This document shows positions 1 through 64,000 of a stretch of 64,000 nt of DNA, piece by piece (the first letter of the stretch is position 1; each line of letters starts with the position of its first letter). The position numbers and the translations under genes were made by a program. Source of the stretch: Abditibacterium sp. (GTDB lineage: Bacteria; Armatimonadota; Abditibacteriia; Abditibacteriales; Abditibacteriaceae). The stretch spans positions 3,296,001 to 3,360,000 of the forward strand of contig CBDASK010000003.1 of NCBI GenBank assembly GCA_965199495.1, given 5' to 3'. Below the pieces are notes generated by a model. That model saw nothing but the letters and a program-made list of their open reading frames with translations, was not told the DNA's origin and did not search any database.

Positions 1-15
1 AAAGGAATTATTCAC

Positions 16-954
16 ATGAGTCAAAACGGACATTCTTCAAACGGGCACAGCGCCAACGGCCACTCCAACAACGGCCAAACTTCTTCTTTCGCCACCAAAG
101 TCGGCTTAGCCGAAATGCTCAAAGGCGGCGTCATTATGGACGTGGCCAACGTCGAACAAGCGCGCATCGCTGAGGCTGCGGGCGCCGTGGCTGTTATGGC
201 GCTCGAACGCGTGCCTTCGGATATTCGCAAATTCGGCGGCGTCGCCCGCATGAGCGATCCGAAAATGATTCGCGAAGTTCAAGCCGCCGTGACGATTCCC
301 GTGATGGCGAAATGCCGCATCGGCCACATCGCCGAGGCGCGCATTCTGGAAGCGTTGGGCGTGGATTTCATTGACGAATCGGAAGTTTTGACGCCCGCCG
401 ACGAAGAGTTTCACATCGATAAACACGATTTCAAAATCCCGTTCGTGTGCGGTTGCCGCAACTTGGGCGAGGCGCTCCGCCGCATCGGCGAAGGCGCCGC
501 GATGATTCGCACCAAAGGCGAGCCGGGAACCGGCAACGTCGTCGAAGCCGTGCGCCATCTGCGCGCCGTCAACAGCGAAATCGCCCGCTTGAGCGCGATT
601 CCGCGCGAAGAACTGATGACCGCCGCGCGCGATTTGGGTGCGCCTTATGAATTGGTTTTGCAAGTCGCCCAGACTGGAAAAATGCCGGTTCCCAACTTCA
701 GCGCGGGCGGCGTAGCCACGCCCGCCGACGCGGCGCTGATGATGCAATTGGGCGCGCAAACTGTGTTTGTCGGGAGCGGCATCTTCAAAAGCGGCGACCC
801 AGAAAATCGCGCCCGCGCCATCGTGGACGCGGTGACTTTTTACGATAACCCGGCGAAATTGGCCGAAATCTCCGAAGGTTTAGGCGAAGCGATGGATTCG
901 CTCGACGTGCGCACGATGGCCGAAGCCGACAAAATGGCGACGCGCGGTTGGTAG
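16..954 (+). CDS. pdxS: pyridoxal 5'-phosphate synthase lyase subunit
   Basis: Motifs [49 protein letters not shown] and C-terminal RGW; AAGGA ribosome-binding site upstream. Confidence 0.97.
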
Positions 955-960
955 TCAATT

Positions 961-1063
961 TTTAGCCACGAAAAAGCACAAAAGAAACAAAAGGTTTGAC
1001 AGCATTCGCGCAAAGCAATGACTTCCCAACTTTTTGTTTCTTTTGTGCTTTTTCGTGGCTAAA
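961..1063. repeat. intergenic inverted repeat with 9-nt-period CACAAAA-type arms
   Basis: Perfect 32-bp IR (961-992 / 1032-1063) TTTAGCCACGAAAAAGCACAAAAGAAACAAAA, 39-nt spacer. Confidence 0.9.
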
Positions 1064-1077
1064 CAAAGGAACCAAGA

Positions 1078-1434
1078 ATGGACAAAATTTTACTTTCCGG
1101 CCTCCAATTTTTCGGCAAACACGGCTGTCATCCCGCCGAAAACGAGTTGGGCCAAATGTTCGTCGTGGACATCGAAGTTGACGCCGATTTGCAACGCGCC
1201 GCCGACTCGGACGATTTGAACGATACCATCAATTACGTCGAAATTTACAATTACGTCCGCGAAGTTATTCAAGGTCCAAGCGCGGCGCTATTGGAACATC
1301 TCGCGGGCAAAATCGGCGATTTCGCCCTACGCGACGAGCGCGTAATTGCGGCGCGCGTGCGCATCAAAAAACCGCACGTCGCGGTCGGCGGCGTGTTGGA
1401 TTATTTAGGCGTCGAGATTGAGCGACGGCGATAA
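1078..1434 (+). CDS. folB: dihydroneopterin aldolase
   Basis: Motifs GLQFFGKHG..E..LGQ.F.VD, DDLNDTINY and LLEHLA; upstream of folK. Confidence 0.95.
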   Translation: MDKILLSGLQFFGKHGCHPAENELGQMFVVDIEVDADLQRAADSDDLNDTINYVEIYNYVREVIQGPSAALLEHLAGKIGDFALRDERVIAARVRIKKPHVAVGGVLDYLGVEIERRR

Positions 1435-1585
1435 TGGAAATTGGTAGAAGGCATTCGTTTGGATGGCTCTGTCCTTCTCTTTCCAGACAGCATCGGCACG
1501 GTAGAGCTTCCGTATCGCCAAGTGTCAGGCGCCGATAAGTTTATCTATATTACAGTTTCTCTAAAAGCTAACTCTGCCAAAATCA

Positions 1586-2029
1586 ATGACAATCGCCTAT
1601 CTCGCGCTCGGCTCTAACCTCGGCGACCGCCACGCCAATTTGCGCCAAGCCGTCGCACAACTCGAACGCGTTGGCGTGCGCGTTGTCGCTCAATCGAAAA
1701 TTTATAGCTCGGTTTCCGTTGGTAGCGGCGGCGTTGGCCGATTTCTCAATGCCGTCGTGCGCATCGAAACCGGATTGAGCGCGCCCGAATTGTTGGGAAT
1801 GTGCCAGCGCGTTGAAGCGAGTTTGGGGCGCCGCCTACCAGCCACGCCGGGCGACAAGCGCGTTGGGCCGCGCGCGATTGATATTGATATTTTATTGTTT
1901 GGCGACGAAACTTACGATTCGCCAACTTTACAAATTCCGCATCCGCGCGCGCTGGGCCGCGATTTCGTTTTGCGCCCACTACTGGACGTGTTGCAAAGCG
2001 CCGATGCGCGCGAATGGGGAGAGTTTTAG
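1586..2029 (+). CDS. folK: 2-amino-4-hydroxy-6-hydroxymethyldihydropteridine diphosphokinase
   Basis: Motifs AYLALGSNLGD, FLNAV, GPRAIDIDILL, IPHPR and RDFVLRPL. Confidence 0.95.
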   Translation: MTIAYLALGSNLGDRHANLRQAVAQLERVGVRVVAQSKIYSSVSVGSGGVGRFLNAVVRIETGLSAPELLGMCQRVEASLGRRLPATPGDKRVGPRAIDIDILLFGDETYDSPTLQIPHPRALGRDFVLRPLLDVLQSADAREWGEF

Positions 2030-2031
2030 GC

Positions 2032-2101
2032 AAGGCTGAAGGATAAAAAGTGACTGAGCGAATTTCCACCTTTATCCTTCAGCCTTAATCCTTTATCCTT
2101 T
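2032..2101. repeat. heptamer-period inverted repeat (CTTTATC/CTTCAGC type)
   Basis: 16-bp IR AAGGCTGAAGGATAAA (2032-2047 / 2071-2086) followed by further CTTWATC heptamers; a degenerate relative lies at about 7246-7280. Confidence 0.7.
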
Positions 2102-2105
2102 CCCC

Positions 2106-2501
2106 GTGCTTCGGACAATGATTAAGGCCAAGATTCATCGCGCGACGGTGACGCAGGCCGATTTGAATTATGTGGGATCGCTGACCATTGACAAAGAATT
2201 GATGGAAATGTGCGATATTTTGCCCAATGAACAGGTTCACGTTCTCAACGTGACCAACGGCCAGCGCATGGTGACTTATGCCATCGAAGGCGAGCGTGGT
2301 TCGGGCGTGATGTGTCTCAATGGCGCCGCCGCGCGGCACGGTCAAAAGGGCGACGTTGTGATTGTTATTACCTACGCGCATTACACCGACGAAGAGGCGC
2401 GTGGGTTGCAGCCACGCGTTGTGGTTGTTGACGAAAATAACGCGCCAATACCCATGCTTCTCACTGAAAAAGCGGGGGCGATTGCCGTTACCACGCGTTA
2501 A
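2106..2501 (+). CDS. panD: aspartate 1-decarboxylase
   Basis: [21 protein letters not shown] (GS autocleavage site) and LNGAAAR; GTG start. Confidence 0.96.
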
Positions 2502-2521
2502 TTTTTAGAGGTTTATTCGTT

Positions 2522-3214
2522 ATGTCGTTTGAAATGCCACTTTTCCCGCTCAGCGTGGTGCTGTTTCCCGGAATGCCACTGCCGCTGCATATTTTCGAGC
2601 CGCGCTATCGTCTGATGATCGAGCGTTGCCTCGATAACGATAGCACTTTCGGCGTCGCGCAGATCATTGAGGGACAAGAAGGCTACGCCGACACGCGCCC
2701 GGCGCCCATCGGTTGCGCGGCGGAAATCATCGAAGTTTCGCCCTATGCCGACGGGCGTTTGAATGTGCAAACGTTGGGCACGCGGCGCTTCGAGATTTTG
2801 TCGTATCGCGAGCAGGACGATTATCTGGTCGGCACCTGCCAGTGGCTTGAAGATGACAACGACGAAGACGGTTTAGTGCGCGCCTCAATGCGCATTCGCG
2901 GATTGTTGTCGCGCTATTTCGATTCTTTGTCGCTTTCGACGGCTTTGCCCGCCGAACTCGGCGATTTGGACGTGCCGCAGGAACCTTACGCGCTTTCGAT
3001 GTTCATCGCCGCGATTATGACGTTGCCCAACAATCAAAAGCAAACTCTACTGGAAATGACTTCGACCAAGGCCAGATTAGAAGTCGAGGAGTTTTTGCTC
3101 GAACGCGCCGAAATCGTGCATCGCGCCTACGCCGCGCGCGCCGCGCAGGGCGGCGTCGAACCGCCGATTGATAGTAGTCTGGGCCATTACGCGCATTTCG
3201 TTTCGTTGAATTAG
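2522..3214 (+). CDS. LON peptidase substrate-binding domain protein (stand-alone LON N-domain)
   Basis: MPLFPLSVVLFPGMPLPLHIFEPRYRLM signature; no AAA or protease domain. Confidence 0.9.
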   Translation: MSFEMPLFPLSVVLFPGMPLPLHIFEPRYRLMIERCLDNDSTFGVAQIIEGQEGYADTRPAPIGCAAEIIEVSPYADGRLNVQTLGTRRFEILSYREQDDYLVGTCQWLEDDNDEDGLVRASMRIRGLLSRYFDSLSLSTALPAELGDLDVPQEPYALSMFIAAIMTLPNNQKQTLLEMTSTKARLEVEEFLLERAEIVHRAYAARAAQGGVEPPIDSSLGHYAHFVSLN

Positions 3215-3230
3215 GTCGCGCGAATTGCAG

Positions 3231-3268
3231 AAAGGCCGCAATTGCATTTGTGCAATCGCGGCCTTTTT
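3231..3268 (+). terminator. probable intrinsic terminator
   Basis: AAAGGCCGC-ATTGCA..TGCAAT-GCGGCCTTTTT hairpin with T-tract between convergent genes. Confidence 0.7.
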
Positions 3269-3293
3269 CGCTGAGATTTATGCAAATGCAAAT

Positions 3294-3391
3294 GTAGGGT
3301 CAAAACATGTTTTGACCGCGTCGCCAAAGTCCGCGTTTATGTTTTAAAATTGCCGACATTATTGCGCGGTCAAAACATGTTTTGACCCTAC
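3294..3391. repeat. GTAG-type REP doublet (REPIN-like)
   Basis: Perfect 27-bp IR GTAGGGTCAAAACATGTTTTGACCGCG (3294-3320 / 3365-3391); each arm is a GTAG tetranucleotide followed by a palindrome. Confidence 0.85.
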
Positions 3392-3411
3392 GGGGATAAC
3401 TGTGTAATGCT

Positions 3412-5823
3412 TTACTTGTTCGCCTTAAAACGCACGACCGTCACCGAATAAGCCGGAAACGTGTGGCTAAAATTCGGCCCAACGTTATTCAAAATCGTTG
3501 TGACCGGCGCGATTTTGGTTGGGTTCTCGACGGAGTTCTGATCGCTCGGCAAACCGCTCAATACCTGCGCTGTGGCTGTATCGGCCAGCCCGCGCACGCC
3601 TGTCATATTGACGTTCATCGTTTGCGGCGCATCGGAGAAATTGACGGCTTTAAGGAAAATTTCGCCGGTTTGGGTGTTGCGACTGGCGACCGAATAAAAT
3701 GATGAAGGCGCCGCGTCGGTCGCCTCGTTGATGAGTTTGCCGTCGGCGTAGGCGCGAATTTTGTCGCCGCGCACTTCGATTTTGAGGTCATACCAATGAT
3801 TGGATTCGACCGTGAACGGAGAATTGCTGCCGATTTCGCTGGAACTGCCAGCCACGATGCGTTGAATCCGACTGCGCACGTTGCTCCAACCGCCGACGTT
3901 CCACCACAAATAATTATCGGCGTTGCGCACGCGAAACGGAATTAAAAACCCTTCGGCGCCGCCGGTTTTGCGCGCGCGCAGCGTCAAATCGTAGTCCGTC
4001 CAGTTGACATCGCCCACGAACGATTGCGCCGGTTGTTCGCCACTGGTCTGCGCATAAACGCCATTGGCGGTTTTCCAATCGCCTTTATTCGTCTCGAAAC
4101 TGGGCGCGCCGTTCCCAAAATCCTGCGCATATAAAACGCGACCGTCGGGCGCGGTCACTTTGAGGTCGTCGAATTGCGCCTGCGTGTTCCATGTGCCCAC
4201 GCCAACGCGCCCGCCGCTCATGTTTTGCGCAGTTGGCGCGGACGTGATGTTCACCGGCAAAATCGTGTCACCGGTATTTTGAGCGAACATCGTCTGCACA
4301 TAATACGAAGGCGAACCAAACGAATGCAGCGCGTCGTAACCGATGAGATTGGTGCCCCACTGCCAGCTTTTGGGGTTGACGTTGGTAAATAAGGGCGCGT
4401 AAGCCTCCATCATCACATGATCGGAGTTGCGCAGCAAACCGGTCAGCCACGCCGCGTCGCCCAGCGCGGCTTGCATCGTCGGCGTCGGTTCGCCTTCCAT
4501 CGAAGCCCATTCGCCCACGAAAGTTTTCGGGCCTTTGCGGTCGGTTGCGTCGTAATGCGTGGAATCGGCGGCCATCGCGCGTCCGCTCCGATAATAGTGA
4601 TCGTCAACGATATCGGGCGTGCGCCCTTTCACGTCGCCGCGCGTGGCGATAATTTGAATGTCGGGATGTTTGGCTTTAATCGCGTCATAAAAGCGTGCGA
4701 AGCGCGCGTCATAAACGCCCACTTTGTCAAAGAAATCTTCGTTGCCGATTTCGACAAAACGCACTTTGAACGGCGCCGCATGACCATGTTTGGCGCGCAA
4801 TGCGCCCCATTTGGTGTCCGTGCCGCCCGCAAGATATTCGATTTCGTCCAAAGCGTCCTGCACGAGTGGCCCGACATCGGCGTCATCGGGCAGCCACGGG
4901 CGCCCATCGGACACGCCCAAAACCGATTCCATGCCTAAATCTTCGCACCACTGCGCGAATTCCAAAAGCCCCAATCCGTTGCTCGATTTGTAACCCCACG
5001 CGCCCGGCCCAACTTCGCGCTGTTCCAGCGGGCCGATAGTTTTCTTCCACTCGTAATGCCCCGGATCGAGATAGTTGCCGCCCGGATAACGCAAAAACGT
5101 CGGCTTCATCGCGGCCATTTTCTCCATCAAATCCACGCGATTACCGTTGGCCCGGTTTTTATAAGTCGGCGGAAACAGCGAAACCAGCGTCACCCAGACC
5201 GTGCCCGGCGCGCTCGCCCGAATTGCCAAACTGTTCGATTGCGAAGGCGCGATATTCCCCGTTTTCAGCGTGCCCGAATACTTTTTCCACGTCGTCGTCA
5301 ACGCACCCGTGCGCGTCTGAGCGAAGGTGATTTTGCTGACGTTGCTTTCGATGCCCGCGCGTAATTCGCCGTTGAAACCGGGCGCGGCCTTGGCCCAGAA
5401 CGAAACTTGATACGTCGTGTTCGGCTTAACCGGCACGCCCCAAAAACCGTCGTTTTTCACGCCCGCGCCCGCCTGTTGCGCGTCCAAACGCAAACTGTGC
5501 GTCAATGTCGTATCGGGCACGGGCTGCGATTCGTCCAGCGCCATCGTGCCCGCCATGATGTCGGTGAGCGACCAATGGATCGGCGTGGCTGCGTCTTGCA
5601 ATGAGCGATTACACACCAGTTCCGCGTAAAGCCCACCATCAAACGCGTGATTAATTTCTTCAGTCATCATGCCGTAGAAAACCGGGCTGATTACAACGCC
5701 GGGTTTATCGGCGCTAATCGTCAGTTGGCCAGAGTTCGCGCCCTGAGCGTAGATCAACGGAGCGGCGCTTAAAAGCAGCGTCGCCGCCAGTGCAGAAGCG
5801 GAAGCGAAGTGACGTTTAGTCAT
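3412..5823 (-). CDS. secreted alpha-L-arabinofuranosidase (GH51) with CBM-like and inserted beta-sandwich domains
   Basis: Signal peptide; EEINHAFDGGLYAEL, FLRYPGGN, VEIGNE, VDDHYY, FVGEWA and C-terminal FPAYSVTVVR. Confidence 0.9.
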   Translation of the reverse strand: MTKRHFASASALAATLLLSAAPLIYAQGANSGQLTISADKPGVVISPVFYGMMTEEINHAFDGGLYAELVCNRSLQDAATPIHWSLTDIMAGTMALDESQPVPDTTLTHSLRLDAQQAGAGVKNDGFWGVPVKPNTTYQVSFWAKAAPGFNGELRAGIESNVSKITFAQTRTGALTTTWKKYSGTLKTGNIAPSQSNSLAIRASAPGTVWVTLVSLFPPTYKNRANGNRVDLMEKMAAMKPTFLRYPGGNYLDPGHYEWKKTIGPLEQREVGPGAWGYKSSNGLGLLEFAQWCEDLGMESVLGVSDGRPWLPDDADVGPLVQDALDEIEYLAGGTDTKWGALRAKHGHAAPFKVRFVEIGNEDFFDKVGVYDARFARFYDAIKAKHPDIQIIATRGDVKGRTPDIVDDHYYRSGRAMAADSTHYDATDRKGPKTFVGEWASMEGEPTPTMQAALGDAAWLTGLLRNSDHVMMEAYAPLFTNVNPKSWQWGTNLIGYDALHSFGSPSYYVQTMFAQNTGDTILPVNITSAPTAQNMSGGRVGVGTWNTQAQFDDLKVTAPDGRVLYAQDFGNGAPSFETNKGDWKTANGVYAQTSGEQPAQSFVGDVNWTDYDLTLRARKTGGAEGFLIPFRVRNADNYLWWNVGGWSNVRSRIQRIVAGSSSEIGSNSPFTVESNHWYDLKIEVRGDKIRAYADGKLINEATDAAPSSFYSVASRNTQTGEIFLKAVNFSDAPQTMNVNMTGVRGLADTATAQVLSGLPSDQNSVENPTKIAPVTTILNNVGPNFSHTFPAYSVTVVRFKANK

Positions 5824-5902
5824 GAAATTAGTGTGGAGAAGGCATTTATAGTCTATGCTGCCAACCGCATATTTCGGTCTTATTTACCGGCGTGGCTGCT
5901 TT

Positions 5903-7192
5903 TCAGCGCGTCGGCAACTCGACGCGAAACGCGGTGCCGTGGCCTTCTTCCGATTCGACTTCGACGTGCCCACCGTGATTCTCAACGATATGTTTGACAA
6001 TCGCCAGCCCCAAACCCGTTCCACCTTCGCTGCGTGAGCGCGCTTTGTCCACGCGATAAAATCGCTCGAAAACGCGCGGCAAATCGTCGGCGGGGATGCC
6101 GATGCCGGTATCGCTGACTTCTAAAATCGCCGTCGTGCCGTCGTTATTTTCGCTCAGTTTCAGCGCGACTTGCCCGCCTTTGGGCGTATACGAAAGCGCG
6201 TTGTCCAACAAATTGAACGCGACTTGTTCCAAAGCTGCGGCGTCTCCACTCACGATGACGGGCGTGAATTCGCCATTTTGTTCGTCCGGTTGCCAACCGA
6301 TTGCGACGCTGTTGCGCCCGGCTTTGTCGCGCAGACTGTCCACCACGTTACGCACCAATTGATTCAGTTCGACCGGCGCGCGCACCGATTTTTCAGCCGC
6401 TTCGGCGCGCGCCAAATCGAGCAAATCCGAAACGAGGCGCGATAAGCGTTCGGCCTCGGAAACGAGCGGCGGCAGAAAACGCGCGATGAGTTGAGTGTCG
6501 CCCGGCGCGTGCAGCATCGTTTCGGCGGTCGCGCGAATGTTGGCGATGGGCGTGCGCAATTCGTGCGAAGCGTTGGCGACAAAATCGCGGCGCACGCGTT
6601 CGAGGCGGCGCAATTCGGTCATGTCCTGCACGATAGCCACGGCGCCGACTTCGGCGCCCGCGCCCGAATAAACCGGTGCGACGCGCAGAAAAACTTCGCG
6701 GATTTTGGGCGCGTAAAGATGCAATTCCTGCGCGCTCGATTGTCCGTTTTGAAGTGCCGCGCGCATCGCCGCGTCAATGCCAAACGAGGGCAGCGCCTCG
6801 ATTAAACTGGCGCCCAAAACGTCTTCGATGCGCAACGCGAACAACTGCAACGCCGCGTGATTGACGAATCGCAAACGCGCCTGCGAATCCACCACTAAAA
6901 CCGCGTCTTGCAGCGAAGCCAACACATCTTCCAAATCGCGGCGCGCGCGCGCTTGCTCGGTTTGCGATTCTTCCAGAGCCGCGCGTTGCGTAGTCAGGCG
7001 GCGCCACAACGTTTGTTGGTCGGTGGGCAAATTTGCCGTCAGCTCGTTGATTAAGCCATCGTTGCGCGAGGCGTAGGCGGTCAAAATATCGCGTCTCTCC
7101 GCTTCGCGAGCATTGCTGCGTCGCAGAGTTAGCAGCCACGCCGCGCCCAAACCCAACGCCAATGTCCCAAATAATGCGGCCTCAATGTTCAT
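5903..7192 (-). CDS. PAS-domain sensor histidine kinase (PhoR-like)
   Basis: Start reassigned to ATG 7192 (MNIEAA). TM helix, PAS, H-box RDFVANASHELRTP, N-box NLLDNA, DTGIGI, FERFYRVDKARSR, GTGLGLAIVKH. Confidence 0.9.
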   Translation of the reverse strand: MNIEAALFGTLALGLGAAWLLTLRRSNAREAERRDILTAYASRNDGLINELTANLPTDQQTLWRRLTTQRAALEESQTEQARARRDLEDVLASLQDAVLVVDSQARLRFVNHAALQLFALRIEDVLGASLIEALPSFGIDAAMRAALQNGQSSAQELHLYAPKIREVFLRVAPVYSGAGAEVGAVAIVQDMTELRRLERVRRDFVANASHELRTPIANIRATAETMLHAPGDTQLIARFLPPLVSEAERLSRLVSDLLDLARAEAAEKSVRAPVELNQLVRNVVDSLRDKAGRNSVAIGWQPDEQNGEFTPVIVSGDAAALEQVAFNLLDNALSYTPKGGQVALKLSENNDGTTAILEVSDTGIGIPADDLPRVFERFYRVDKARSRSEGGTGLGLAIVKHIVENHGGHVEVESEEGHGTAFRVELPTR

Positions 7193-7281
7193 AGTAAGAA
7201 AGGATAAGACATAAAGCACGCCACAACACAAATCGCCAAAACGCTCTTTATCCTTCCGCCTTCATCTCATATCCTTCATTT

Positions 7282-7755
7282 ATGGTTCGCATTTTATTCG
7301 TTTGTCTGGGCAATATTTGCCGCTCGCCGATGGCCGAAGCGATTCTGGTTCATCGCGTCAAAGACGCGGGTTTGTCAAGTCAAATCGAGATAGATTCGGC
7401 GGGCACCGGCGACTGGCACATCGGCGATTCGCCGCACGAAGGCACGCTCCAAATATTGAAAACAAATGGCATCGAACATCCGATGCGTGCGCGTCAAATC
7501 GTCGCGTCAGATTTGGACGAGTTCGATTATTTGATCGTGATGGACGACAAAAACGAACGCGACGTGCGCGCCGTGGCTGCTGCCGGGGACAGGGCACATA
7601 TCGCGCGTTTGTTGGATTATCTGCCTGAAGCCACAGACAAAAATGTGCCCGATCCTTATTTTACCGGCGACTTCGACGCGGTTTACCGGATGGTCAGCGC
7701 GGCGTGCGACAATCTGCTGGAAGCGGTCAAACGAGAACATCAACTGTCAATTTAA
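7282..7755 (+). CDS. low molecular weight protein-tyrosine phosphatase
   Basis: P-loop FVCLGNICRSPMAE, DSAGT and VPDPYF. Confidence 0.95.
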   Translation: MVRILFVCLGNICRSPMAEAILVHRVKDAGLSSQIEIDSAGTGDWHIGDSPHEGTLQILKTNGIEHPMRARQIVASDLDEFDYLIVMDDKNERDVRAVAAAGDRAHIARLLDYLPEATDKNVPDPYFTGDFDAVYRMVSAACDNLLEAVKREHQLSI

Positions 7756-7853
7756 TTGAAAATTTCCTTCGCACGAACTCGCGCCATCAGCCAAACTGAG
7801 AGGTGTCAATTGCCCGGCAACTGACGTCTTAATTCATCAGATTTTCAAACCCC

Positions 7854-8432
7854 ATGAGACTCCCCGCCGTTCCCTCGGATAATCGGTTCCGAATTTTAGT
7901 TGTCGAAGATGACGCGATGATCGCCAAGTTGTTGGTCATTCATCTGGAAAAAGCCAAATTTCAGGTCGTTCATGCGAGCGATGGTCTGGCAGGTTGGAGC
8001 CAGTTCAGTCGGTATGACCCGCATTTAATTATCACCGACATCAATATGCCCGGTCTATCGGGACACGATTTGGTCGAGAAGATTCGCGGGACTTCGAGCG
8101 TGCCGATTTTGATGATGACCGCCGCCGACAGCGAAGATTATCAACTGAGGGGCTTTAAATCCGGTGCCGACGATTATATTCCCAAGCCCTTCAACCCCAA
8201 ACTGCTCATCGCACGCGTCGTGGCCAACCTGCGCCGCGTCTATCGCTACGACGCCGAAATCACGAGCGCCCAAACTAAATCCGAAGTCCATTCGGGCGCG
8301 GACTGGCCCCGATGCGAAAATTGCGATTATATCGGCCCCGCCAGCCGCTTTCAGTTCGTCACAGCCACCGGCCAAACGGTCGCCCAGTGCCCCAACTGTA
8401 AAGCCCGCAACGTCTCGTTTAAGCTGGGGTAG
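7854..8432 (+). CDS. response regulator receiver fused to a C-terminal zinc-ribbon-like domain
   Basis: Receiver motifs ILVVEDD, DINMPG and GADDYIPKPF; C-terminus CENC-x21-CPNC. Confidence 0.85.
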   Translation: MRLPAVPSDNRFRILVVEDDAMIAKLLVIHLEKAKFQVVHASDGLAGWSQFSRYDPHLIITDINMPGLSGHDLVEKIRGTSSVPILMMTAADSEDYQLRGFKSGADDYIPKPFNPKLLIARVVANLRRVYRYDAEITSAQTKSEVHSGADWPRCENCDYIGPASRFQFVTATGQTVAQCPNCKARNVSFKLG

Positions 8433-8471
8433 TTGCGGATTTCGGAAATCTGGTAAACCAAAAGACTCACT

Positions 8472-9332
8472 ATGAATTGGACACTTTCCGCATTTTCCGA
8501 CGAAGCGGGCTCTTCTGCCGAAGAGCAAATCAACGCGCTGTTGCGCGCTGGCCTGCGTTTCATTGACATCCGTGGCATTGACGGCCACGGCATCACCTCG
8601 CTGCCAATTGAGCAGGCGAAAATCGTCAAAGCCAAACTCGATGATCACGGCATCGTCACGCAGATGTTCGGCTCGCCCATCGGCAAAATCGAAGTGGACG
8701 ACGAACTTTTGCTCGACATAGACAAGCTCAATCATCTGGGCGAAATGGCGCCGATTTTCGGTTGTAGCGCGGTTCGGATGTTCTCGTATTACAACAAAAA
8801 CGAGCAGACGCACGGCGATTGGCAAAAGCAGGTTTTGGAGCGCATGGAAACGCTGCGTGACCGCGCCGAAAAGATGGGTTTGGTTTTGTATCACGAAAAC
8901 GAGCGCCACATCTTCGGCGATTTAATCGCCGATGTCGAAACCTTGGCCGATTTGCGCAACGCCAATTTTAAGCTGATTTTCGATTTCGATAATTACCAGC
9001 AGAGCGGCGAGGACGTGTGGAACGGTTGGGAGCGACTGCGCGACCGCACCGACGCGATTCATTTGAAAGATTCGACATCGGATAACAGGCACGTTCCGGT
9101 CGGGCAGGGCAACGGCCAAGTCGAGAAGATTTTGGCCGATGCCGTTGCCATCGGTTGGAGCGGCCCGCTGACTTTGGAGCCGCATTTGACGCATTCCAAC
9201 GCGGTGGTTTCGACTGGCCCCAGTGGTCAGCAGAATCAGGCGTATTCCGCGATGGAACCCGCCGAAAGTTTCGAGATTGCTGCGCAGGCGGCCAAAGATT
9301 TGTTGGCAAAAGTCGGCGCAGATTGGTCGTAA
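8472..9332 (+). CDS. sugar phosphate isomerase/epimerase (xylose isomerase-like TIM barrel)
   Basis: Motifs SAFSDE, GSPIGK, LYHENE, FDFDN, IHLKD and LEPHL. Confidence 0.85.
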   Translation: MNWTLSAFSDEAGSSAEEQINALLRAGLRFIDIRGIDGHGITSLPIEQAKIVKAKLDDHGIVTQMFGSPIGKIEVDDELLLDIDKLNHLGEMAPIFGCSAVRMFSYYNKNEQTHGDWQKQVLERMETLRDRAEKMGLVLYHENERHIFGDLIADVETLADLRNANFKLIFDFDNYQQSGEDVWNGWERLRDRTDAIHLKDSTSDNRHVPVGQGNGQVEKILADAVAIGWSGPLTLEPHLTHSNAVVSTGPSGQQNQAYSAMEPAESFEIAAQAAKDLLAKVGADWS

Positions 9333-9352
9333 TTCGTCTTGAAAAGGCCCGT

Positions 9353-9503
9353 GTTTGTTAATTTTGACCACAAAAACATAGAAACCACAAAGGGCACAAA
9401 AAATTCAAATAGACTTGGTCGAGCTTTCTTTCCTGAATAATTTCCCTGCCAAACCTTTGAATATTTTGTGATTTTTGTGGTTTTGTGGTCAAAATTAACA
9501 AAC
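9353..9503. repeat. intergenic inverted repeat with 9-nt-period CACAAA arms
   Basis: 23-bp perfect outer IR GTTTGTTAATTTTGACCACAAAA (9353-9375 / 9481-9503) plus degenerate CACAAA repeats inside. Confidence 0.85.
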
Positions 9504-9522
9504 GTACTTTCTTCCAAAAAAT

Positions 9523-10077
9523 TTAGCGAGCGAATTGGCTTTGGGCATCTTTGCGCTGCAAATCGCTGCGCAGGTCGGTGGCATCGCTGTGGCGTCCTTG
9601 GTCGTCCAGCTTTTGCGCGGCGCGCTGGCACAGATTAACGAAGGTTCGACGCTGCACCGGAGTTAGAGGAATTAAATCGCGGCCTTCCATTTCGAGTAAA
9701 ACCGCCTCGGACAAGCCGAGGCGGTCGGCGAATTCGCGCGGGTTAATTCCCAAACTCCAACGCACGCGCCCCATCAAACTGGTGGGTTCGCCGTGGTTGC
9801 GATGCTGCACCGCTTGATAGGGCGTTGGCGCGTTATCTACCGCGCAAAGACGCAGGTTGCAATCATAATTTGCGCGTTTTTCCGGGTTGCCCAGAATGCT
9901 ATACGCCTCAATGATCCGTTTGATGGCGACTTCGGCGGCTTCGCGCCGCCCCGGATTGGCGTCGGGATGGTGTAACCGCACCAAGTGGCGATAGGACGCC
10001 TTAATCTGTTCATCGCTGGCGACGGGCGGCACCTCCAAAATGGCGTAAAAATCGGTCGCTCCACTGTTTCGAGACAT
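9523..10077 (-). CDS. J-domain protein with C-terminal HTH-like region
   Basis: J domain DFYAILEV..IKASYR...HPD; then VRWSLGINPREFADRLGLSEAVLLEMEG, which resembles an XRE HTH. Start probably ATG 10077. Confidence 0.8.
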   Translation of the reverse strand: MSRNSGATDFYAILEVPPVASDEQIKASYRHLVRLHHPDANPGRREAAEVAIKRIIEAYSILGNPEKRANYDCNLRLCAVDNAPTPYQAVQHRNHGEPTSLMGRVRWSLGINPREFADRLGLSEAVLLEMEGRDLIPLTPVQRRTFVNLCQRAAQKLDDQGRHSDATDLRSDLQRKDAQSQFAR

Positions 10078-10151
10078 AAGAGAAACGTATAGATGCAAAG
10101 AAATCGCCGCTTAACACCTCTGTTTTTGAAACAGCGCGAATTTTAAACCAA

Positions 10152-11561
10152 TTACTCCAACGATTCACTCAATTCGCGTGCGGCTTTGTCCAACTCTTTG
10201 AGCCGTTTTTTGCTGCTCGCTTCCATGTAAACGCGCACCAAAGGTTCCGTCCCCGATGGGCGCATCAGCAACCACGAGCCGTCTTCGAGGCTGAGTTTGG
10301 CGCCGTCTTCGGTCTGCACTTTGACGACTTTGCTGCCCGCGACAGTTGCCGGTGGCTGCTCTTTGATGCCGTCCATCAATTTCGTTTTGGTGGCGTCATC
10401 CAAATGCAAATCAATGCGGTTGGAGTAAAACGTACCGAACCGTTTGGTGATGTCCGTGTAAATCTCCGATAGCGGTTTTTTGTGCGTCGCCCAGATTTCG
10501 GCGATGAGTAAGTCGGCCAAAACGCCGTCTTTTCCGCCGTAATGTCCACGAATCGAAAGCCCGCTCGATTCCTCGCCGCCCACCAAAGCGCCCTTTTCTA
10601 CGATGGCTTCGCCGACCCACTTAAAGCCGACGGGCGTTTCGATGACTTGCTGATCGTAATGCTTGGCGATGGCGTCCAGCAATTCGGTCGTCGGGAGCGA
10701 ACGAGCCACCGGCCCGCGCTCGCCGCGCGCTTCGAGCAAATGAACGTAAACCAGCGCCAGAACCTGATTGGCGGTGATGTAGGCGCCGGTCGAATCCACG
10801 CAACCGAAACGGTCGGCGTCGGGATCGTTGGCCAAACCCAAATCGGCTTTGTTTTCCAACACGGTCTGTTGCAAAGTTTTATGACTTTCGGGATTGGCCG
10901 GATCGGGCGAAAAACCGCCGAACATCGGATCGGGATTCTCATGAATCGAGGTCACGTTCCAACCGCAATCGCGCAGAATCGAGTCCACATAACCGCGCCC
11001 GGTGCCGTGAACCGCATCGTAAACGACGGTGCCCGGATTCTGCTGGAGAATATCGAAGTTAATCACGGTTTTCAGTTGCTCGACTAAACCGGGTTTGGGA
11101 TCGAAAATCGTGACATCGGCGGGCGCGACTTTCGATTTGAATTTCTGGCCCAGAACGTGTTCGAGCGCATTCGTCATATCTTTATCGGCGGGGCCGCCGA
11201 GCGGATTGAAGAATTTATAACCGTTATATTTGGGCGGATTGTGCGACGCGGTAATCATAATTCCGGTCGCCAGTTGGCGGCTTTTGGTCGCCCACGCAAT
11301 CGCGGGCGTGGGCGCATCACGGTCGGACAGCAAAACTGGAATGCCGTGGCTGGCCAAAGTATCGGCGGCGGCGCGGGCGAATTCGGCGCTCAGAAAGCGC
11401 GTGTCGTAGCCAATGGCAACGCCATTTTTCACCAAATCTTTCTGATGTTTGAAAAGATACGCAGCCAGCGCGCTCGAAAGCAAACGGACGTTTTCAAAAG
11501 TGTAATCTTCGGCGATGACAGCGCGCCAGCCGTCGGTTCCAAAACGAATATCGGTGGACAT
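10152..11561 (-). CDS. phosphoglucomutase/phosphomannomutase family protein
   Basis: Start reassigned to ATG 11561 (MSTDIRFGTDGWR); ITASHNP, DPDADR, GGEESSG, RPSGTEP. Confidence 0.95.
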   Translation of the reverse strand: MSTDIRFGTDGWRAVIAEDYTFENVRLLSSALAAYLFKHQKDLVKNGVAIGYDTRFLSAEFARAAADTLASHGIPVLLSDRDAPTPAIAWATKSRQLATGIMITASHNPPKYNGYKFFNPLGGPADKDMTNALEHVLGQKFKSKVAPADVTIFDPKPGLVEQLKTVINFDILQQNPGTVVYDAVHGTGRGYVDSILRDCGWNVTSIHENPDPMFGGFSPDPANPESHKTLQQTVLENKADLGLANDPDADRFGCVDSTGAYITANQVLALVYVHLLEARGERGPVARSLPTTELLDAIAKHYDQQVIETPVGFKWVGEAIVEKGALVGGEESSGLSIRGHYGGKDGVLADLLIAEIWATHKKPLSEIYTDITKRFGTFYSNRIDLHLDDATKTKLMDGIKEQPPATVAGSKVVKVQTEDGAKLSLEDGSWLLMRPSGTEPLVRVYMEASSKKRLKELDKAARELSESLE

Positions 11562-11595
11562 AGAATTGTGACATTGGGCGAGAATCGGGCCGAAT

Positions 11596-13173
11596 TTATC
11601 CAGCAATTCCACGCGTATAAAGACGAGTTTCGGGCGAATTATAAAGATAGTCGTGTGGCACGAAATCGCGGCCCGGCAGCGCGAGCGGATGCGCCTTACC
11701 GTAAAACCAATGCTTCCCGTAGAAAACAGTGGGCAACTTTTTGAGAAATATCGCGGCCTCGCCATTGGGATGAAGCCGCAACTGTTCGCGATACTCGAAC
11801 TCGGAAATCGCGAATAACGCTGTTTTTGACGCGCGCATTTTCTGGACATCAAATCCGGTGACGACCGTGCCCGCAACGGGAACATTCGAGCCGACCGGTT
11901 GAAACGGCGGCGTGTAGAACCACGGATTGTTGACCAGCCCCAGAGTTTCTTTGCCTCGCCACGAGCGAGAGGCATTGCCGATTCGGTCGCGCGAATCCAC
12001 AGATACGAACGGCCACAAAATTCCCGGCACCGAAACCGTAATAATCCAAATTAATGCCGCGCCCCAAATCTGCGGTTTCGGCAAACGCGACGCCGCCCAA
12101 ACTGCTGTCACGCACAACAATGGCGCGATGGGAAACAGATAGCGCATGAAGCGCACCTGCGAAAATCCGAGCGACAAAAAGAACAATCCGACGAACAATA
12201 AAACCGGCCAGAATGGTCTTTCGCGCGCCGCCAAAATAACGCCGACAACAGCAGCCACGGCGAGCGGCGCTGTCATCACGAAAGGCAGATTAAACGTGAG
12301 ATGATACCACCAACCGTTGCCTGTGCCCTGAAAAATATCGCCCGAACCTAAGCGCGGATGCGTAAGCAGTTCAAACGAGATTCCGGTTTGGACTTGTTCG
12401 CTCGGATTGCCCCAGAACTCGGCGGGCGCAAGCAACGCGTAGGGCGTCGAAATTAGAAAACCCAATAGCGCCACAATCGGCGCCAGAACAATTAAGCCCC
12501 AGCGATTTTTCAATTCGGGCAACAACCCCGCGCACGCCATCGGTACGACGACGACGAGGCCCGCGTTGTATTTGGTGCCCGCCGCCAAGCCCGCGACCAA
12601 AGCCGCGATAACTAACGCTTTGGCGGTTTGCGCGCGCAGCGAAAGCCAAACGCAGAGCGCCACGAAAAACGTCGCCGGAATATCCACCGTCGCATAATGC
12701 GAATGTTGGACTAAACCCGGCAACAGCGCCACCAAAACTCCGGCGACAATCGCGCCACGTCGCAAGCCCAATTGGCGCGCGATGCCCCACGTTAAAGCCG
12801 CCGTGGCTGCTCCCGTCGCGACCGAGAATAATCGTCCTGCGAAAATAATATCGCGAATTATCGGCCACGGATACGACGCGTCGGCCACGTTCGTTGTTAA
12901 TCCGAAAACGGCGAGAAACTGATAAATAATCCAAGTCGCGTAAATCGAGAGCGACGGATAATTGAAAAAATGCGGATTGAAATCGCCCTGCAACAGATGC
13001 ACGACGGCGCCGACGATTTGATTCACCGATTCGTCGGGATGATACGAATAATAACGCTCGGCATTGGGCAAACCCCACGTCAAACCGATGGCACGCACAA
13101 CTAAGGCCAGCGCGAAAATGAGCGCGGGCGCGAGTAAGCGGCGTGATTTGTCGGGCGAAGTGAGAGTTGCCAT
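11596..13173 (-). CDS. membrane GT-C glycosyltransferase (GT39/ArnT-like)
   Basis: HPDE in the first loop, NPHFFNYPS, SHYATVD, AGTKYN and RYLFP; many TM helices. Confidence 0.8.
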   Translation of the reverse strand: MATLTSPDKSRRLLAPALIFALALVVRAIGLTWGLPNAERYYSYHPDESVNQIVGAVVHLLQGDFNPHFFNYPSLSIYATWIIYQFLAVFGLTTNVADASYPWPIIRDIIFAGRLFSVATGAATAALTWGIARQLGLRRGAIVAGVLVALLPGLVQHSHYATVDIPATFFVALCVWLSLRAQTAKALVIAALVAGLAAGTKYNAGLVVVVPMACAGLLPELKNRWGLIVLAPIVALLGFLISTPYALLAPAEFWGNPSEQVQTGISFELLTHPRLGSGDIFQGTGNGWWYHLTFNLPFVMTAPLAVAAVVGVILAARERPFWPVLLFVGLFFLSLGFSQVRFMRYLFPIAPLLCVTAVWAASRLPKPQIWGAALIWIITVSVPGILWPFVSVDSRDRIGNASRSWRGKETLGLVNNPWFYTPPFQPVGSNVPVAGTVVTGFDVQKMRASKTALFAISEFEYREQLRLHPNGEAAIFLKKLPTVFYGKHWFYGKAHPLALPGRDFVPHDYLYNSPETRLYTRGIAG

Positions 13174-13189
13174 CGGACGAAGTTTAATT

Positions 13190-14977
13190 TTAGCGCGTGA
13201 CCAATAGCGCGTTCGCCACGCGGCGTTCGATGCCGTCGCTGGGACGATTGATGATTTTGCCTTTCACGGCGAGGGCCGTCGAGCCGCCGCCGTCGAAGTT
13301 GAGCGCGTCAACCGCGCCCAATTTTTGCATCGTCGCCGCCAACTCTTGCAGCGTTAATCCGGTCGAATAATAGCCCTGACGGCCATCGGCGACCAGAATG
13401 ATGTAGCGGCCCTGTTTGTCAATGCCAAACGCGGTGCGCGGGCCGGTTCCGCTTGTAACGTCGGAGCGAAAGCCTTCGTTGGTCACGTAAATTTGGCCGT
13501 CTTTGACCAATCTTGGCCCGCCGCCCAGCGCCGTGGTTATCGCGGGCCAACCGATGGGCGCGATGCTGAGGCGCGCCCGCGTGCCGCGCGCCACGCGTTC
13601 GAGCGGCGGACGTGCGCCGCCGCTCGCGACCAGAACAAAACCGTTGGCCGGAACATTGGCGCCGCCGCCGCCCGGCTTGGACGTGACGACGCCATTTTCG
13701 ACGACGAGCGCCATTTCGCCGGGGCTTAATTTGTAATACGAAGCGAAATCGCGCGTAATCGCCGTCACGCGTCCGGCGTCGGGCCAGCCGTTCAAATCGC
13801 GAATCGGCACCGATGTGCCATCGCCAAAAACTGCGCGCGCGTCGGTGCGCATCGAGCCGATGCGAGCGCGGCCATTTTTATCGAAACCGACCGTGGTGCG
13901 CCCGTTCCACGGCAGACGGCGCCACTGGCCGTTGACCAAAACGGTGCCAACTGCCGCGCCATCGTAAGCGAAAAATCCGCCATTGACCGCCAAAACGGCT
14001 TTCTTGCGCGCGGCCAAACTCGAAATCCGCGCGCGATCCAGCACGCCGCCGCCCGGCTCGACGCGCACGCGCCAACCGTCGCGCGGATCGAATTTCGCCG
14101 CCCACATCTGAACCGGGCCGTGTCCCGTGCCCTTGCGAATTTTGGTCAGCGATAATCCGCCCGTCGAATTAGAGGTTTGTTCCTCGAACAAACGCTGTGC
14201 ATCAATCACGATGCGCGTCGGATTGCCCAGCGTGAACCAACTCAGTGGCGCCGCATAATTCAGTTTCAGGGCGAATTTCGCCTGCCAGTTGCCCGACGTA
14301 AGCGTGGTGCCAGTCACCATATAATCTTTGACGGCGTTAGTACCATTGACGCCCGGTTCTTGGCGTCCGGCGAACTCGAAATTCGCGCGGTCTTTGCCGA
14401 GATAGGCCGCCACGCGCGTCGGGTTCGAGAGTTGGATAACGGTGCGCACGCGCTCATTCTGCACTTCGGTGCGCACGTCTTGAATCGTCGTCGCCGGATA
14501 TTGAATCAGAAAAGTGGTTTTGTCGGTTCCTCGCCGCGCCACGCTCCACTTCAGGCCAAGCCAATCGCAAAATGCGCGCATCGAAACATATAAATCTTTG
14601 CCGTAAACGCGCGCAGGTGTCGGCATTTGATCTGGCGTTCCGTCCACCAGAACGCCGCTTTGGTTGGTATAAAAATCAATCTGTTCGCCGAAATAAAGCA
14701 AGCGCCATTGATCTTTGGCGATTGGCCCGACGCTGGCGCCAATCGCATCGGCGAAAAACGTCGCGGGCACCATCGTGTGGCCGTCCTGAATCGGCGCGGC
14801 GCCGGGAGTCGAAAGATAAACCTGCGCTGTCGGCACCGGGGGCGGCGCGACGGTAGTCGGCAGTTCGAGCGGCAATTGGGCAATCGGCGGCGTTTGGGCG
14901 CGCGCCGGAGGGGCCGCAAAGTAGGGCAATAAAAAAGCGGCCAACAGAAATGTTGCCGCGAAACGAAACGCATTCAT
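13190..14977 (-). CDS. phosphodiester glycosidase (NAGPA-like) family secreted protein with N-terminal stalk/AMIN-like domains
   Basis: Start reassigned to ATG 14977 (signal peptide); AVNGGFF, GGGPRLV, PRTAFG, DGRQ, LNFDGGGS, NRPSDG..R.VANAL. Confidence 0.88.
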   Translation of the reverse strand: MNAFRFAATFLLAAFLLPYFAAPPARAQTPPIAQLPLELPTTVAPPPVPTAQVYLSTPGAAPIQDGHTMVPATFFADAIGASVGPIAKDQWRLLYFGEQIDFYTNQSGVLVDGTPDQMPTPARVYGKDLYVSMRAFCDWLGLKWSVARRGTDKTTFLIQYPATTIQDVRTEVQNERVRTVIQLSNPTRVAAYLGKDRANFEFAGRQEPGVNGTNAVKDYMVTGTTLTSGNWQAKFALKLNYAAPLSWFTLGNPTRIVIDAQRLFEEQTSNSTGGLSLTKIRKGTGHGPVQMWAAKFDPRDGWRVRVEPGGGVLDRARISSLAARKKAVLAVNGGFFAYDGAAVGTVLVNGQWRRLPWNGRTTVGFDKNGRARIGSMRTDARAVFGDGTSVPIRDLNGWPDAGRVTAITRDFASYYKLSPGEMALVVENGVVTSKPGGGGANVPANGFVLVASGGARPPLERVARGTRARLSIAPIGWPAITTALGGGPRLVKDGQIYVTNEGFRSDVTSGTGPRTAFGIDKQGRYIILVADGRQGYYSTGLTLQELAATMQKLGAVDALNFDGGGSTALAVKGKIINRPSDGIERRVANALLVTR

Positions 14978-15063
14978 TGGAAAAGAAAAGCAGTCTATGT
15001 CAAAGTGGCTTCTTCCCTTCCGCTTTTGGTAATTTTGGTCAATTGAGGCATGAATTGATGTGC

Positions 15064-15206
15064 TATAGCCCTTCCTAAACAGAAAGTTACATTTCCGAGA
15101 GCGGGTCTGACGCACCCTTCCAATCGGTAGAAGGGCGAGGAAAGTCCGCCGATTGGAAGGAGGCGTCAGCCCCGCCGTTGGAGCCTTTCCACTATGAAGG
15201 GCTATA
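15064..15206. repeat. degenerate palindromic element related to 55395-55466, with TATAGCCCTTC outer IR
   Basis: Outer IR 15064-15074 / 15196-15206; inner degenerate IR CCTTCCAATCGG..CCGATTGGAAGGAGGCGTCAGCCCCG (15101-15175). Confidence 0.75.
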
Positions 15207-15214
15207 ACAAATTT

Positions 15215-15351
15215 CTTTGTCATTCCGAGAGGAGTGAGGCACGAACGGAACCGAGGAATCTTACGGCCCCACGCCAGTGGAACTTTCGCTGACGCGAGGG
15301 CAACAGATTCCTCGGTTCCGTTCGTGCCTCACTCCTCTCGGAATGACAAAG
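15215..15351. repeat. GTCATTCCGAG-type palindromic element (family shared with 59765-59949)
   Basis: Perfect 47-bp IR 15215-15261 / 15305-15351. Confidence 0.9.
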
Positions 15352-15433
15352 AGGCTTCTCACTTTTGGTTAACACGCCATAGCCCCACACCTTTCATAAT
15401 TTTACGAACAATATCGCTATCTCCTAAACACTA

Positions 15434-17899
15434 TCAACTCAAACCCACCGTTACATCCTGTTCGACTGGCGTCGTAACAGCCACGGCGCCTTCGACTTCG
15501 GGCGTGTCGGCGGGCAACAACACCAAATCAATCGCATCTTTCACGTCGGCGACGAAATGAAACTGCAAATCGGCTTTGGCTTCGGCGGGAATTTCCTGTA
15601 AATCGGCCTGATTTCGCTGCGGCAAAACAATCGTTTTAATGCCCGCCTGACGCGCGGCCAGAACTTTCTCTTTAACGCCTCCAACCGGCAACACGCGCCC
15701 GGTCAGCGTGACTTCGCCCGTCAGCGAAATATCGTGGCGCATCGGGCGATTCGACAGCAAACTCGCCAGAGCGCACGTCATCGCCACGCCCGCGCTGGGG
15801 CCGTCCTTGGGAATCGCGCCCGCCGGAACGTGAACGTGAATCGCGCCGCGTTCTTCGTTGTCGCCGCCGCCGACTTTGATGCCGGTTACGTCTTCGTGCG
15901 ACTTGAGATAATCGTAGGCGATTTGCGCCGATTCCTTCATCACGTCGCCCAATTGGCCGGTCATAGTCAAGCCTTTGCCGGGCATTTTGACGGTTTCGAT
16001 GAACAGAATTTCGCCGCCCATCGGCGTCCAAGCCATGCCAGTGGCGACTCCGATTTGCGCCTGACGACTGCCCATCTCCGGCTCGAACCGAATCGGGCCG
16101 AGATACTCGCTCAAATCGCCAACCGAAACCGTGATGCCCGCCGGTTGGCGTTTGCGGGTGCGGGCTTTTTCGGGATTCTTACTTTTGCGCTCGCGCTCGG
16201 CGACTTTACGCGAAACGTTAAACGCGACTTTGCGACACACGCGACCAATGGTGCGCTCCAAACTGCGCACGCCCGCCTCGCGGGTATAACCGCGCACAAT
16301 CGCGCTCAAAACCTCGTCGCCAATCGTCACGTCGTCGGGCAAAAGTCCGTTTTCTTCTTTTTGGCGCGGCAACAAATAACGCCGCGCAATCGCGACTTTC
16401 TCGGCTTCGGTGTAGCCGGGAATCGAGATGATTTCCATGCGGTCGCGTAATGGGCCGGGAATCGTGTCCAACACGTTGGCGGTCGTGATGAACATCACTT
16501 TGCTCAAATCCACCGGCACTTCGAGATAATGATCGCGAAAAGAATCGTTTTGCTGCGGGTCCAAAACTTCCAACAACGCGCTCGTTGGGTCGCCGCGATA
16601 ATCGCTGCCCAACTTATCTATTTCGTCCAGAATCATGACGGGATTATTGGTGCCCGCGTCGCGAAGTCCCTGAATAATGCGGCCCGGCATCGCGCCGATA
16701 TAGGTGCGGCGATGCCCGCGAATTTCGGCTTCGTCGCGCACGCCGCCCAGCGCCATGCGCACCCATTTGCGGCCCAGCGCGTGCGCGATAGAATGCGCCA
16801 GACTGGTTTTGCCCACGCCCGGCGGCCCAACGAAACACAAAATCGGGCCTTTGTTGTCGGGCTTCAAACGGCGCACCGCCAGATATTCCAAAACGCGCTC
16901 TTTCACGTCTTCGAGACCGTAATGCTCGGCTTCGAGAATCTCTTCGGCATGAGCCACGTCGAGGTTGTCGGGCGTTGAAACGCTCCACGGCACGCCCAAA
17001 AGCGCGTCCAAATAATTGCGCGTCGTGGCATATTCGGGCGAGGCCGAGGGAATGCGCGCCAACCGTTCCAGTTCGCGGTTGGCGGTTTTGAGCGCGACTT
17101 CGGGCATATTCGCCGCCTCGATTTGCGCGCGCAACTCCTCGATTTCTTGTTCCGAATCTTCGTCTTCGCCCAACTGTTTGCGAATCTCCTGCAACTGCTG
17201 GCGCAAAATATAATCGCGCTGTCCCTTATCCAATTCGCGGCGCGTTTCCGATTGGATTTGGTTGGTCAGTTCCAAAACCGAAATCTCTTTGGCCGTGAGT
17301 TCCGCCACACGCTTGAGGCGCGCTTCCACGTCCAGCGTTTCGAGCAGTTCCTGGCGCACGGGCAAATCAATGTTGAGCGCCGCCGCCACGAAATCGGCGA
17401 GCTTGCCGGGTTCTTCCTGCTCGCGCGCCGCGTGCATCGCTTCGTCGGGTAAAACCGGCGACAATTCAACGATCTGCTCGAAATCGCGCAACAGCGATTG
17501 CATCAACGCCTCGATTTGCGGCGTACGCTCGGTTGAGTCCACCAAAACTTCGACATCGGCGCGGGTGACATTATTTTCGACGGTGTAATTGGATGGCCGC
17601 ACGCGCGCCAAACCCTGCACGATGACCTGCGCCGTGCCATCAGGCATGCGCATCATGCGCACGAACGTCGCGGCGCATCCGATTTCGTGCAACTGTTGCG
17701 GCGCTGGCACTTCGGTTTCGGGTTCGCGCTGCAAAACCAACGTCGCCAAACGGTCGTCGGCCAGCGCCGCATCGAGCGCGCGTAGCGAGGCTTCGCGCCC
17801 GACCGATAGCGGCGCCATCATAAAAGGAAATAAGACGAGATTCGTCGTCGCCAACAGCGGCAGGCGCGACGGAATTTGGGGGATTTCTTGATCGGGCAT
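15434..17899 (-). CDS. lon: ATP-dependent protease La
   Basis: Start ATG 17899 (MPDQEIP). LON N-domain, Walker [17 protein letters not shown], catalytic [15 protein letters not shown]. Confidence 0.97.
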
Positions 17900-17935
17900 T
17901 GTGGAATAAAAGGTTGTGGTTTTGGTTGAATCATC

Positions 17936-18052
17936 TTCTGCGCCTCGTAGAGACACCGATTTATCGTGTCTAAAACGTGAATGAATCCACGAATTTTGTA
18001 GGAGCTTTGACGTTTTAGACACGATAAATCGGTGTCTCTACGAGGCGCAGAA
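17936..18052. repeat. GTAG-type REP doublet (REPIN-like)
   Basis: Perfect 43-bp IR 17936-17978 / 18010-18052 containing GTAGAGACACCGATTTATCGTGTCT. Confidence 0.88.
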
Positions 18053-18079
18053 AAATTGAATTGAGAAGAATAAATGTCT

Positions 18080-18490
18080 TTAAGCCACATCAATTTTCAA
18101 GCGTTTGGGCGCCGGACGCGCCATACGCGGAATGTAAATCTGCAAAACGCCCGCGTCGTAAGTCGCCTTGATTTTGTCGCCGTCAACATCGGCGGGTAAA
18201 CGCAGAATGCGGCGGAAGCGACCATAAATCATTTCGACCAACTCGACGCGCGTGTGTGAAGGCAACGGCGGACGAACGCGATTGCCTTCGACGATCAAAT
18301 TATTGCCGTCGAGCGACAAATTCAAATCGTCCAATTGCAGGCCGGGCGCCTCGACTTGAACGAGCAGAGCGTCGGACATTTCGTAGATGTCCACTCTGGG
18401 TTGCCAGGTCGGCGCATCAAAAGAAAGCACCGCGTCGGACATCGCGGGGAGCGAGCCGAAGATTAAATGAGTGCGGATTCGTGAGGACAT
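18080..18490 (-). CDS. small heat shock protein (Hsp20/alpha-crystallin)
   Basis: Start ATG 18490; WQPRVDIYE, EAPGL, YGRFRR...LP, ATYDAGVL; upstream of lon. Confidence 0.92.
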   Translation of the reverse strand: MSSRIRTHLIFGSLPAMSDAVLSFDAPTWQPRVDIYEMSDALLVQVEAPGLQLDDLNLSLDGNNLIVEGNRVRPPLPSHTRVELVEMIYGRFRRILRLPADVDGDKIKATYDAGVLQIYIPRMARPAPKRLKIDVA

Positions 18491-18495
18491 AAAAT

Positions 18496-19056
18496 TTATC
18501 CCGCGTAGCGGAACTGGGAATCGTCGGAGTAGGCGCGGGCGATGCGACGGGCGATGTCGGGAATCGTGTCTTTGTCGGTCTGCACGACCAAACTGGCGCA
18601 ATTCAGATAAATCTCTTCGCGATCCGCCAACAGTTCCTCGACGCGCTTTTGCGTGGCTTCGAGCGAGAGTTCGCCGTCGCCATCAATGAGCGGGCGCTTG
18701 CCCGGCGAGCGGCGAATGCGCGCGGCCAAAACCGGCGCCGAGGTTTGCAAATAAACGACCATCGCGCCTTGGTCAATGGCGTTATCCAGCACTTCGCGAT
18801 TCTGCTCGCGCATCGGCACGCCGCCGCCCAACGATATGGCGCCGCGCCGACTGGCGACCTGCGCCAGATGCTGCGTTTCGAGTTCGCGAAACTTGTCTTC
18901 GCCGTATTGCGCGAAATAATTGGCGATGGAGCAGCCGATTTGCCGCTCGATGCGCGCGTCCAAATCCACGAACGGCACGCCCAACTGGCGCGCCAACGAG
19001 CGAGCCACGGCGCTCTTGCCGCAACCCATAAAGCCCATCAGGAAAATTGGTTTCAT
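18496..19056 (-). CDS. aroK: shikimate kinase
   Basis: Motifs LMGFMGCGKS, FVDLD, GEDKFRELE, SLGGG and RPL. Confidence 0.95.
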   Translation of the reverse strand: MKPIFLMGFMGCGKSAVARSLARQLGVPFVDLDARIERQIGCSIANYFAQYGEDKFRELETQHLAQVASRRGAISLGGGVPMREQNREVLDNAIDQGAMVVYLQTSAPVLAARIRRSPGKRPLIDGDGELSLEATQKRVEELLADREEIYLNCASLVVQTDKDTIPDIARRIARAYSDDSQFRYAG

Positions 19057-19063
19057 GTTTTTA

Positions 19064-19173
19064 AGGGACAAGGTTCAAGGGACAGGGAACAAGGTAAAAC
19101 AAGTTTAAAACGAAGAATTTTCCTCATCATCATGAAATTTCTTACTTGTCCCCTGTTCCTTGAACCTTGTCCC
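19064..19173. repeat. heptamer-period inverted repeat (AGGGACA/AGGTTCA)
   Basis: About 29-bp IR with 2 mismatches (about 19064-19093 / 19145-19173) built of 7-nt units. Confidence 0.8.
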
Positions 19174-19176
19174 CCT

Positions 19177-20436
19177 TCAGCGCACTTGTCCATTGCCCCG
19201 CACCAGATATTTCGTCGTCGTCAACGATTCCAAACCCATCGGCCCGCGCGCGTGCAACTTTTGCGTCGAAATCCCGACTTCGGCGCCCAACCCGAACTCG
19301 TAGCCGTCGGTGAAGCGCGTCGAGGCGTTGACGTAAACCGCCGCCGCGTCCACTTCGTTCAAGAACCGTTCCGCGTTGGCGTAATCGCGCGTAATTATTG
19401 CCTCAGAGTGCGCGGTGCCGTGGGTCGCGATATGTTCCATCGCTTCGTCTAAATCGGCGACGATCTTAATCGCCAACGTCAAATCGAGATATTCGGCGCC
19501 CCAGTCATCCGCCGTGGCTGATTGGATCGAAGGCATAATTGCACGCGCACTTTCATCACCGCGCAATTCAACATTCGCTGCGAAAAACTGCGCGGACATC
19601 GCGGGCAAAAACTGCGCGGCGACGCTTTGATGAACCAGCAGCGTTTCGACCGCATTGCACGCCGACGGGCCGTTAGTTTTGGCATTAAACACGACCTCGC
19701 GCGCCATTTCCAAATCGGCGAATTGGTCAACGTAAACGTGACAAACGCCGCCCGCCGCGAAAATCACCGGGACGGTCGCGACTTCCATCAACGTCTTTTT
19801 CAAGCCTTCGCCGCCGCGCGGAATAATCAAATCAACCAAACCTTTTTGCGTGGCGAGCAGACTCGAAGCCGCGCGGTCTGTGGTTTGGACAAAGCCAATC
19901 GCGCCATCGGGAAAACCGGCGTCTTGCGCGGCGCGGTCTATGATTTCGCTCAACACGCGATTAGTTTCGATGGCTTCGCTGCCACCGCGCAGAATGACGG
20001 CGTTGCCCGCTTTAAGCGCCAAAATCGCCGCGTCAACTGTGACGTTGGGCCGCGATTCGTAAATCACCGCGACAACGCCCAATGGCACGCGCACGCGTTC
20101 GATTTTCAAACCGTTGGGCCGGTTTTCGCCGTCCAACACGCGGCCAATTGGGTCGGGCAGAGCAGCCACGTCGCGGCAACCCTGCGCCATCGCGGCGATT
20201 TTGGCGTCGGTCAACGTCAGCCGATTGAGCAAAGCCGTGCCGATACCTTTGCGCGCGCCGTTTTCGACATCTATTTGGTTGGCAGCGAAAATCGCGTCGC
20301 GGTTGTCGCAAATCGCCGTCGCCATCGCTTCGAGCGCAGCGTTTTTAGCGGCGCTCGATAAGTTCGCGAGGGCGCGTGAGGCCAATTTCGCGGCGCGCGC
20401 GAGTTGTTCTGTTTCGTGGGCGGTTTCTTGTTCCAT
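19177..20436 (-). CDS. proA: gamma-glutamyl phosphate reductase
   Basis: Motifs VPLGVVAVIYESRPNVT, IPRGG, SACNAVETLL, NASTRFTDG and STQKLHARGPMGL. Confidence 0.97.
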   Translation of the reverse strand: MEQETAHETEQLARAAKLASRALANLSSAAKNAALEAMATAICDNRDAIFAANQIDVENGARKGIGTALLNRLTLTDAKIAAMAQGCRDVAALPDPIGRVLDGENRPNGLKIERVRVPLGVVAVIYESRPNVTVDAAILALKAGNAVILRGGSEAIETNRVLSEIIDRAAQDAGFPDGAIGFVQTTDRAASSLLATQKGLVDLIIPRGGEGLKKTLMEVATVPVIFAAGGVCHVYVDQFADLEMAREVVFNAKTNGPSACNAVETLLVHQSVAAQFLPAMSAQFFAANVELRGDESARAIMPSIQSATADDWGAEYLDLTLAIKIVADLDEAMEHIATHGTAHSEAIITRDYANAERFLNEVDAAAVYVNASTRFTDGYEFGLGAEVGISTQKLHARGPMGLESLTTTKYLVRGNGQVR

Positions 20437-20482
20437 ATAAGGGAGTATAAAAGGTGGAACTTTTATGCTTCGTGTTTCGCAC

Positions 20483-20784
20483 TTTTGGCGGGGCTGGCTC
20501 CGATGGCATTACATTAAGGTTTCGGTTATTATAACTCACACCCCCTCTGCCTTCGCACTGCCCTGGCTCCGCCGGGCGCCCACCCCCTCCGAGAGGGGAA
20601 GAATGCCTCAGTGACTTTTGTCGCTTCGCATTTACAAAGTCAGTTCCGAAACGTGATGAGGCATTCTTCCCCTCTCGGAGGGGGTGGGCGCCCGGCGGAG
20701 CCAGGGCAGTGCGAAGGCAGAGGGGGTGTGAGTTATAATAACCGAAACCTTAATGTAATGCCATCGGAGCCAGCCCCGCCAAAA
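20483..20784. repeat. very long perfect palindrome, MITE-like (family shared with 44157-44392)
   Basis: 128-bp perfect IR 20483-20610 / 20657-20784, 46-nt spacer. Confidence 0.93.
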
Positions 20785-20786
20785 AC

Positions 20787-20819
20787 AAAAAAGGCGACCC
20801 CATTTGGGTCGCCTTTTTT
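20787..20819 (-). terminator. intrinsic terminator downstream of the LysR gene (bidirectional form)
   Basis: AAAAAAGGCGACCC-CATTT-GGGTCGCCTTTTTT. Confidence 0.85.
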
Positions 20820-20835
20820 ACGCGTCAAATCCAAA

Positions 20836-21732
20836 TTATTCGCTATCTTTGTCTTTGTCGGGCGTGAGAATGTTGACAAAGGCGCGCATCGCTTTGAAAC
20901 GCGGCGCGTTTTTGAGCAACAAAATTCCCAACGGACGCTCGATTTTGGTGTCTTTGAGGTCAATCATGCGCAGACCTTTTTCGTGGTCTTCCGCCGACAG
21001 CGAGTTGCGTGGCAACAGCGCGATGCCGTAGCCGATTTCGATCATCTGTTTCAAAACTTCGATGTTATCGCATTCGGTTCGCACGTTGACGGTGATGCCC
21101 TGTTCGGCCAAAACCGCGTCAGTTGCGCTGCGCGTTGGAGTTTCTTCGGTGAATTGCACGAAATTTTGTCCATCTAACTCGGACAGCGCCACGCTTTTTT
21201 GGCTGGCAAACGCATGATCCTTCATACAGACAATCGCCAAGTCGTCCGTCGCGAAATCGCGCGTTTCGATGCGCGACATTTCGGTCGGATAAGCGACAAT
21301 TCCGACATCAATATCGCCCGCCAAAAGTTCGCGGTAAATGTCATCGGAAGTGCGATATTCGATGCGCAGGTTGACACCGGGATATTTGGTCAAAAAGGCT
21401 TTGACGTAGGGCGGCAATTCGTAAAGCCCAACCGAGTGAACCGAAGCCACGCGTACCAGACCAGAAACTTCCTGTCTGGTCTCGCGCACGGCCTCTTTGG
21501 CTTCTTCGGCGCTTTTGAGCATGTCCTGCGCGTAAGGCAGCAGTTTTTGACCGGCTTCGAGTAGCGTCACCGCGCGCGTGGTGCGGTGAAAAAGCGGCAC
21601 GCCCAATTCGCTTTCCAGCTTGCGAATTTGCAGTGTGACGGCGGCCTGAGTCACGTAGTTCTCGTTGGCGACCTGCGTGAAATTCTTGCGCTCGGCCAAG
21701 TCTACGAAGAGTTTGAGTTGATATAGTTCCAT
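20836..21732 (-). CDS. LysR family transcriptional regulator
   Basis: N-terminal HTH (NFTQVA...TQAAVTLQIRKLESELGVPLFHR) plus substrate-binding domain. Confidence 0.95.
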   Translation of the reverse strand: MELYQLKLFVDLAERKNFTQVANENYVTQAAVTLQIRKLESELGVPLFHRTTRAVTLLEAGQKLLPYAQDMLKSAEEAKEAVRETRQEVSGLVRVASVHSVGLYELPPYVKAFLTKYPGVNLRIEYRTSDDIYRELLAGDIDVGIVAYPTEMSRIETRDFATDDLAIVCMKDHAFASQKSVALSELDGQNFVQFTEETPTRSATDAVLAEQGITVNVRTECDNIEVLKQMIEIGYGIALLPRNSLSAEDHEKGLRMIDLKDTKIERPLGILLLKNAPRFKAMRAFVNILTPDKDKDSE

Positions 21733-21963
21733 ATTGGCGCCTGAGGCAATGGTTTTGGCACTCTCCCATTACAGAGTTTGTAATTACTGCCAAAAGATTT
21801 GCCCGTTACTTTATTTTAACCCATTGCGAAAAAATTGCGTCTTCTTCGCGTCCGACTGGATTCAAGCGCCCACAGTTGTGCATTTTCGGGGCCGCTTTTG
21901 CCCAGAGAAAAAAGCCGGATTGTAAAATCGAGAACGGCTTTGGTTTTGCCAAAGTTTGGCGCC

Positions 21964-22464
21964 GTGAAACCTTCTCAACTTTCGCGCGAACTGCGCACCG
22001 GCCAATCCGCCGAACTCAACAATCGCCGCCTGATCGTCGGCCTTTCGTTAATTGGCGTGGGCATGGCGCAAATCGTCTCGCTTTATCAGGTCGGCATCAT
22101 CAAACATTTGCCCGACCCTCCGCTCGATGTTTTCGATTCCGACAAAGTGGATGCTTCGGATTACGCCTACAAACGCTTTGGGACACCCGACGGTTTTTTG
22201 ATGCTGATGAGTTATGCAGCCACGGCGACTCTGGCGGGCGCGGGCGGCGAAAAACGAAGCCAGACGCATCCGTTAGTATCGCTCGCGATGGGCGCCAAAA
22301 TCGCGCTCGATTTGTTGTCGGCGGCAGAGTTGGCGCGCGAAGAGTGGCAAGACAACAAAAAATTGTGCGCTTACTGCCAAACCGCGACTCTGGCTTCGAT
22401 TGGCTCGTTGTGGTTGGCGTGGCCCGAAATCAAAAGCGCATGGGAAAACTGGCGCGGCGGCTGA
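21964..22464 (+). CDS. vitamin K epoxide reductase (VKOR)-like membrane protein
   Basis: Probable GTG start 21964 (KPSQLSRELR); LYQVGIIKHLPDPP, FDSDKV, TM helices and C-terminal CAYC redox motif. Start uncertain. Confidence 0.75.
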   Translation: MKPSQLSRELRTGQSAELNNRRLIVGLSLIGVGMAQIVSLYQVGIIKHLPDPPLDVFDSDKVDASDYAYKRFGTPDGFLMLMSYAATATLAGAGGEKRSQTHPLVSLAMGAKIALDLLSAAELAREEWQDNKKLCAYCQTATLASIGSLWLAWPEIKSAWENWRGG

Positions 22465-22471
22465 GCGAACT

Positions 22472-23236
22472 TTAAATTCGCCGCGCCACCCAAAACCAAC
22501 GCTCCGATTTCTCGTGCGGCGGATTAATCGTATAAGCATCGTAAATTTTCAAGGTTTCCCAGCCGGTGGCTGCTAACATCGCCTCGACTTCTTCTAACCC
22601 ATAAGCGCGCTCGCGATGCGTTTCGCTGAACTTGCGGGCGACGCCGTTTTCGTCGGTGCGCACGAAACTCATGGCGACTTCGGTAATTTTCGTCGCCGCA
22701 TTATAAGTCGCACGCCAATCGTATTGCAGCGGTTTGCGCGGGTCGAACGAACGTTGCGTGAACAAATTCGCCGTCAAAGCGAGCGGCGTGTTCATATCGA
22801 AAACCAAAACGCCGCCCTTTTCGACGTGTCTGGCAAAACTGGCGAACGCCGCCTCTAATTTTGCCGGATCGAGAATATAATTGAGCGAATCGTAAAGGCA
22901 AGTCGCGCAATCGAATGTTTCGTTTAAGTCGAAATCGGTCAAATCGGCTTCGATGAACCGAATCGGACGCGGAAATTCGAGAGCTTTAATTTTGGCGATT
23001 TCGATCATCGCGGGCGCGATGTCAACGCCGGTGACGGAAATATCGCTTTTGGCGAGTTCAAACGACAAGTTGCCGGTTCCACACGCGCCGTCCAACAATT
23101 TAATCGGATCGTGTTCGGCGATTTGAAAGAGTAAAAGCACGTAATCTGCCCACGCGTCGTAGGGCACGATTTGCATCAGTTCGTCGTAGTGCGGCGCCAG
23201 AGCCGTAAATTGCGTGGGAGATTGGCCGTTGTTCAT
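22472..23236 (-). CDS. class I SAM-dependent methyltransferase
   Basis: Motifs LLDGACGTG, GVDIAPAM, CLYDSLNY and GGVLVFD. Confidence 0.9.
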   Translation of the reverse strand: MNNGQSPTQFTALAPHYDELMQIVPYDAWADYVLLLFQIAEHDPIKLLDGACGTGNLSFELAKSDISVTGVDIAPAMIEIAKIKALEFPRPIRFIEADLTDFDLNETFDCATCLYDSLNYILDPAKLEAAFASFARHVEKGGVLVFDMNTPLALTANLFTQRSFDPRKPLQYDWRATYNAATKITEVAMSFVRTDENGVARKFSETHRERAYGLEEVEAMLAATGWETLKIYDAYTINPPHEKSERWFWVARRI

Positions 23237-23308
23237 CGAAAGGTGTGCGTTAGTTTACGAACTGGCTCTCGTATGTGGGCCAGCGACTTGCTTTAAACTG
23301 CGCTTCAC

Positions 23309-24832
23309 ATGACAACACTTTCGGCGCCCATCGCGGGCGCGGCGCACCCGCAGTTGCAGGAATTGCGCGAAATTCTCACGCAGGCCAACGATTTAAACGG
23401 CGCCGCTTCGCTGCTCCATTGGGATCAGGCGACGTATATGCCGCCGGGCGGTGCGGCGGCGCGCGGGCGACAACTTGCCACTCTTTCGCGTTTGGCGCAC
23501 GAAACATTTATTCAACCGCGCGTCGGCGAACTTTTGGAAGCGTTGCGGGCTTTGGAAAACGAATCCGATCCCGATGGCTTTGATGCGGCGCTAATTCGCG
23601 TATCGCGGCGCGATTACGAAAAAGCCGCACGCATCCCGACCGAGTTCGAGGCGCGCTTTTCGGAGCATTGCGCCCTCGCCTACGAGACTTGGACGCGCGC
23701 GCGGCCCGCGAACGATTGGAATTTGATTCGTCCGGTTTTGGAGCAAACGCTCGATTTGTCGCGCGAACTAACGAGTTTTACGCCGCACGAACATCCCGCC
23801 GACCCGCTCATTGACGACAGCGATCCGGGCTTTACCGCCGCGCAAATCAGCGCTTTATTTGGTCAGTTGCGCGACGAACTCGTGCCTTTGGTGTCCGACG
23901 TGGCTGCACGCGGCGCCGCCGATGACGCGGTTTTGCGCGGAAATTTTAGCATCCAATCGCAGCGCCAATTCGCGCGCGATGTCGTCGGCGATTTGGGCTA
24001 CTCGTTCGAGCGCGGGCGCATGGACGCGACGCACCATCCGTTTATGACCAAGTTTTCGCTGGGCGATGTGCGCATCACCATTCGCGAGGACGAAAGCGAA
24101 GTTTCGAGCCTATTTCTGGGCGCGATTCACGAGGCGGGACATGCGATGTATGAACAGGGGATTTCTCCAATTTATGAAGCCACGCCACTCGCCAACGGCG
24201 CTTCGAGCGGTTTGCACGAAAGCCAATCGCGCCTGTGGGAAAACTTCGTCGGGCGCTCGCCGCAGTTTTGGGAGTTCTATTATCCCAAGTTTCAGGCGCT
24301 GTTTCCGCAATTAGAAAGCGTGAAATTGGATGAGTTTTTGCGCGCGCTTAACCGCAGCGAGCAAACCTTGATTCGCACCGAAGCCGACGAGTTGACTTAC
24401 AATTTGCACGTTATGATTCGGTTCGATTTGGAATTGCAGATGTTAGATGGGCGTCTCGACATCAAAGATTTGCCCGATGCCTGGAACGCGCGTTACCAAT
24501 CGGATTTGGGCGTGACGGTGCCCGATTACAATCACGGATGTTTGCAGGATGTGCATTGGTTTAGCGGCCCGATTGGCGGCGCGTTTCAATGCTACACGCT
24601 GGGCAACATTTTGTCAGCGCAGTTCTTCGAGGCAGCCACGCGCGCTCAACCTTCGATTCCCGATGATATGACGCGCGGCGAATTTGGCGCTTTGCGCGAT
24701 TGGTTGACCGGCAATTTATATCGTTTTGGCCGCGCGCGCGAGCCGCAACAACTCATCGAAAGCGCGGTTGGCGGGCCGCTCGATATTGCGCCCTATATGA
24801 ATTATTTGCGCGATAAATATGATTGTCAGTAA
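23309..24832 (+). CDS. carboxypeptidase Taq-like (peptidase M32)
   Basis: Motifs LHWDQATYMP, HPF, DVRIT, HEAGHAMYEQG, HESQSRLWEN, GCLQDVHW and YTLGN. Confidence 0.95.
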   Translation: MTTLSAPIAGAAHPQLQELREILTQANDLNGAASLLHWDQATYMPPGGAAARGRQLATLSRLAHETFIQPRVGELLEALRALENESDPDGFDAALIRVSRRDYEKAARIPTEFEARFSEHCALAYETWTRARPANDWNLIRPVLEQTLDLSRELTSFTPHEHPADPLIDDSDPGFTAAQISALFGQLRDELVPLVSDVAARGAADDAVLRGNFSIQSQRQFARDVVGDLGYSFERGRMDATHHPFMTKFSLGDVRITIREDESEVSSLFLGAIHEAGHAMYEQGISPIYEATPLANGASSGLHESQSRLWENFVGRSPQFWEFYYPKFQALFPQLESVKLDEFLRALNRSEQTLIRTEADELTYNLHVMIRFDLELQMLDGRLDIKDLPDAWNARYQSDLGVTVPDYNHGCLQDVHWFSGPIGGAFQCYTLGNILSAQFFEAATRAQPSIPDDMTRGEFGALRDWLTGNLYRFGRAREPQQLIESAVGGPLDIAPYMNYLRDKYDCQ

Positions 24833-24939
24833 GTCATTTTTCTGTCAAGTCGGAGCGCAACTGATTGGGCAGAAATGGCTCCAACTGTTAAGATATTGGG
24901 CGTGATTTGCGAAGTCGAAAGGGAAAGAAAAGTTTGTCT

Positions 24940-26187
24940 ATGCCGAAAGTTGCCATTGTCCACGATTTTTTGATGCAGATGGGCGGCGCCGAAAAGGTCG
25001 TCGAAGTTTTGCACGAAATGTATCCTGACGCGCCCATCTACACGTCGGCGTTCGACCGCGACGCGATGCCCGCGCACTATCGCGATTGGGATGTTCACAC
25101 CACGTTTTTGCAGCGTTTGCCGCTCAAACGGCGCACGCACCGCGCGGCGCTTTTGCTTTATCCGGCAGCTTTTGAATCGTTCGATTTATCGCGCTTCGAT
25201 TTGGTCATTTCGTCGTCGTCGTGGTTCGCTAAAGGCGTGATTACGCAGCCGCATACCACGCACATTTGCTATACGCACACGCCGATGCGCCTCGCGTGGA
25301 TGCCTAACTCCTACATGAAAGAGGAGCGCATTTCGATGATGATGCGCACCCTGATGGCGCCCGGCCTGAATTATCTGCGCACCTGGGACGTGCAGGCTTC
25401 GATGCGCGTGGATCATTATGTCGCCAACTCGCGCATTGTGGCCGACCGCATCCAGAAATTTTACCGCCGCGAAAGCTCCGTTATCGCGCCGCCCGTTGAT
25501 ACCAATCGCTTTTACATTTCGCCCGAAACCGACGATTATTACATTATGGTCACGCGGCTGGCGCCCTACAAGCGTTTGGATTTGGCCGTGCAAGCGTTGA
25601 CGCAATTGGGTCGTCCGCTCAAGATTGTCGGGACGGGGCGTTATATGGATCAATTGAAGAAAATCGCCGGGCCAAAAGTCGAGTTTCTGGGCCGCGTCTC
25701 CGATGCCGAACTGCCGACTTTGTTGGCGCGCGCCAAAGCCTACATCATGCCGGGCATGGAAGATTTTGGCATCGCGCCCGTCGAAGCCAACGCCGCCGGG
25801 CGCCCGGTCATCGCGCTGGGCGTGGGCGGCGCCTTGGATTCGCAAATTGATGGCGTGACCGGCGTTTTGTTTCCCGAACCGACGGTGGAATCGTTGATAG
25901 AAGCCATCCATCGCGCCGACCAAATCGCGTTCGATCCGGCGCAAATTCGCGCGCACGCACAGAGTTTCGACCGCGAAACTTTCAAGGCGCGCATGAGCGA
26001 TTTCATCGCGCGCGTCGGCTCGTCGGGCGCCAGTTCACATTTCGCCGACGACGAAATGGATTCGAGCCGAACCCGCGAACGCAGTGGTTTGATCCATCTT
26101 TTGCCGCGTCGTGCGCCGTCTTCTGCGCCGCCCGCGTCCAAATCGCAGACGCCGCCCGCCAATGGGACTTCGGGACGCGGAGAGTGA
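24940..26187 (+). CDS. glycosyltransferase family 4
   Basis: Start ATG 24940; VAIVHDFL..GGAE, YTHTPMR, RLAPYKR, EDFGIAPVEA. Confidence 0.92.
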   Translation: MPKVAIVHDFLMQMGGAEKVVEVLHEMYPDAPIYTSAFDRDAMPAHYRDWDVHTTFLQRLPLKRRTHRAALLLYPAAFESFDLSRFDLVISSSSWFAKGVITQPHTTHICYTHTPMRLAWMPNSYMKEERISMMMRTLMAPGLNYLRTWDVQASMRVDHYVANSRIVADRIQKFYRRESSVIAPPVDTNRFYISPETDDYYIMVTRLAPYKRLDLAVQALTQLGRPLKIVGTGRYMDQLKKIAGPKVEFLGRVSDAELPTLLARAKAYIMPGMEDFGIAPVEANAAGRPVIALGVGGALDSQIDGVTGVLFPEPTVESLIEAIHRADQIAFDPAQIRAHAQSFDRETFKARMSDFIARVGSSGASSHFADDEMDSSRTRERSGLIHLLPRRAPSSAPPASKSQTPPANGTSGRGE

Positions 26188-26193
26188 GATAGT

Positions 26194-26250
26194 TTTGAGG
26201 GCAAGCGAGAAGGTTAGGGAGAGGGAATAAACCTCTCGCTTGCCCTCAAA
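26194..26250. repeat. intergenic inverted repeat
   Basis: 17-bp IR TTTGAGGGCAAGCGAGA (26194-26210 / 26234-26250). Confidence 0.7.
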
Positions 26251-26282
26251 CATAAGCCGCAAACCCAAACCGCCCGCTCGCA

Positions 26283-27884
26283 ATGCCTTCCGTTCCACCG
26301 CCCGCGCCGCTCGATGCGTCATTGCCACAACCCGTCGAAACAACAGCCACGCCGCCTGTGCCGATACGCCAGAGCGGCGCGTCCATCGTGCGCAACACGT
26401 TGGTGGCGAATTTGGCGACGCTGTTTTCGATATTTACCGGCTTTTTTCTGACGCCGATTTTGTTGCGCGCGCTGGGCGCCGATACTTTTGGCGTGTGGTC
26501 GCTGGCGCTGGGCATTATCGGCCAACTGGCGATCATCCAACTGGGGCTGAATACGGCGATTCCTCAGCAGGTCGCCGCCAAACTGGCGCTGGGCGACCGC
26601 GACGGCCTCGACAAAATCTTCTCGACGGCTTTTGCCGCTTATCTGGCGTGCGCCGCGTTGAGTCTGCTCGCGACGGGCGTTTTTATTTTCATCGCGCCCC
26701 ACTTTTTCAAAGTTGCGCCGTCGCAGTTGGGCACGATTCGCTGGACTTTATTGGTTTTGGGCGTTAATCAAGCGTTGGCTTTTGGCGTGGCTCTGCGCGA
26801 CGCCTTGGTGTTCGGTTCGGGTCGCATGTTCCTGACTTCGAGCATCAACATGGTGGTCAATCTGGGCATCACGTTGGGCTTTATCGCGATGGCACTGGCC
26901 GGGCGCGGCACCGTCGGCATGGCGGGCGTGATGCTGTGCGCCACCATCGTCAACCTCGCGCTTTATCAGCGTTTATTGTCCGATGAGTTTTCCGGTCTCA
27001 AACCCAGCCGCCGCCAATTCAGCCGCGAAACACTACAACGTTTGCTGCGCGTCGGGCGCGATCAATTCGCGATTTCTTTATCGGGCGTAGTTTCGTTTGG
27101 CGCCAACAGTTTGATTTTGGGCGTTTTACTAACGCCCAACGCGCTCGCGCTTTACGCGCTGTCGGTGCGGCTGATGAATTTCATCGAGCAGATTTCGACC
27201 AAGTTTTCGTCGGTCTCGCTACCGGTTTACGCGCAGGCCCACGCGGCGGGCGATAAAGCGCAGATGCGACGCATTTTTACCGAAAGCATTACGGTCAGCA
27301 TGGGCATCGCTGTGCCGTTTTTTCTCGTCTCGCTGGTGCTGGGCAAACGATTAATGCTGGCGTGGGTTGGCCCGCATCACGACGAGGCCGCGACGTTATG
27401 GGCGTTGGGTATGGCGATGTTTATCTGTCGTTTGCCGGGCCAAATCGCCATCACAATTCTCAACGGCGCCGAGAAAACCGGCTTAATCATCAAAGTGTTT
27501 TTGGCCGCGTCGGTCGTTGATCTGGCGCTCTCGTATGGGCTGACGCGCCAATTGGGCGCGGGCGGCGTTTATATCGGCTCGATCATCGTCGGCGCGGCGA
27601 TTGATTTCGGTTGGTTGCCGTGGTTCGTGTGCCGCGAATTCGGCTTTTCGCCGCGCGCGTTTTGGGCCGACGGCCTGTTGCCGCTATTGCCATCGGTCAT
27701 TGTCGGCGGCGCCGTGGCTGTTGCACTCGCGCGCGCGCCGTTGCCATCGGGCACGCTCACAACGTTAGCCGCGACCCTCGTTCTGCTGGGCTGTTCGTGG
27801 ATAACGTGGTTTTTCGTCGGTCTGCCAGCCAGCCGCCGCGAACGTTTCATGCGCGCACTGGGACGCGCAATGCGGCGCGGTTGA
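26283..27884 (+). CDS. oligosaccharide flippase (Wzx/MOP superfamily)
   Basis: IVRNT..N, TPILLRALG...FG, LGL..AI and about 12-14 TM helices; lies in a glycosyltransferase cluster. Confidence 0.85.
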   Translation: MPSVPPPAPLDASLPQPVETTATPPVPIRQSGASIVRNTLVANLATLFSIFTGFFLTPILLRALGADTFGVWSLALGIIGQLAIIQLGLNTAIPQQVAAKLALGDRDGLDKIFSTAFAAYLACAALSLLATGVFIFIAPHFFKVAPSQLGTIRWTLLVLGVNQALAFGVALRDALVFGSGRMFLTSSINMVVNLGITLGFIAMALAGRGTVGMAGVMLCATIVNLALYQRLLSDEFSGLKPSRRQFSRETLQRLLRVGRDQFAISLSGVVSFGANSLILGVLLTPNALALYALSVRLMNFIEQISTKFSSVSLPVYAQAHAAGDKAQMRRIFTESITVSMGIAVPFFLVSLVLGKRLMLAWVGPHHDEAATLWALGMAMFICRLPGQIAITILNGAEKTGLIIKVFLAASVVDLALSYGLTRQLGAGGVYIGSIIVGAAIDFGWLPWFVCREFGFSPRAFWADGLLPLLPSVIVGGAVAVALARAPLPSGTLTTLAATLVLLGCSWITWFFVGLPASRRERFMRALGRAMRRG

Positions 27885-27930
27885 TGCGAGCGCATCGGCT
27901 AAACTGGCGCATTTGTTGTTTGAATGCCGT

Positions 27931-29082
27931 ATGAAGATCGCTTTATTTCCCAGCGCGTTTCATCCCAATCTGGGTGGCGTCGAAGAATTGACCCGCCAAC
28001 TGGCGCACGCGCTGCAACGACGCGAGCATCAAATACTTATCGTAACGCAGCGCTGGCCGCGCGATTTGCCCGCCACCGAAGAATTTGAAGGCTTGCCGCT
28101 TTATCGCGTGGCGTTTGCGGGCGCGCCACAAGGCTGGAACGCGGGCGCGCTCAAGGCGCGCGCGCAATGGAACAATCGTCGCCGCATCGCCGAACGCGAA
28201 ACCGCGCGCATTTTGCACGAAACGGGCGCCGATTTGGTTCACATCCAATGCGCGGGGCCAAACGCTTATTATGCGCACCATGCCGCGCGCGAATTGAAGT
28301 TGCCGCTTGTTCTCAGTGCGCAGGGCGAATTGACGATGGACGCGACGGGACTTTATCAGAAATCGGGCTGGATGCGCGGCGTCTTGCGCGAAATCCTGCG
28401 CGACGCCGCGCAAATTACGGCCTGTTCGCGCAATTCGCTGAACGACCTCGAAAACTTCGCGCGCCCGCTTGCAATTGCCGAAAAATCGCGCGTGATTTAC
28501 AACGGCATCTCGCGCGCCGATTTCGCCGCCGCGCCCGATGCAGCCACGGCGCCGCGCCCCTATGTTTTCGCGATGGGGCGATTCGTCAAACAGAAGGGAT
28601 TCGATGTTTTAATCGACGCATTTATCCGCGCCGAAATAAACGAGTTCGATTTAATAATCGCGGGCGCTGGCCCCGAACAATCCACGCTCGAATCGTTGGC
28701 GCAAAACGCGCCCAACGTGAGTTTCTGGGGACGCGCCGAGCGCGCCGATGTCGTGCGCTTGTTGCGTGGTTGCGCGTGGTTTGTATTGCCTTCGCGCGTC
28801 GAGCCGCAGGGCATCGTTAATCTCGAAGCGATGGCCGCCGGGCGCGCGGTTGTCGCCTCGCGAACCGGCGGCGTGCCCGAAATCGTGTTGGACGGCCAAA
28901 CTGGGGTTTTAGTCGAACCGGATAACGTCGAATCGTTGGCAAACGCGCTGCGCGAAATGGCGACGCAACCCGCGCGCCGCGACGCGTTGGGCGCGGCGGG
29001 ATTTCAGCGCGCGCAAAGTTTCGATTGGGACGCGATAGCGGCGCAATACGAAACGGTTTATCGAGCGGCGTTAGAGAAATAA
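27931..29082 (+). CDS. glycosyltransferase family 4
   Basis: Motifs FHPNLGGVE, VIYNGI, GRFVKQKGFD and EPQGIVNLEAMAAG. Confidence 0.92.
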   Translation: MKIALFPSAFHPNLGGVEELTRQLAHALQRREHQILIVTQRWPRDLPATEEFEGLPLYRVAFAGAPQGWNAGALKARAQWNNRRRIAERETARILHETGADLVHIQCAGPNAYYAHHAARELKLPLVLSAQGELTMDATGLYQKSGWMRGVLREILRDAAQITACSRNSLNDLENFARPLAIAEKSRVIYNGISRADFAAAPDAATAPRPYVFAMGRFVKQKGFDVLIDAFIRAEINEFDLIIAGAGPEQSTLESLAQNAPNVSFWGRAERADVVRLLRGCAWFVLPSRVEPQGIVNLEAMAAGRAVVASRTGGVPEIVLDGQTGVLVEPDNVESLANALREMATQPARRDALGAAGFQRAQSFDWDAIAAQYETVYRAALEK

Positions 29083-29088
29083 TCAACT

Positions 29089-30306
29089 ATGCAATCGCCC
29101 GAACCCTTCGATTTAATCTACATCGCGCTCGAACCGTGGGACGAAGTGTGGCGCCGTAACCAACCGCTCTGCGCCGAATTGGCGCGCAGTGGCGCGTCAA
29201 GGCGCATTGTTTATGTCGAGCCGCCGCGCGTCGTGCCTTATTGGCTGGTGCGTCCGCAAATGCGGCGCACCGACCTCAAACGGCGCGGATTGCGACCGGT
29301 CAAAGGGCGCGGCGGGCATAACATCGCCGGTATTCAAGCGTTCGCGCCGTTGCAAATTTTGCCCAACACTTTCGCGCCGTTGCGCGCGTTCAACCAGTGG
29401 CACGAACGCCAACAATTGCGCGCGATTTCGCGGCGCGCGGGTTTGAACCATCCCACGCTTTACACCAATTCGCACTGGGCCGCACCGCTCGCCGGAACGC
29501 TAAATGAGCGCGGTCTGGTCTACGATATCGGCGACGATTGGCTCGCCGTCCCCGACAAACGTTTGGATCGCATCCGCGCGGACGACGAATTGTTGTGTCG
29601 CGAAGCGGGCGCGACAATTGTAGTTTCGGGGCGGTTGCGCGAACTCAAAACGCCGCTTTCCAATCGCGTCGAACTCGTGCCCAACGGCGTAGATGTCGAA
29701 CATTACCAAGGCGCCGTGGCTGCTAAGAGCGAGGCGCATCCTATCGCGAAAAATTGGCGCAAACCGGTGCTGGGATATTTGGGTTCGATTCACGCCGAAC
29801 GCGTGGATTTGCCATTAATTGAAGCGCTTTCTCAGGCGTTACCCGACGCGACGATTGCTCTGGTTGGGCCAATTTTGCTCGATGAAAAAGACAAAACGCG
29901 TTTGGCGAAATTGCCCAATGTCGCATTAACCGGTTCGGTGGCGTTCGAGGAATCGCCCGCCGTTTTGCGGGCGTTTGATGTTTTTTTGGTGCCGCACGTC
30001 GAAAGCGATTTTACGCGCAGCCTGAACCCACTTAAACTGGGCGAGTATCTTTCGATTGGCAAACCCATCGTCTCGACGCGCGTCGCCGGATTCGCCGAGT
30101 TGGAAGGCCAAACCGCCGCCGACGGCACGCCGCTCTGCCGCTTAGCCACCGGCGCCAAAGATTTTATCGAACAATGCCGGTTGGCCCTGGGCGAATCGGA
30201 CGCCGTCGCGCCGAACGAGCGACGCGAAATCGCGCAAAGTATGAGTTGGCGCGAGCGTGTCTCGCGTATCGCGGAAATCGTGCGCGAGGTGCGCGCGGCA
30301 GTTTGA
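29089..30306 (+). CDS. GT-B glycosyltransferase (TuaH-like)
   Basis: Motifs W..VWRRNQ, VYDIGDDW, VPNGVD, LGYLGSI and NPLKLGEYLSIGKPIVS. Confidence 0.85.
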   Translation: MQSPEPFDLIYIALEPWDEVWRRNQPLCAELARSGASRRIVYVEPPRVVPYWLVRPQMRRTDLKRRGLRPVKGRGGHNIAGIQAFAPLQILPNTFAPLRAFNQWHERQQLRAISRRAGLNHPTLYTNSHWAAPLAGTLNERGLVYDIGDDWLAVPDKRLDRIRADDELLCREAGATIVVSGRLRELKTPLSNRVELVPNGVDVEHYQGAVAAKSEAHPIAKNWRKPVLGYLGSIHAERVDLPLIEALSQALPDATIALVGPILLDEKDKTRLAKLPNVALTGSVAFEESPAVLRAFDVFLVPHVESDFTRSLNPLKLGEYLSIGKPIVSTRVAGFAELEGQTAADGTPLCRLATGAKDFIEQCRLALGESDAVAPNERREIAQSMSWRERVSRIAEIVREVRAAV

Positions 30307-30322
30307 GTTCTCACTAAAATCC

Positions 30323-31276
30323 ATGCAATCGCCACTTGTCAGCGTCATTTTCGTTTCGTTCAATACGCGCGATTTAACTTTGCGCGCGCTCGAAGCCGTT
30401 GAACGCGCCGCGCGCGATTTGAGCGTCGAAATCTGGGTCATGGATAACGCGTCGCGAGACGACAGCGTCGCGTGTATTCGCGCGCGTTTTCCCGCTGTCG
30501 AAATCATCGAATCAAAAGTAAATCTCGGTTTTGGCGCCGCCAATAATTTGGCGATGAAACGCGCGCGCGGCGAATATTTTTTATTGGTTAACACCGACGC
30601 GTTTCTCGAATCCGACGCGTTGCGCGAACTCTTAAGCGCCGCCAATCGTCATCCGCGAGCGGCGGTTGTGGCGCCGCGCGTATTGAACGCAGACGGTTCG
30701 CGCCAGAAAAGCGTGTGGCCATTTCCTACGCCCGCTCAGTCGTGGGGCGAAAATTTGGGTTTGAATTGGTTCGCGCGGCGCTTCAATGAGCGCCTGAGAA
30801 AAAGTCATTCGCCCGACGACGAAGGCGAAATTCCGTGGGCGATTGGCGCGTGTTTAATGGTGCGGCGCGCGGCCTACCAACAAATCGGCGGATTCGACGC
30901 GCGCTTTTGGATGTATGCCGAAGAAACCGACTGGCAAAAAACCATGCGCGAAAACGGTTGGCAAATCGTGTTCGCGCCCGCCGCGTACGTCACTCATTTG
31001 GGCGGCGCCAGTGGCGCCGGCAGCGCGCGCGTTTCGCGCGAATTTTACGCTTCGATGGAAAATTACACGCTCAAGCATCACGGGCGCGCCGGTTTGTATT
31101 CGGCGCGCACGGCGCTTTTGTTGGGACAATTCGCGCGTTTACCGTTCTTTGGGCTTTACGTCTTGCTGCGGCCACGCGATGCGCGCGGGCGCGCCAAACT
31201 CAAGTTGGCCCGTTGGCTAGTGCAGCGCGGCGTACGCGCCAGTTTGCCCTTCGCGCTCAAAAAATTGAAACCATGA
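30323..31276 (+). CDS. glycosyltransferase family 2
   Basis: Start ATG 30323; VSVIFVSFN, MDNASRD, NLGFGAANN, GACLMVR, GGFD..FWMYAEETD. Confidence 0.92.
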   Translation: MQSPLVSVIFVSFNTRDLTLRALEAVERAARDLSVEIWVMDNASRDDSVACIRARFPAVEIIESKVNLGFGAANNLAMKRARGEYFLLVNTDAFLESDALRELLSAANRHPRAAVVAPRVLNADGSRQKSVWPFPTPAQSWGENLGLNWFARRFNERLRKSHSPDDEGEIPWAIGACLMVRRAAYQQIGGFDARFWMYAEETDWQKTMRENGWQIVFAPAAYVTHLGGASGAGSARVSREFYASMENYTLKHHGRAGLYSARTALLLGQFARLPFFGLYVLLRPRDARGRAKLKLARWLVQRGVRASLPFALKKLKP

Positions 31277-32556
31277 CACTTCTGCTGGGATTGGCTTATG
31301 CTCTCGTTTTCGTCGCGGTCTGCGCGCGCCGTCCGCAGTGGGCGCTCATCGCCATCTTCGCGACTTCGCCGCTCCAATTTGATCTGGGCAGTGGCGCGCT
31401 CAAATATTCCATCACCGAAATCAACTTGCTATTGACGCTCCCGTTGTTAGCACTCCGTCTACGCGAGTCGCGTCATGGCGCCTCGCTGGGGCCGCTGACG
31501 TTGCCAATTTGCGCCTATCTGCTCGTGTGCGCGTTGTCCACGTTCATCAACTGGCAGGGCAGCGAAGCCGTCGTTTCGTGGGTGCAGATGTTCCTTTACA
31601 TCGTGGTGACGGTCTTGGTTTTCGCCTATCTCTGCCCGCCCGAACAGGTGCGTAAAGTGCCGTATTATTTGGTTGGCGTTTGCGTTTTGTGGGCGCTTTT
31701 TGGCATGAAAGTCCATTTCGACTTCATGTTTCTGCGCAAAAACGCGTTCGGCTCCAGTCTGGCGATGGGTTTTTTGTGCGCCTACGATGGATGGATCGCC
31801 CGTGGCTACCTCAAACGCCCGCTCTGGCAGGATAAAGCGCGTCTGGCTTTGACGGGTGCGATGCTCATTATTTTTACCGGTCTGCTGATGACGCTTTCGC
31901 GCGGCGCGTGGCTGGGCGCCGTCGGCGGAATTATCGTCATTGGAATCTTGCGCGGCTCGGTCAAGCCACTGCTGAAAATTAGCGCCGTTTTAGTGCCGAT
32001 TATTTTAATCGTCTGGTTCAATTTGCCGCCCGAACTCAAGGCCTATACCGTCGGTTTCGACGCCGACCAAAATCGCAATATCGAACTGCGTTTGATAACG
32101 TTGCAGCAGACGCAACAACTATTCCACGATAATCCGATTTTCGGCGCCGGATTGGGTTTGCGCAAAAACATTGACGCGACCAATGTGGCGTGGCTGGCGT
32201 TGGCTGAAACTGGCATTTTGGGCGCGCTGGCTTTCGCGTGGATTTTCTGGAATTTCTATCGTCTGGCGTGGCGGGCGCGCAAAATTCTGCCGCCGTCCGA
32301 CCCGCGATTCACGTTGCTGGCCCTTGGCGCCGCTCTGATGACGTGCCGATTATTGCATGGCATGGTTGACCATTATTGGACGCGCGGCGCACTGACGAAC
32401 GCGTGGGCCGGTTTCGGCATGATTTTGTGTTATTGTCGCATCCCAATTGAAGAGCGCGCGCGCCAGTTGCACGCCATCGCCGAGCGTAGGCGCGCGGCTT
32501 ATGCGCTGGCGTCGGCACAACGTCGCGCTTCGCGGCGCGAGTTGGCGGAGCGTTAA
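31273..32556 (+). CDS. O-antigen ligase / Wzy-like polymerase family membrane protein
   Basis: Start ATG 31273 overlapping the GT2 stop (ATGA); TLSRGAWLG, NPIFGAG, LAETGILG; many TM helices. Confidence 0.85.
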   Translation: MTLLLGLAYALVFVAVCARRPQWALIAIFATSPLQFDLGSGALKYSITEINLLLTLPLLALRLRESRHGASLGPLTLPICAYLLVCALSTFINWQGSEAVVSWVQMFLYIVVTVLVFAYLCPPEQVRKVPYYLVGVCVLWALFGMKVHFDFMFLRKNAFGSSLAMGFLCAYDGWIARGYLKRPLWQDKARLALTGAMLIIFTGLLMTLSRGAWLGAVGGIIVIGILRGSVKPLLKISAVLVPIILIVWFNLPPELKAYTVGFDADQNRNIELRLITLQQTQQLFHDNPIFGAGLGLRKNIDATNVAWLALAETGILGALAFAWIFWNFYRLAWRARKILPPSDPRFTLLALGAALMTCRLLHGMVDHYWTRGALTNAWAGFGMILCYCRIPIEERARQLHAIAERRRAAYALASAQRRASRRELAER

Positions 32557-32569
32557 TTTCATTCGGATG

Positions 32570-32695
32570 CAGCGAATAAATTCGCTGCACGCAGAGCAAA
32601 ATTCCCTTGCGCGGATTACAAGCAAACTCTTTCAGGTGATAATTTCAGTCCACGCAGGTGGGCTTTGCCTTGCGTTGCCGCGAATTTATTCGCTG
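32570..32695. repeat. degenerate REP-like inverted repeat (GCGAATAAATTCGC type)
   Basis: About 49-bp degenerate IR (about 32570-32617 / 32647-32695) starting CAGCGAATAAATTCGC. Confidence 0.7.
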
Positions 32696-32727
32696 GCCGT
32701 TCGTTCCTGAGTTCCCCATTTAATCTT

Positions 32728-33834
32728 TTGAAAATTCTTCATCTCAACGATACCGATAACTGGGCCGGAACCGAAAGTCATATTCTCGACTTGGCCACAG
32801 CTTTGCGCGCGCAAGGCGACGATGCCGCCATCGCGTGCCCGCCGCATTCGCCGCTCGCGGCGCGCGCGCACGCGATTCCCGTGTTGCCGCTCGAAATCAA
32901 CAAACTCATTGATCGTCGCGCGATTCAAAAATTGGCGCGCTTGCTGAAAAGCGGGCGCGCCGATGTTTTGCACGCGCACAACGGGCGCACGCAACTGCAT
33001 GGCGCTCTCGCCGTGGCTGCTGCGCGGCGCGGCACTTTAGTGTGGACGCAACATTTTATCGCGCCGCGTCATGCGCAATCGCAAGGTCGCAAAGCCGCGC
33101 TGATGAAACGCGTTCATCGCGCCGTCAATGCGCGCACGCACGGATTTATCGCGATTTCAAACGCCGTCAAATGCGCGATGATCGAACGCGGCGAAGCCTC
33201 GCTCGAACAAATTGTCGTCGTCCCCAACGGCATCGGCGATCCGCGCGCGGCGAAATTGGAAGACGCCACAATCGTGCGCGCGCGCTACGTCGTCGCGCCC
33301 GATGCGCCGCTCGTTGTTTCGCTGTGCCGTTTGGAACGCGAAAAAGATGTCGCGACGTTGCTGCGCGCGTGGGCGCGATTGGAAGTGCCGGGCGCGCGCT
33401 TGTTATTGGCGGGACGCGGCGCGCAATCCGGCGAATTGCAACGGCAAATCGAACGCGATAAATTAACCGATTCGGCGCAATTAGTTGGCTTCGTCGAGGA
33501 ACCGCTTTCGCTATTAAACGCCGCCGACGTTCTGGCGCATTCAGCGCCCGCCGAACCGTTTGGTTTGGTTTTTCTCGAAGCGATGGGTTTGGCCAAACCG
33601 ATTGTCGCCTGTCGCGGCGGCGCGGCGCCCGAAATTATCAATTCCGATTGCGGCGTCTTAATCACACATGGCGACGAAGCAGCCACGGCGACGGCATTGC
33701 GCGAATTATTGCGCGACAAAACGCGCGCTCACTCTTTGGGACGGGGCGGACGAGTGCGATTCGAGGCGCATTTCACGCGCGAACGGATGGCAGAAAACAC
33801 GTTGGAGGTTTATCGCGAGGCGCTAAAACGATGA
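32728..33834 (+). CDS. glycosyltransferase family 4
   Basis: Probable TTG start 32728 (KILHL); GTE, VVPNGI, EPFGLVFLEAMG. Confidence 0.88.
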   Translation: MKILHLNDTDNWAGTESHILDLATALRAQGDDAAIACPPHSPLAARAHAIPVLPLEINKLIDRRAIQKLARLLKSGRADVLHAHNGRTQLHGALAVAAARRGTLVWTQHFIAPRHAQSQGRKAALMKRVHRAVNARTHGFIAISNAVKCAMIERGEASLEQIVVVPNGIGDPRAAKLEDATIVRARYVVAPDAPLVVSLCRLEREKDVATLLRAWARLEVPGARLLLAGRGAQSGELQRQIERDKLTDSAQLVGFVEEPLSLLNAADVLAHSAPAEPFGLVFLEAMGLAKPIVACRGGAAPEIINSDCGVLITHGDEAATATALRELLRDKTRAHSLGRGGRVRFEAHFTRERMAENTLEVYREALKR

Positions 33835-34958
33835 AAGTTTTGTTGATTTCGCACACTTGCCAGAGCCGCACCGAAGGCCAACCGCGCGCGCACGAACTGG
33901 CGAAATTGCCCGATTTAGAATTGACGCTTTTGGTGCCCGACCGCTGGAAACGTTACGGCGATTGGCGCCGCGCGCAAAGGCCAATTGATGCCGATTTTCG
34001 CTTTATCGAAGGCAAAATCATTTGGCCGTGGAGCGGGCCGGGCCAAACCTACTTGCACTGGTATCCGTCGTTGCCGTGTTTGTTAAAACAATTGCAGCCC
34101 GACGTGATAGATTTGTGGGAAGAGCCGTGGAGTTTGGTGGCGGCGCAAACTTGTTTCTGGCGCGACCGCGTTTGTCCCCACGCGAAAATTGTCGCCGAAA
34201 CTGAGCAGAATATAGATAAACAGTTGCCGCCACCCTTCGAGAATTTCCGCTCTTACGTTTTGAATAAAGCTGATTATGTCGTCGGACGCAACGCCGAATC
34301 TATCGAGATACTGCGTCGCAAAGGTTACGCTGGCCCCGCGCAAGTCGTGCCCAACGCGGTTGATGTCGAATTATTTACGCGCGACGCCAATCGCGAACGC
34401 ACGCGAAATGCGCGCAATTGGAACGATTTCGTCATCGGTTACGCCGGACGTTTGGTCGAATCAAAGGGCGTGTTCGATTTGCTCGAAGCGACCAAACAAT
34501 TGGAAAACGTGCAACTCATTTTCATCGGTGACGGCGAGGCGCGCGCCGAATTGGAAAAACGCGCGGGCAAAAGCGTTCATTTTCTGGGCGCGCAACCGTT
34601 GGAAAAATTGCCGCAATTGTTCTCGGCGCTCGATTGTCTGGTTTTGCCGTCGCGCACAACCGCCAGTTGGAAAGAACAGTTTGGCCGCGTCTTAATCGAA
34701 GCCGCGTCGTGCGGCGTTCCGGTCGTCGGCAGCGATTCGGGCGCGATTCCCCTCGTCGTCGGGCAGGGCAATAATGCGATGGGATTAATTTTTCGCGAAG
34801 GCGACGTGGCTGCACTGTCGGCGGCGCTCATTCGGTTGCAAACTGATCCTAATTTGGCGCGTAAATTGGGCGCGATTGGCGCGCGGCGCGCGCGCGATGA
34901 ATTCTCGTGGAAGTGTATGGCGGCGCGATTCGATACGATTTACCGCTCATTTTCGTAA
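33831..34958 (+). CDS. glycosyltransferase family 4
   Basis: Start ATG 33831 overlapping the previous stop; EEPWS, GYAGRLVESKG, WKEQFGRVLIEA, PVVGSDSGAIP. Confidence 0.92.
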   Translation: MKVLLISHTCQSRTEGQPRAHELAKLPDLELTLLVPDRWKRYGDWRRAQRPIDADFRFIEGKIIWPWSGPGQTYLHWYPSLPCLLKQLQPDVIDLWEEPWSLVAAQTCFWRDRVCPHAKIVAETEQNIDKQLPPPFENFRSYVLNKADYVVGRNAESIEILRRKGYAGPAQVVPNAVDVELFTRDANRERTRNARNWNDFVIGYAGRLVESKGVFDLLEATKQLENVQLIFIGDGEARAELEKRAGKSVHFLGAQPLEKLPQLFSALDCLVLPSRTTASWKEQFGRVLIEAASCGVPVVGSDSGAIPLVVGQGNNAMGLIFREGDVAALSAALIRLQTDPNLARKLGAIGARRARDEFSWKCMAARFDTIYRSFS

Positions 34959-35288
34959 ATTGCGCCAGAGCGCACGTCCGCACAAAAAGGCTCCGACTAA
35001 ACCGATTAACAAAAGCGGGATGGAAATAATCAACAAGGATTGTCCGAATTCATTATTATGTGCGGTCAAACTCGCATAACTGAATGTCCCCGAACACGCG
35101 CCGATGCCGCCGAAAATTAATGTGCCTAAACCCAGACAAATAGAACCAAAAATCCACCCCGCGCTTTTGGTCGCCTTCAATCCCAAATTCGCGCCGCAAC
35201 GCGGGCAAAATTCGGCGCGTTCAGTCAAACCAGCGCCGCAGTTCGGGCAGGTGTAGGGCGTCGGATTGGTGACGGGCGGATTCGGCAT
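34947..35288 (-). CDS. small zinc-ribbon membrane protein
   Basis: CPNCG..FCPRCG followed by two TM helices; start ATG 35288. Confidence 0.75.
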   Translation of the reverse strand: MPNPPVTNPTPYTCPNCGAGLTERAEFCPRCGANLGLKATKSAGWIFGSICLGLGTLIFGGIGACSGTFSYASLTAHNNEFGQSLLIISIPLLLIGLVGAFLCGRALWRNLRK

Positions 35289-35297
35289 AACTAAACA

Positions 35298-35327
35298 AAA
35301 AGCGAAGCGCAATTGCGCTTCGCTTTT
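35298..35327 (-). terminator. intrinsic terminator after gnd
   Basis: AAAAGCGAAGCGCAA-TTGCGCTTCGCTTTT palindrome. Confidence 0.8.
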
Positions 35328-35337
35328 CTATTTTATA

Positions 35338-36879
35338 TTACGGCGTTGGCGGCGGAGTTGTCGGTTGCGACTCGGACGATTTCTCGGCGTTGGCCTGATC
35401 GTCGCCGTGCGGCTTGAGGCGCTCTTCTTCCAAGCCAAACCAATCGGTGTGGAAACTGCCTTCTTTGTCGGTGCGCTCGTAGGTGTGCGCGCCGAAATAG
35501 TCGCGTTGCGCCTGCAATAGGTTCTGCGGGCCGCGCGGGTCGCGATACGAATCGTAGTAACCCAGCGACGCCGAAAACGCCGGAACGGCGATGCCGTTTT
35601 GCACGCCCTCGCAAATCACTTCGCGCCAGCCGTCCTGATTTTTGCCCATAATGTCGGTGAAAAATGGGTCGAGCATCAGGTTGACGAGTTTGGTATCGCG
35701 GCCATACGCCTCGGTGATGCGATCCAAAAAGCGCGCCTGAATAATGCAGCCACCGCGCCAAATCGCGGCGATGTTACCTAAACTCAAATTCCAATCGTAT
35801 TCCGCACTCGCCGCCGCCATCAGCGCCAAACCCTGCGCATAACTGACGACTTTCGAGGCGTAAAGCGCGGCATGAACGCTGTCAATGAACGCTTTGCGGT
35901 CGCCTTCGTAGGGTTTTGGCGATGGGCCGGGCAAAATCTCCGACGCTTTGAGGCGCTGATCTTTCATCGAAGAAACGATGCGCTGTTCGACGGCGGCGTT
36001 GATGGTCGAAACCGGAATACCCAAATCCTGCGCGCTTTGCAGCGTCCATTTGCCGGTGCCTTTTTGTCCGGCTTTATCCTGAATCATGTCCACCAACCAG
36101 TTGCCGGTATCGGGGTCTTTGCGCGTGAAAATGTCCGCGGTAATCTCGATGAGAAATGATTCGAGTGTGCCCTTATTCCAATCGGCGAACACATCGTGCA
36201 GCTCCGGTGGCTCCATGCCCAGCACGCCTTGGAGCAACGCGTAGGCTTCGCAAATCAACTGCATATCGCCGTATTCGATGCCGTTGTGAACCATTTTCAC
36301 ATAATGGCCCGCGCCGTTTGGCCCGATATAGGTGACGCAGGGCGCCATCGAACCGTCGTCTTTCAAGGTGTCCACGACTTGCGCCGAAATTTTGGTGAAA
36401 ATCGGTTCAACCAACTTATAAGCCGACATTTCGCCGCCCGGCATCATCGAAGGGCCTTTGAGCGCGCCTTCTTCGCCGCCCGAAACGCCACAACCAATAA
36501 AGAAAATTCCCTTTTCTTTGAGTTCGGCTTCGCGGCGCATGGTGTCGGTAAAGAGCGAGTTGCCGCCGTCAATGATTAAATCGCCGGGTTCGAGCAGGGG
36601 CAAAAGCTGGTCAATAACCGCGTCAACGGGCGCGCCCGCTTTGACCATGATCATCACTTTGCGCGGCTTTTCCAGCAAGGCGACAAACTCTTCGAGCGTG
36701 TCGCCCGAATGGATGTTTTTGCCGACTTTTTCCCATTCGCCCATTAATTTTTGGGTGACGGATGTGGTGCGATTGTAAATGGCGACGGTGAAGCCTTTGC
36801 TTTCCATGTTGAGGACGAGGTTTTGTCCCATCACGGCGAGGCCGATAAGTCCGATATCACAAGATTGTTCGTTGGGCAT
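35338..36879 (-). CDS. gndA: NADP-dependent 6-phosphogluconate dehydrogenase, decarboxylating
   Basis: Motifs GLAVMGQNL, GVSGGEEGA, VKMVHNGIEYGDMQ, GQKGTG, WRGGCII and QAQRDYFGAHTY. Confidence 0.97.
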   Translation of the reverse strand: MPNEQSCDIGLIGLAVMGQNLVLNMESKGFTVAIYNRTTSVTQKLMGEWEKVGKNIHSGDTLEEFVALLEKPRKVMIMVKAGAPVDAVIDQLLPLLEPGDLIIDGGNSLFTDTMRREAELKEKGIFFIGCGVSGGEEGALKGPSMMPGGEMSAYKLVEPIFTKISAQVVDTLKDDGSMAPCVTYIGPNGAGHYVKMVHNGIEYGDMQLICEAYALLQGVLGMEPPELHDVFADWNKGTLESFLIEITADIFTRKDPDTGNWLVDMIQDKAGQKGTGKWTLQSAQDLGIPVSTINAAVEQRIVSSMKDQRLKASEILPGPSPKPYEGDRKAFIDSVHAALYASKVVSYAQGLALMAAASAEYDWNLSLGNIAAIWRGGCIIQARFLDRITEAYGRDTKLVNLMLDPFFTDIMGKNQDGWREVICEGVQNGIAVPAFSASLGYYDSYRDPRGPQNLLQAQRDYFGAHTYERTDKEGSFHTDWFGLEEERLKPHGDDQANAEKSSESQPTTPPPTP

Positions 36880-37019
36880 GAGTGTTTGTTTGCGGGCGCG
36901 AAAATGCGCATCCTTCTAAAGTAAAGCAGTTGGGGCAATTTGTCCGCCAACAACCGCTAATTTTAAGCACGCACCGGACAATTGTCATCTCTCTCGAATT
37001 AAGCGATAATTTTATTTCA

Positions 37020-37967
37020 ATGAGCGCGCGCGAAAATTCTGCGAAACAAAACTCCTACGACGTTGCACCTGCGCACGACGCCGAATCGGTTTATCTCGCG
37101 CCGCAACGCGAGGTCGCGGCGCCCACCGTTTCCGAGGCCGCCGTCGCCGAAATCAAAGCCGACGCCGACGAAGCGGTTCTGCGTGCGCGCGAGCGACGCG
37201 GCGAAGAGTTCGACTTCGATCTGACGCGCGAAAGTATCGAATCGGAATTGGTTGCCGTCGCGCCGAAAACCAAATATGGTTGGGCGTGGCTGCTACTTGT
37301 GCTGGCGTTGCTCATTTGCGTTTACACCTTTGGCGCCGTGAATGGCGAAAAATCGCGGCGCCCGGTACCAATCGGCCCGTTCACCACGGCGAGCGCTCAA
37401 AACGTGACCGTTAAAGTTCAAGTCGCGGGCGCGGTGAATAAACCGGGCGTCTACGAATTGCCGTTCAACGCGCGCGTGCAGGACGCGATTCGCAAAGCGG
37501 GCGGCTTCAAGGCCGACGCCGATAAAAGCGCGCTCAACTTGGCTGATTGGGCGCAGGACGGCGCCAAAATCGAAGTGCCATCCAAAGCCGCGCCCACTCC
37601 CACAGCGACGCCGACAATAATCATCAAAGAAGTGCCCGCGCCCGTCGCGCCGTCATCAGCCACGGCGCCCGCTTCGGTGGGGGCGACAACTCAAAGCGAA
37701 AGTGCAATTCCCCTCGCGAAAACCGAATCAGGCGCGACTTCGGCCAACGCCTCGTTGGAGTATCTCAAGGCCAACCCCGTGGATTTGAACAAAGCGACGC
37801 AAGCCGAACTGGAAGTTTTGCCCGGCGTCGGCCCCAAAATGGCCGAACGAATCTTGGCGTATCGCGCCGAAAACGGCGGCTTCAAAAGCGTGGATCAATT
37901 GGACGATGTGAAAGGCATTGGCGAAAAACGCATGGCGACACTGAAACCGTTGGTCAAAGTCCGATAA
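37020..37967 (+). CDS. comEA: ComEA family DNA-binding/uptake protein (TM + SLBB + HhH)
   Basis: Start ATG 37020; SLBB VQVAGAVNKPGVYELP..RVQDAI..AGG; HhH VDLNKAT..LPGVGP..GGFKSVDQL..VKGIG. Confidence 0.92.
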   Translation: MSARENSAKQNSYDVAPAHDAESVYLAPQREVAAPTVSEAAVAEIKADADEAVLRARERRGEEFDFDLTRESIESELVAVAPKTKYGWAWLLLVLALLICVYTFGAVNGEKSRRPVPIGPFTTASAQNVTVKVQVAGAVNKPGVYELPFNARVQDAIRKAGGFKADADKSALNLADWAQDGAKIEVPSKAAPTPTATPTIIIKEVPAPVAPSSATAPASVGATTQSESAIPLAKTESGATSANASLEYLKANPVDLNKATQAELEVLPGVGPKMAERILAYRAENGGFKSVDQLDDVKGIGEKRMATLKPLVKVR

Positions 37968-38118
37968 TTTTAGCCACAAAGAATACAAAGGGGCACAAAG
38001 AAGGAAGAGGAAATTAATTTGTAAAAGCAAAACTATAAAATATAGTTCTTCTAATTTTTAATTTCCTCTTCCTTCTTTGTGCCCCTTTGTATTCTCTGTG
38101 GCTAAAATTATCGGACTT
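37957..38118. repeat. 61-bp inverted repeat overlapping the 3' ends of both convergent genes
   Basis: 37957-38017 / 38058-38118 with one mismatch; contains TTAGCCACAAAGAATACAAAGGGGCACAAAG (9-nt period). Confidence 0.92.
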
Positions 38119-39001
38119 CTCGCACGCGATCCATCAAAACATCGGCGATAACTTCATCGTGGCCCAGATAATCGCCCATCGAAAATTTCACTTCGGGATA
38201 TTTCTGTTGCGCTTCTTCCAAAGCCGAAGGCAAATCGTCGGCGACGTGATTGCCGGTGTGCAGAAAATAAGGCACGGCAACAACGCTTTTCGCGCCACGT
38301 TCAACTAATTCGTCAATCGCGTCGGGAATCGAAGGTTCGTTGCATTCCATGAAACCGACGTTGACGAGCGGAAAAACTTCGCGCGCGCGGACTTGCTCGA
38401 CAACGGCGAACATCGCGTTATTCGATTCGGGACGAGGCGAACCGTGAACCATTACGAGTAGCGCCGCCGGATCGGTGGCGCCGTGGCCGCTATAAATCGG
38501 CGCGTTTTCCAAGTCGGCGCCGGGCACCGGTTTATCGCCGGGATGAAGCGGACATTTGGCCGTATCGTAGAGTGGACAACGCGGATGTGGGCGACAAAAC
38601 TGCGGCGCGTTGTCCCACAAATCGCGCCATTTGTGCGGCTCAAATGCGCGTCCAGCGCAATTGATGATGCCATCGGCCAATAAATTATGCGTTTTCATCG
38701 CATCAGCCACGGCGACTTCGATGTTGGGATATTTCTCGATTAGCGGTTCGATGACTGGCGGCAAACTGACTTTAACGAAATAGCCTGCGACCAGAAAATA
38801 AGGCGCCACAATAATGCGCGTCGCGCCGCGATTGATGCAAGTCTCGAACGCTTGGGCAAACGTCGGCTCGGAATAATTAAGAAATCCGACTTCGACAATC
38901 GGCGCATCGCCGCGCGCTTCCATGCGCTTGGCGAGGGCAAATAAGGTTTCGCCCGCGCCGCACAAAACCGAGCCATGAGAAAAAAGAATGATCGCGTCCA
39001 T
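38108..39001 (-). CDS. CbiX/SirB-family sirohydrochlorin chelatase, two domains with a Cys-rich linker
   Basis: Two units, SHGS..GFLNYSEP..APYFLVAG and VHGS..GFMECNEP..VPYFLHTGNHV, joined by CRPHPRCPLYDTAKC. Confidence 0.85.
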   Translation of the reverse strand: MDAIILFSHGSVLCGAGETLFALAKRMEARGDAPIVEVGFLNYSEPTFAQAFETCINRGATRIIVAPYFLVAGYFVKVSLPPVIEPLIEKYPNIEVAVADAMKTHNLLADGIINCAGRAFEPHKWRDLWDNAPQFCRPHPRCPLYDTAKCPLHPGDKPVPGADLENAPIYSGHGATDPAALLVMVHGSPRPESNNAMFAVVEQVRAREVFPLVNVGFMECNEPSIPDAIDELVERGAKSVVAVPYFLHTGNHVADDLPSALEEAQQKYPEVKFSMGDYLGHDEVIADVLMDRVREVR

Positions 39002-39092
39002 AATAAAATTTACAGACGCGAATTTGGGGCCGCTAAAATGTGCTGTTTTGGGAAAACTGCGAACATTCTACCATTCTACTGTAGGGTAAATG

Positions 39093-39147
39093 TAACTACT
39101 CAGGTGCCCCGCGCTCAGAATGACAGCGCGGGGCACCTGAGTAGTTA
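39093..39147. repeat. short palindromic element
   Basis: 23-bp perfect IR TAACTACTCAGGTGCCCCGCGCT (39093-39115 / 39125-39147). Confidence 0.8.
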
Positions 39148-39240
39148 TGTGTAAATTTGAATAAGGAGCGTAATCAACCGGACAAAGTGCGGGTCTGAGG
39201 CAAATCGAATTTTGGCCGATGACGTGCGATTGCAGCTCAT

Positions 39241-41136
39241 CTAACTCGTTTTTGCGAACGGTTTGCGTGCGATGATGCCTTTGTCCTGCGCGATAGTGAT
39301 GTTTTGACCGGTTGCTATATCGGTAAATTCGGTTTTGCTGCCATCAGGCCAAATGACTCTAAATTTTTTTACGCTTGTCGCGGCGCCCGTGCCGATGGTG
39401 ATGGGCAACTCGCTTTGCGAAAGATAGCTGGAGCCGGAACGCACGTCGCGCCGCACGATTTCTTTGCCGATTAGGGCATCGATGTGCGCGCCGATAGCAT
39501 CGGTATTGGGCGCTTTGGCGCGCAAAGTCACGCGAAGAGAATGGTTGGAAGTGCCATCGTTATGATAAAGTCGCGGCAATCCGTCGTTGGTGGTAAAGAG
39601 CAAATCGGGGTTGCCGTCGCCGTCGAAATCGAGGGTTGCCAGACCGCGCGCCACCAGTTTTTCTGACAGACCGGCGGCTTCGCCAACTTCGCGAAAGATC
39701 GGTTTTTGGCCGGGCGCGCGCGTGTCATTCAGATAAAACAGCGGGCGCTGTTTGTAATAGACGCCCCGCAAATAGTTATGAACTGTCGGATCGACATGGC
39801 CGTTGGCTGTAATTAAATCGGGCCAACCATCGTTATTGAGATCGGTAAAGAGCAAACCAAAAGTCAGGAATGTGATCGAAGAATCTGTCAGTCCAACCGG
39901 ATCGGCGACATCTCTAAAGGCGCCGTGCGAACTTTGCCAGAAACCCAGACCTTCGGCGTTGAAATGGCCGACGGCGATGCTGTCATCGCCCGAATGGTCT
40001 ATATCGGCGTCGTCTATGCCCATGCCGCCGCGCGGCTTGTTCTCTGGCCCCATCGCCAAGCCCGTTTTGGCGGCCTCTTCGGTAAAGGTGCCGTTCTTCT
40101 GGTTGACGAAAAAAAAGTTGGGCCGCAAATCGTTGGCGACCATCAAATCGGGCCAGCCATCTTTGTTTGGATCGCACACGATGACGCCCAAGCCCGCGCC
40201 TTCAATCGGAGTATTTGCGCCCAAGCGCCGCGAAATGCCCGCTTTGGCCGAAACGTTCTCGAAGCGCCCGTTGCCCTGATTATGAAACAATAAACTGGTC
40301 TGGCTGGGATAGTCTTTGGGCCACCCATACGATTTAATCCGCCGGTCAAGCGAGCGAAACACGTCGGTGGCGGGCGTATATTTGGCGTAGCGACAGACGA
40401 ACAAATCGAGTTTGCCGTCGTGATCGTAATCGAAAAACGCGGCGCTGGTGTTCCAACCCGCGTCGGTCACGCCCGATTGTTGGCTGACGTTACTAAATTT
40501 GGGTTTGCCATCTTTGCCGGTTTCATTATGAAACAGAAAAAGCTGACCATAAGCCGTCACGCACAAATCGGTGCGCCCATCGCCATCGTAATCCGCCGCC
40601 GCCGCGCCCATGCCCTGCATAGAGATTTGCAAACCCGACCCCGCGCTGACATCGGTAAAAGTGCCGTCGCCATTGTTACGATAAAGCGCATTAAGCGCAC
40701 GCGGTGGCTGCTTGGAAGGCAAAGACGCGCGTTGGGCCGTTTTCGGGTCGCTCTTGCTTAAATCTTGACGCACCTCTTTCTCAAATTCCCCCGTTGGCGA
40801 CTGGCGATAGGATTGCGCTTCGGCGGGCGTCCACGAACGTCCGTTGACCAGAAAAATATCGGGCAAACCGTCGCCGTTGTAATCGAAAACCGCGCAACCG
40901 CTACCCATCGTTTCGGGCAATAGCGCCGCGCCAAACGCGCCGTTAAAGTGAGCTGTTTTTAGTCCACTGCGCTTCGTTACGTCGGTGAATTTCACCATCT
41001 CAGAGGTCACTTCTGTCTCTTGTCCCGCCGGGGAAACCGAATTCACCGACGCCACATTTTGCGCGGAATCCTGCGACGCGCAACCACAAGCCGCGAGCGC
41101 GAAAAGGGCGCCCGTCAACGAAAGATACTTTTTCAT
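39241..41136 (-). CDS. CRTAC1-like FG-GAP/ASPIC-UnbV lipoprotein
   Basis: Start reassigned to ATG 41136 (MKKYLSLTGALFALAAC lipobox), overlapping the upstream stop; DYNGDGLPD-type repeats; C-terminal SGSSYLSQS..GTG..WPDG. Confidence 0.88.
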   Translation of the reverse strand: MKKYLSLTGALFALAACGCASQDSAQNVASVNSVSPAGQETEVTSEMVKFTDVTKRSGLKTAHFNGAFGAALLPETMGSGCAVFDYNGDGLPDIFLVNGRSWTPAEAQSYRQSPTGEFEKEVRQDLSKSDPKTAQRASLPSKQPPRALNALYRNNGDGTFTDVSAGSGLQISMQGMGAAAADYDGDGRTDLCVTAYGQLFLFHNETGKDGKPKFSNVSQQSGVTDAGWNTSAAFFDYDHDGKLDLFVCRYAKYTPATDVFRSLDRRIKSYGWPKDYPSQTSLLFHNQGNGRFENVSAKAGISRRLGANTPIEGAGLGVIVCDPNKDGWPDLMVANDLRPNFFFVNQKNGTFTEEAAKTGLAMGPENKPRGGMGIDDADIDHSGDDSIAVGHFNAEGLGFWQSSHGAFRDVADPVGLTDSSITFLTFGLLFTDLNNDGWPDLITANGHVDPTVHNYLRGVYYKQRPLFYLNDTRAPGQKPIFREVGEAAGLSEKLVARGLATLDFDGDGNPDLLFTTNDGLPRLYHNDGTSNHSLRVTLRAKAPNTDAIGAHIDALIGKEIVRRDVRSGSSYLSQSELPITIGTGAATSVKKFRVIWPDGSKTEFTDIATGQNITIAQDKGIIARKPFAKTS

Positions 41137-42071
41137 ACCGTTTTTACTTCGCTCGCCATCGCCGCTGTTGTGGGCGTCGCACTCTCCGAATTGGGCGCCG
41201 TTATTTCGCTTGATTTTGCCTTGCGCTCGCTCCACCAGATGTCGGCCAGAACCGCGATTGGCCCGACGATGAACAAGGCATAATAAGGCGCGTGGATGTT
41301 TTGGTTCAAACGCAAAACCATTTCCATCGCGGCCACGCACAGCGCCACGAACATTTGCGCTTTCTTGCCCTTTACGGTCGTCTTCGGGTCGGTGATCATA
41401 AAGAAAATGAACAACTGATACATCGGCCCGGTGATGGGCGCGACTTCCGATTGGAACGAGTGTCCGGTGATTTGGCTGCGAATCGCCGCGAACGCGATGA
41501 ACGCCAACACATAGGTCGCGCAGATGTGAAACCGTTTCAAACGCCAGACGATAACGCTGCCCAACGCCCAAATCGCCAGCATCGCCCACAGGCGATTATC
41601 CCATTGCACCGATAGCGTTGAGACCGCCCACGGCGCCAACAGCAGGATGATGGCGATGGCAAAGTTCGACGGATTCCAGATGTGGCGACCTTTGACGCGA
41701 ATCACATATTTGGAGGAGATGGCGATGGCCGCGCACAAAGCGTAGGGCCAAAATTCGGGCGAGCGCACCAAAATTCCCACGCTAATGCCCGAAATATACG
41801 CGCTCGCCAGATGTGGCCACTGGCCGCGCGTGAGGCGACTGAGAAATATCTCGGTCGCCATCGAAACCGCGATGGCGAGCAACGTTTGCGGATAAGATTC
41901 CAACACGCCGAACTGCAACTGCGCGCCCAGCAAAATGCAGGTAATCAGCACGGGCGCGACATAACGCTCGTCAATTTTAAAACGACGCGGCGCATTTTTG
42001 GGCGCGATAACATCGGGCGCACTCGCGGAAGCAGCCACGTCGCTCGCGTCGGCCAAAAAAGAAGATTGCAT
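41133..42071 (-). CDS. RnfD/NqrB-like (UnbU-like) membrane protein
   Basis: Multi-TM protein; SKYVIRVKGRHIWNPSNFAI and FFMITDPKTT motifs. Confidence 0.75.
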   Translation of the reverse strand: MQSSFLADASDVAASASAPDVIAPKNAPRRFKIDERYVAPVLITCILLGAQLQFGVLESYPQTLLAIAVSMATEIFLSRLTRGQWPHLASAYISGISVGILVRSPEFWPYALCAAIAISSKYVIRVKGRHIWNPSNFAIAIILLLAPWAVSTLSVQWDNRLWAMLAIWALGSVIVWRLKRFHICATYVLAFIAFAAIRSQITGHSFQSEVAPITGPMYQLFIFFMITDPKTTVKGKKAQMFVALCVAAMEMVLRLNQNIHAPYYALFIVGPIAVLADIWWSERKAKSSEITAPNSESATPTTAAMASEVKTV

Positions 42072-42129
42072 AGTTATAGTGTGTCCAAAAAACGATTGAT
42101 TTAAACCGATTAAATTTTCTTGTTTAAAG

Positions 42130-42285
42130 TAGGAGTTACGCAGTTCGTAGGCTAAAGCCTACGGCAGATGGCTGGCGCCGAACGTGCTTCGCACTTATTT
42201 CCAGTGCGAAGCACGTTCGGCGCCAGCCATCTGCCGTAGCTTTTAAGCTACGAAAATAGATTTCAACCCAACTGCGTAACTCCTA
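42130..42285. mobile_element. MITE-like element with terminal IRs and a nested palindrome
   Basis: 16-bp TIR TAGGAGTTACGCAGTT / AACTGCGTAACTCCTA; internal perfect 37-bp IR 42159-42195 / 42203-42239; no ORF. Confidence 0.7.
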
Positions 42286-42303
42286 TAAAGAAAGGAAAGC
42301 TGA

Positions 42304-44100
42304 TCATGCTTCTTTAAATGCGTTAATCTCGCCCATCTTCAACGCCGTCACCGTCTGCTTTTGGCCCGATGGCCAGCGAATTTCGGCCTTTTCCAGTTTG
42401 GCATCGGCGCCCAATCCGAAGTGCAAACGCCGCGAGTTTTGCGCGCAGAAACCGCTGCCGCCGCTAATCTCTTGCAACTGCTGTTGCTCACCTTTGGCGT
42501 TTTTCCAAAACAGCGTGACCTGCGCGCCAATCGCGCTGCGATTGCTTTTTGTGCCTTCGAGCGATAACTCGATCCAATGGCGGTCGGGCGCGACTTGGTT
42601 GCGATAGAACTGCAAAGGCCCGCGCTGGTTGGCCTCCAGAATATCGAGCGCGCCATCGTTTTTGAAGTCGGCCAAAGCGACTGAGCGTCCATCCAAACGG
42701 TCGGTGGCTCCGACGGCCTGCGCGACTTCGGTGAAGTGACTGGCGCCATCGTTCATCCACAGATGCTTGGCCTGATTGCCCGATAAACTGCGGCCCGTCA
42801 TCGGCGGCCAGTTGCTCGCATCGGAAATGATCGAACTGTTGCCACCCGCGATTTTGGAATAGTCATACCAATAGCTGCCTTCTTTTTTACCCGATACATA
42901 GCCGTTAGTTAAAAATATATCGAGATTGCCGTCGTTGTCGAAATCGCCGAACTGCGCTCCGAAACTCCAACCGCCCAATTCTACGCCCATCTCGCTCGCC
43001 AAATTCGCGTATTTAATGTTGTCGCCCTTGGTGCCCGGTTGCGGAACCCACAGGTTATTGCCCTGTAACAAAACGCCCTCTTCGGAGATATTGGAAACGT
43101 AAACCGCGAATTGCCCGGTGTTCAACACATCGCCAAAGGCGGCGTTCATGCCGCTTTTGGGCGCGTAGCCGACGCCGGTTTGCTTCCCGATTTCGACGAA
43201 CTTTTTGCCCTCTTGGTTGGCCCACAATTCGGCGACGCCGTAATCGTTGGCGATGAACAAATCGGGATAGCCGGTGCCGCGCAAATCGGCGGCGGCGGCG
43301 GCCAACGACCAGCGCCGGCTTTTCAGCCCCATCGCGTCCGTCACGTCTTCAAAGGTGCCGTCGCCACGCCCGCGCAACAGATATTTGCGCCCGCCGTTTT
43401 GCGCGTATTCAAACGAATCCGGCATCATTTTGGTGTTCTTCAAATTCCATAAATCCACGTTTTCGGGATAATAACCGCCGATAAACAAATCTAATTTGCC
43501 ATCGCGATTATAGTCGAGCCAAATCGCGTTATTGGCATTGACCCAATCAGGCAATCCCGTATTTTTAACTTCGCTAAAACCTTTGCCCGCATCGTTATGA
43601 AACAATAGCGGGCGGCCCCATTTATAAACCAGCAAATCTTCGTAGCCATCGTTATCGTAATCGCCCCACACCGCGCCCATGCAGGCGCCGTGGCCTTTGT
43701 TGAGATCGGCCACGCCCATTTTTGCCGCGACATCGGTGAAGTTTCCGTCACCGTTGTTTTGATACAAATGATTGAGCGAATTTGGGCCGGAGTTGGTGAT
43801 ATAAAAATCGTCGAAGCCGTCGCGGTTGAAGTCGCCAATCGCTACGCCCGCGCCCATTGAGGCGACCTGGGGCATGATGTGATCTAATTTCGCGTCCAAC
43901 TTGGGCGCCTCATGCACGAACGAAATGCCCGCCGCTTTGGACGATTCCTGCAAGGCGAAGCCGTAACGTTTGAGCGCCTGATTGGACGATTCGGGCGCGT
44001 CGCCATTTTTCTGGCGCGCGTTTTTGATGGCGAACGGAATACCCAATAGCGCCACGAAAAAAACGATGGCGACGATTTGAGGAAGCTTTTGACGATTCAT
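42304..44100 (-). CDS. CRTAC1/UnbV-like FG-GAP protein
   Basis: N-terminal TM or signal; DFNRDGFDD, DYDNDGYED and DFDNDGNLD repeats; ASPIC/UnbV tail SNRSAIGA..GGSGFCAQN..LHFGLG..WPSG. Confidence 0.9.
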   Translation of the reverse strand: MNRQKLPQIVAIVFFVALLGIPFAIKNARQKNGDAPESSNQALKRYGFALQESSKAAGISFVHEAPKLDAKLDHIMPQVASMGAGVAIGDFNRDGFDDFYITNSGPNSLNHLYQNNGDGNFTDVAAKMGVADLNKGHGACMGAVWGDYDNDGYEDLLVYKWGRPLLFHNDAGKGFSEVKNTGLPDWVNANNAIWLDYNRDGKLDLFIGGYYPENVDLWNLKNTKMMPDSFEYAQNGGRKYLLRGRGDGTFEDVTDAMGLKSRRWSLAAAAADLRGTGYPDLFIANDYGVAELWANQEGKKFVEIGKQTGVGYAPKSGMNAAFGDVLNTGQFAVYVSNISEEGVLLQGNNLWVPQPGTKGDNIKYANLASEMGVELGGWSFGAQFGDFDNDGNLDIFLTNGYVSGKKEGSYWYDYSKIAGGNSSIISDASNWPPMTGRSLSGNQAKHLWMNDGASHFTEVAQAVGATDRLDGRSVALADFKNDGALDILEANQRGPLQFYRNQVAPDRHWIELSLEGTKSNRSAIGAQVTLFWKNAKGEQQQLQEISGGSGFCAQNSRRLHFGLGADAKLEKAEIRWPSGQKQTVTALKMGEINAFKEA

Positions 44101-44156
44101 TTCTTGGTTTTGATTTAATCTGCGGTGATAATGACGTTTTGGCTCTTAACCCAAGG

Positions 44157-44392
44157 CAAGGTCAAAGGCATTAAGTTAAGTCAACGGAAATTTATAAGTC
44201 ACACCCCCTCTGCTTTCGGCATTTCCCCCTCCGAGAGGGGAAGAATGTCTCAGTTACCTTGCGGCGCTCGTAAAGTTAGACACGTTCATCCTTGTCCGAG
44301 GCATTCTTCCCCTCTCGGAGGGGGAAATGCCGAAAGCAGAGGGGGTGTGACTTATAAATTTCCGTTGACTTAACTTAATGCCTTTGACCTTG
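44157..44392. repeat. long palindrome, same family as 20483-20784
   Basis: 91-bp perfect IR 44157-44247 / 44302-44392 sharing CACACCCCCTCTGC and CCCCCTCCGAGAGGGGAAGAATG. Confidence 0.92.
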
Positions 44393-44442
44393 GTGGGATG
44401 AGGGAAAAATGCGAATTCACTTCAACCCAAATCACCACAACT

Positions 44443-47400
44443 CTACTCCAATCCCACGCGCATCGCGCTGCGAAACTGCTTTGTGCCGACCCAACGCGTG
44501 TGATATTTCGTCCAATCCTGCGGGTTGCGACGGTAAACCGGATCGTCTTGCAGACGGCCCGGCGGCGCATCGGTTTGTGGCAAATCGTGCGCGGGCAGGG
44601 GCAACAAAGTCGTGGAAAAAGTAGTGTTCATGTTGCCGTCTTTGGTCCAACCATCGGTAATGAACACCGTATCGCGCACAGAGTTCGCCGTCGAAAGCGC
44701 GGGCGCGTCGAATTGCAAAGTTATCTCATCGCCCGCGTTCATAATAACGTAATGGTCGTCGGTTCGCTCCAATAGCGGCTTGACATCGCCGAATCGAGTG
44801 TAGAATCCGACCAAATCGCGCCAGCGTTGGCCGGTGCCGTTGGGGACGTAACTGAGCGGCAATTCGGGCGACGCCGGGTTTTTGGCGGCGATTTCCGAAA
44901 AGCCACGATAATGCAAATCGGCCCGGCTTGGCATGAGTTTGTGCTGGACGATTTTGGCGTCGGAGCGGTCAACCGCCCAACTGATTTTGTCCCAGTAAAT
45001 TTCCAGGTTCGTCCGCAAACGCAGACGGCGTGGCGCGCCCGGCACGAACGCATTTTGCAGCGGAATCGTCATCGTTTTGAACTTGCCCGACGGGAAGCCC
45101 ATGTGCGGCTGCACCACTTTCCAGCCACCGCGCCCATCGGCGACTTCGAGCGCCAAATCGCGCGGCAAATTGCCGCCGTTTTGCGCCAACGCCACGTTGA
45201 TCGAAGAATCAGTCGGATGCAGCCAACCCTGCGCCAGCAACCACAACGGTTTATCGAGCGGCGCATTTTGGGGCAATTCGATTTCGAGCCAATGATCCGC
45301 CGTCACGCCTTGATATTGCGCGCGCCCACAATCGAGATAATCTTCGTCAAGCGCGGCAACTTTTGCCAAAACGTCGCGGCCCTTCTCGTCACGCGCGCTT
45401 TTAATCGGTTGCTCCGCCCCGGTCACCACGACTTTGAGCGGCGGCATCGGAATCGAAAAGCGCTCGTCCACCCAGACTCGCGTGTCGGCGGGATGATCAA
45501 CCGTCATCAATTTGATGTTGTCGAAATAGTGCGCTTCCCACAAATCGGCGGTCACGCGCAGGTCGTATTTGCCAGCGCGCGCTTGCAATTGATCGCCGCG
45601 CAGATGCGCCCAATCCTCGGTTTGCACCACGCCCGCCGTGTCCTGCGAGTTGATTTTGAGGCCCAAGGGCGAACGCCAATTGACATCTTTGACGAAGGCA
45701 AATTTCGTCCCATCCCACGCCCACAAATAAGGGCAAGAACCCGTCAACCGTTGAAGCGCGACGATGTCTTTGCCCGAACACAACGCGAATTCGGCCTGAC
45801 TATCGCCGTTGGGCCACAAAATCCGCAGCGCGTCGGCGCATTTCTTTTCGCCGATGCCAAAATGTGCGATGGGCCTGTCGAGCGGTTGCCGCGCGTATTG
45901 CAAAACCGCGCGCAGTTCCATCGAGCCGCCGATGCCGTAAGAGTTGATGCGCCCGTCGCCCGTCGTCTGCTTGGAGTGCGCGCGGATGTCGAGCCAGCCA
46001 TATTTGAGCGGCCCGCCGCCCATCATCTGCGCCGCCGCGCCGCGCCCGTCGGTGCCGATTAAATCGAGGCGCCCATCGTTGTTGAGGTCAGCGACATCGA
46101 ACGTCGCGAAATTGAGCGGCGCGCCCAGCGCAGTAAATTTGCCGCCGCCATTCAGCCAAATTTGCGTGCCGACGCCATTGGACGCCACGATGTCGAACTC
46201 GCCGTTATTGTCTAAATCGGCGATTAGCAATCGCGACGGCTTGTCCTTCCCAAACCCGGCATATTTGCCTTCTTCGATGGTCGTCCATTTCGTGCCATTC
46301 AAATCGGATAATTTAACGAGGTCGCCGTTATCTTTGAGGACGAGCAAATCGAAATTGCCATCGTTATCCAAATCGCCGACGGCAATGGCGGCGACCGCGC
46401 CCAAGTCTTTGGGTATAGGGCGCTCGCTGAACTTGCCCGAACGATCATTGTTCATCACATGAAGCGTGCCCGCGTCGTCTATAATTGCGGCGTCGTTGTC
46501 GCCGTCGTTATCTAAGTCGGCCCATGCCCAAGCGCGCACGCCCTTCACCGCAGCGAAAATCGGCAGCGCGCTGAACGTGTTATTGCCGTTGTTGCGCAGT
46601 TCGAGCGGACTTTGTCCCGCGCGCCCCAGCACGATATCCAAATCGCCATCGGCTTCGATGTCGGCGACGTAAGCGCCCGTATAATTGCCGCCCAAAACGT
46701 CGGGCTTGAGATTGGTTTTGGCCGTCGCATCGTTAAAACTCGCGCCCTGCGCCTGATAAAATTTGACGCCTTTGGCGCCCGCCAAAACCAAATCGGATTG
46801 GAAATCGGAATTCCAATCAATCGGCGCCATCGTCGCCGCGCCCGCAGCAGCCACGGCGCCGCCGGGAAACGAAAATTTGGCTTTGCTTCCGACCAGAGTC
46901 ACGATTTTTCCATCGTTATAAAGCGTTTGGGCGGGCGCTTTGTCCGAGGCGTAAAAGGCACGCGCCGCGCCATAAGTGCTGGGCGCTATCTTCACGGTTT
47001 GCGCGGTAAAAGTGCTTTTCAAGTCGGGCGGCGGCGCCGTGGCTTCGAGCGGCGCGAGCGCGACGAATTGGGTCAACGGCGCGCCCGGTGCGCTGGCGCC
47101 ACCCGACGAGATTTTGGCCAAATCGTCCTGGAAAGTTGGCAACGGCTTGAGCAGATTATTCAGAAAAACAATCGGCGTCGTCGCCGCGCGCGGTGTCGCG
47201 GCGGCAGCTTGCAACTCTTTCAATTGCGCGCGCGCCTCGTCGTTCCACGCGTCCGAACGCTTTTGCAGAGCGGCGATGGCGGCTTTTAAAGCGGGCGCGT
47301 CGCCGCGCTTGGCGGCCAAACGCGCCGCTTCCAACTGCGCGGCCTGATTGTCGGGTTGCGCCTTGAGAATCGCCTCGATCTGTTCGAGCGCCTTGGCATC

Positions 47401-47910
47401 GGCGCCCGCCGCGCCGCTCTGGCTATAAGCGCCAAAAAGCGCGTAGCGCGCGCGCAGATCGCTGGGGTCGAGTTCAATGGCGCGCTCGTAATGCTTGATG
47501 GCCGCGTCAAAGTCGCCGGTTTGTTGTTTCAACAAACCAAGTAGCGCTTCGATTTGCGCGTTATTCGGCGCCAGTTCGCGCGCCTTCTCGAAATTTTTGG
47601 CGGCTTCGTCGAGCTTGTTGGAGCGCAACTGCAACACGCCCAGATCGGCCCAGCCCGCCGGTTCGAGCGGCACGATGGTCGTCGCCAATGTCAACTGCTT
47701 CAAGGCGCGCTCATCGTCGCTGTTTTGCAGGGCGAGCAAACCGATATTGAACGCCGTCGCCATTTTTTGATAGTCGCTCGAATCAGGGCCGGGCAAAGAG
47801 GTCTGGCGCCGTACGAAAATCCAGCCGAGCGCTCCAATAACGCCGACGACAACGGCAGAGGGAATAACGCGGCGCATAAAAAATTGAGCGCGGGGATGAG
47901 AAGAAGCCAT
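44443..47910 (-). CDS. large TPR + FG-GAP/VCBS + ASPIC-UnbV protein with uncharacterised C-terminal domain
   Basis: N-terminal TM, TPR helices, DxDxDG repeats, HFGIG..WPNG, then a GSCPYLWAWDG domain of about 430 aa. Confidence 0.88.
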   Translation of the reverse strand: MASSHPRAQFFMRRVIPSAVVVGVIGALGWIFVRRQTSLPGPDSSDYQKMATAFNIGLLALQNSDDERALKQLTLATTIVPLEPAGWADLGVLQLRSNKLDEAAKNFEKARELAPNNAQIEALLGLLKQQTGDFDAAIKHYERAIELDPSDLRARYALFGAYSQSGAAGADAKALEQIEAILKAQPDNQAAQLEAARLAAKRGDAPALKAAIAALQKRSDAWNDEARAQLKELQAAAATPRAATTPIVFLNNLLKPLPTFQDDLAKISSGGASAPGAPLTQFVALAPLEATAPPPDLKSTFTAQTVKIAPSTYGAARAFYASDKAPAQTLYNDGKIVTLVGSKAKFSFPGGAVAAAGAATMAPIDWNSDFQSDLVLAGAKGVKFYQAQGASFNDATAKTNLKPDVLGGNYTGAYVADIEADGDLDIVLGRAGQSPLELRNNGNNTFSALPIFAAVKGVRAWAWADLDNDGDNDAAIIDDAGTLHVMNNDRSGKFSERPIPKDLGAVAAIAVGDLDNDGNFDLLVLKDNGDLVKLSDLNGTKWTTIEEGKYAGFGKDKPSRLLIADLDNNGEFDIVASNGVGTQIWLNGGGKFTALGAPLNFATFDVADLNNDGRLDLIGTDGRGAAAQMMGGGPLKYGWLDIRAHSKQTTGDGRINSYGIGGSMELRAVLQYARQPLDRPIAHFGIGEKKCADALRILWPNGDSQAEFALCSGKDIVALQRLTGSCPYLWAWDGTKFAFVKDVNWRSPLGLKINSQDTAGVVQTEDWAHLRGDQLQARAGKYDLRVTADLWEAHYFDNIKLMTVDHPADTRVWVDERFSIPMPPLKVVVTGAEQPIKSARDEKGRDVLAKVAALDEDYLDCGRAQYQGVTADHWLEIELPQNAPLDKPLWLLAQGWLHPTDSSINVALAQNGGNLPRDLALEVADGRGGWKVVQPHMGFPSGKFKTMTIPLQNAFVPGAPRRLRLRTNLEIYWDKISWAVDRSDAKIVQHKLMPSRADLHYRGFSEIAAKNPASPELPLSYVPNGTGQRWRDLVGFYTRFGDVKPLLERTDDHYVIMNAGDEITLQFDAPALSTANSVRDTVFITDGWTKDGNMNTTFSTTLLPLPAHDLPQTDAPPGRLQDDPVYRRNPQDWTKYHTRWVGTKQFRSAMRVGLE

Positions 47911-47960
47911 GAATCGAGGAGATTTTCAGTTTAAATCAGTCGCGTCAAACGGAAGCATCA

Positions 47961-48001
47961 AACAGAAAACGGCCCCGCTCCAACCTTGGAGCGGGGCCGT
48001 T
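47961..48001 (-). terminator. intrinsic terminator after the DinB-like gene
   Basis: AACGGCCCCGCTCCAA-CC-TTGGAGCGGGGCCGTT with a T-tract on the minus strand. Confidence 0.8.
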
Positions 48002-48015
48002 CGAGCCTGATCTCT

Positions 48016-48486
48016 TTAGTGCGATTCGGTATCGCCGTAAAGCGTTTGGATGTAGTTAATCTGCGCGAACCGCGCGATAAAGGTGCGATAAGCCATCATA
48101 GTCCACGCGCCCAGCGGCATCGTGGTGCCGCCACCCATCGGCATAGTGACGGGCATCGCCAAATCGTCTTCCGACAGCGTGCCGAGCGCGGTATAAAGCG
48201 CTGCCGAGTTAGTGTTCATCGCGGCCAGCGCGTCATCCTTGCTCCAATTGGCGCGCTCAGCTTTCATCTGCGCGAACATCTGCGGCGACGGCTTCATTTC
48301 GCCTTTGGTTTCGATGAGTTTGGTTACCATCTGGCAGGTTTGCGCAGCTTCACTAAAAGCGTCGAGCGCGGTGCGGCCTTTATCCAGTGGCGCCCAATTT
48401 AGCTTATCGTCGGGCACGGCGTTAAAAGTGCGAATCAGGCTTTGCTCGCCCGATTGCATCAGAGAAAGAATCAAATCTTTGGTCAT
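48016..48486 (-). CDS. DinB-like four-helix bundle protein
   Basis: AVPDDKLNWAP...RTA and QINYIQTLYGD; start probably ATG 48486. Confidence 0.65.
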   Translation of the reverse strand: MTKDLILSLMQSGEQSLIRTFNAVPDDKLNWAPLDKGRTALDAFSEAAQTCQMVTKLIETKGEMKPSPQMFAQMKAERANWSKDDALAAMNTNSAALYTALGTLSEDDLAMPVTMPMGGGTTMPLGAWTMMAYRTFIARFAQINYIQTLYGDTESH

Positions 48487-48550
48487 ATCGGGCGAGCTAA
48501 TGGGCAAATGGGTAGCCGCAGCGTCGGTTTGTCACGTTCATTTGCCCGAA

Positions 48551-50188
48551 TTACCTCGCTACTGCGTAATTATTCACACTGCGCACGCCGACAACTTTTT
48601 CCTGCGCGACACCCTGTAACGCGCGTAGTAACGCCGCCGCCGTGTCGAGCGAAGTCAGCGATGGCACGCCGTTTTCGACGGCGGCGCGACGCATTTTCAA
48701 GCCATCACGTTCGGGCGTGCGTTGGCGCTCGCTGGTATTCAGCAGAAAATCCACTTTTTGGCCGGTTAATAAATTCATCAAATTCGGCTCTTGCTCGCGA
48801 ATGCGCCGAATCACTTCGCATGGGACGCCGTGCCGCTCCAACGTGGCTGCTGTTCCACTCGTGGCGTAAATTTTATAACCCAAATCGGCGAAACCTTTGA
48901 CAATCGGCGCGCCCTCGTCTTTGGAATGATCGGCCAACGTCACCAAAAGTGCGCCCTCGCCGCGCTCTTCGTCGGGCAGGGGAATATCGTAGCCACTGGC
49001 GACCATCGCTTTATACAAAGCGCGCGCGAACGTGTTGTCCACGCCCATAATTTCGCCGGTGCTTTTCATTTCCGGCCCCAGATCGGTATCAACCAGCGCC
49101 AATTTTTGAAACGAAAAGACTGGCGCCTTGACGGCAACTTGATCGGGCGTCGGATAAAGTCCGGTTTTGTAGCCCAAGTCGGCCAACTTCTCGCCCATCA
49201 TCACGCGCGTGGCCAAATCCACCATCGGCACGCCGGTAATTTTGCTCAAATACGGAATTGTGCGCGAGGCGCGCGGGTTGACTTCGATAATATACGCCTG
49301 CTCGCCCTCAATGACGTATTGGATGTTCATCAAGCCTTTAATTTTCAGCGCGACGGCGACGCGAATCGCGTAATCGGTGATTTGGTCAATCAAGTTTTGG
49401 CTGAGCGATTGCGGCGGATAAACCGCCATCGAATCGCCCGAATGCACGCCCGCGCGCTCGATATGCTCCATGATGCCCGGCAACAAACAGGTTTCGCCGT
49501 CGCAAATCACGTCCACTTCGGCCTCTTTGCCGGTGATATATTTGTCCACCAAAATCGGCTTTTCCGGCGTGACTTCGGTTGAGGTGCGCATATAACTGCG
49601 CAAATCAGTTTCGTTATAAACGATTTCCATCGCGCGCCCGCCCAAAACATACGAAGGCCGCACCAGAACCGGATAACCGATTTCGGTCGCGACGCCGACG
49701 GCGGCGTCCAAAGTCGTCACGGCTTTGCCGTTGGGTTTGGGAATGCCTAATTTAATCAACAAACCATCGAAACGGTCGCGGTCTTCGGCCAGATCAATCG
49801 AATCGAATTGCGTGCCCAAAATCGGCACGCCCGCGCGGTCAAGCGGCCCGGCCAAGTTAATCGCGGTTTGTCCGCCGAATTGCGTGACGACTCCCAGTGG
49901 CTGCTCGCGGTCAATGATATTGAGAACGTCTTCGAGCGTGAGCGGCTCGAAATAGAGGCGGTCGGAAATATCGAAATCGGTCGAGACGGTTTCGGGATTG
50001 TTGTTGATAACAATCGCCTGATAGCCCAACTCGCGAATGGCGCGCGTGCAGTGAACCGAGGCGTAATCGAACTCGATGCCTTGGCCGATTCGGATCGGGC
50101 CGGAGCCGAGAATGATGACCTTGGGACGCGCATCGGGCAGCGGCGCGTTGGAAGCGGGAGTGAAACCAGAAGTGGAAGCGACTTGCAT
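48551..50188 (-). CDS. carB: carbamoyl-phosphate synthase large subunit, C-terminal half only (CarB2)
   Basis: Begins at ILGSGPIRIGQGIEFDY; NNPETVSTDFD, VRPSYVLGG, GVHSGDS, EVNPRASRT, PEMKSTGE and MGS domain; only 545 aa. Confidence 0.92.
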   Translation of the reverse strand: MQVASTSGFTPASNAPLPDARPKVIILGSGPIRIGQGIEFDYASVHCTRAIRELGYQAIVINNNPETVSTDFDISDRLYFEPLTLEDVLNIIDREQPLGVVTQFGGQTAINLAGPLDRAGVPILGTQFDSIDLAEDRDRFDGLLIKLGIPKPNGKAVTTLDAAVGVATEIGYPVLVRPSYVLGGRAMEIVYNETDLRSYMRTSTEVTPEKPILVDKYITGKEAEVDVICDGETCLLPGIMEHIERAGVHSGDSMAVYPPQSLSQNLIDQITDYAIRVAVALKIKGLMNIQYVIEGEQAYIIEVNPRASRTIPYLSKITGVPMVDLATRVMMGEKLADLGYKTGLYPTPDQVAVKAPVFSFQKLALVDTDLGPEMKSTGEIMGVDNTFARALYKAMVASGYDIPLPDEERGEGALLVTLADHSKDEGAPIVKGFADLGYKIYATSGTAATLERHGVPCEVIRRIREQEPNLMNLLTGQKVDFLLNTSERQRTPERDGLKMRRAAVENGVPSLTSLDTAAALLRALQGVAQEKVVGVRSVNNYAVAR

Positions 50189-50272
50189 TTTAATTGAACC
50201 GGAGAGATTTTATCGAAAATTCGGCTTTTCGGTTCTTTTTTCGGTTATCGAACAATTTTTCTTGGATTTGCC

Positions 50273-50301
50273 TTGACAAACCGCAACAACCTCTATAAAA
50301 T
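50273..50301 (+). promoter_or_regulatory. sigma70-type promoter of the csp gene
   Basis: TTGACA (50273-50278), 17 bp, TAAAAT (50296-50301); implies a 5' UTR of about 110 nt, typical of csp genes. Confidence 0.75.
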
Positions 50302-50419
50302 TGGTTCAGTTCTTAAGGGGAAGCCCTTGGGAACCACAACTTAATTTAGCCGTCAATTCGCGATTTTCACTTTGGTGAAACAAGAATTAATGGCACAAAC
50401 GCAGGAGAAACACAGACGC

Positions 50420-50650
50420 ATGGCAAAAGGCACAGTAAAATGGTTTAACGACGCCAAAGGATTTGGCTTCATCGAGCAGGAGAGCGGTGGCGAAGACGTT
50501 TTCGTTCACTACTCCACGATTCAGACGGACGGTTACCGCAGTCTCAAAGAAGGCCAAAAGGTCGACTATGAGGTTGAGGGTGCCGACAAAGGTCTGCGCG
50601 CGGTCAACGTGCGCGCCACTTCCGACGAAGCGGTTCCCGCGATGAGCTAA
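50420..50650 (+). CDS. cold-shock protein (CspA family)
   Basis: [30 protein letters not shown] upstream; start ATG 50420. Confidence 0.97.
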
Positions 50651-50700
50651 TCATCCAAAAATTCGTTCGTCCTGAACTTATTTGTTGATTCATAACCAAC

Positions 50701-50742
50701 AAACGCCCGCCCCGAATTGCAAAATTCGGGGCGGGCGTTTTT
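50701..50742 (+). terminator. intrinsic terminator
   Basis: AAACGCCCGCCCCGAATT-GCAA-AATTCGGGGCGGGCGTTTTT. Confidence 0.9.
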
Positions 50743-50747
50743 GTAAA

Positions 50748-50776
50748 TTGACATCGTTTTTAGTGTTGTATATAAT
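50748..50776 (+). promoter_or_regulatory. perfect consensus sigma70 promoter of the toxin-antitoxin pair (probably leaderless)
   Basis: TTGACA (50748-50753), 17 bp, TATAAT (50771-50776); ATG lies 8 nt downstream and there is no Shine-Dalgarno sequence. Confidence 0.85.
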
Positions 50777-50784
50777 ACCATTCG

Positions 50785-51213
50785 ATGCTGAAGCAAATTG
50801 TAATTGACACCAATGTTTTTATTTCGGCACTTCGTTCCAAACGTGGAGCCTCTTTCCGTCTTCTTTCGTTGATTGGTCAGAGCGCGTCATTCAAGGTCAA
50901 TGTTTCGGTGCCATTAGTGCTGGAATACGAAGATGTGGCCAACCGATATTTGGAAGCCACCGGCTTGGCGTCCTCCGATGTCGAAGCGATTATTGATTAC
51001 ATTTGCTCGAATTCCAGTCTGCGTCGCATCTTCTTTTTATGGCGTCCTTTTCTTAAAGACCCGAAAGATGACATGGTTTTGGAATTGGCCGTTGAATCGC
51101 AAAGCGAGATTATCGTGAGTTTCAATAAAAAAGACTTTGTTGGATCCGAACAATTTGGAGTGCGCGTTCTCACTCCACGCGAGTTTTTGGCAGAAATTGG
51201 AGAAACACTATGA
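50785..51213 (+). CDS. PIN-domain putative toxin
   Basis: Motifs IVIDTNVFISAL, LVLEYEDV, DPKDDMVLELAV and FNKKDF. Confidence 0.92.
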   Translation: MLKQIVIDTNVFISALRSKRGASFRLLSLIGQSASFKVNVSVPLVLEYEDVANRYLEATGLASSDVEAIIDYICSNSSLRRIFFLWRPFLKDPKDDMVLELAVESQSEIIVSFNKKDFVGSEQFGVRVLTPREFLAEIGETL

Positions 51214-51449
51214 GCACACTGAGCCTGAGAATTCCCGAATCGTTGCACAAACAAGCTCGCGAATTGGCCAAAAGCGAGGGCATTTCCATTAATCAACTGG
51301 TGGCCTCGGCTTTGGGAGAAAAAATGGCGGCGCTAATGACGCAAGATTATCTGGAACAGAGAGCCAAGCGCGGCGACCGCACCGCCTTTGAAGCGGCTCT
51401 GGCCAAAGTCAAGGATGTCGAACCCGACGACGCGCGCGACCGCTTGTAA
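51210..51449 (+). CDS. ribbon-helix-helix antitoxin (HicB-like)
   Basis: LSLRIPESLH..A..EGISINQ; ATGA overlap with the PIN gene. Confidence 0.88.
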   Translation: MSTLSLRIPESLHKQARELAKSEGISINQLVASALGEKMAALMTQDYLEQRAKRGDRTAFEAALAKVKDVEPDDARDRL

Positions 51450-51473
51450 AAGCGCCATACTTTCCAGCGAATT

Positions 51474-52019
51474 ATGAGCATTGCGACAAAAAATGGCGAC
51501 GGCGGCCAGACACGATTAATTTTTGGCGACACGGTTTCCAAAGCCGATTTACAGGTCGAAGCCTACGGCACAATTGACGAACTCAACTCGTTTTTGGGTT
51601 TGGCGCGCGCGCTGTGCGACGAGCCGAAAACCAAAGATTGGCTCGAATCGCTGCAGCGCGACACTTTTATTGTGGGCGCCGAGTTAGCCACGCCCGCCGA
51701 CAAGCGCGACAAACTCAAGCAAACTGTGACTCCCGAAGTGACAGCGCAACTCGATTCAATCGTCGCCGAAATTGAAGAAATGCCCGGTTTATTAGACGAT
51801 TGGGCGTTGCCCGGCGCATCGGGCGGCGGCGCCGCGATTGATTGCGCGCGCGCCGTGGCTCGTCGCGCCGAACGTTGCGTTGTGCGCTTGCGCGATGCCG
51901 ACGTCGACTTGGTAAGCGATGAATTGCTGCGTTATCTCAATCGTTTATCGGACGTAATTTGGTTGCTGGGCCGTCGCTACGAAATGCGGAGCGGCGTTAA
52001 CGGCGCCTTACGGATTTAG
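51474..52019 (+). CDS. cob(I)alamin adenosyltransferase, PduO type
   Basis: Motifs IATKNGDGGQT, EAYGTIDELNS, RAVARRAER and YLNRLSD. Confidence 0.92.
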   Translation: MSIATKNGDGGQTRLIFGDTVSKADLQVEAYGTIDELNSFLGLARALCDEPKTKDWLESLQRDTFIVGAELATPADKRDKLKQTVTPEVTAQLDSIVAEIEEMPGLLDDWALPGASGGGAAIDCARAVARRAERCVVRLRDADVDLVSDELLRYLNRLSDVIWLLGRRYEMRSGVNGALRI

Positions 52020-52462
52020 GCTAACTTTTCGTCCAACGCGCGCAAAAACTGCGCGATATGGCGGCGGTTTTCGCCAAAATCGCCTTGACCAACGCGCGAT
52101 TTCGATGCGACGTTGACGCGCGTTTTGCCTTCATTTTCATCAACGTGAATCGTCAAATTGTCGGTAAAAACCAGCACGGGAACTTCGACGTGAATCGTAT
52201 TGCCATCGGTTTTGACAACGCGCCACGACCGGAACCACGTCTGCTGTTCGCCCGCGACGGTTTGCGCGATTTTCGTTATTTCCTCGACCGATTGCGTGCA
52301 AATGCGTGTGCGCAGTTCGGGCGCTTCGTCGGGCGCGGTTTGCGCGGCGTGAGTGGGTGGCGAGGTATTCATGGTTTTGCCTGCGAGCAGAAATGCGACG
52401 AGGGGAACGGCGATGATGAGCGGCCACTTCCAACGGCTTTTTGGTTTAAGTTTCAAATGCAC
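52016..52462 (-). CDS. DUF1499-like membrane-anchored protein
   Basis: TM segment; FTDNLTI..SKSRVGQGDFGENRRHI. Start uncertain (GTG 52462 chosen). Confidence 0.7.
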   Translation of the reverse strand: MHLKLKPKSRWKWPLIIAVPLVAFLLAGKTMNTSPPTHAAQTAPDEAPELRTRICTQSVEEITKIAQTVAGEQQTWFRSWRVVKTDGNTIHVEVPVLVFTDNLTIHVDENEGKTRVNVASKSRVGQGDFGENRRHIAQFLRALDEKLA

Positions 52463-52623
52463 TGTTATTTTTCCGTGACTTAAAGTTTTCAAAAGAGAAA
52501 ACCACTGATGTTCTCGTTGGTGAAATTCGCAAGCCGCGCGCCGCAAATACCATAATACACATCTCTACAATGAGTGCGCTTGCAATGTTTAAGATTCATG
52601 TAAAAGGGGTATAATCAAATCCC

Positions 52624-53415
<792 letters not shown>

Positions 53416-53431
53416 TCTCTGAGCGAAAGAT

Positions 53432-53476
53432 AAAGAAAAGCGTGGGCCACGATGTCGTGGCCCACGCTTTTTCTTT
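53432..53476. terminator. bidirectional intrinsic terminator
   Basis: AAAGAAAAGCGTGGGCCACGA-TG-TCGTGGCCCACGCTTTTTCTTT between convergent genes. Confidence 0.85.
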
Positions 53477-53521
53477 CATGGGGCACGTATTTCCCCTGCA
53501 TTGTTGATTTTTAGCCAAATT

Positions 53522-54208
53522 TTAATCCACCCACAACAAGCGCCCGCAACCTTCGCAGGTGGGAAATTCTTTCGTTTTGGCTTCGCGCAGTGTGAACGGC
53601 AAAATTTCGGCGCCGCACGCGCTGCACGCGCCGCCCTCGACATGAGCCACGGCGACGCCGTGATGGCGTTTGTAACCATCGGCGTAGTGTTCCCTGTCCG
53701 AAGGCGAGAGTTTCGCGATGACCGGCGCGCGCGCGGCCCGTTTGTCGGCGACGCGTTTGTCCAGCAACTCGGTTTGCGCTTTGAACTCGGCCTCGATTTG
53801 CCGCGCGTTGGCGCGCGCGGCTTCGACCTGTTTTGTTTCGGCCTCGACTTTCGCCGCCAGCGTTTCGCCTTCGTCCATCGCGGTCAAAATTGTTTCGTCC
53901 AGTTCGCCGCGCATCCGGCTCAAACCTTCGATGTCGCGTTCGAGCGCGCTAATTTCGTGGGCGCTCGAAACCGTCATGATGCGTTTTTTCTGGCGCTCGA
54001 TTTTGGTTTCGGCGGCTTCCAAATCGCCCTCGGCCTTGGCGCGCGTGGCTGCAACGATTGCGGCGGCGCTTTGGGTTTGCGCGAGTTGCGTTTCCAATTC
54101 GGCCAAAGTCGCACGGGCGGAGGTGCCATCGTCCAAACGCGCTTTTTCGCGCGTGGCGTTTTGGATGGCGGAATCGAGAAGTTGCAGATCGAGCAGGGCA
54201 CGGTTCAT
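53522..54208 (-). CDS. coiled-coil C4 zinc-ribbon protein (DUF164-like)
   Basis: LLDLQLLD, long coiled coil, CSAC..CEGCGRLL; downstream of nif3, a common gene order. Confidence 0.88.
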   Translation of the reverse strand: MNRALLDLQLLDSAIQNATREKARLDDGTSARATLAELETQLAQTQSAAAIVAATRAKAEGDLEAAETKIERQKKRIMTVSSAHEISALERDIEGLSRMRGELDETILTAMDEGETLAAKVEAETKQVEAARANARQIEAEFKAQTELLDKRVADKRAARAPVIAKLSPSDREHYADGYKRHHGVAVAHVEGGACSACGAEILPFTLREAKTKEFPTCEGCGRLLWVD

Positions 54209-54237
54209 TGGCGTTTAGTTTGGCGCAAAATCGTGAC

Positions 54238-55350
54238 TCACGCGCAATCGCCAAATGGATTATGCACTTTTTGCTCGCGAATCACGCGCAAACCGCCGAT
54301 ATTTTCTAACGCGCTCGCCATTAACGGCACCGCCTTGGTTTCGGTGGCGGCGTGCGTCACGTCAAGGAGAGCCACGCCGCCCGCGCGCGCTTTGAGCGCG
54401 TCGTGATGTTTGATGTCGGCGCACACGAAAACAGTGCCGGGCGCCAAATGGCCGATGAAACTCGCGCCACTTCCCGGACTGCACGCGACGGTTTCAACAT
54501 CCGCGAAATCATCGGGCACGACGACGCGAATCGAAGGCGGATTGAGTTTTTCGCGCACGGTTTCGATCCACGAATCCAAACTCTGCCGCTCGACTTGGCC
54601 GATACGAAGTGGCCCGTAACTTCCGGTTTTGTCGTTGTTGAGCAAAGCCGTGACATTATAAGCGATTTCTTCGTAAGGATGCGCGGCGCGCAACGCCGCG
54701 ACAACGGCGGGCCAATCGGCTTCGAGCGCGATGATTTCGAGTTGCAGTTCGGCGACTTGCTCGCGATTGCTGACGGTGCCAACCGTGGGATTGGCGCCTT
54801 CGAGCGGGCGAAACGTGCCCTGCCCCGCGCTGACAAACGACGCTTCATCGTAAAGCACGCCAATTTTTCCGGCGCCCGCGTTCCACATCGCATTTCGCAC
54901 CGCGTCCAAATTTTCTGGCGGAACGTAAGTCACGATGCGCACTAACTTCGGCGCGCCCGAAGCGGCGCCGACGCGCACATCGCACAGGCCCAACTGCGCG
55001 GCGAGTGCGTCGCCCAAAGCGTGGGGCGGCGACGCGCCATCGAGCGCGCTGTGGACGCAAATCAGAGCCATATTCTCGCGCACGATGCGAGCCGCCAATC
55101 GCGCGGTCGGATCGGCGTAATCGAGCGATGCAAGCGGACGAAACAATAACGGATGATAAGCGATAATCGCGCCCGCGCCCGCCGTGGCTGCTGCGTCGAG
55201 CGCGGCATCGGTGACTTCGTAGCAAACGTAAACTGATTCGATTCCGGCGTTTTTATCGCCGATATGAAGACCAACGCTGTCCCATTTTTCCACGCGATTC
55301 CACGGGAAATGTCGGTTCAGTTCGTCGAGCAAATTTTGAATCGTGGGCAT
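54238..55350 (-). CDS. Nif3-like dinuclear metal center protein with PII-like insertion
   Basis: Start ATG 55350; WDSVGL, YHPLLF, HSALD, GAGKIG, HPYEE, GSGAS, HAATE. Confidence 0.9.
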   Translation of the reverse strand: MPTIQNLLDELNRHFPWNRVEKWDSVGLHIGDKNAGIESVYVCYEVTDAALDAAATAGAGAIIAYHPLLFRPLASLDYADPTARLAARIVRENMALICVHSALDGASPPHALGDALAAQLGLCDVRVGAASGAPKLVRIVTYVPPENLDAVRNAMWNAGAGKIGVLYDEASFVSAGQGTFRPLEGANPTVGTVSNREQVAELQLEIIALEADWPAVVAALRAAHPYEEIAYNVTALLNNDKTGSYGPLRIGQVERQSLDSWIETVREKLNPPSIRVVVPDDFADVETVACSPGSGASFIGHLAPGTVFVCADIKHHDALKARAGGVALLDVTHAATETKAVPLMASALENIGGLRVIREQKVHNPFGDCA

Positions 55351-55394
55351 GATATTTAATGATATAGCGTGTTCTAACCAGAGTGCTACTCCAT

Positions 55395-55466
55395 CGGGGC
55401 TAACGCCTCCTTCCAATCGGCGGTATTGCGATGAACTCCGCCGATTGGAAGGAGGCGTTAGCCCCG
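55395..55466. repeat. palindromic element (family shared with about 15101-15175)
   Basis: 29-bp perfect IR CGGGGCTAACGCCTCCTTCCAATCGGCGG (55395-55423 / 55438-55466). Confidence 0.88.
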
Positions 55467-55486
55467 CTTGAAGCGAAGCGGAAAGC

Positions 55487-56269
55487 CTAAATTTGGTTTT
55501 TCGCTTCATTCCACAGTTCGTCCCATTGCGCTTCGCTCAGCGATTCCAAGTCCCAGCCACGCCGCTGGGCTTGGGCTTCCATTTTCTCGAAGCGACCGCG
55601 AAATTTGCGATTGTTATCGCGCAAAGCCATTTCGGGATTGATGTCGCGCCAGCGCGCGATGTTGACGATGGTAAACAACAAATCTCCCAGCTCTTCGGCG
55701 ACGCGTTCGGGTGTTTCGTGGCGCAAAGCATCCTCGACTTCGGCGACTTCCTCGCGCAGTTTGTCCCAAACTCCGGCTTCGTCGGGCCACTCGAAACCGA
55801 CTTTGGCGGCGCGTTTCGAGATTTGCAGCGCCGCCAAAAGCGCGGGCAATTCGGTCGGCACATTCGCCAAAATCGAAGTTTGCGCTTGGCCCGCTTCGGC
55901 TTTTTCCTGCGCTTTAATCGCGTCCCAATTGGCTTTGACCGTCTCGGCATCGTCGGCGCGAGCGTCGCCGAAAATATGCGGATGGCGCCGCACCAGTTTT
56001 TCGTTGATGCCGCGCGTCACATCGTCAATCGTAAAGTCGCCGTTTTCCTGCGCCAACTGCGCGTGAAACACGACCTGCAACAGCAAATCTCCCAACTCCT
56101 CGCACAAATGCGATTTATCGCCGCTTTCGATCGCGTCCAAAACTTCGGCGCTTTCTTCGATGAGATACGGGCGCAAGGTTTCGTGGGTTTGCTTCAAATC
56201 CCACGGGCAACCGCCGTCGGGCGCGCGCAGTTGCGCCATGATTTGCGTCAATCGTTCAAATTCGGACAT
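55487..56269 (-). CDS. mazG: nucleoside triphosphate pyrophosphohydrolase
   Basis: Motifs GCPWD..QT, EELGDLLLQVVFH, RRHPHIF, GFEW and EELGDLLF. Confidence 0.95.
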   Translation of the reverse strand: MSEFERLTQIMAQLRAPDGGCPWDLKQTHETLRPYLIEESAEVLDAIESGDKSHLCEELGDLLLQVVFHAQLAQENGDFTIDDVTRGINEKLVRRHPHIFGDARADDAETVKANWDAIKAQEKAEAGQAQTSILANVPTELPALLAALQISKRAAKVGFEWPDEAGVWDKLREEVAEVEDALRHETPERVAEELGDLLFTIVNIARWRDINPEMALRDNNRKFRGRFEKMEAQAQRRGWDLESLSEAQWDELWNEAKNQI

Positions 56270-56324
56270 GAGAAAATAGCTTACTGTTTCTTTGTTGGGA
56301 AATCTTACGGTTTCCCCACAACCA

Positions 56325-56358
56325 CAAAAGCCGCCCGATTTTCATCGGACGGCCTTTG
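56325..56358 (-). terminator. probable intrinsic terminator
   Basis: CAAAAGCCGCCCGAT-TTTC-ATCGGACGGCCTTTG imperfect hairpin after the prsA-like gene. Confidence 0.6.
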
Positions 56359-56374
56359 CGTTTCGCACCCACAA

Positions 56375-57706
56375 CTACGGCGTGGCTGGTGCGGGCGCCG
56401 CGTTGGTCGCGGGCGCTTCGGGCGCGGGCGCCGCCGAATTCGCGGCGGGTGCGGCGTTGGCGTCTGTGCCAGTCGCGGGCGCGGCGTTAGCATCCGCGCC
56501 GCCAGCGGTCGGCGGAACGGGCGTGGGTATGACTTTGTATTTTTCGGCGACAGTGGTATACGCCGGGTCTTCAATTTTGACGGTGCCTTTGGAGCGCAGG
56601 TCAGTCAAGATATTCTGCTGCATTGGCTGCAAAATGGCCGTCAACACATCGCGCAAAGGCGGCGGCGCTATCGGCGTCATTGATGGTGGCGGCGCCATTG
56701 GATTTTCCTGCATCTGCTGCATTTGCTGTTGCTGCTGCTGTTGCTGTTGCTGCTGCTGAATCGCGGTGCTGGTGCGCTTGAGCGTTTCGGTAAACGGCGG
56801 GTTCTGCGGATTTTTCTTGACCTCTGCCATTGCGACTTGTGCCATTTTGTAGTCGGTCTCGATTTGCGGTTTTAGAGCGGCGAAATCGGCTTTGGTCGGC
56901 TCCTGCTTGTCGCTGATATGAAACAACACATAAATCGGCGGCTGGCCGGGGCGGATAGCGATTTCTTTGGGATCGGTCGTGCCGCCTTTGGGCAAACTGG
57001 CGATGGCTTTAGCTTCGGCCTCGCCGTAGACCGCGCCCAGCGTGTCAACTGGCGCGAGTGCATCGCCCGCGTTGGAATTTTTGGCGAGCGGATCGCTCGA
57101 TTTCTGTTGCTCGGCGAGCAGAGCCTCGAAAGTTTTGGTCTTGCCTTTGAGCGCGCGACTCATGGCGTCGGCGCGCGCCTTGGTCGAAGTCAGCAAGGTG
57201 CCGACTTTGACTTTGGCTGGGTCTTCGTAATACGATTTGTAGGTGGTGAAGAACTTCTGCAACTCGTCATCGCTGACTTTCACGTCTTTAGTCAGCACTC
57301 TTTGCGTCATCAAATCGCGGCGTATCTGCAAGTTGAGAATATCCGCCAACTTGGGATTTTTCGCCAAAGTTCCGATCAAACTGGGATCGGTTTTCTTGCG
57401 ACGCTCTAACTCTTCGGCAACTTCAGCATCGGAAACCGTGATGCCATTATCTTTGGCATTTTGAGTCAGCAATTGAGTATCAATGAGAATCGGCAATATC
57501 TGTTCGCCACCCTGAGCTTCCAGAATTTTGTTGAGATCGGTGCGCGTGATGGCCGTGCCGCCAACAGTCGCCAGCGTGTCGCCGTTGCTACCGCCGCCGG
57601 TGGCTGCTGTGCCACCGACGCCGCCTTTGTTGCCGCATCCGGCCAGAGCAAGGGCCAATCCGATGGCCGCTAACGGCTTCCATGCCGTTTTGATTTGTTT
57701 GTTCAC
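56375..57706 (-). CDS. PrsA/SurA-like foldase lipoprotein (degenerate parvulin) with a polyQ insert
   Basis: Lipobox LALAGC; ATVGG..IT, GITVSDAEV, VKVSDDELQKFF; Q12 tract. Confidence 0.78.
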   Translation of the reverse strand: MNKQIKTAWKPLAAIGLALALAGCGNKGGVGGTAATGGGSNGDTLATVGGTAITRTDLNKILEAQGGEQILPILIDTQLLTQNAKDNGITVSDAEVAEELERRKKTDPSLIGTLAKNPKLADILNLQIRRDLMTQRVLTKDVKVSDDELQKFFTTYKSYYEDPAKVKVGTLLTSTKARADAMSRALKGKTKTFEALLAEQQKSSDPLAKNSNAGDALAPVDTLGAVYGEAEAKAIASLPKGGTTDPKEIAIRPGQPPIYVLFHISDKQEPTKADFAALKPQIETDYKMAQVAMAEVKKNPQNPPFTETLKRTSTAIQQQQQQQQQQQQMQQMQENPMAPPPSMTPIAPPPLRDVLTAILQPMQQNILTDLRSKGTVKIEDPAYTTVAEKYKVIPTPVPPTAGGADANAAPATGTDANAAPAANSAAPAPEAPATNAAPAPATP

Positions 57707-57782
57707 GTTGTGTTTTTATCCTTGGGAATTGAGCTAAAATTCGCTCAAAAATTTATTTTAGTTTTGATTTACCGATCCGAAA

Positions 57783-58538
57783 TTAATCGTCGGCCAGAGT
57801 TTCGTCCGACATCGAAAAATTAGCGACGACGTTCACTACGTCGTCATCTTCTTCGAGTGCGTCCAGCAATCTTAACAGTTTGCGCGCGTCCTCGCCTTCG
57901 ATTTCGATCACCGTATCCGGCACCAAAGCCGATTCGGCGCTCTGAATCGGAAAGCCCGCCGTTTCCAAAGCGCTTTCGACGGCGTCCAACGCACCGAGCG
58001 GCGTCGTCACGGTAAAGGCATCTTCGTCATTCGCGATGTCGCTGGCGCCCGCTTCGATGGCGCTTTCAAAAAGCGCCTCTTCGTCAGTCGTCTTGCCATC
58101 ATCAGCCACGGCGTCAACCACGATTTGGCCCAGACGCTGGAACTGCCACGCGACCGACCCGCCTTCGCCCAAGCTGCCGCCGTTTTTGTTGAACAGCGAG
58201 CGAATGTTGGCGACGGTGCGATTGCGATTATCGGTTTCGGCCTCGACCAAAACCGCGATGCCGCCCGGCCCGTAGCCTTCGTAGGTGATCTCTTCGTGGT
58301 TTTCCGACGAGAGTTCGCCGGTGCCTTTTTGGATGGCGCGCTTGATATTTTCGGCGGGCATCGAACCGGCGCGGGCTTTGTCGTAGGCCAACCGCAAGCG
58401 CGGATTGGAATCGGGGTCGCCGCCGGATTTGGCGGCGACGGTGAGGTCGCGCGAAAGCTTGGCAAACAGCTTGGCGCGTTCTTTATCCGCTTTGCCTTTG
58501 TGCAAGCGGATGTTTTTCCATTTGGAATGTCCTGCCAT
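57783..58538 (-). CDS. YebC/PmpR family protein
   Basis: Motifs MAGHSKWKNI, YEGYGPGG, TDNRNRT and LEEDDDV. Confidence 0.96.
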   Translation of the reverse strand: MAGHSKWKNIRLHKGKADKERAKLFAKLSRDLTVAAKSGGDPDSNPRLRLAYDKARAGSMPAENIKRAIQKGTGELSSENHEEITYEGYGPGGIAVLVEAETDNRNRTVANIRSLFNKNGGSLGEGGSVAWQFQRLGQIVVDAVADDGKTTDEEALFESAIEAGASDIANDEDAFTVTTPLGALDAVESALETAGFPIQSAESALVPDTVIEIEGEDARKLLRLLDALEEDDDVVNVVANFSMSDETLADD

Positions 58539-58814
58539 AATTTAAAAATCGAATCGGGAGAAAAGCGCGCGATAGTTTAACAGAGCCGTTTTTCGTGGGC
58601 ACATCTCGTCTTTACATTGCGACAACTATCCAAATTGATGTGTTGAACGATCCGCCAGACTTTTCTGAAGTTTTCTGACGCAAACCCTCTATTTTAACGG
58701 TTAACGTTGGTTTCATTGTTTAAAAATGACGGTTTTTGGGTATAAGTAAAAAGCGCAATTCGTTGATTTGCCCCTTTATATTTATTCAAAAATTCCCATT
58801 TAACCCCTGATGCC

Positions 58815-59708
58815 ATGAAAAAACCGGTTTTGCTCATCTTTGTCAACGCGATGATTTTGATCGTCGTGTTCGCTCTGTTGGCTCAATCGCTATTTATTGT
58901 GCAGCGCATCGCGCAGACGAGTGATGTCAGTGGAATCGTCGAAGTACAGCGCCGGGGCAAAGGCGAGTTTCAAGTTTTAGGCAACAATCAAACTGTGGCC
59001 GTCGGCGATGTCGTGCGCACCGGAGCCAACGGCCACGTCGAGTTCCTCTGGGCCGACCAAACGCGCTGGAAACTGATGCCCGGCTCGCAACTGACGGTCG
59101 CCAACGCCACGATAAATGCGGCCAAACACGCCGAAAACGCGTGTTTCCAATTGGACGAGGGCAAGTTATTTGTGCGCATTGTCAAGCCAATTCAGGCCGG
59201 TTCGTCGTTTGAAGTCAGCACGCCCAACGCCACGGCGAGGGTGACGGGCACGGTTTTCAGCATCGAAGTTCAACCCGGCGGCGCGACCTGCGTCGAATCT
59301 TACGCTGGGCAAGTAAATATGGAAAGCGGGGGCCATCACGCTTTGGTGATGGCGGGCACGGCGGGCGTCACTGGCCCCGATGCGATTGAGATGATGCCGA
59401 TGTCGGGCGCCGATTTTCGCGCGCAAGCCGACTTGGTTCGTCCCAATCTGAGCGCGCGCGCCCAAGCTCTCAAAGGCGCGGCGGCGTTTGTCACCGGCTC
59501 GACCGAAGCGGGCAACCTTGTCAAAATCAACGGCAAGCGCGCTTTGGTTCTGGGCAACGGCGGTTTCGGTCGTCGCTGCACTTTGGAACCGGGCCTCAAC
59601 CAATGGACGATTATCGCGACCGATAAACACGGCGCGCAATCGCAAGTGTGTCGCGCGCTGAACTATGACGCCAGCGCGGGCACGGCGCGCGTGGCTGCTT
59701 GCGGGTGA
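58815..59708 (+). CDS. FecR-domain protein with C-terminal Ig-like domain
   Basis: N-terminal TM; GDVVRTG, FEVSTPNATARVTGT; Ig-like VTGSTEAG..INGK..LEPGLN...ATD. Confidence 0.8.
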   Translation: MKKPVLLIFVNAMILIVVFALLAQSLFIVQRIAQTSDVSGIVEVQRRGKGEFQVLGNNQTVAVGDVVRTGANGHVEFLWADQTRWKLMPGSQLTVANATINAAKHAENACFQLDEGKLFVRIVKPIQAGSSFEVSTPNATARVTGTVFSIEVQPGGATCVESYAGQVNMESGGHHALVMAGTAGVTGPDAIEMMPMSGADFRAQADLVRPNLSARAQALKGAAAFVTGSTEAGNLVKINGKRALVLGNGGFGRRCTLEPGLNQWTIIATDKHGAQSQVCRALNYDASAGTARVAACG

Positions 59709-59764
59709 ACGGGATTTGGCGCGACATCTGGAAATTTTTCTTCTATCAATTCGGCCAATTCGGC

Positions 59765-59949
59765 GTTGCGTAAAAATCCGCGCCTGTCATTTCGAGTGAG
59801 GCACGAACCGAGAAATCTTTCGGCCCCGCGCCAGCGGATGTAATGCGAAGCCCGAAAGTGAAGCCGTTGTGAACTTGCGCTGCCGCGCGGGCGAAAGATT
59901 TCTCGGTTCGTGCCTCACTCGAAATGACAGGCGCGGATTTTTACGCAAC
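59765..59949. repeat. GTCATTTCGAG-type palindromic element
   Basis: 58-bp perfect IR 59765-59822 / 59892-59949; arms and loop ends are homologous to 15215-15351. Confidence 0.9.
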
Positions 59950-60085
59950 ATCTATCGCCATTAACACGCAACGCAAATTCTCACTATTCTTCTGATTGCT
60001 GTGGTTTTTTGTGCCCGCGCGCGTCACACTGATTGGTTCTTCCTTTTTGGAGAACGATTTACGCGGGGCCAAAATCCCGGCTGAT

Positions 60086-61423
60086 ATGAAAAAAGCTCTC
60101 GAACCTCTAATTCTTTCGTGGCGCGTGCGCGAACTGCGCAATCGCATCCTCTTCGTAATGGGCGCCATCATGGTTTACGTGTTGGCGCTCCACGTCCCAA
60201 TTCCAAACGTTGACCATGCCGCGCTCAAAAAGCTGTTCGCGCAAAGCGGCGGCGTGCTGGATTTTATTGACATTTTCGGCGGCGGCGCCCTGCGCAAACT
60301 CTCGATTTTGGCGTTGGGCATCATGCCTTATATCACGTCGTCCATTATCTTTCAGGTCTTGACAATTGCCTTTCCCTACTTCAAAGATTTGCAAAACGAA
60401 GGCGAATATGGCCGCCGCAAAATGGCGCAGTGGACGCGTTGGGCTGCGATTGGTCTGACCTTGATTCAGGCGGTTGTGGCGACCAAGGCGTTTCAGGCGC
60501 CCGGCTTTGGCATTCTGGCGCCCGGTCTGCCGATCTTCTTCGAGTCGGTTTTGTCCTTGACGGCAGGCACGATGTTCCTGATTTGGCTGGGCGAGCAGAT
60601 GACCACGCGCGGCGTGGGCAACGGCATTTCGTTCATCATCTTCGCGGGCATTGTGGCGCGTTTGCCGCTGCAAATCGGCGAAATGGTTAAAACCGGCGCG
60701 ATTTTCCAGTTGTTCTTGCTGTTCGTCGTGTTCGTCGCGACGATCTGGATTATCATCACGGTCACGCAGGGCGAGCGTCGCATTCCGGTGAAATACGCGC
60801 CTCGTCAAGCCGGACAGCGTATGGTGCAGGGCCAGCGTTCGTATTTGCCGCTCAAAATGGCGGCGGCGGGCGTGATTCCGATCATCTTCGCGATTTCGAT
60901 TGTTTTGTTTCCCGGACAAATCGCGACGTGGTATCTGGGCGCGCATCAAGCCGACGTAGGCACAACCATGTTCAATTTCGCGCAAAGTGTGCAGCAATGG
61001 TTTTCACCGCGTAGCTGGTTCGCCTCGTTGTGCTATGGCGGTCTGGTGATGCTGTTCACCTATTTCTACACGGCAGTGTTGTTCGACGTGCGCGATTTGG
61101 CCGACAACCTCAAGCGTTATGGCGGACAAATTCAAGGCTATGCGCCCGGACGCCCGACCGAAATTTTCATCAACCGCGTGTTGACGCGCATCACTTTCGC
61201 GGGCGGTTTGTTCCTCGCTTTGGTCGCGCTGATGCAATGGTGGATGCCGACGATTTTGCAGTTGCCCCAAACGTCGGGCGCCGCCGGTTCGCTCTTGGTT
61301 GGCGGCACCAGTTTGCTGATTGTGGTCGGCGTGGCTCTTGAGATCATGCAGAACTTAGATCAGCAACTCAAGATGCGCCAATACGAAGGTTTCGCCAATA
61401 AAACGGGCAAAGGCCGTTTGTAA
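60086..61423 (+). CDS. secY: preprotein translocase subunit SecY
   Basis: Start ATG 60086; LSILALGIMPYITSSI, WLGEQMT.RGVGNGIS, GERRIPV, AGVIPIIFA, GGTSLLIVVGV. Confidence 0.96.
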   Translation: MKKALEPLILSWRVRELRNRILFVMGAIMVYVLALHVPIPNVDHAALKKLFAQSGGVLDFIDIFGGGALRKLSILALGIMPYITSSIIFQVLTIAFPYFKDLQNEGEYGRRKMAQWTRWAAIGLTLIQAVVATKAFQAPGFGILAPGLPIFFESVLSLTAGTMFLIWLGEQMTTRGVGNGISFIIFAGIVARLPLQIGEMVKTGAIFQLFLLFVVFVATIWIIITVTQGERRIPVKYAPRQAGQRMVQGQRSYLPLKMAAAGVIPIIFAISIVLFPGQIATWYLGAHQADVGTTMFNFAQSVQQWFSPRSWFASLCYGGLVMLFTYFYTAVLFDVRDLADNLKRYGGQIQGYAPGRPTEIFINRVLTRITFAGGLFLALVALMQWWMPTILQLPQTSGAAGSLLVGGTSLLIVVGVALEIMQNLDQQLKMRQYEGFANKTGKGRL

Positions 61424-61446
61424 ATTTAAAATTCCGCCGTTAATTT

Positions 61447-61514
61447 AAGGCTCAAGGGCTACGGCAAAAGCGTGTTTTTGGACGCGTTCTTGCCATAACT
61501 CTTGAGCCTTTTTG
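61447..61514 (+). terminator. degenerate hairpin with T-tract after secY
   Basis: AAGGCTCAAG...CTTGAGCCTTTTT imperfect long stem. Confidence 0.5.
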
Positions 61515-61576
61515 TTATCCCAAATATTTTTCCAACTTTCCCTTTGCTTTTGTCGTTTTAAAGTTCGTCTTCTCCT

Positions 61577-62881
61577 ATGAATATCCTTGGCCTTGGCCGT
61601 GCTTCCGATAAAGACTTGGAATCCGAAGCGGAAAACGTGGCGCCGGTAAACCCAAACGCCGATGTCATCACGCCCGATGACATCGTGGCGGGCGATGCAG
61701 CCACGGCGGGCGCGTTGCTCGCGGGCGAACTCGAAATCAGGCCGTTCACGCAATACGAGAATATGCGGCGGTTTCTGTTTTTATGCTTCGGCATATTGGG
61801 CGCGGCGCTGCTTTTATTTGCTTTGGGCAAGTTCGTGATGTTGCTGGTCGTGGTTTTATTTTTGTCCACCGTTCTGAACCCCGCCGTCGTCTGGCTGGAA
61901 AAGAGGCGTCTGCCGCGCGGACTGGCCGTCGTTTTGGTGATGCTGGGACTTATCGGAGTGATGGTGGGCGTCGGGTTTTTGGTGGTGCCGCCGATTATCG
62001 AGCAGAGCAGTTCATTGGCCACGCAAAAAGATGTTTACAGCCGCAACATCGCCGATCAACTGCAAATCGTTCTCGACCGTTTTCCTCAACTCAAATCGCT
62101 CTTGCCCGCCGGTGTCAGAAATGCCGATGATTTGAAAGATGTCGGCAATGCGCTGTCTCCGCAAATGGAAAATTGGTTCAAAACGCACTCGGACGATTTG
62201 TCCAAATGGGCGGTCGCGGCAGTCAGCGCGACGCTGAGTGGTGCGCTCACGTTTTTGCTGGCGCTGTTGCTCACGACGTTTATTTTGCTCAATCCGGCGC
62301 CGCTCGTTTCGGGTTTTTTGTGCGCCGTGCCCTCTCGCTACCGCAACGCGGCAGGCCGCTCGATTGGGCGCATCCAAAATCAAATGCTCGCGTGGATTCG
62401 CGCGACTTTGATCAACGGTTTGATTACCGGCGTTTCCACGGGATTGTTATTGTGGTGGATCGGCGTCAAACCGGCGTTGGTTTTTGGCGCGCTCGCCTTC
62501 TTTGGCGAATTCATTCCAAATATTGGCCCGTTTATCGCGGCAGTTCCGGCATTGTTTGTGGCGGCGGGCATGGGCGGCAAAACGTTCTTGCTGACGGGCG
62601 CGGCGATTTTGTTTGTGCAGCAGGTCGAAAGCAATCTTTTGGTGCCGTTCATCATGGGCAAACAATTGGAGTTGCACCCGTTTTCGATCATCTTTTTCGC
62701 GCTTGCCTTCGGCAGTTTGTTCGGGTTGGCGGGAGCGATTTTGGCGGTTCCGGCGGCGGCAGTGGTCAAAGTGTTGTTCGATGAATTTTACCTGATGCCC
62801 AATCGTGTGCCCGAACCCGCCATCGCGCACAGCAGCGAAGTTTTGGTGCGCGAGCGCGAGTGGCAGGCGCCGCAAAATTAA
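61577..62881 (+). CDS. AI-2E family transporter (PerM-like)
   Basis: Motifs LNPAV..LE, FIPNIGP, QQVESNLLVP.IMG and LHP..G.LFG..GAILAVP. Confidence 0.92.
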   Translation: MNILGLGRASDKDLESEAENVAPVNPNADVITPDDIVAGDAATAGALLAGELEIRPFTQYENMRRFLFLCFGILGAALLLFALGKFVMLLVVVLFLSTVLNPAVVWLEKRRLPRGLAVVLVMLGLIGVMVGVGFLVVPPIIEQSSSLATQKDVYSRNIADQLQIVLDRFPQLKSLLPAGVRNADDLKDVGNALSPQMENWFKTHSDDLSKWAVAAVSATLSGALTFLLALLLTTFILLNPAPLVSGFLCAVPSRYRNAAGRSIGRIQNQMLAWIRATLINGLITGVSTGLLLWWIGVKPALVFGALAFFGEFIPNIGPFIAAVPALFVAAGMGGKTFLLTGAAILFVQQVESNLLVPFIMGKQLELHPFSIIFFALAFGSLFGLAGAILAVPAAAVVKVLFDEFYLMPNRVPEPAIAHSSEVLVREREWQAPQN

Positions 62882-62903
62882 TTAACAAATTTCAGTAACC
62901 GTT

Positions 62904-64000
62904 ATGCCCCAAACCAACTCGTCCAATTTCGCTCCTTTTACCGATGATATTTTCGGTTCGCAGGCGGAACTTGACGCGTTAGCCGAACGCGGCGGCCATG
63001 ACGAGGAGATCGTCATTAACCTGTTTCGCCGTTTGCGCGAGGCGCGCGCGGGCGACCGCGACACGGTGCGCGGCGGCAATCCCAGCTCGCTGCGCGATCA
63101 CTTGGTGATGGTTCATGCGCCTTTGGTCGAACACTGCGCGCGCAATTTCAAGGCATCGGGCGAGCCGCTCGACGACTTGGTGCAGGAAGGTTACGTCGGA
63201 TTAATCAAGGCGGTTGACCGTTTCGATCCCGACAAAAACATCAAGTTTTCGACCTACGCTTGCCATCTCATCGTCGGCGAAATCCGCCATTATTTGCGCG
63301 ATCTGGGACGCATTATTCACGAGCCGGGCTGGCACTTCGAGTTGCGCCAACGCATCACCAAAACCGCCGATGCTTTGGTGCAGCAGACCGGACAGCAACC
63401 CACGCCCGAACAGATCGCCAGTCATTTGGGCGTGAAAGTCGAGACGGTGCGCGAAGTTCTCGAACGCGTGCAGACGCTGCGCGTGGAATCGCTCGACGAA
63501 CCGCAGGGCGACGATGAAAGCGGCGCGACCGCTCTACTCGAACGATTCGACGCGCGGCCCCACAGCCACCGCCAAGGCGACGAAGGGCGCATCGAAGATT
63601 CGATGTTTCTCGAAGACGCCCTGCCGCAACTCAAGGCGCTGGAACAGCAGGCGCTAACGATGTTCTTTTTCGACGAGCTTTCCAAATCGGAAATCGCGCG
63701 GCGTCTGGGCATTTCGGTCAACTATTCGGCCTATCTCATCCGGCGTGGGACGGAGGCGTTGCGGCGCATTTTGGAAACCACCGAGCCGATTCCCGGCGCG
63801 CAGTTGGCGGCTTCGGCGTGGGCACAGCAACAGGTGCGCGCGACGTATTTGCTCGAACTCGCCAAAAACGCCGGGCAGGGCGACGAGCGGCGGACTTTTC
63901 GTCCACCGCACCAAATCGCGGCACCCAACAAAAATAGCATCGCCAGCCTGACCCAATTTTCCGGCTGGCTGGACGACGAAGTCGCGCGCGTCGGGCGCTA
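62904..64000 (+). CDS. SigB/SigF-like sigma-70 factor with C-terminal extension (runs off the window)
   Basis: Not in the ORF track; translated by hand from ATG 62904: DDLVQEGYVGLIKAVDRFDP..KFSTYACHLIVGEIRHYLRD, PTPEQIA, SLD, SKSEIARRLGIS. Frame is open to 64000. Confidence 0.9.
   Translation, partial: MPQTNSSNFAPFTDDIFGSQAELDALAERGGHDEEIVINLFRRLREARAGDRDTVRGGNPSSLRDHLVMVHAPLVEHCARNFKASGEPLDDLVQEGYVGLIKAVDRFDPDKNIKFSTYACHLIVGEIRHYLRDLGRIIHEPGWHFELRQRITKTADALVQQTGQQPTPEQIASHLGVKVETVREVLERVQTLRVESLDEPQGDDESGATALLERFDARPHSHRQGDEGRIEDSMFLEDALPQLKALEQQALTMFFFDELSKSEIARRLGISVNYSAYLIRRGTEALRRILETTEPIPGAQLAASAWAQQQVRATYLLELAKNAGQGDERRTFRPPHQIAAPNKNSIASLTQFSGWLDDEVARVGR

Follow-up and report, generated by a model that had tools for sequence, protein, structure and literature searches.

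The 64-kb window (the whole stretch of DNA analysed) raises the question whether a short word scattered through it is a genomic signal and, if so, what reads it. A sequence-only reading had singled out the word CGTGGCTGC, and its counts were all reproduced: 25 exact copies (13 on the plus strand, 12 on the minus strand; 0.80 expected from dinucleotide shuffles), of which 24 lie within called genes in four frames, with CG at -3/-2 in 18/25 and A/T at +1 in 22/25. The 8-mer CGTGGCTG occurs 41 times, i.e., 16 times over and above the 9-mers. According to a leave-one-out matrix, the informative unit is CG[ACG]CGTGGCT (hereafter CGVCGTGGCT), with the following 3' G, C and W as graded extensions, and the flanks outside it hold at most 0.36 bits. 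The window contains 38 copies of this unit (17 plus, 21 minus; 0.82 expected). Literature look-ups found no published description of the word.

The 38 sites are dispersed over 183..61708. On the plus strand they are situated at 183..192, 5581..5590, 5888..5897 (the sole intergenic one of the 25 9-mers), 7569..7578, 12799..12808, 19510..19519 (proA), 23896..23905, 27710..27719, 29712..29721, 33009..33018, 34802..34811, 47035..47044, 51851..51860, 55180..55189, 56378..56387 and 61327..61336 (secY); on the minus strand at 1840..1849, 4445..4454, 6635..6644, 7134..7143, 12253..12262, 15479..15488 and 16952..16961 (both lon), 19003..19012, 20164..20173 (proA), 22218..22227, 26345..26354, 28542..28551, 33681..33690, 37658..37667 (comEA), 38705..38714, 42033..42042, 46849..46858, 53645..53654, 54370..54379, 55555..55564, 58104..58113 and 61699..61708. 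Cores of CGTGGCTGC without the 5' CG are found at 2408..2416 (panD), 4890..4898 and 24632..24640 on the minus strand, and at 37285..37293 (comEA), 48842..48850, 54044..54052 and 59690..59698 on the plus strand. The dispersed signal is thus real in the window, but the interval 2408-61705 first assigned to it is not its limit: the feature is chromosome-wide, and the 38 sites are a sample of 2,799 copies on the chromosome of G000, the Abditibacterium-like genome that contains the window.

Concerning coding sequence, 2,563 copies were counted in G000, compared with 119.4 in within-gene synonymous shuffles (20 runs) and 386.2 in tripeptide-context shuffles (10 runs), such that the enrichment survives the protein-preserving shuffles on which it had been said beforehand to stand or fall. 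Ala-Val-Ala is encoded as GCC GTG GCT in 647 of 1,559 cases, although GCT makes up 10% of the Ala codons, and the tripeptide VAA (1,827) is about twice as frequent as AAV (841); doubled tripeptides are also described for DUS and USS (PMC2817400). Sites are 91.5% coding, compared with 83.4% of the DNA, whereas the same source gives genes as under-represented locations of DUS/USS. CGVCGTGGCT is a DNA-level word. The majority of coding copies fall into two frames, xVAA and AATx, as copies would if codon or peptide bias had produced them as a by-product, and in the relative G004, where 80/241 cores lie in close pairs with similar arms, these could be REP-like copies. Such a by-product, a copied element of the REP/MITE type, or a purging of close direct repeats is nevertheless highly improbable: both shuffles are survived, the flanks are bare (at most 0.36 bits), differences between species at cores have a gap nearby in only 14/174 and 3/25 cases and are mostly substitutions, generic 10-mer direct repeats nearby show a 3.5-fold excess and no deficit, and non-identical variants of the word repel each other as strongly as identical ones do. 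For G000, a by-product, REP/MITE or repeat-purging origin is refuted by the shuffles, the bare flanks, the substitutions and the direct-repeat excess.

The word is near-absent from mobile and acquired DNA, where a depletion had been suggested as a check: plasmid C1 holds 0 copies (14.6 expected), the phage-like C2 2 (38.3), the prophage 7 (28.5) and the ICE 2 (22.4). The host's restriction-site avoidance is common to all of these. CGVCGTGGCT is specific to the core chromosome, and in practice it flags foreign islands in these genomes; Neisseria ICEs are likewise described as marked by an atypical DUS distribution (PMC7371117). An island region at 1.12-1.26 Mb holds 3' fragments of comM, a gene which is split in G020, and such remnants are described (PMC12378983) as the pattern left by elements integrating into comM.

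Among the 27 genomes of the family, the word is iterated in three (G000, G004 and G011), which form one clade. Seven further genomes iterate AGTAC-based words, mostly palindromes centred on AGTACT, 10-16 bp long and at about 1 per kb (gap CV 0.57 in G020); the motif unit of G017 is also non-palindromic, and the non-palindromic words of the family are CGVCGTGGCT and AGTACGGTCGA. A de novo scan of 8 of the 17 genomes without known words (40-82 kb each) found no iterated 8-mer. The consensus, graded along 10-17 bp, varies from one species to another. In orthologues, 70/95 cores (74%) are kept between G000 and its nearest relative G011, compared with 30-64% for seven control 7-mers, and 54/228 (24%) between G000 and G004, compared with 26-43% for controls; sites have turned over between the latter two. 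Dialects and overlapping inverted pairs, both present in the family, are described likewise for the Neisseriaceae (PMC3630211).

Concerning spacing, same-strand pairs at 40-600 bp are rare in G000 (107 against 393 expected), whereas opposite-strand pairs occur at the expected frequency (443 against 428). The same-strand avoidance reaches about 1 kb and holds across oppositely transcribed genes (5 against 37); among 1,528 control k-mers, those unrelated to the word lack it. Three relatives pooled show the same tendency at 40-1,000 bp (same-strand 62/96.6, opposite 114/105.4), with G004 and G011 individually short of significance. Close pairs comprise 143 of 2,783 sites in G000, and 75 of 78 such pairs are inverted. 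The signal is polar, a single copy in each kb of each strand is enough, and this same-strand-only avoidance of copies is new here. Gaps are more even than random only within each strand (CV about 0.75), which is not what an uptake rule of simply one site per fragment would lead one to expect; gaps of 10-23 kb occur and are tolerated. The strand-specific evenness had been overlooked in the sequence-only reading.

This polarity is directly predicted by a Chi-like site for double-strand-break repair or recombination, as a nuclease-helicase entering at a DNA end reads one orientation and each direction would therefore have to meet a copy of its own no more than about 1 kb away. Such a site is rather unlikely; its candidate reader would be a 1,421-aa protein combining a PD-(D/E)XK nuclease with a DNA2/Upf1-like SF1B helicase (G000:C3:4111365-4115630). 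This DNA2-like protein has matches in 5 of the 27 genomes of the family, among them the three with CGTGGCT, which as one clade count once, and the non-palindromic G017; for HIP1, too, a partly Chi-like action has been proposed (bioRxiv 10.1101/2024.09.10.611283). However, G016 carries the gene twice and shows no iterated 8-mer in 82 kb, no iterated word was found in 24 kb around a 39% homologue, and six palindromic-motif genomes yielded no match to the protein. A RecB/AddA-type helicase was not found in G000, G004 and G011 (one UvrD each; genomes 87-95% complete) nor in G020 (one UvrD and a sub-threshold hit), whereas the motif-less G006 carries one. Furthermore, a leading-strand skew is absent: 1,388/2,799 copies share one replichore orientation (p 0.68), while the KOPS word GGGCAGGG, the positive control, is skewed 201:24 in the same genome, which bears out the strand neutrality claimed at the outset.

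Less likely still is a site that serves maintenance of the host chromosome, be it in replication restart or priming or in nucleoid or condensin loading, and is under ordinary selection. The word is chromosome-specific and evenly spaced per strand, and the scale of about 1 kb resembles that of Okazaki fragments. HIP1 periodicity has also been interpreted as chromosome structure (PMC5861425). Since the replichores are well defined and the word is unskewed, lagging-strand priming is excluded; the eight scanned genomes without an iterated 8-mer indicate that members of the family can do without one, and both the turnover between G000 and G004 and the tolerated 10-23 kb gaps argue against maintenance.

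A methylation mark or HIP1-like methylase-linked site, with one-strand methylation of an asymmetric site serving mismatch repair or methylation-dependent uptake, is distinctly improbable. Hemimethylated asymmetric sites would presumably need per-strand coverage, several methyltransferases are present in the genome, and the relatives' palindromes share a 6-bp AGTACT core. On the other hand, a graded, species-shifting consensus of 10-17 bp is unlike a methylase site, two inspected N4/N6 methylases adjoin genes which by eye read as restriction-enzyme-like, and a methylation or repair bias acting throughout the cell ought to have left its mark on resident plasmid and phage DNA as well, which are without the word. 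MutL has what we take, from its motif, to be a degenerate endonuclease-type C-terminus, which argues against methyl-directed repair. HIP1 is described as containing methylase sites (PMC13756078), and methylation-based discrimination in transformation is described for C. jejuni (PMC12378983).

We consider it moderately probable that CGVCGTGGCT(GCW) is a self-DNA tag accumulated by molecular drive via natural transformation, as has been proposed for DUS and USS. From the uptake-signal claim made at the outset, the DUS/USS-like pattern stands (shuffles, mobile depletion, doubled tripeptides, dialects), and the role in uptake is what we infer. ComEC, DprA, ComM, secretins and a pil cluster are present; as ComEC, DprA and ComM also occur in motif-less relatives, these shared competence genes are no evidence for such a role. 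The comEA gene cited in support (36882..37967, plus strand; SLBB and helix-hairpin-helix) is indeed in the window, but is matched in 26/27 family genomes, mostly motif-less, and a PilX-like protein occurs in 25/27. Likewise, the pilin-like gene is a DUF1559 prepilin-type protein (52624..53415, plus strand), one of about 14 in G000 and not ComP, which was found in none of four family genomes searched, with the Neisseria-like control G099 positive.

As a self-DNA tag, the word would be favoured on the strand or direction on which a sequence-preferring protein reads it, somewhere on the path from uptake to recombination; this reader might sit at the type IV pilus tip, in the ComEA/ComEC channel or, within the cytoplasm, at a single-strand or recombination step. 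A fragment would gain from one copy per strand, and untagged alleles would be overwritten by tagged ones through homologous recombination. Words able to overlap their own reverse complement may have converged on palindromes in the relatives, serving both strands at once. More tentatively, and with considerable doubt, the family may possess its own polar self-DNA recognition, with a reader unrelated to ComP and the word read either on the single strand as it enters or during recombination, yielding both DUS-like words (CGVCGTGGCT; AGTACGGTCGA) and HIP1-like palindromes, i.e., two overlapping polar sites. If true, a single strand-specific drive would have had two outcomes, DUS/USS and HIP1, and a short-range same-orientation deficit of DUS/USS genomes would be a sign of polarity that had escaped notice.

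Such a deficit of the same sign exists in DUS/USS control genomes at 40-400 bp (same-strand 33/64.5, opposite 71/66.4; 1.19 Mb from three genomes, ranges picked after looking), but stands out only at distances under 200 bp (at 200-400 bp, same-strand 26/35.7 and opposite 30/36.7) and is absent above 400 bp. This points to some polarity in DUS/USS as well. In H. influenzae, uptake is reported as independent of USS orientation (PMC1939737), and two USS at most 100 bp apart do not raise uptake (PMC7811141). In a toy model, such a one-per-fragment rule leads to avoidance in both orientations, which is not the pattern seen here. The orientation-resolved spacing test is cheap, usable on any genome, and separates additive, per-fragment and per-strand rules.

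Despite the resemblance to known systems, there are differences from each. G000 copies, unlike REP/MITE, lack common flanks, appear not to be inserted and are not mostly intergenic. Like Chi (RecBCD/AddAB) and KOPS (FtsK) the word is polar and non-palindromic and would be read in one orientation, but it is without replichore skew, a RecB/AddA-type enzyme (RecBCD, AddAB or AdnAB) was not found, and KOPS is a separate word. HIP1 (GCGATCGC), the palindromic octamer of cyanobacteria, is likewise hyper-abundant both inside genes and outside them; selection maintains HIP1, and a link of HIP1 to transformation has recently been drawn. Its palindromic form is matched by the relatives' AGTACT words, whereas the G000 word is non-palindromic, polar and unrelated in sequence, with a cognate methylase not identified. 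With palindromic and non-palindromic words side by side, the family gives a comparative way into the purpose of HIP1, a question of long standing. With DUS/USS, the word shares its form (non-palindromic, 9-12 bp, found about 0.6 times per kb and as often on one strand as on the other), even spacing, genic copies with doubled tripeptides, scarcity in mobile DNA, dialects among relatives, inverted close pairs, a same-orientation spacing deficit, and competence machinery (present also in motif-less relatives). It differs in phylum and in its unrelated sequence, in being coding-enriched where those are intergenic-enriched, in having few sites in close pairs, in a polar exclusion of about 1 kb instead of about 200 bp and, from the Neisseriaceae DUS (ComP receptor, eight dialects), in that ComP was not found. 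Neisseriaceae and Pasteurellaceae are the described cases of transformation with self-recognition by a sequence tag; if the self-DNA tag is true, it would have arisen independently in the Abditibacteriota and have another reader, and constructs may need the word to transform motif-bearing strains. By this comparison, the pattern appears most to resemble the self-recognition tags of Neisseria and Haemophilus.

The core 9-mer occurs 25 times in the window against 0.80 expected, as the sequence-only reading had counted, and its tallies of the flanks (CG at -3/-2 in 18 of 25 copies, W at +1 in 22 of 25), of copies within genes (24 of 25) and of 8-mers (41) were likewise reproduced. The observation is confirmed and extends to the scale of the genome (G000), an assembly of three contigs and 4.81 Mb in total, in which the window spans C3:3296001-3360000 and whose SecY is 92-94% identical to sequences from Abditibacteriales bacterium and Abditibacterium sp. 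and forms a joint clade with them (support 100/100). CGCCGTGGCT is the top-ranking 10-mer and GCAGCCACGGCG the top-ranking 12-mer of the whole genome. In a leave-one-out matrix, the positions of CGVCGTGGCT carry 1.3-1.9 bits each, except V with only 0.36; the 3' side adds G (0.82), C (0.48) and W (0.29), and the flanking bases contribute at most 0.36 bits each. The chromosome contains 1,392 copies of CGVCGTGGCT on the forward strand and 1,407 on the reverse strand.

Concerning coding DNA, for which the figures are approximate because the genes (3,891, 83% coding) stem from our own hexamer-trained caller, CGVCGTGGCT is found 2,563 times, compared to 119.4 after synonymous shuffling within genes and 386.2 after shuffling that keeps tripeptide context (9-mer: 1,619, compared to 94.5 and 335.3). 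The motif codons are used in 647 of 1,559 AVA, 356 of 812 DVA and 525 of 1,238 ATA tripeptides, and VAA, AAT, DVA and ATP are each about twice as frequent as their own reversals. A codon or peptide artefact is rejected, since the excess survives both types of shuffle, and an artefact of any kind is scarcely credible. Coding DNA holds 91.5% of the sites (83.4% of the DNA is coding); intergenic DNA is also enriched (154 sites against 1.4), at a site density (0.37/kb) lower than 0.59/kb. A transcription-linked or RNA-level signal is rejected as well, both orientations being about 20-fold enriched (sense 1,423 against 60, antisense 1,138 against 58) and the polarity described below persisting across oppositely transcribed genes. 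An Rfam search of the window gave no match.

The window also contains REP-like inverted pairs (17949/18032, 15237/15321 and 59799/59907) of two mostly intergenic families, each with about 100-190 seed matches genome-wide, and a carB ORF of 545 aa (48551-50188) that covers no more of the large-subunit model than its C-terminal half, i.e., a split CarB.

With dnaA and its antipode as the replichore boundaries, 1,388 of the 2,799 sites lie in leading orientation (p 0.68; 1,391 when split by GC skew), so that the check for leading-strand skew proposed in the sequence-only reading revealed none. Under the same dnaA/antipode split, GGGCAGGG, a KOPS word, is skewed 201:24; the replichores are therefore real and the missing skew of our word is meaningful. 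KOPS, a Chi-type skew and lagging-strand priming are rejected on this contrast, and a chromosome-maintenance site is quite unlikely.

The word is polar, and within about 1 kb of any one copy few others occur on the same strand; this orientation-resolved spacing is new here. The observed/expected ratio of same-strand pairs is 0.04-0.19 below 300 bp, 0.34 at 400-600 bp, 0.60 at 600-800 bp and 0.80 at 800-1,000 bp, and reaches about 1 beyond 1.5 kb, the deficit being gone at 3-6 kb; for opposite-strand pairs it is about 1 from 60 bp outward. Between 40 and 600 bp, with close pairs excluded, 107 same-strand pairs are observed (393 expected), compared to 443 opposite-strand pairs (428 expected; p 1e-43). 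Of the 462 genes with exactly two sites, 370 carry one on each strand, and the same-strand deficit is found within genes (70 against 310), between co-directional genes (29 against 55) and between genes transcribed in opposite directions (5 against 37). The 1,528 control 6-8-mers of like abundance have a median same-strand ratio of 1.2, and each of the 12 lowest ratios belongs to a piece of the motif itself. Purging of direct repeats is rejected, since generic 10-mers nearby are 3.5-fold in excess and variants at the V position repel as strongly as identical copies (0.17-0.37). Convergent pairs (+ then -) at 750-850 bp on the chromosome number 64 against about 42 (p 0.001, one of 40 bins), which may be chance.

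The longest word-free gaps on the chromosome (8-23 kb) lie mostly in integrative elements, a prophage, a defence/restriction island, low-GC polysaccharide genes and a CRISPR locus, types which were assigned by reading protein sequences. Compared to expectations from the chromosomal word density, the plasmid-like contig C1 contains 0 copies (14.6 expected), the phage-like contig C2 2 copies (38.3), the prophage 7 (28.5), an ICE 2 (22.4) and the island at 1.12-1.26 Mb 23 (83.4). In these elements, GTAC, CTAG, GGACC, CTCGAG and TTCGAA are avoided to much the same degree as on the chromosome. Mobile DNA thus appears to have adapted to the restriction systems of the lineage without gaining the word, which speaks against a mutational or methylation bias acting throughout the cell, as well as against a passport of benefit to mobile DNA. 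A methylation mark, under which the copies would be modification sites, is very unlikely. Genome-wide, many restriction-like sites, among them CTAG, GTAC, GGACC, CGGCCG, CTCGAG, CCCGGG and TTCGAA, are extremely avoided (O/E 0.01-0.11), and the mobile elements share this avoidance.

Near 2.77 Mb, a word with strong skew turned out to be the repeat of a CRISPR array (131 repeats, G000:C3:2766487-2775199). Its spacers contain no motif in 4.75 kb, a sample too small to count, and do not match the plasmid-like or phage-like contig; one spacer matches the chromosome perfectly (593119-593155) and another the edge of the prophage region over 26 bp. The rRNA region, too short to gauge depletion, has a single core match, in 16S, which is presumably ordinary 16S sequence.

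VCGTGGCTG is iterated in three of the 27 family genomes searched (G000, 2,956 copies; G011, 2,548; G004, 3,426); the other 24 contain 94-432 copies. Both named carriers of the motif, L001 and L002, are metagenome-assembled genomes. The matrix of G011 equals that of G000, whereas the dialect of G004 is shifted and longer (GGACGTGGCTGGTGTC), and 80 of its 241 cores sit in close pairs, which are for the most part inverted. At 86% identity, G011 has kept 70 of 95 cores, compared to 30-64% for controls; G004, at 80% identity, has kept 54 of 228, lower than controls. Site differences between species are mostly ungapped. The polarity is repeated in the pooled relatives G004, G011 and G017 at 40-1,000 bp (observed/expected: same strand 62/96.6, opposite 114/105.4; p 0.0009).

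A finding in its own right are HIP1-like, evenly spaced words centred on AGTAC(T), of 10-24 bp and about 1/kb, in seven of the 27 family genomes (G020, G022, G024, G042, G017, G014 and G018; example loci L137-L141, L013-L016, L172-L178 and L190-L191), i.e., in five of six genomes of genus g6 and both of g3, with 3,000-9,000 matches. They read WTCGAGTACTCGAW in G020 (about 1/kb, gap CV 0.57), CTGCAAGTACTTGCAG in G014 and AAAGTACTTT at locus L013; in G017, a non-palindromic unit, AGTACGGTCGA, often stands head to head and forms a longer palindrome. Among 60 genomes sampled across the phylum, the palindromic pattern was found in none save the family member G020, and de novo scans (40-82 kb) of eight of the 17 family genomes with neither word yielded no iterated word. 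Read as its reverse complement, AGCCACGGCG, our word resembles AGTACGGTCG of G017, and GTAC is strongly avoided in G000; it is a speculation that both share an origin, with the GTAC restriction site lost. At G017:C4:98442-112303 and G005:C98, in genomes that have a different dialect or none, GAGTACTC is clustered locally; these clusters are probably DNA acquired from a palindrome-bearing relative or binning contamination. In family members, tandem heptamers (e.g., ACTCAAA, GATTGAC; loci L004, L012 and L018-L021) also form inverted arrays between genes, which resemble cyanobacterial heptamer repeats.

Concerning the machinery, G000 encodes ComEC, DprA, ComM, ComEA and secretins. It further has a pilB-pilT-pilC-pilD cluster, identified by eye, along with prepilins and a pair of PilX-like proteins, each about 1,300 aa long, for which an Atlas search returned only unnamed or PilX_N/DUF clusters. 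The uptake genes permit but do not support an uptake reading, because they are present in motif-less relatives wherever searched; for the same reason comEA, the PilX-like protein, DprA, ComEC, ComM, the secretins and MutL are rejected as clade-specific readers. Three comM 3' fragments (1.121, 1.166 and 1.197 Mb) lie upstream of intact comM (1.254 Mb), within the island region G000:C3:1120703-1255865, and comM of G020 is split by about 29 kb (G020:C1:2145624-2176085), which would fit the insertion of elements into comM that is described for competent species (available text of PMC12378983).

One lead is a PD-(D/E)XK nuclease with a DNA2-like helicase (1,421 aa, G000:C3:4111365-4115630; L097:6368-10630, P0001), which is conserved across the motif clade and patchily distributed in the family. 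Its close homologues form 22 clusters (64-100% identity), and it was matched in five of 27 family genomes (G000, G004, G011, G017 and G016); the G011 gene is in two pieces with a stop, the palindromic-word genomes gave no match to it, and a metagenome scan retrieved mostly distant Upf1-like helicases and zero clade members. It occurs in G016, yet no iterated word does, and owing to this imperfect co-occurrence it is only a lead. A Chi-like site, at which repair would respond to the word, is unlikely; this helicase-nuclease may be set on its side, and the missing skew and a search of G000 that found no RecB/AddA against it. It would merge with transformation drive if the word were read in the cytoplasm during transformation.

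Transformation drive is the explanation towards which we lean, with a putative reader protein and a role in uptake that we infer. Under drive, how well a new site spreads would depend on the extra transformation it brings. If each site licensed only its own strand or direction, a second site on the same strand would add nothing and one on the opposite strand a full unit, and such per-strand licensing would account for the observed spacing; self-overlapping words would be pulled toward palindromes. In a toy birth-death model whose reach of 1 kb was set from the data, the pattern arises only if the benefit saturates per strand; saturation per fragment makes pairs scarce in both orientations, and an additive benefit does so in neither. 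The fit is an illustration, not proof.

Three control genomes were found by pattern search, rich in AT-DUS (G099, 420 kb sampled), GTCGTCTGAA (G152, 280 kb) and USS (G606, 488 kb). Among pooled singletons, same-orientation pairs number 2/10.8 (observed/expected) at 40-100 bp, 5/18.0 at 100-200 bp and 26/35.7 at 200-400 bp, and opposite pairs 18/11.1, 23/18.5 and 30/36.7, in a small sample with several distance ranges examined, in which wide-loop hairpins may inflate the opposite counts; no deficit was found beyond 400 bp in the 1.19 Mb. Among unpaired sites, the same-orientation count below about 200 bp is 7 against 28.8 expected; DUS/USS therefore agree with our word in the direction of the effect, but only over short distances. 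Uptake experiments in the literature run counter to a polar reading: in Haemophilus influenzae, uptake is described as independent of USS orientation (available part of PMC1939737), and USS in close pairs as bringing no rise in uptake (accessible text of PMC7811141). For Neisseria gonorrhoeae, a strand preference for single-stranded DUS is mentioned (as cited in the available portion of PMC12061091), and Neisseriaceae DUS are described as having dialects and overlapping dyad pairs (PMC3630211, available part). Among the open-access papers listed in our searches, none dealt with words iterated in Abditibacteriota or with a spacing of uptake sequences that depends on orientation; either might be found in subscription papers or supplements.

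Compared to known systems, the word is neither Chi nor KOPS, nor is it HIP1 as described in the available parts of PMC5861425, bioRxiv 10.1101/2024.09.10.611283 and PMC13756078. It works like DUS and USS, as far as sequence tells, but stands outside their class, since ComP was not found in G000 and the sites lack the intergenic bias.
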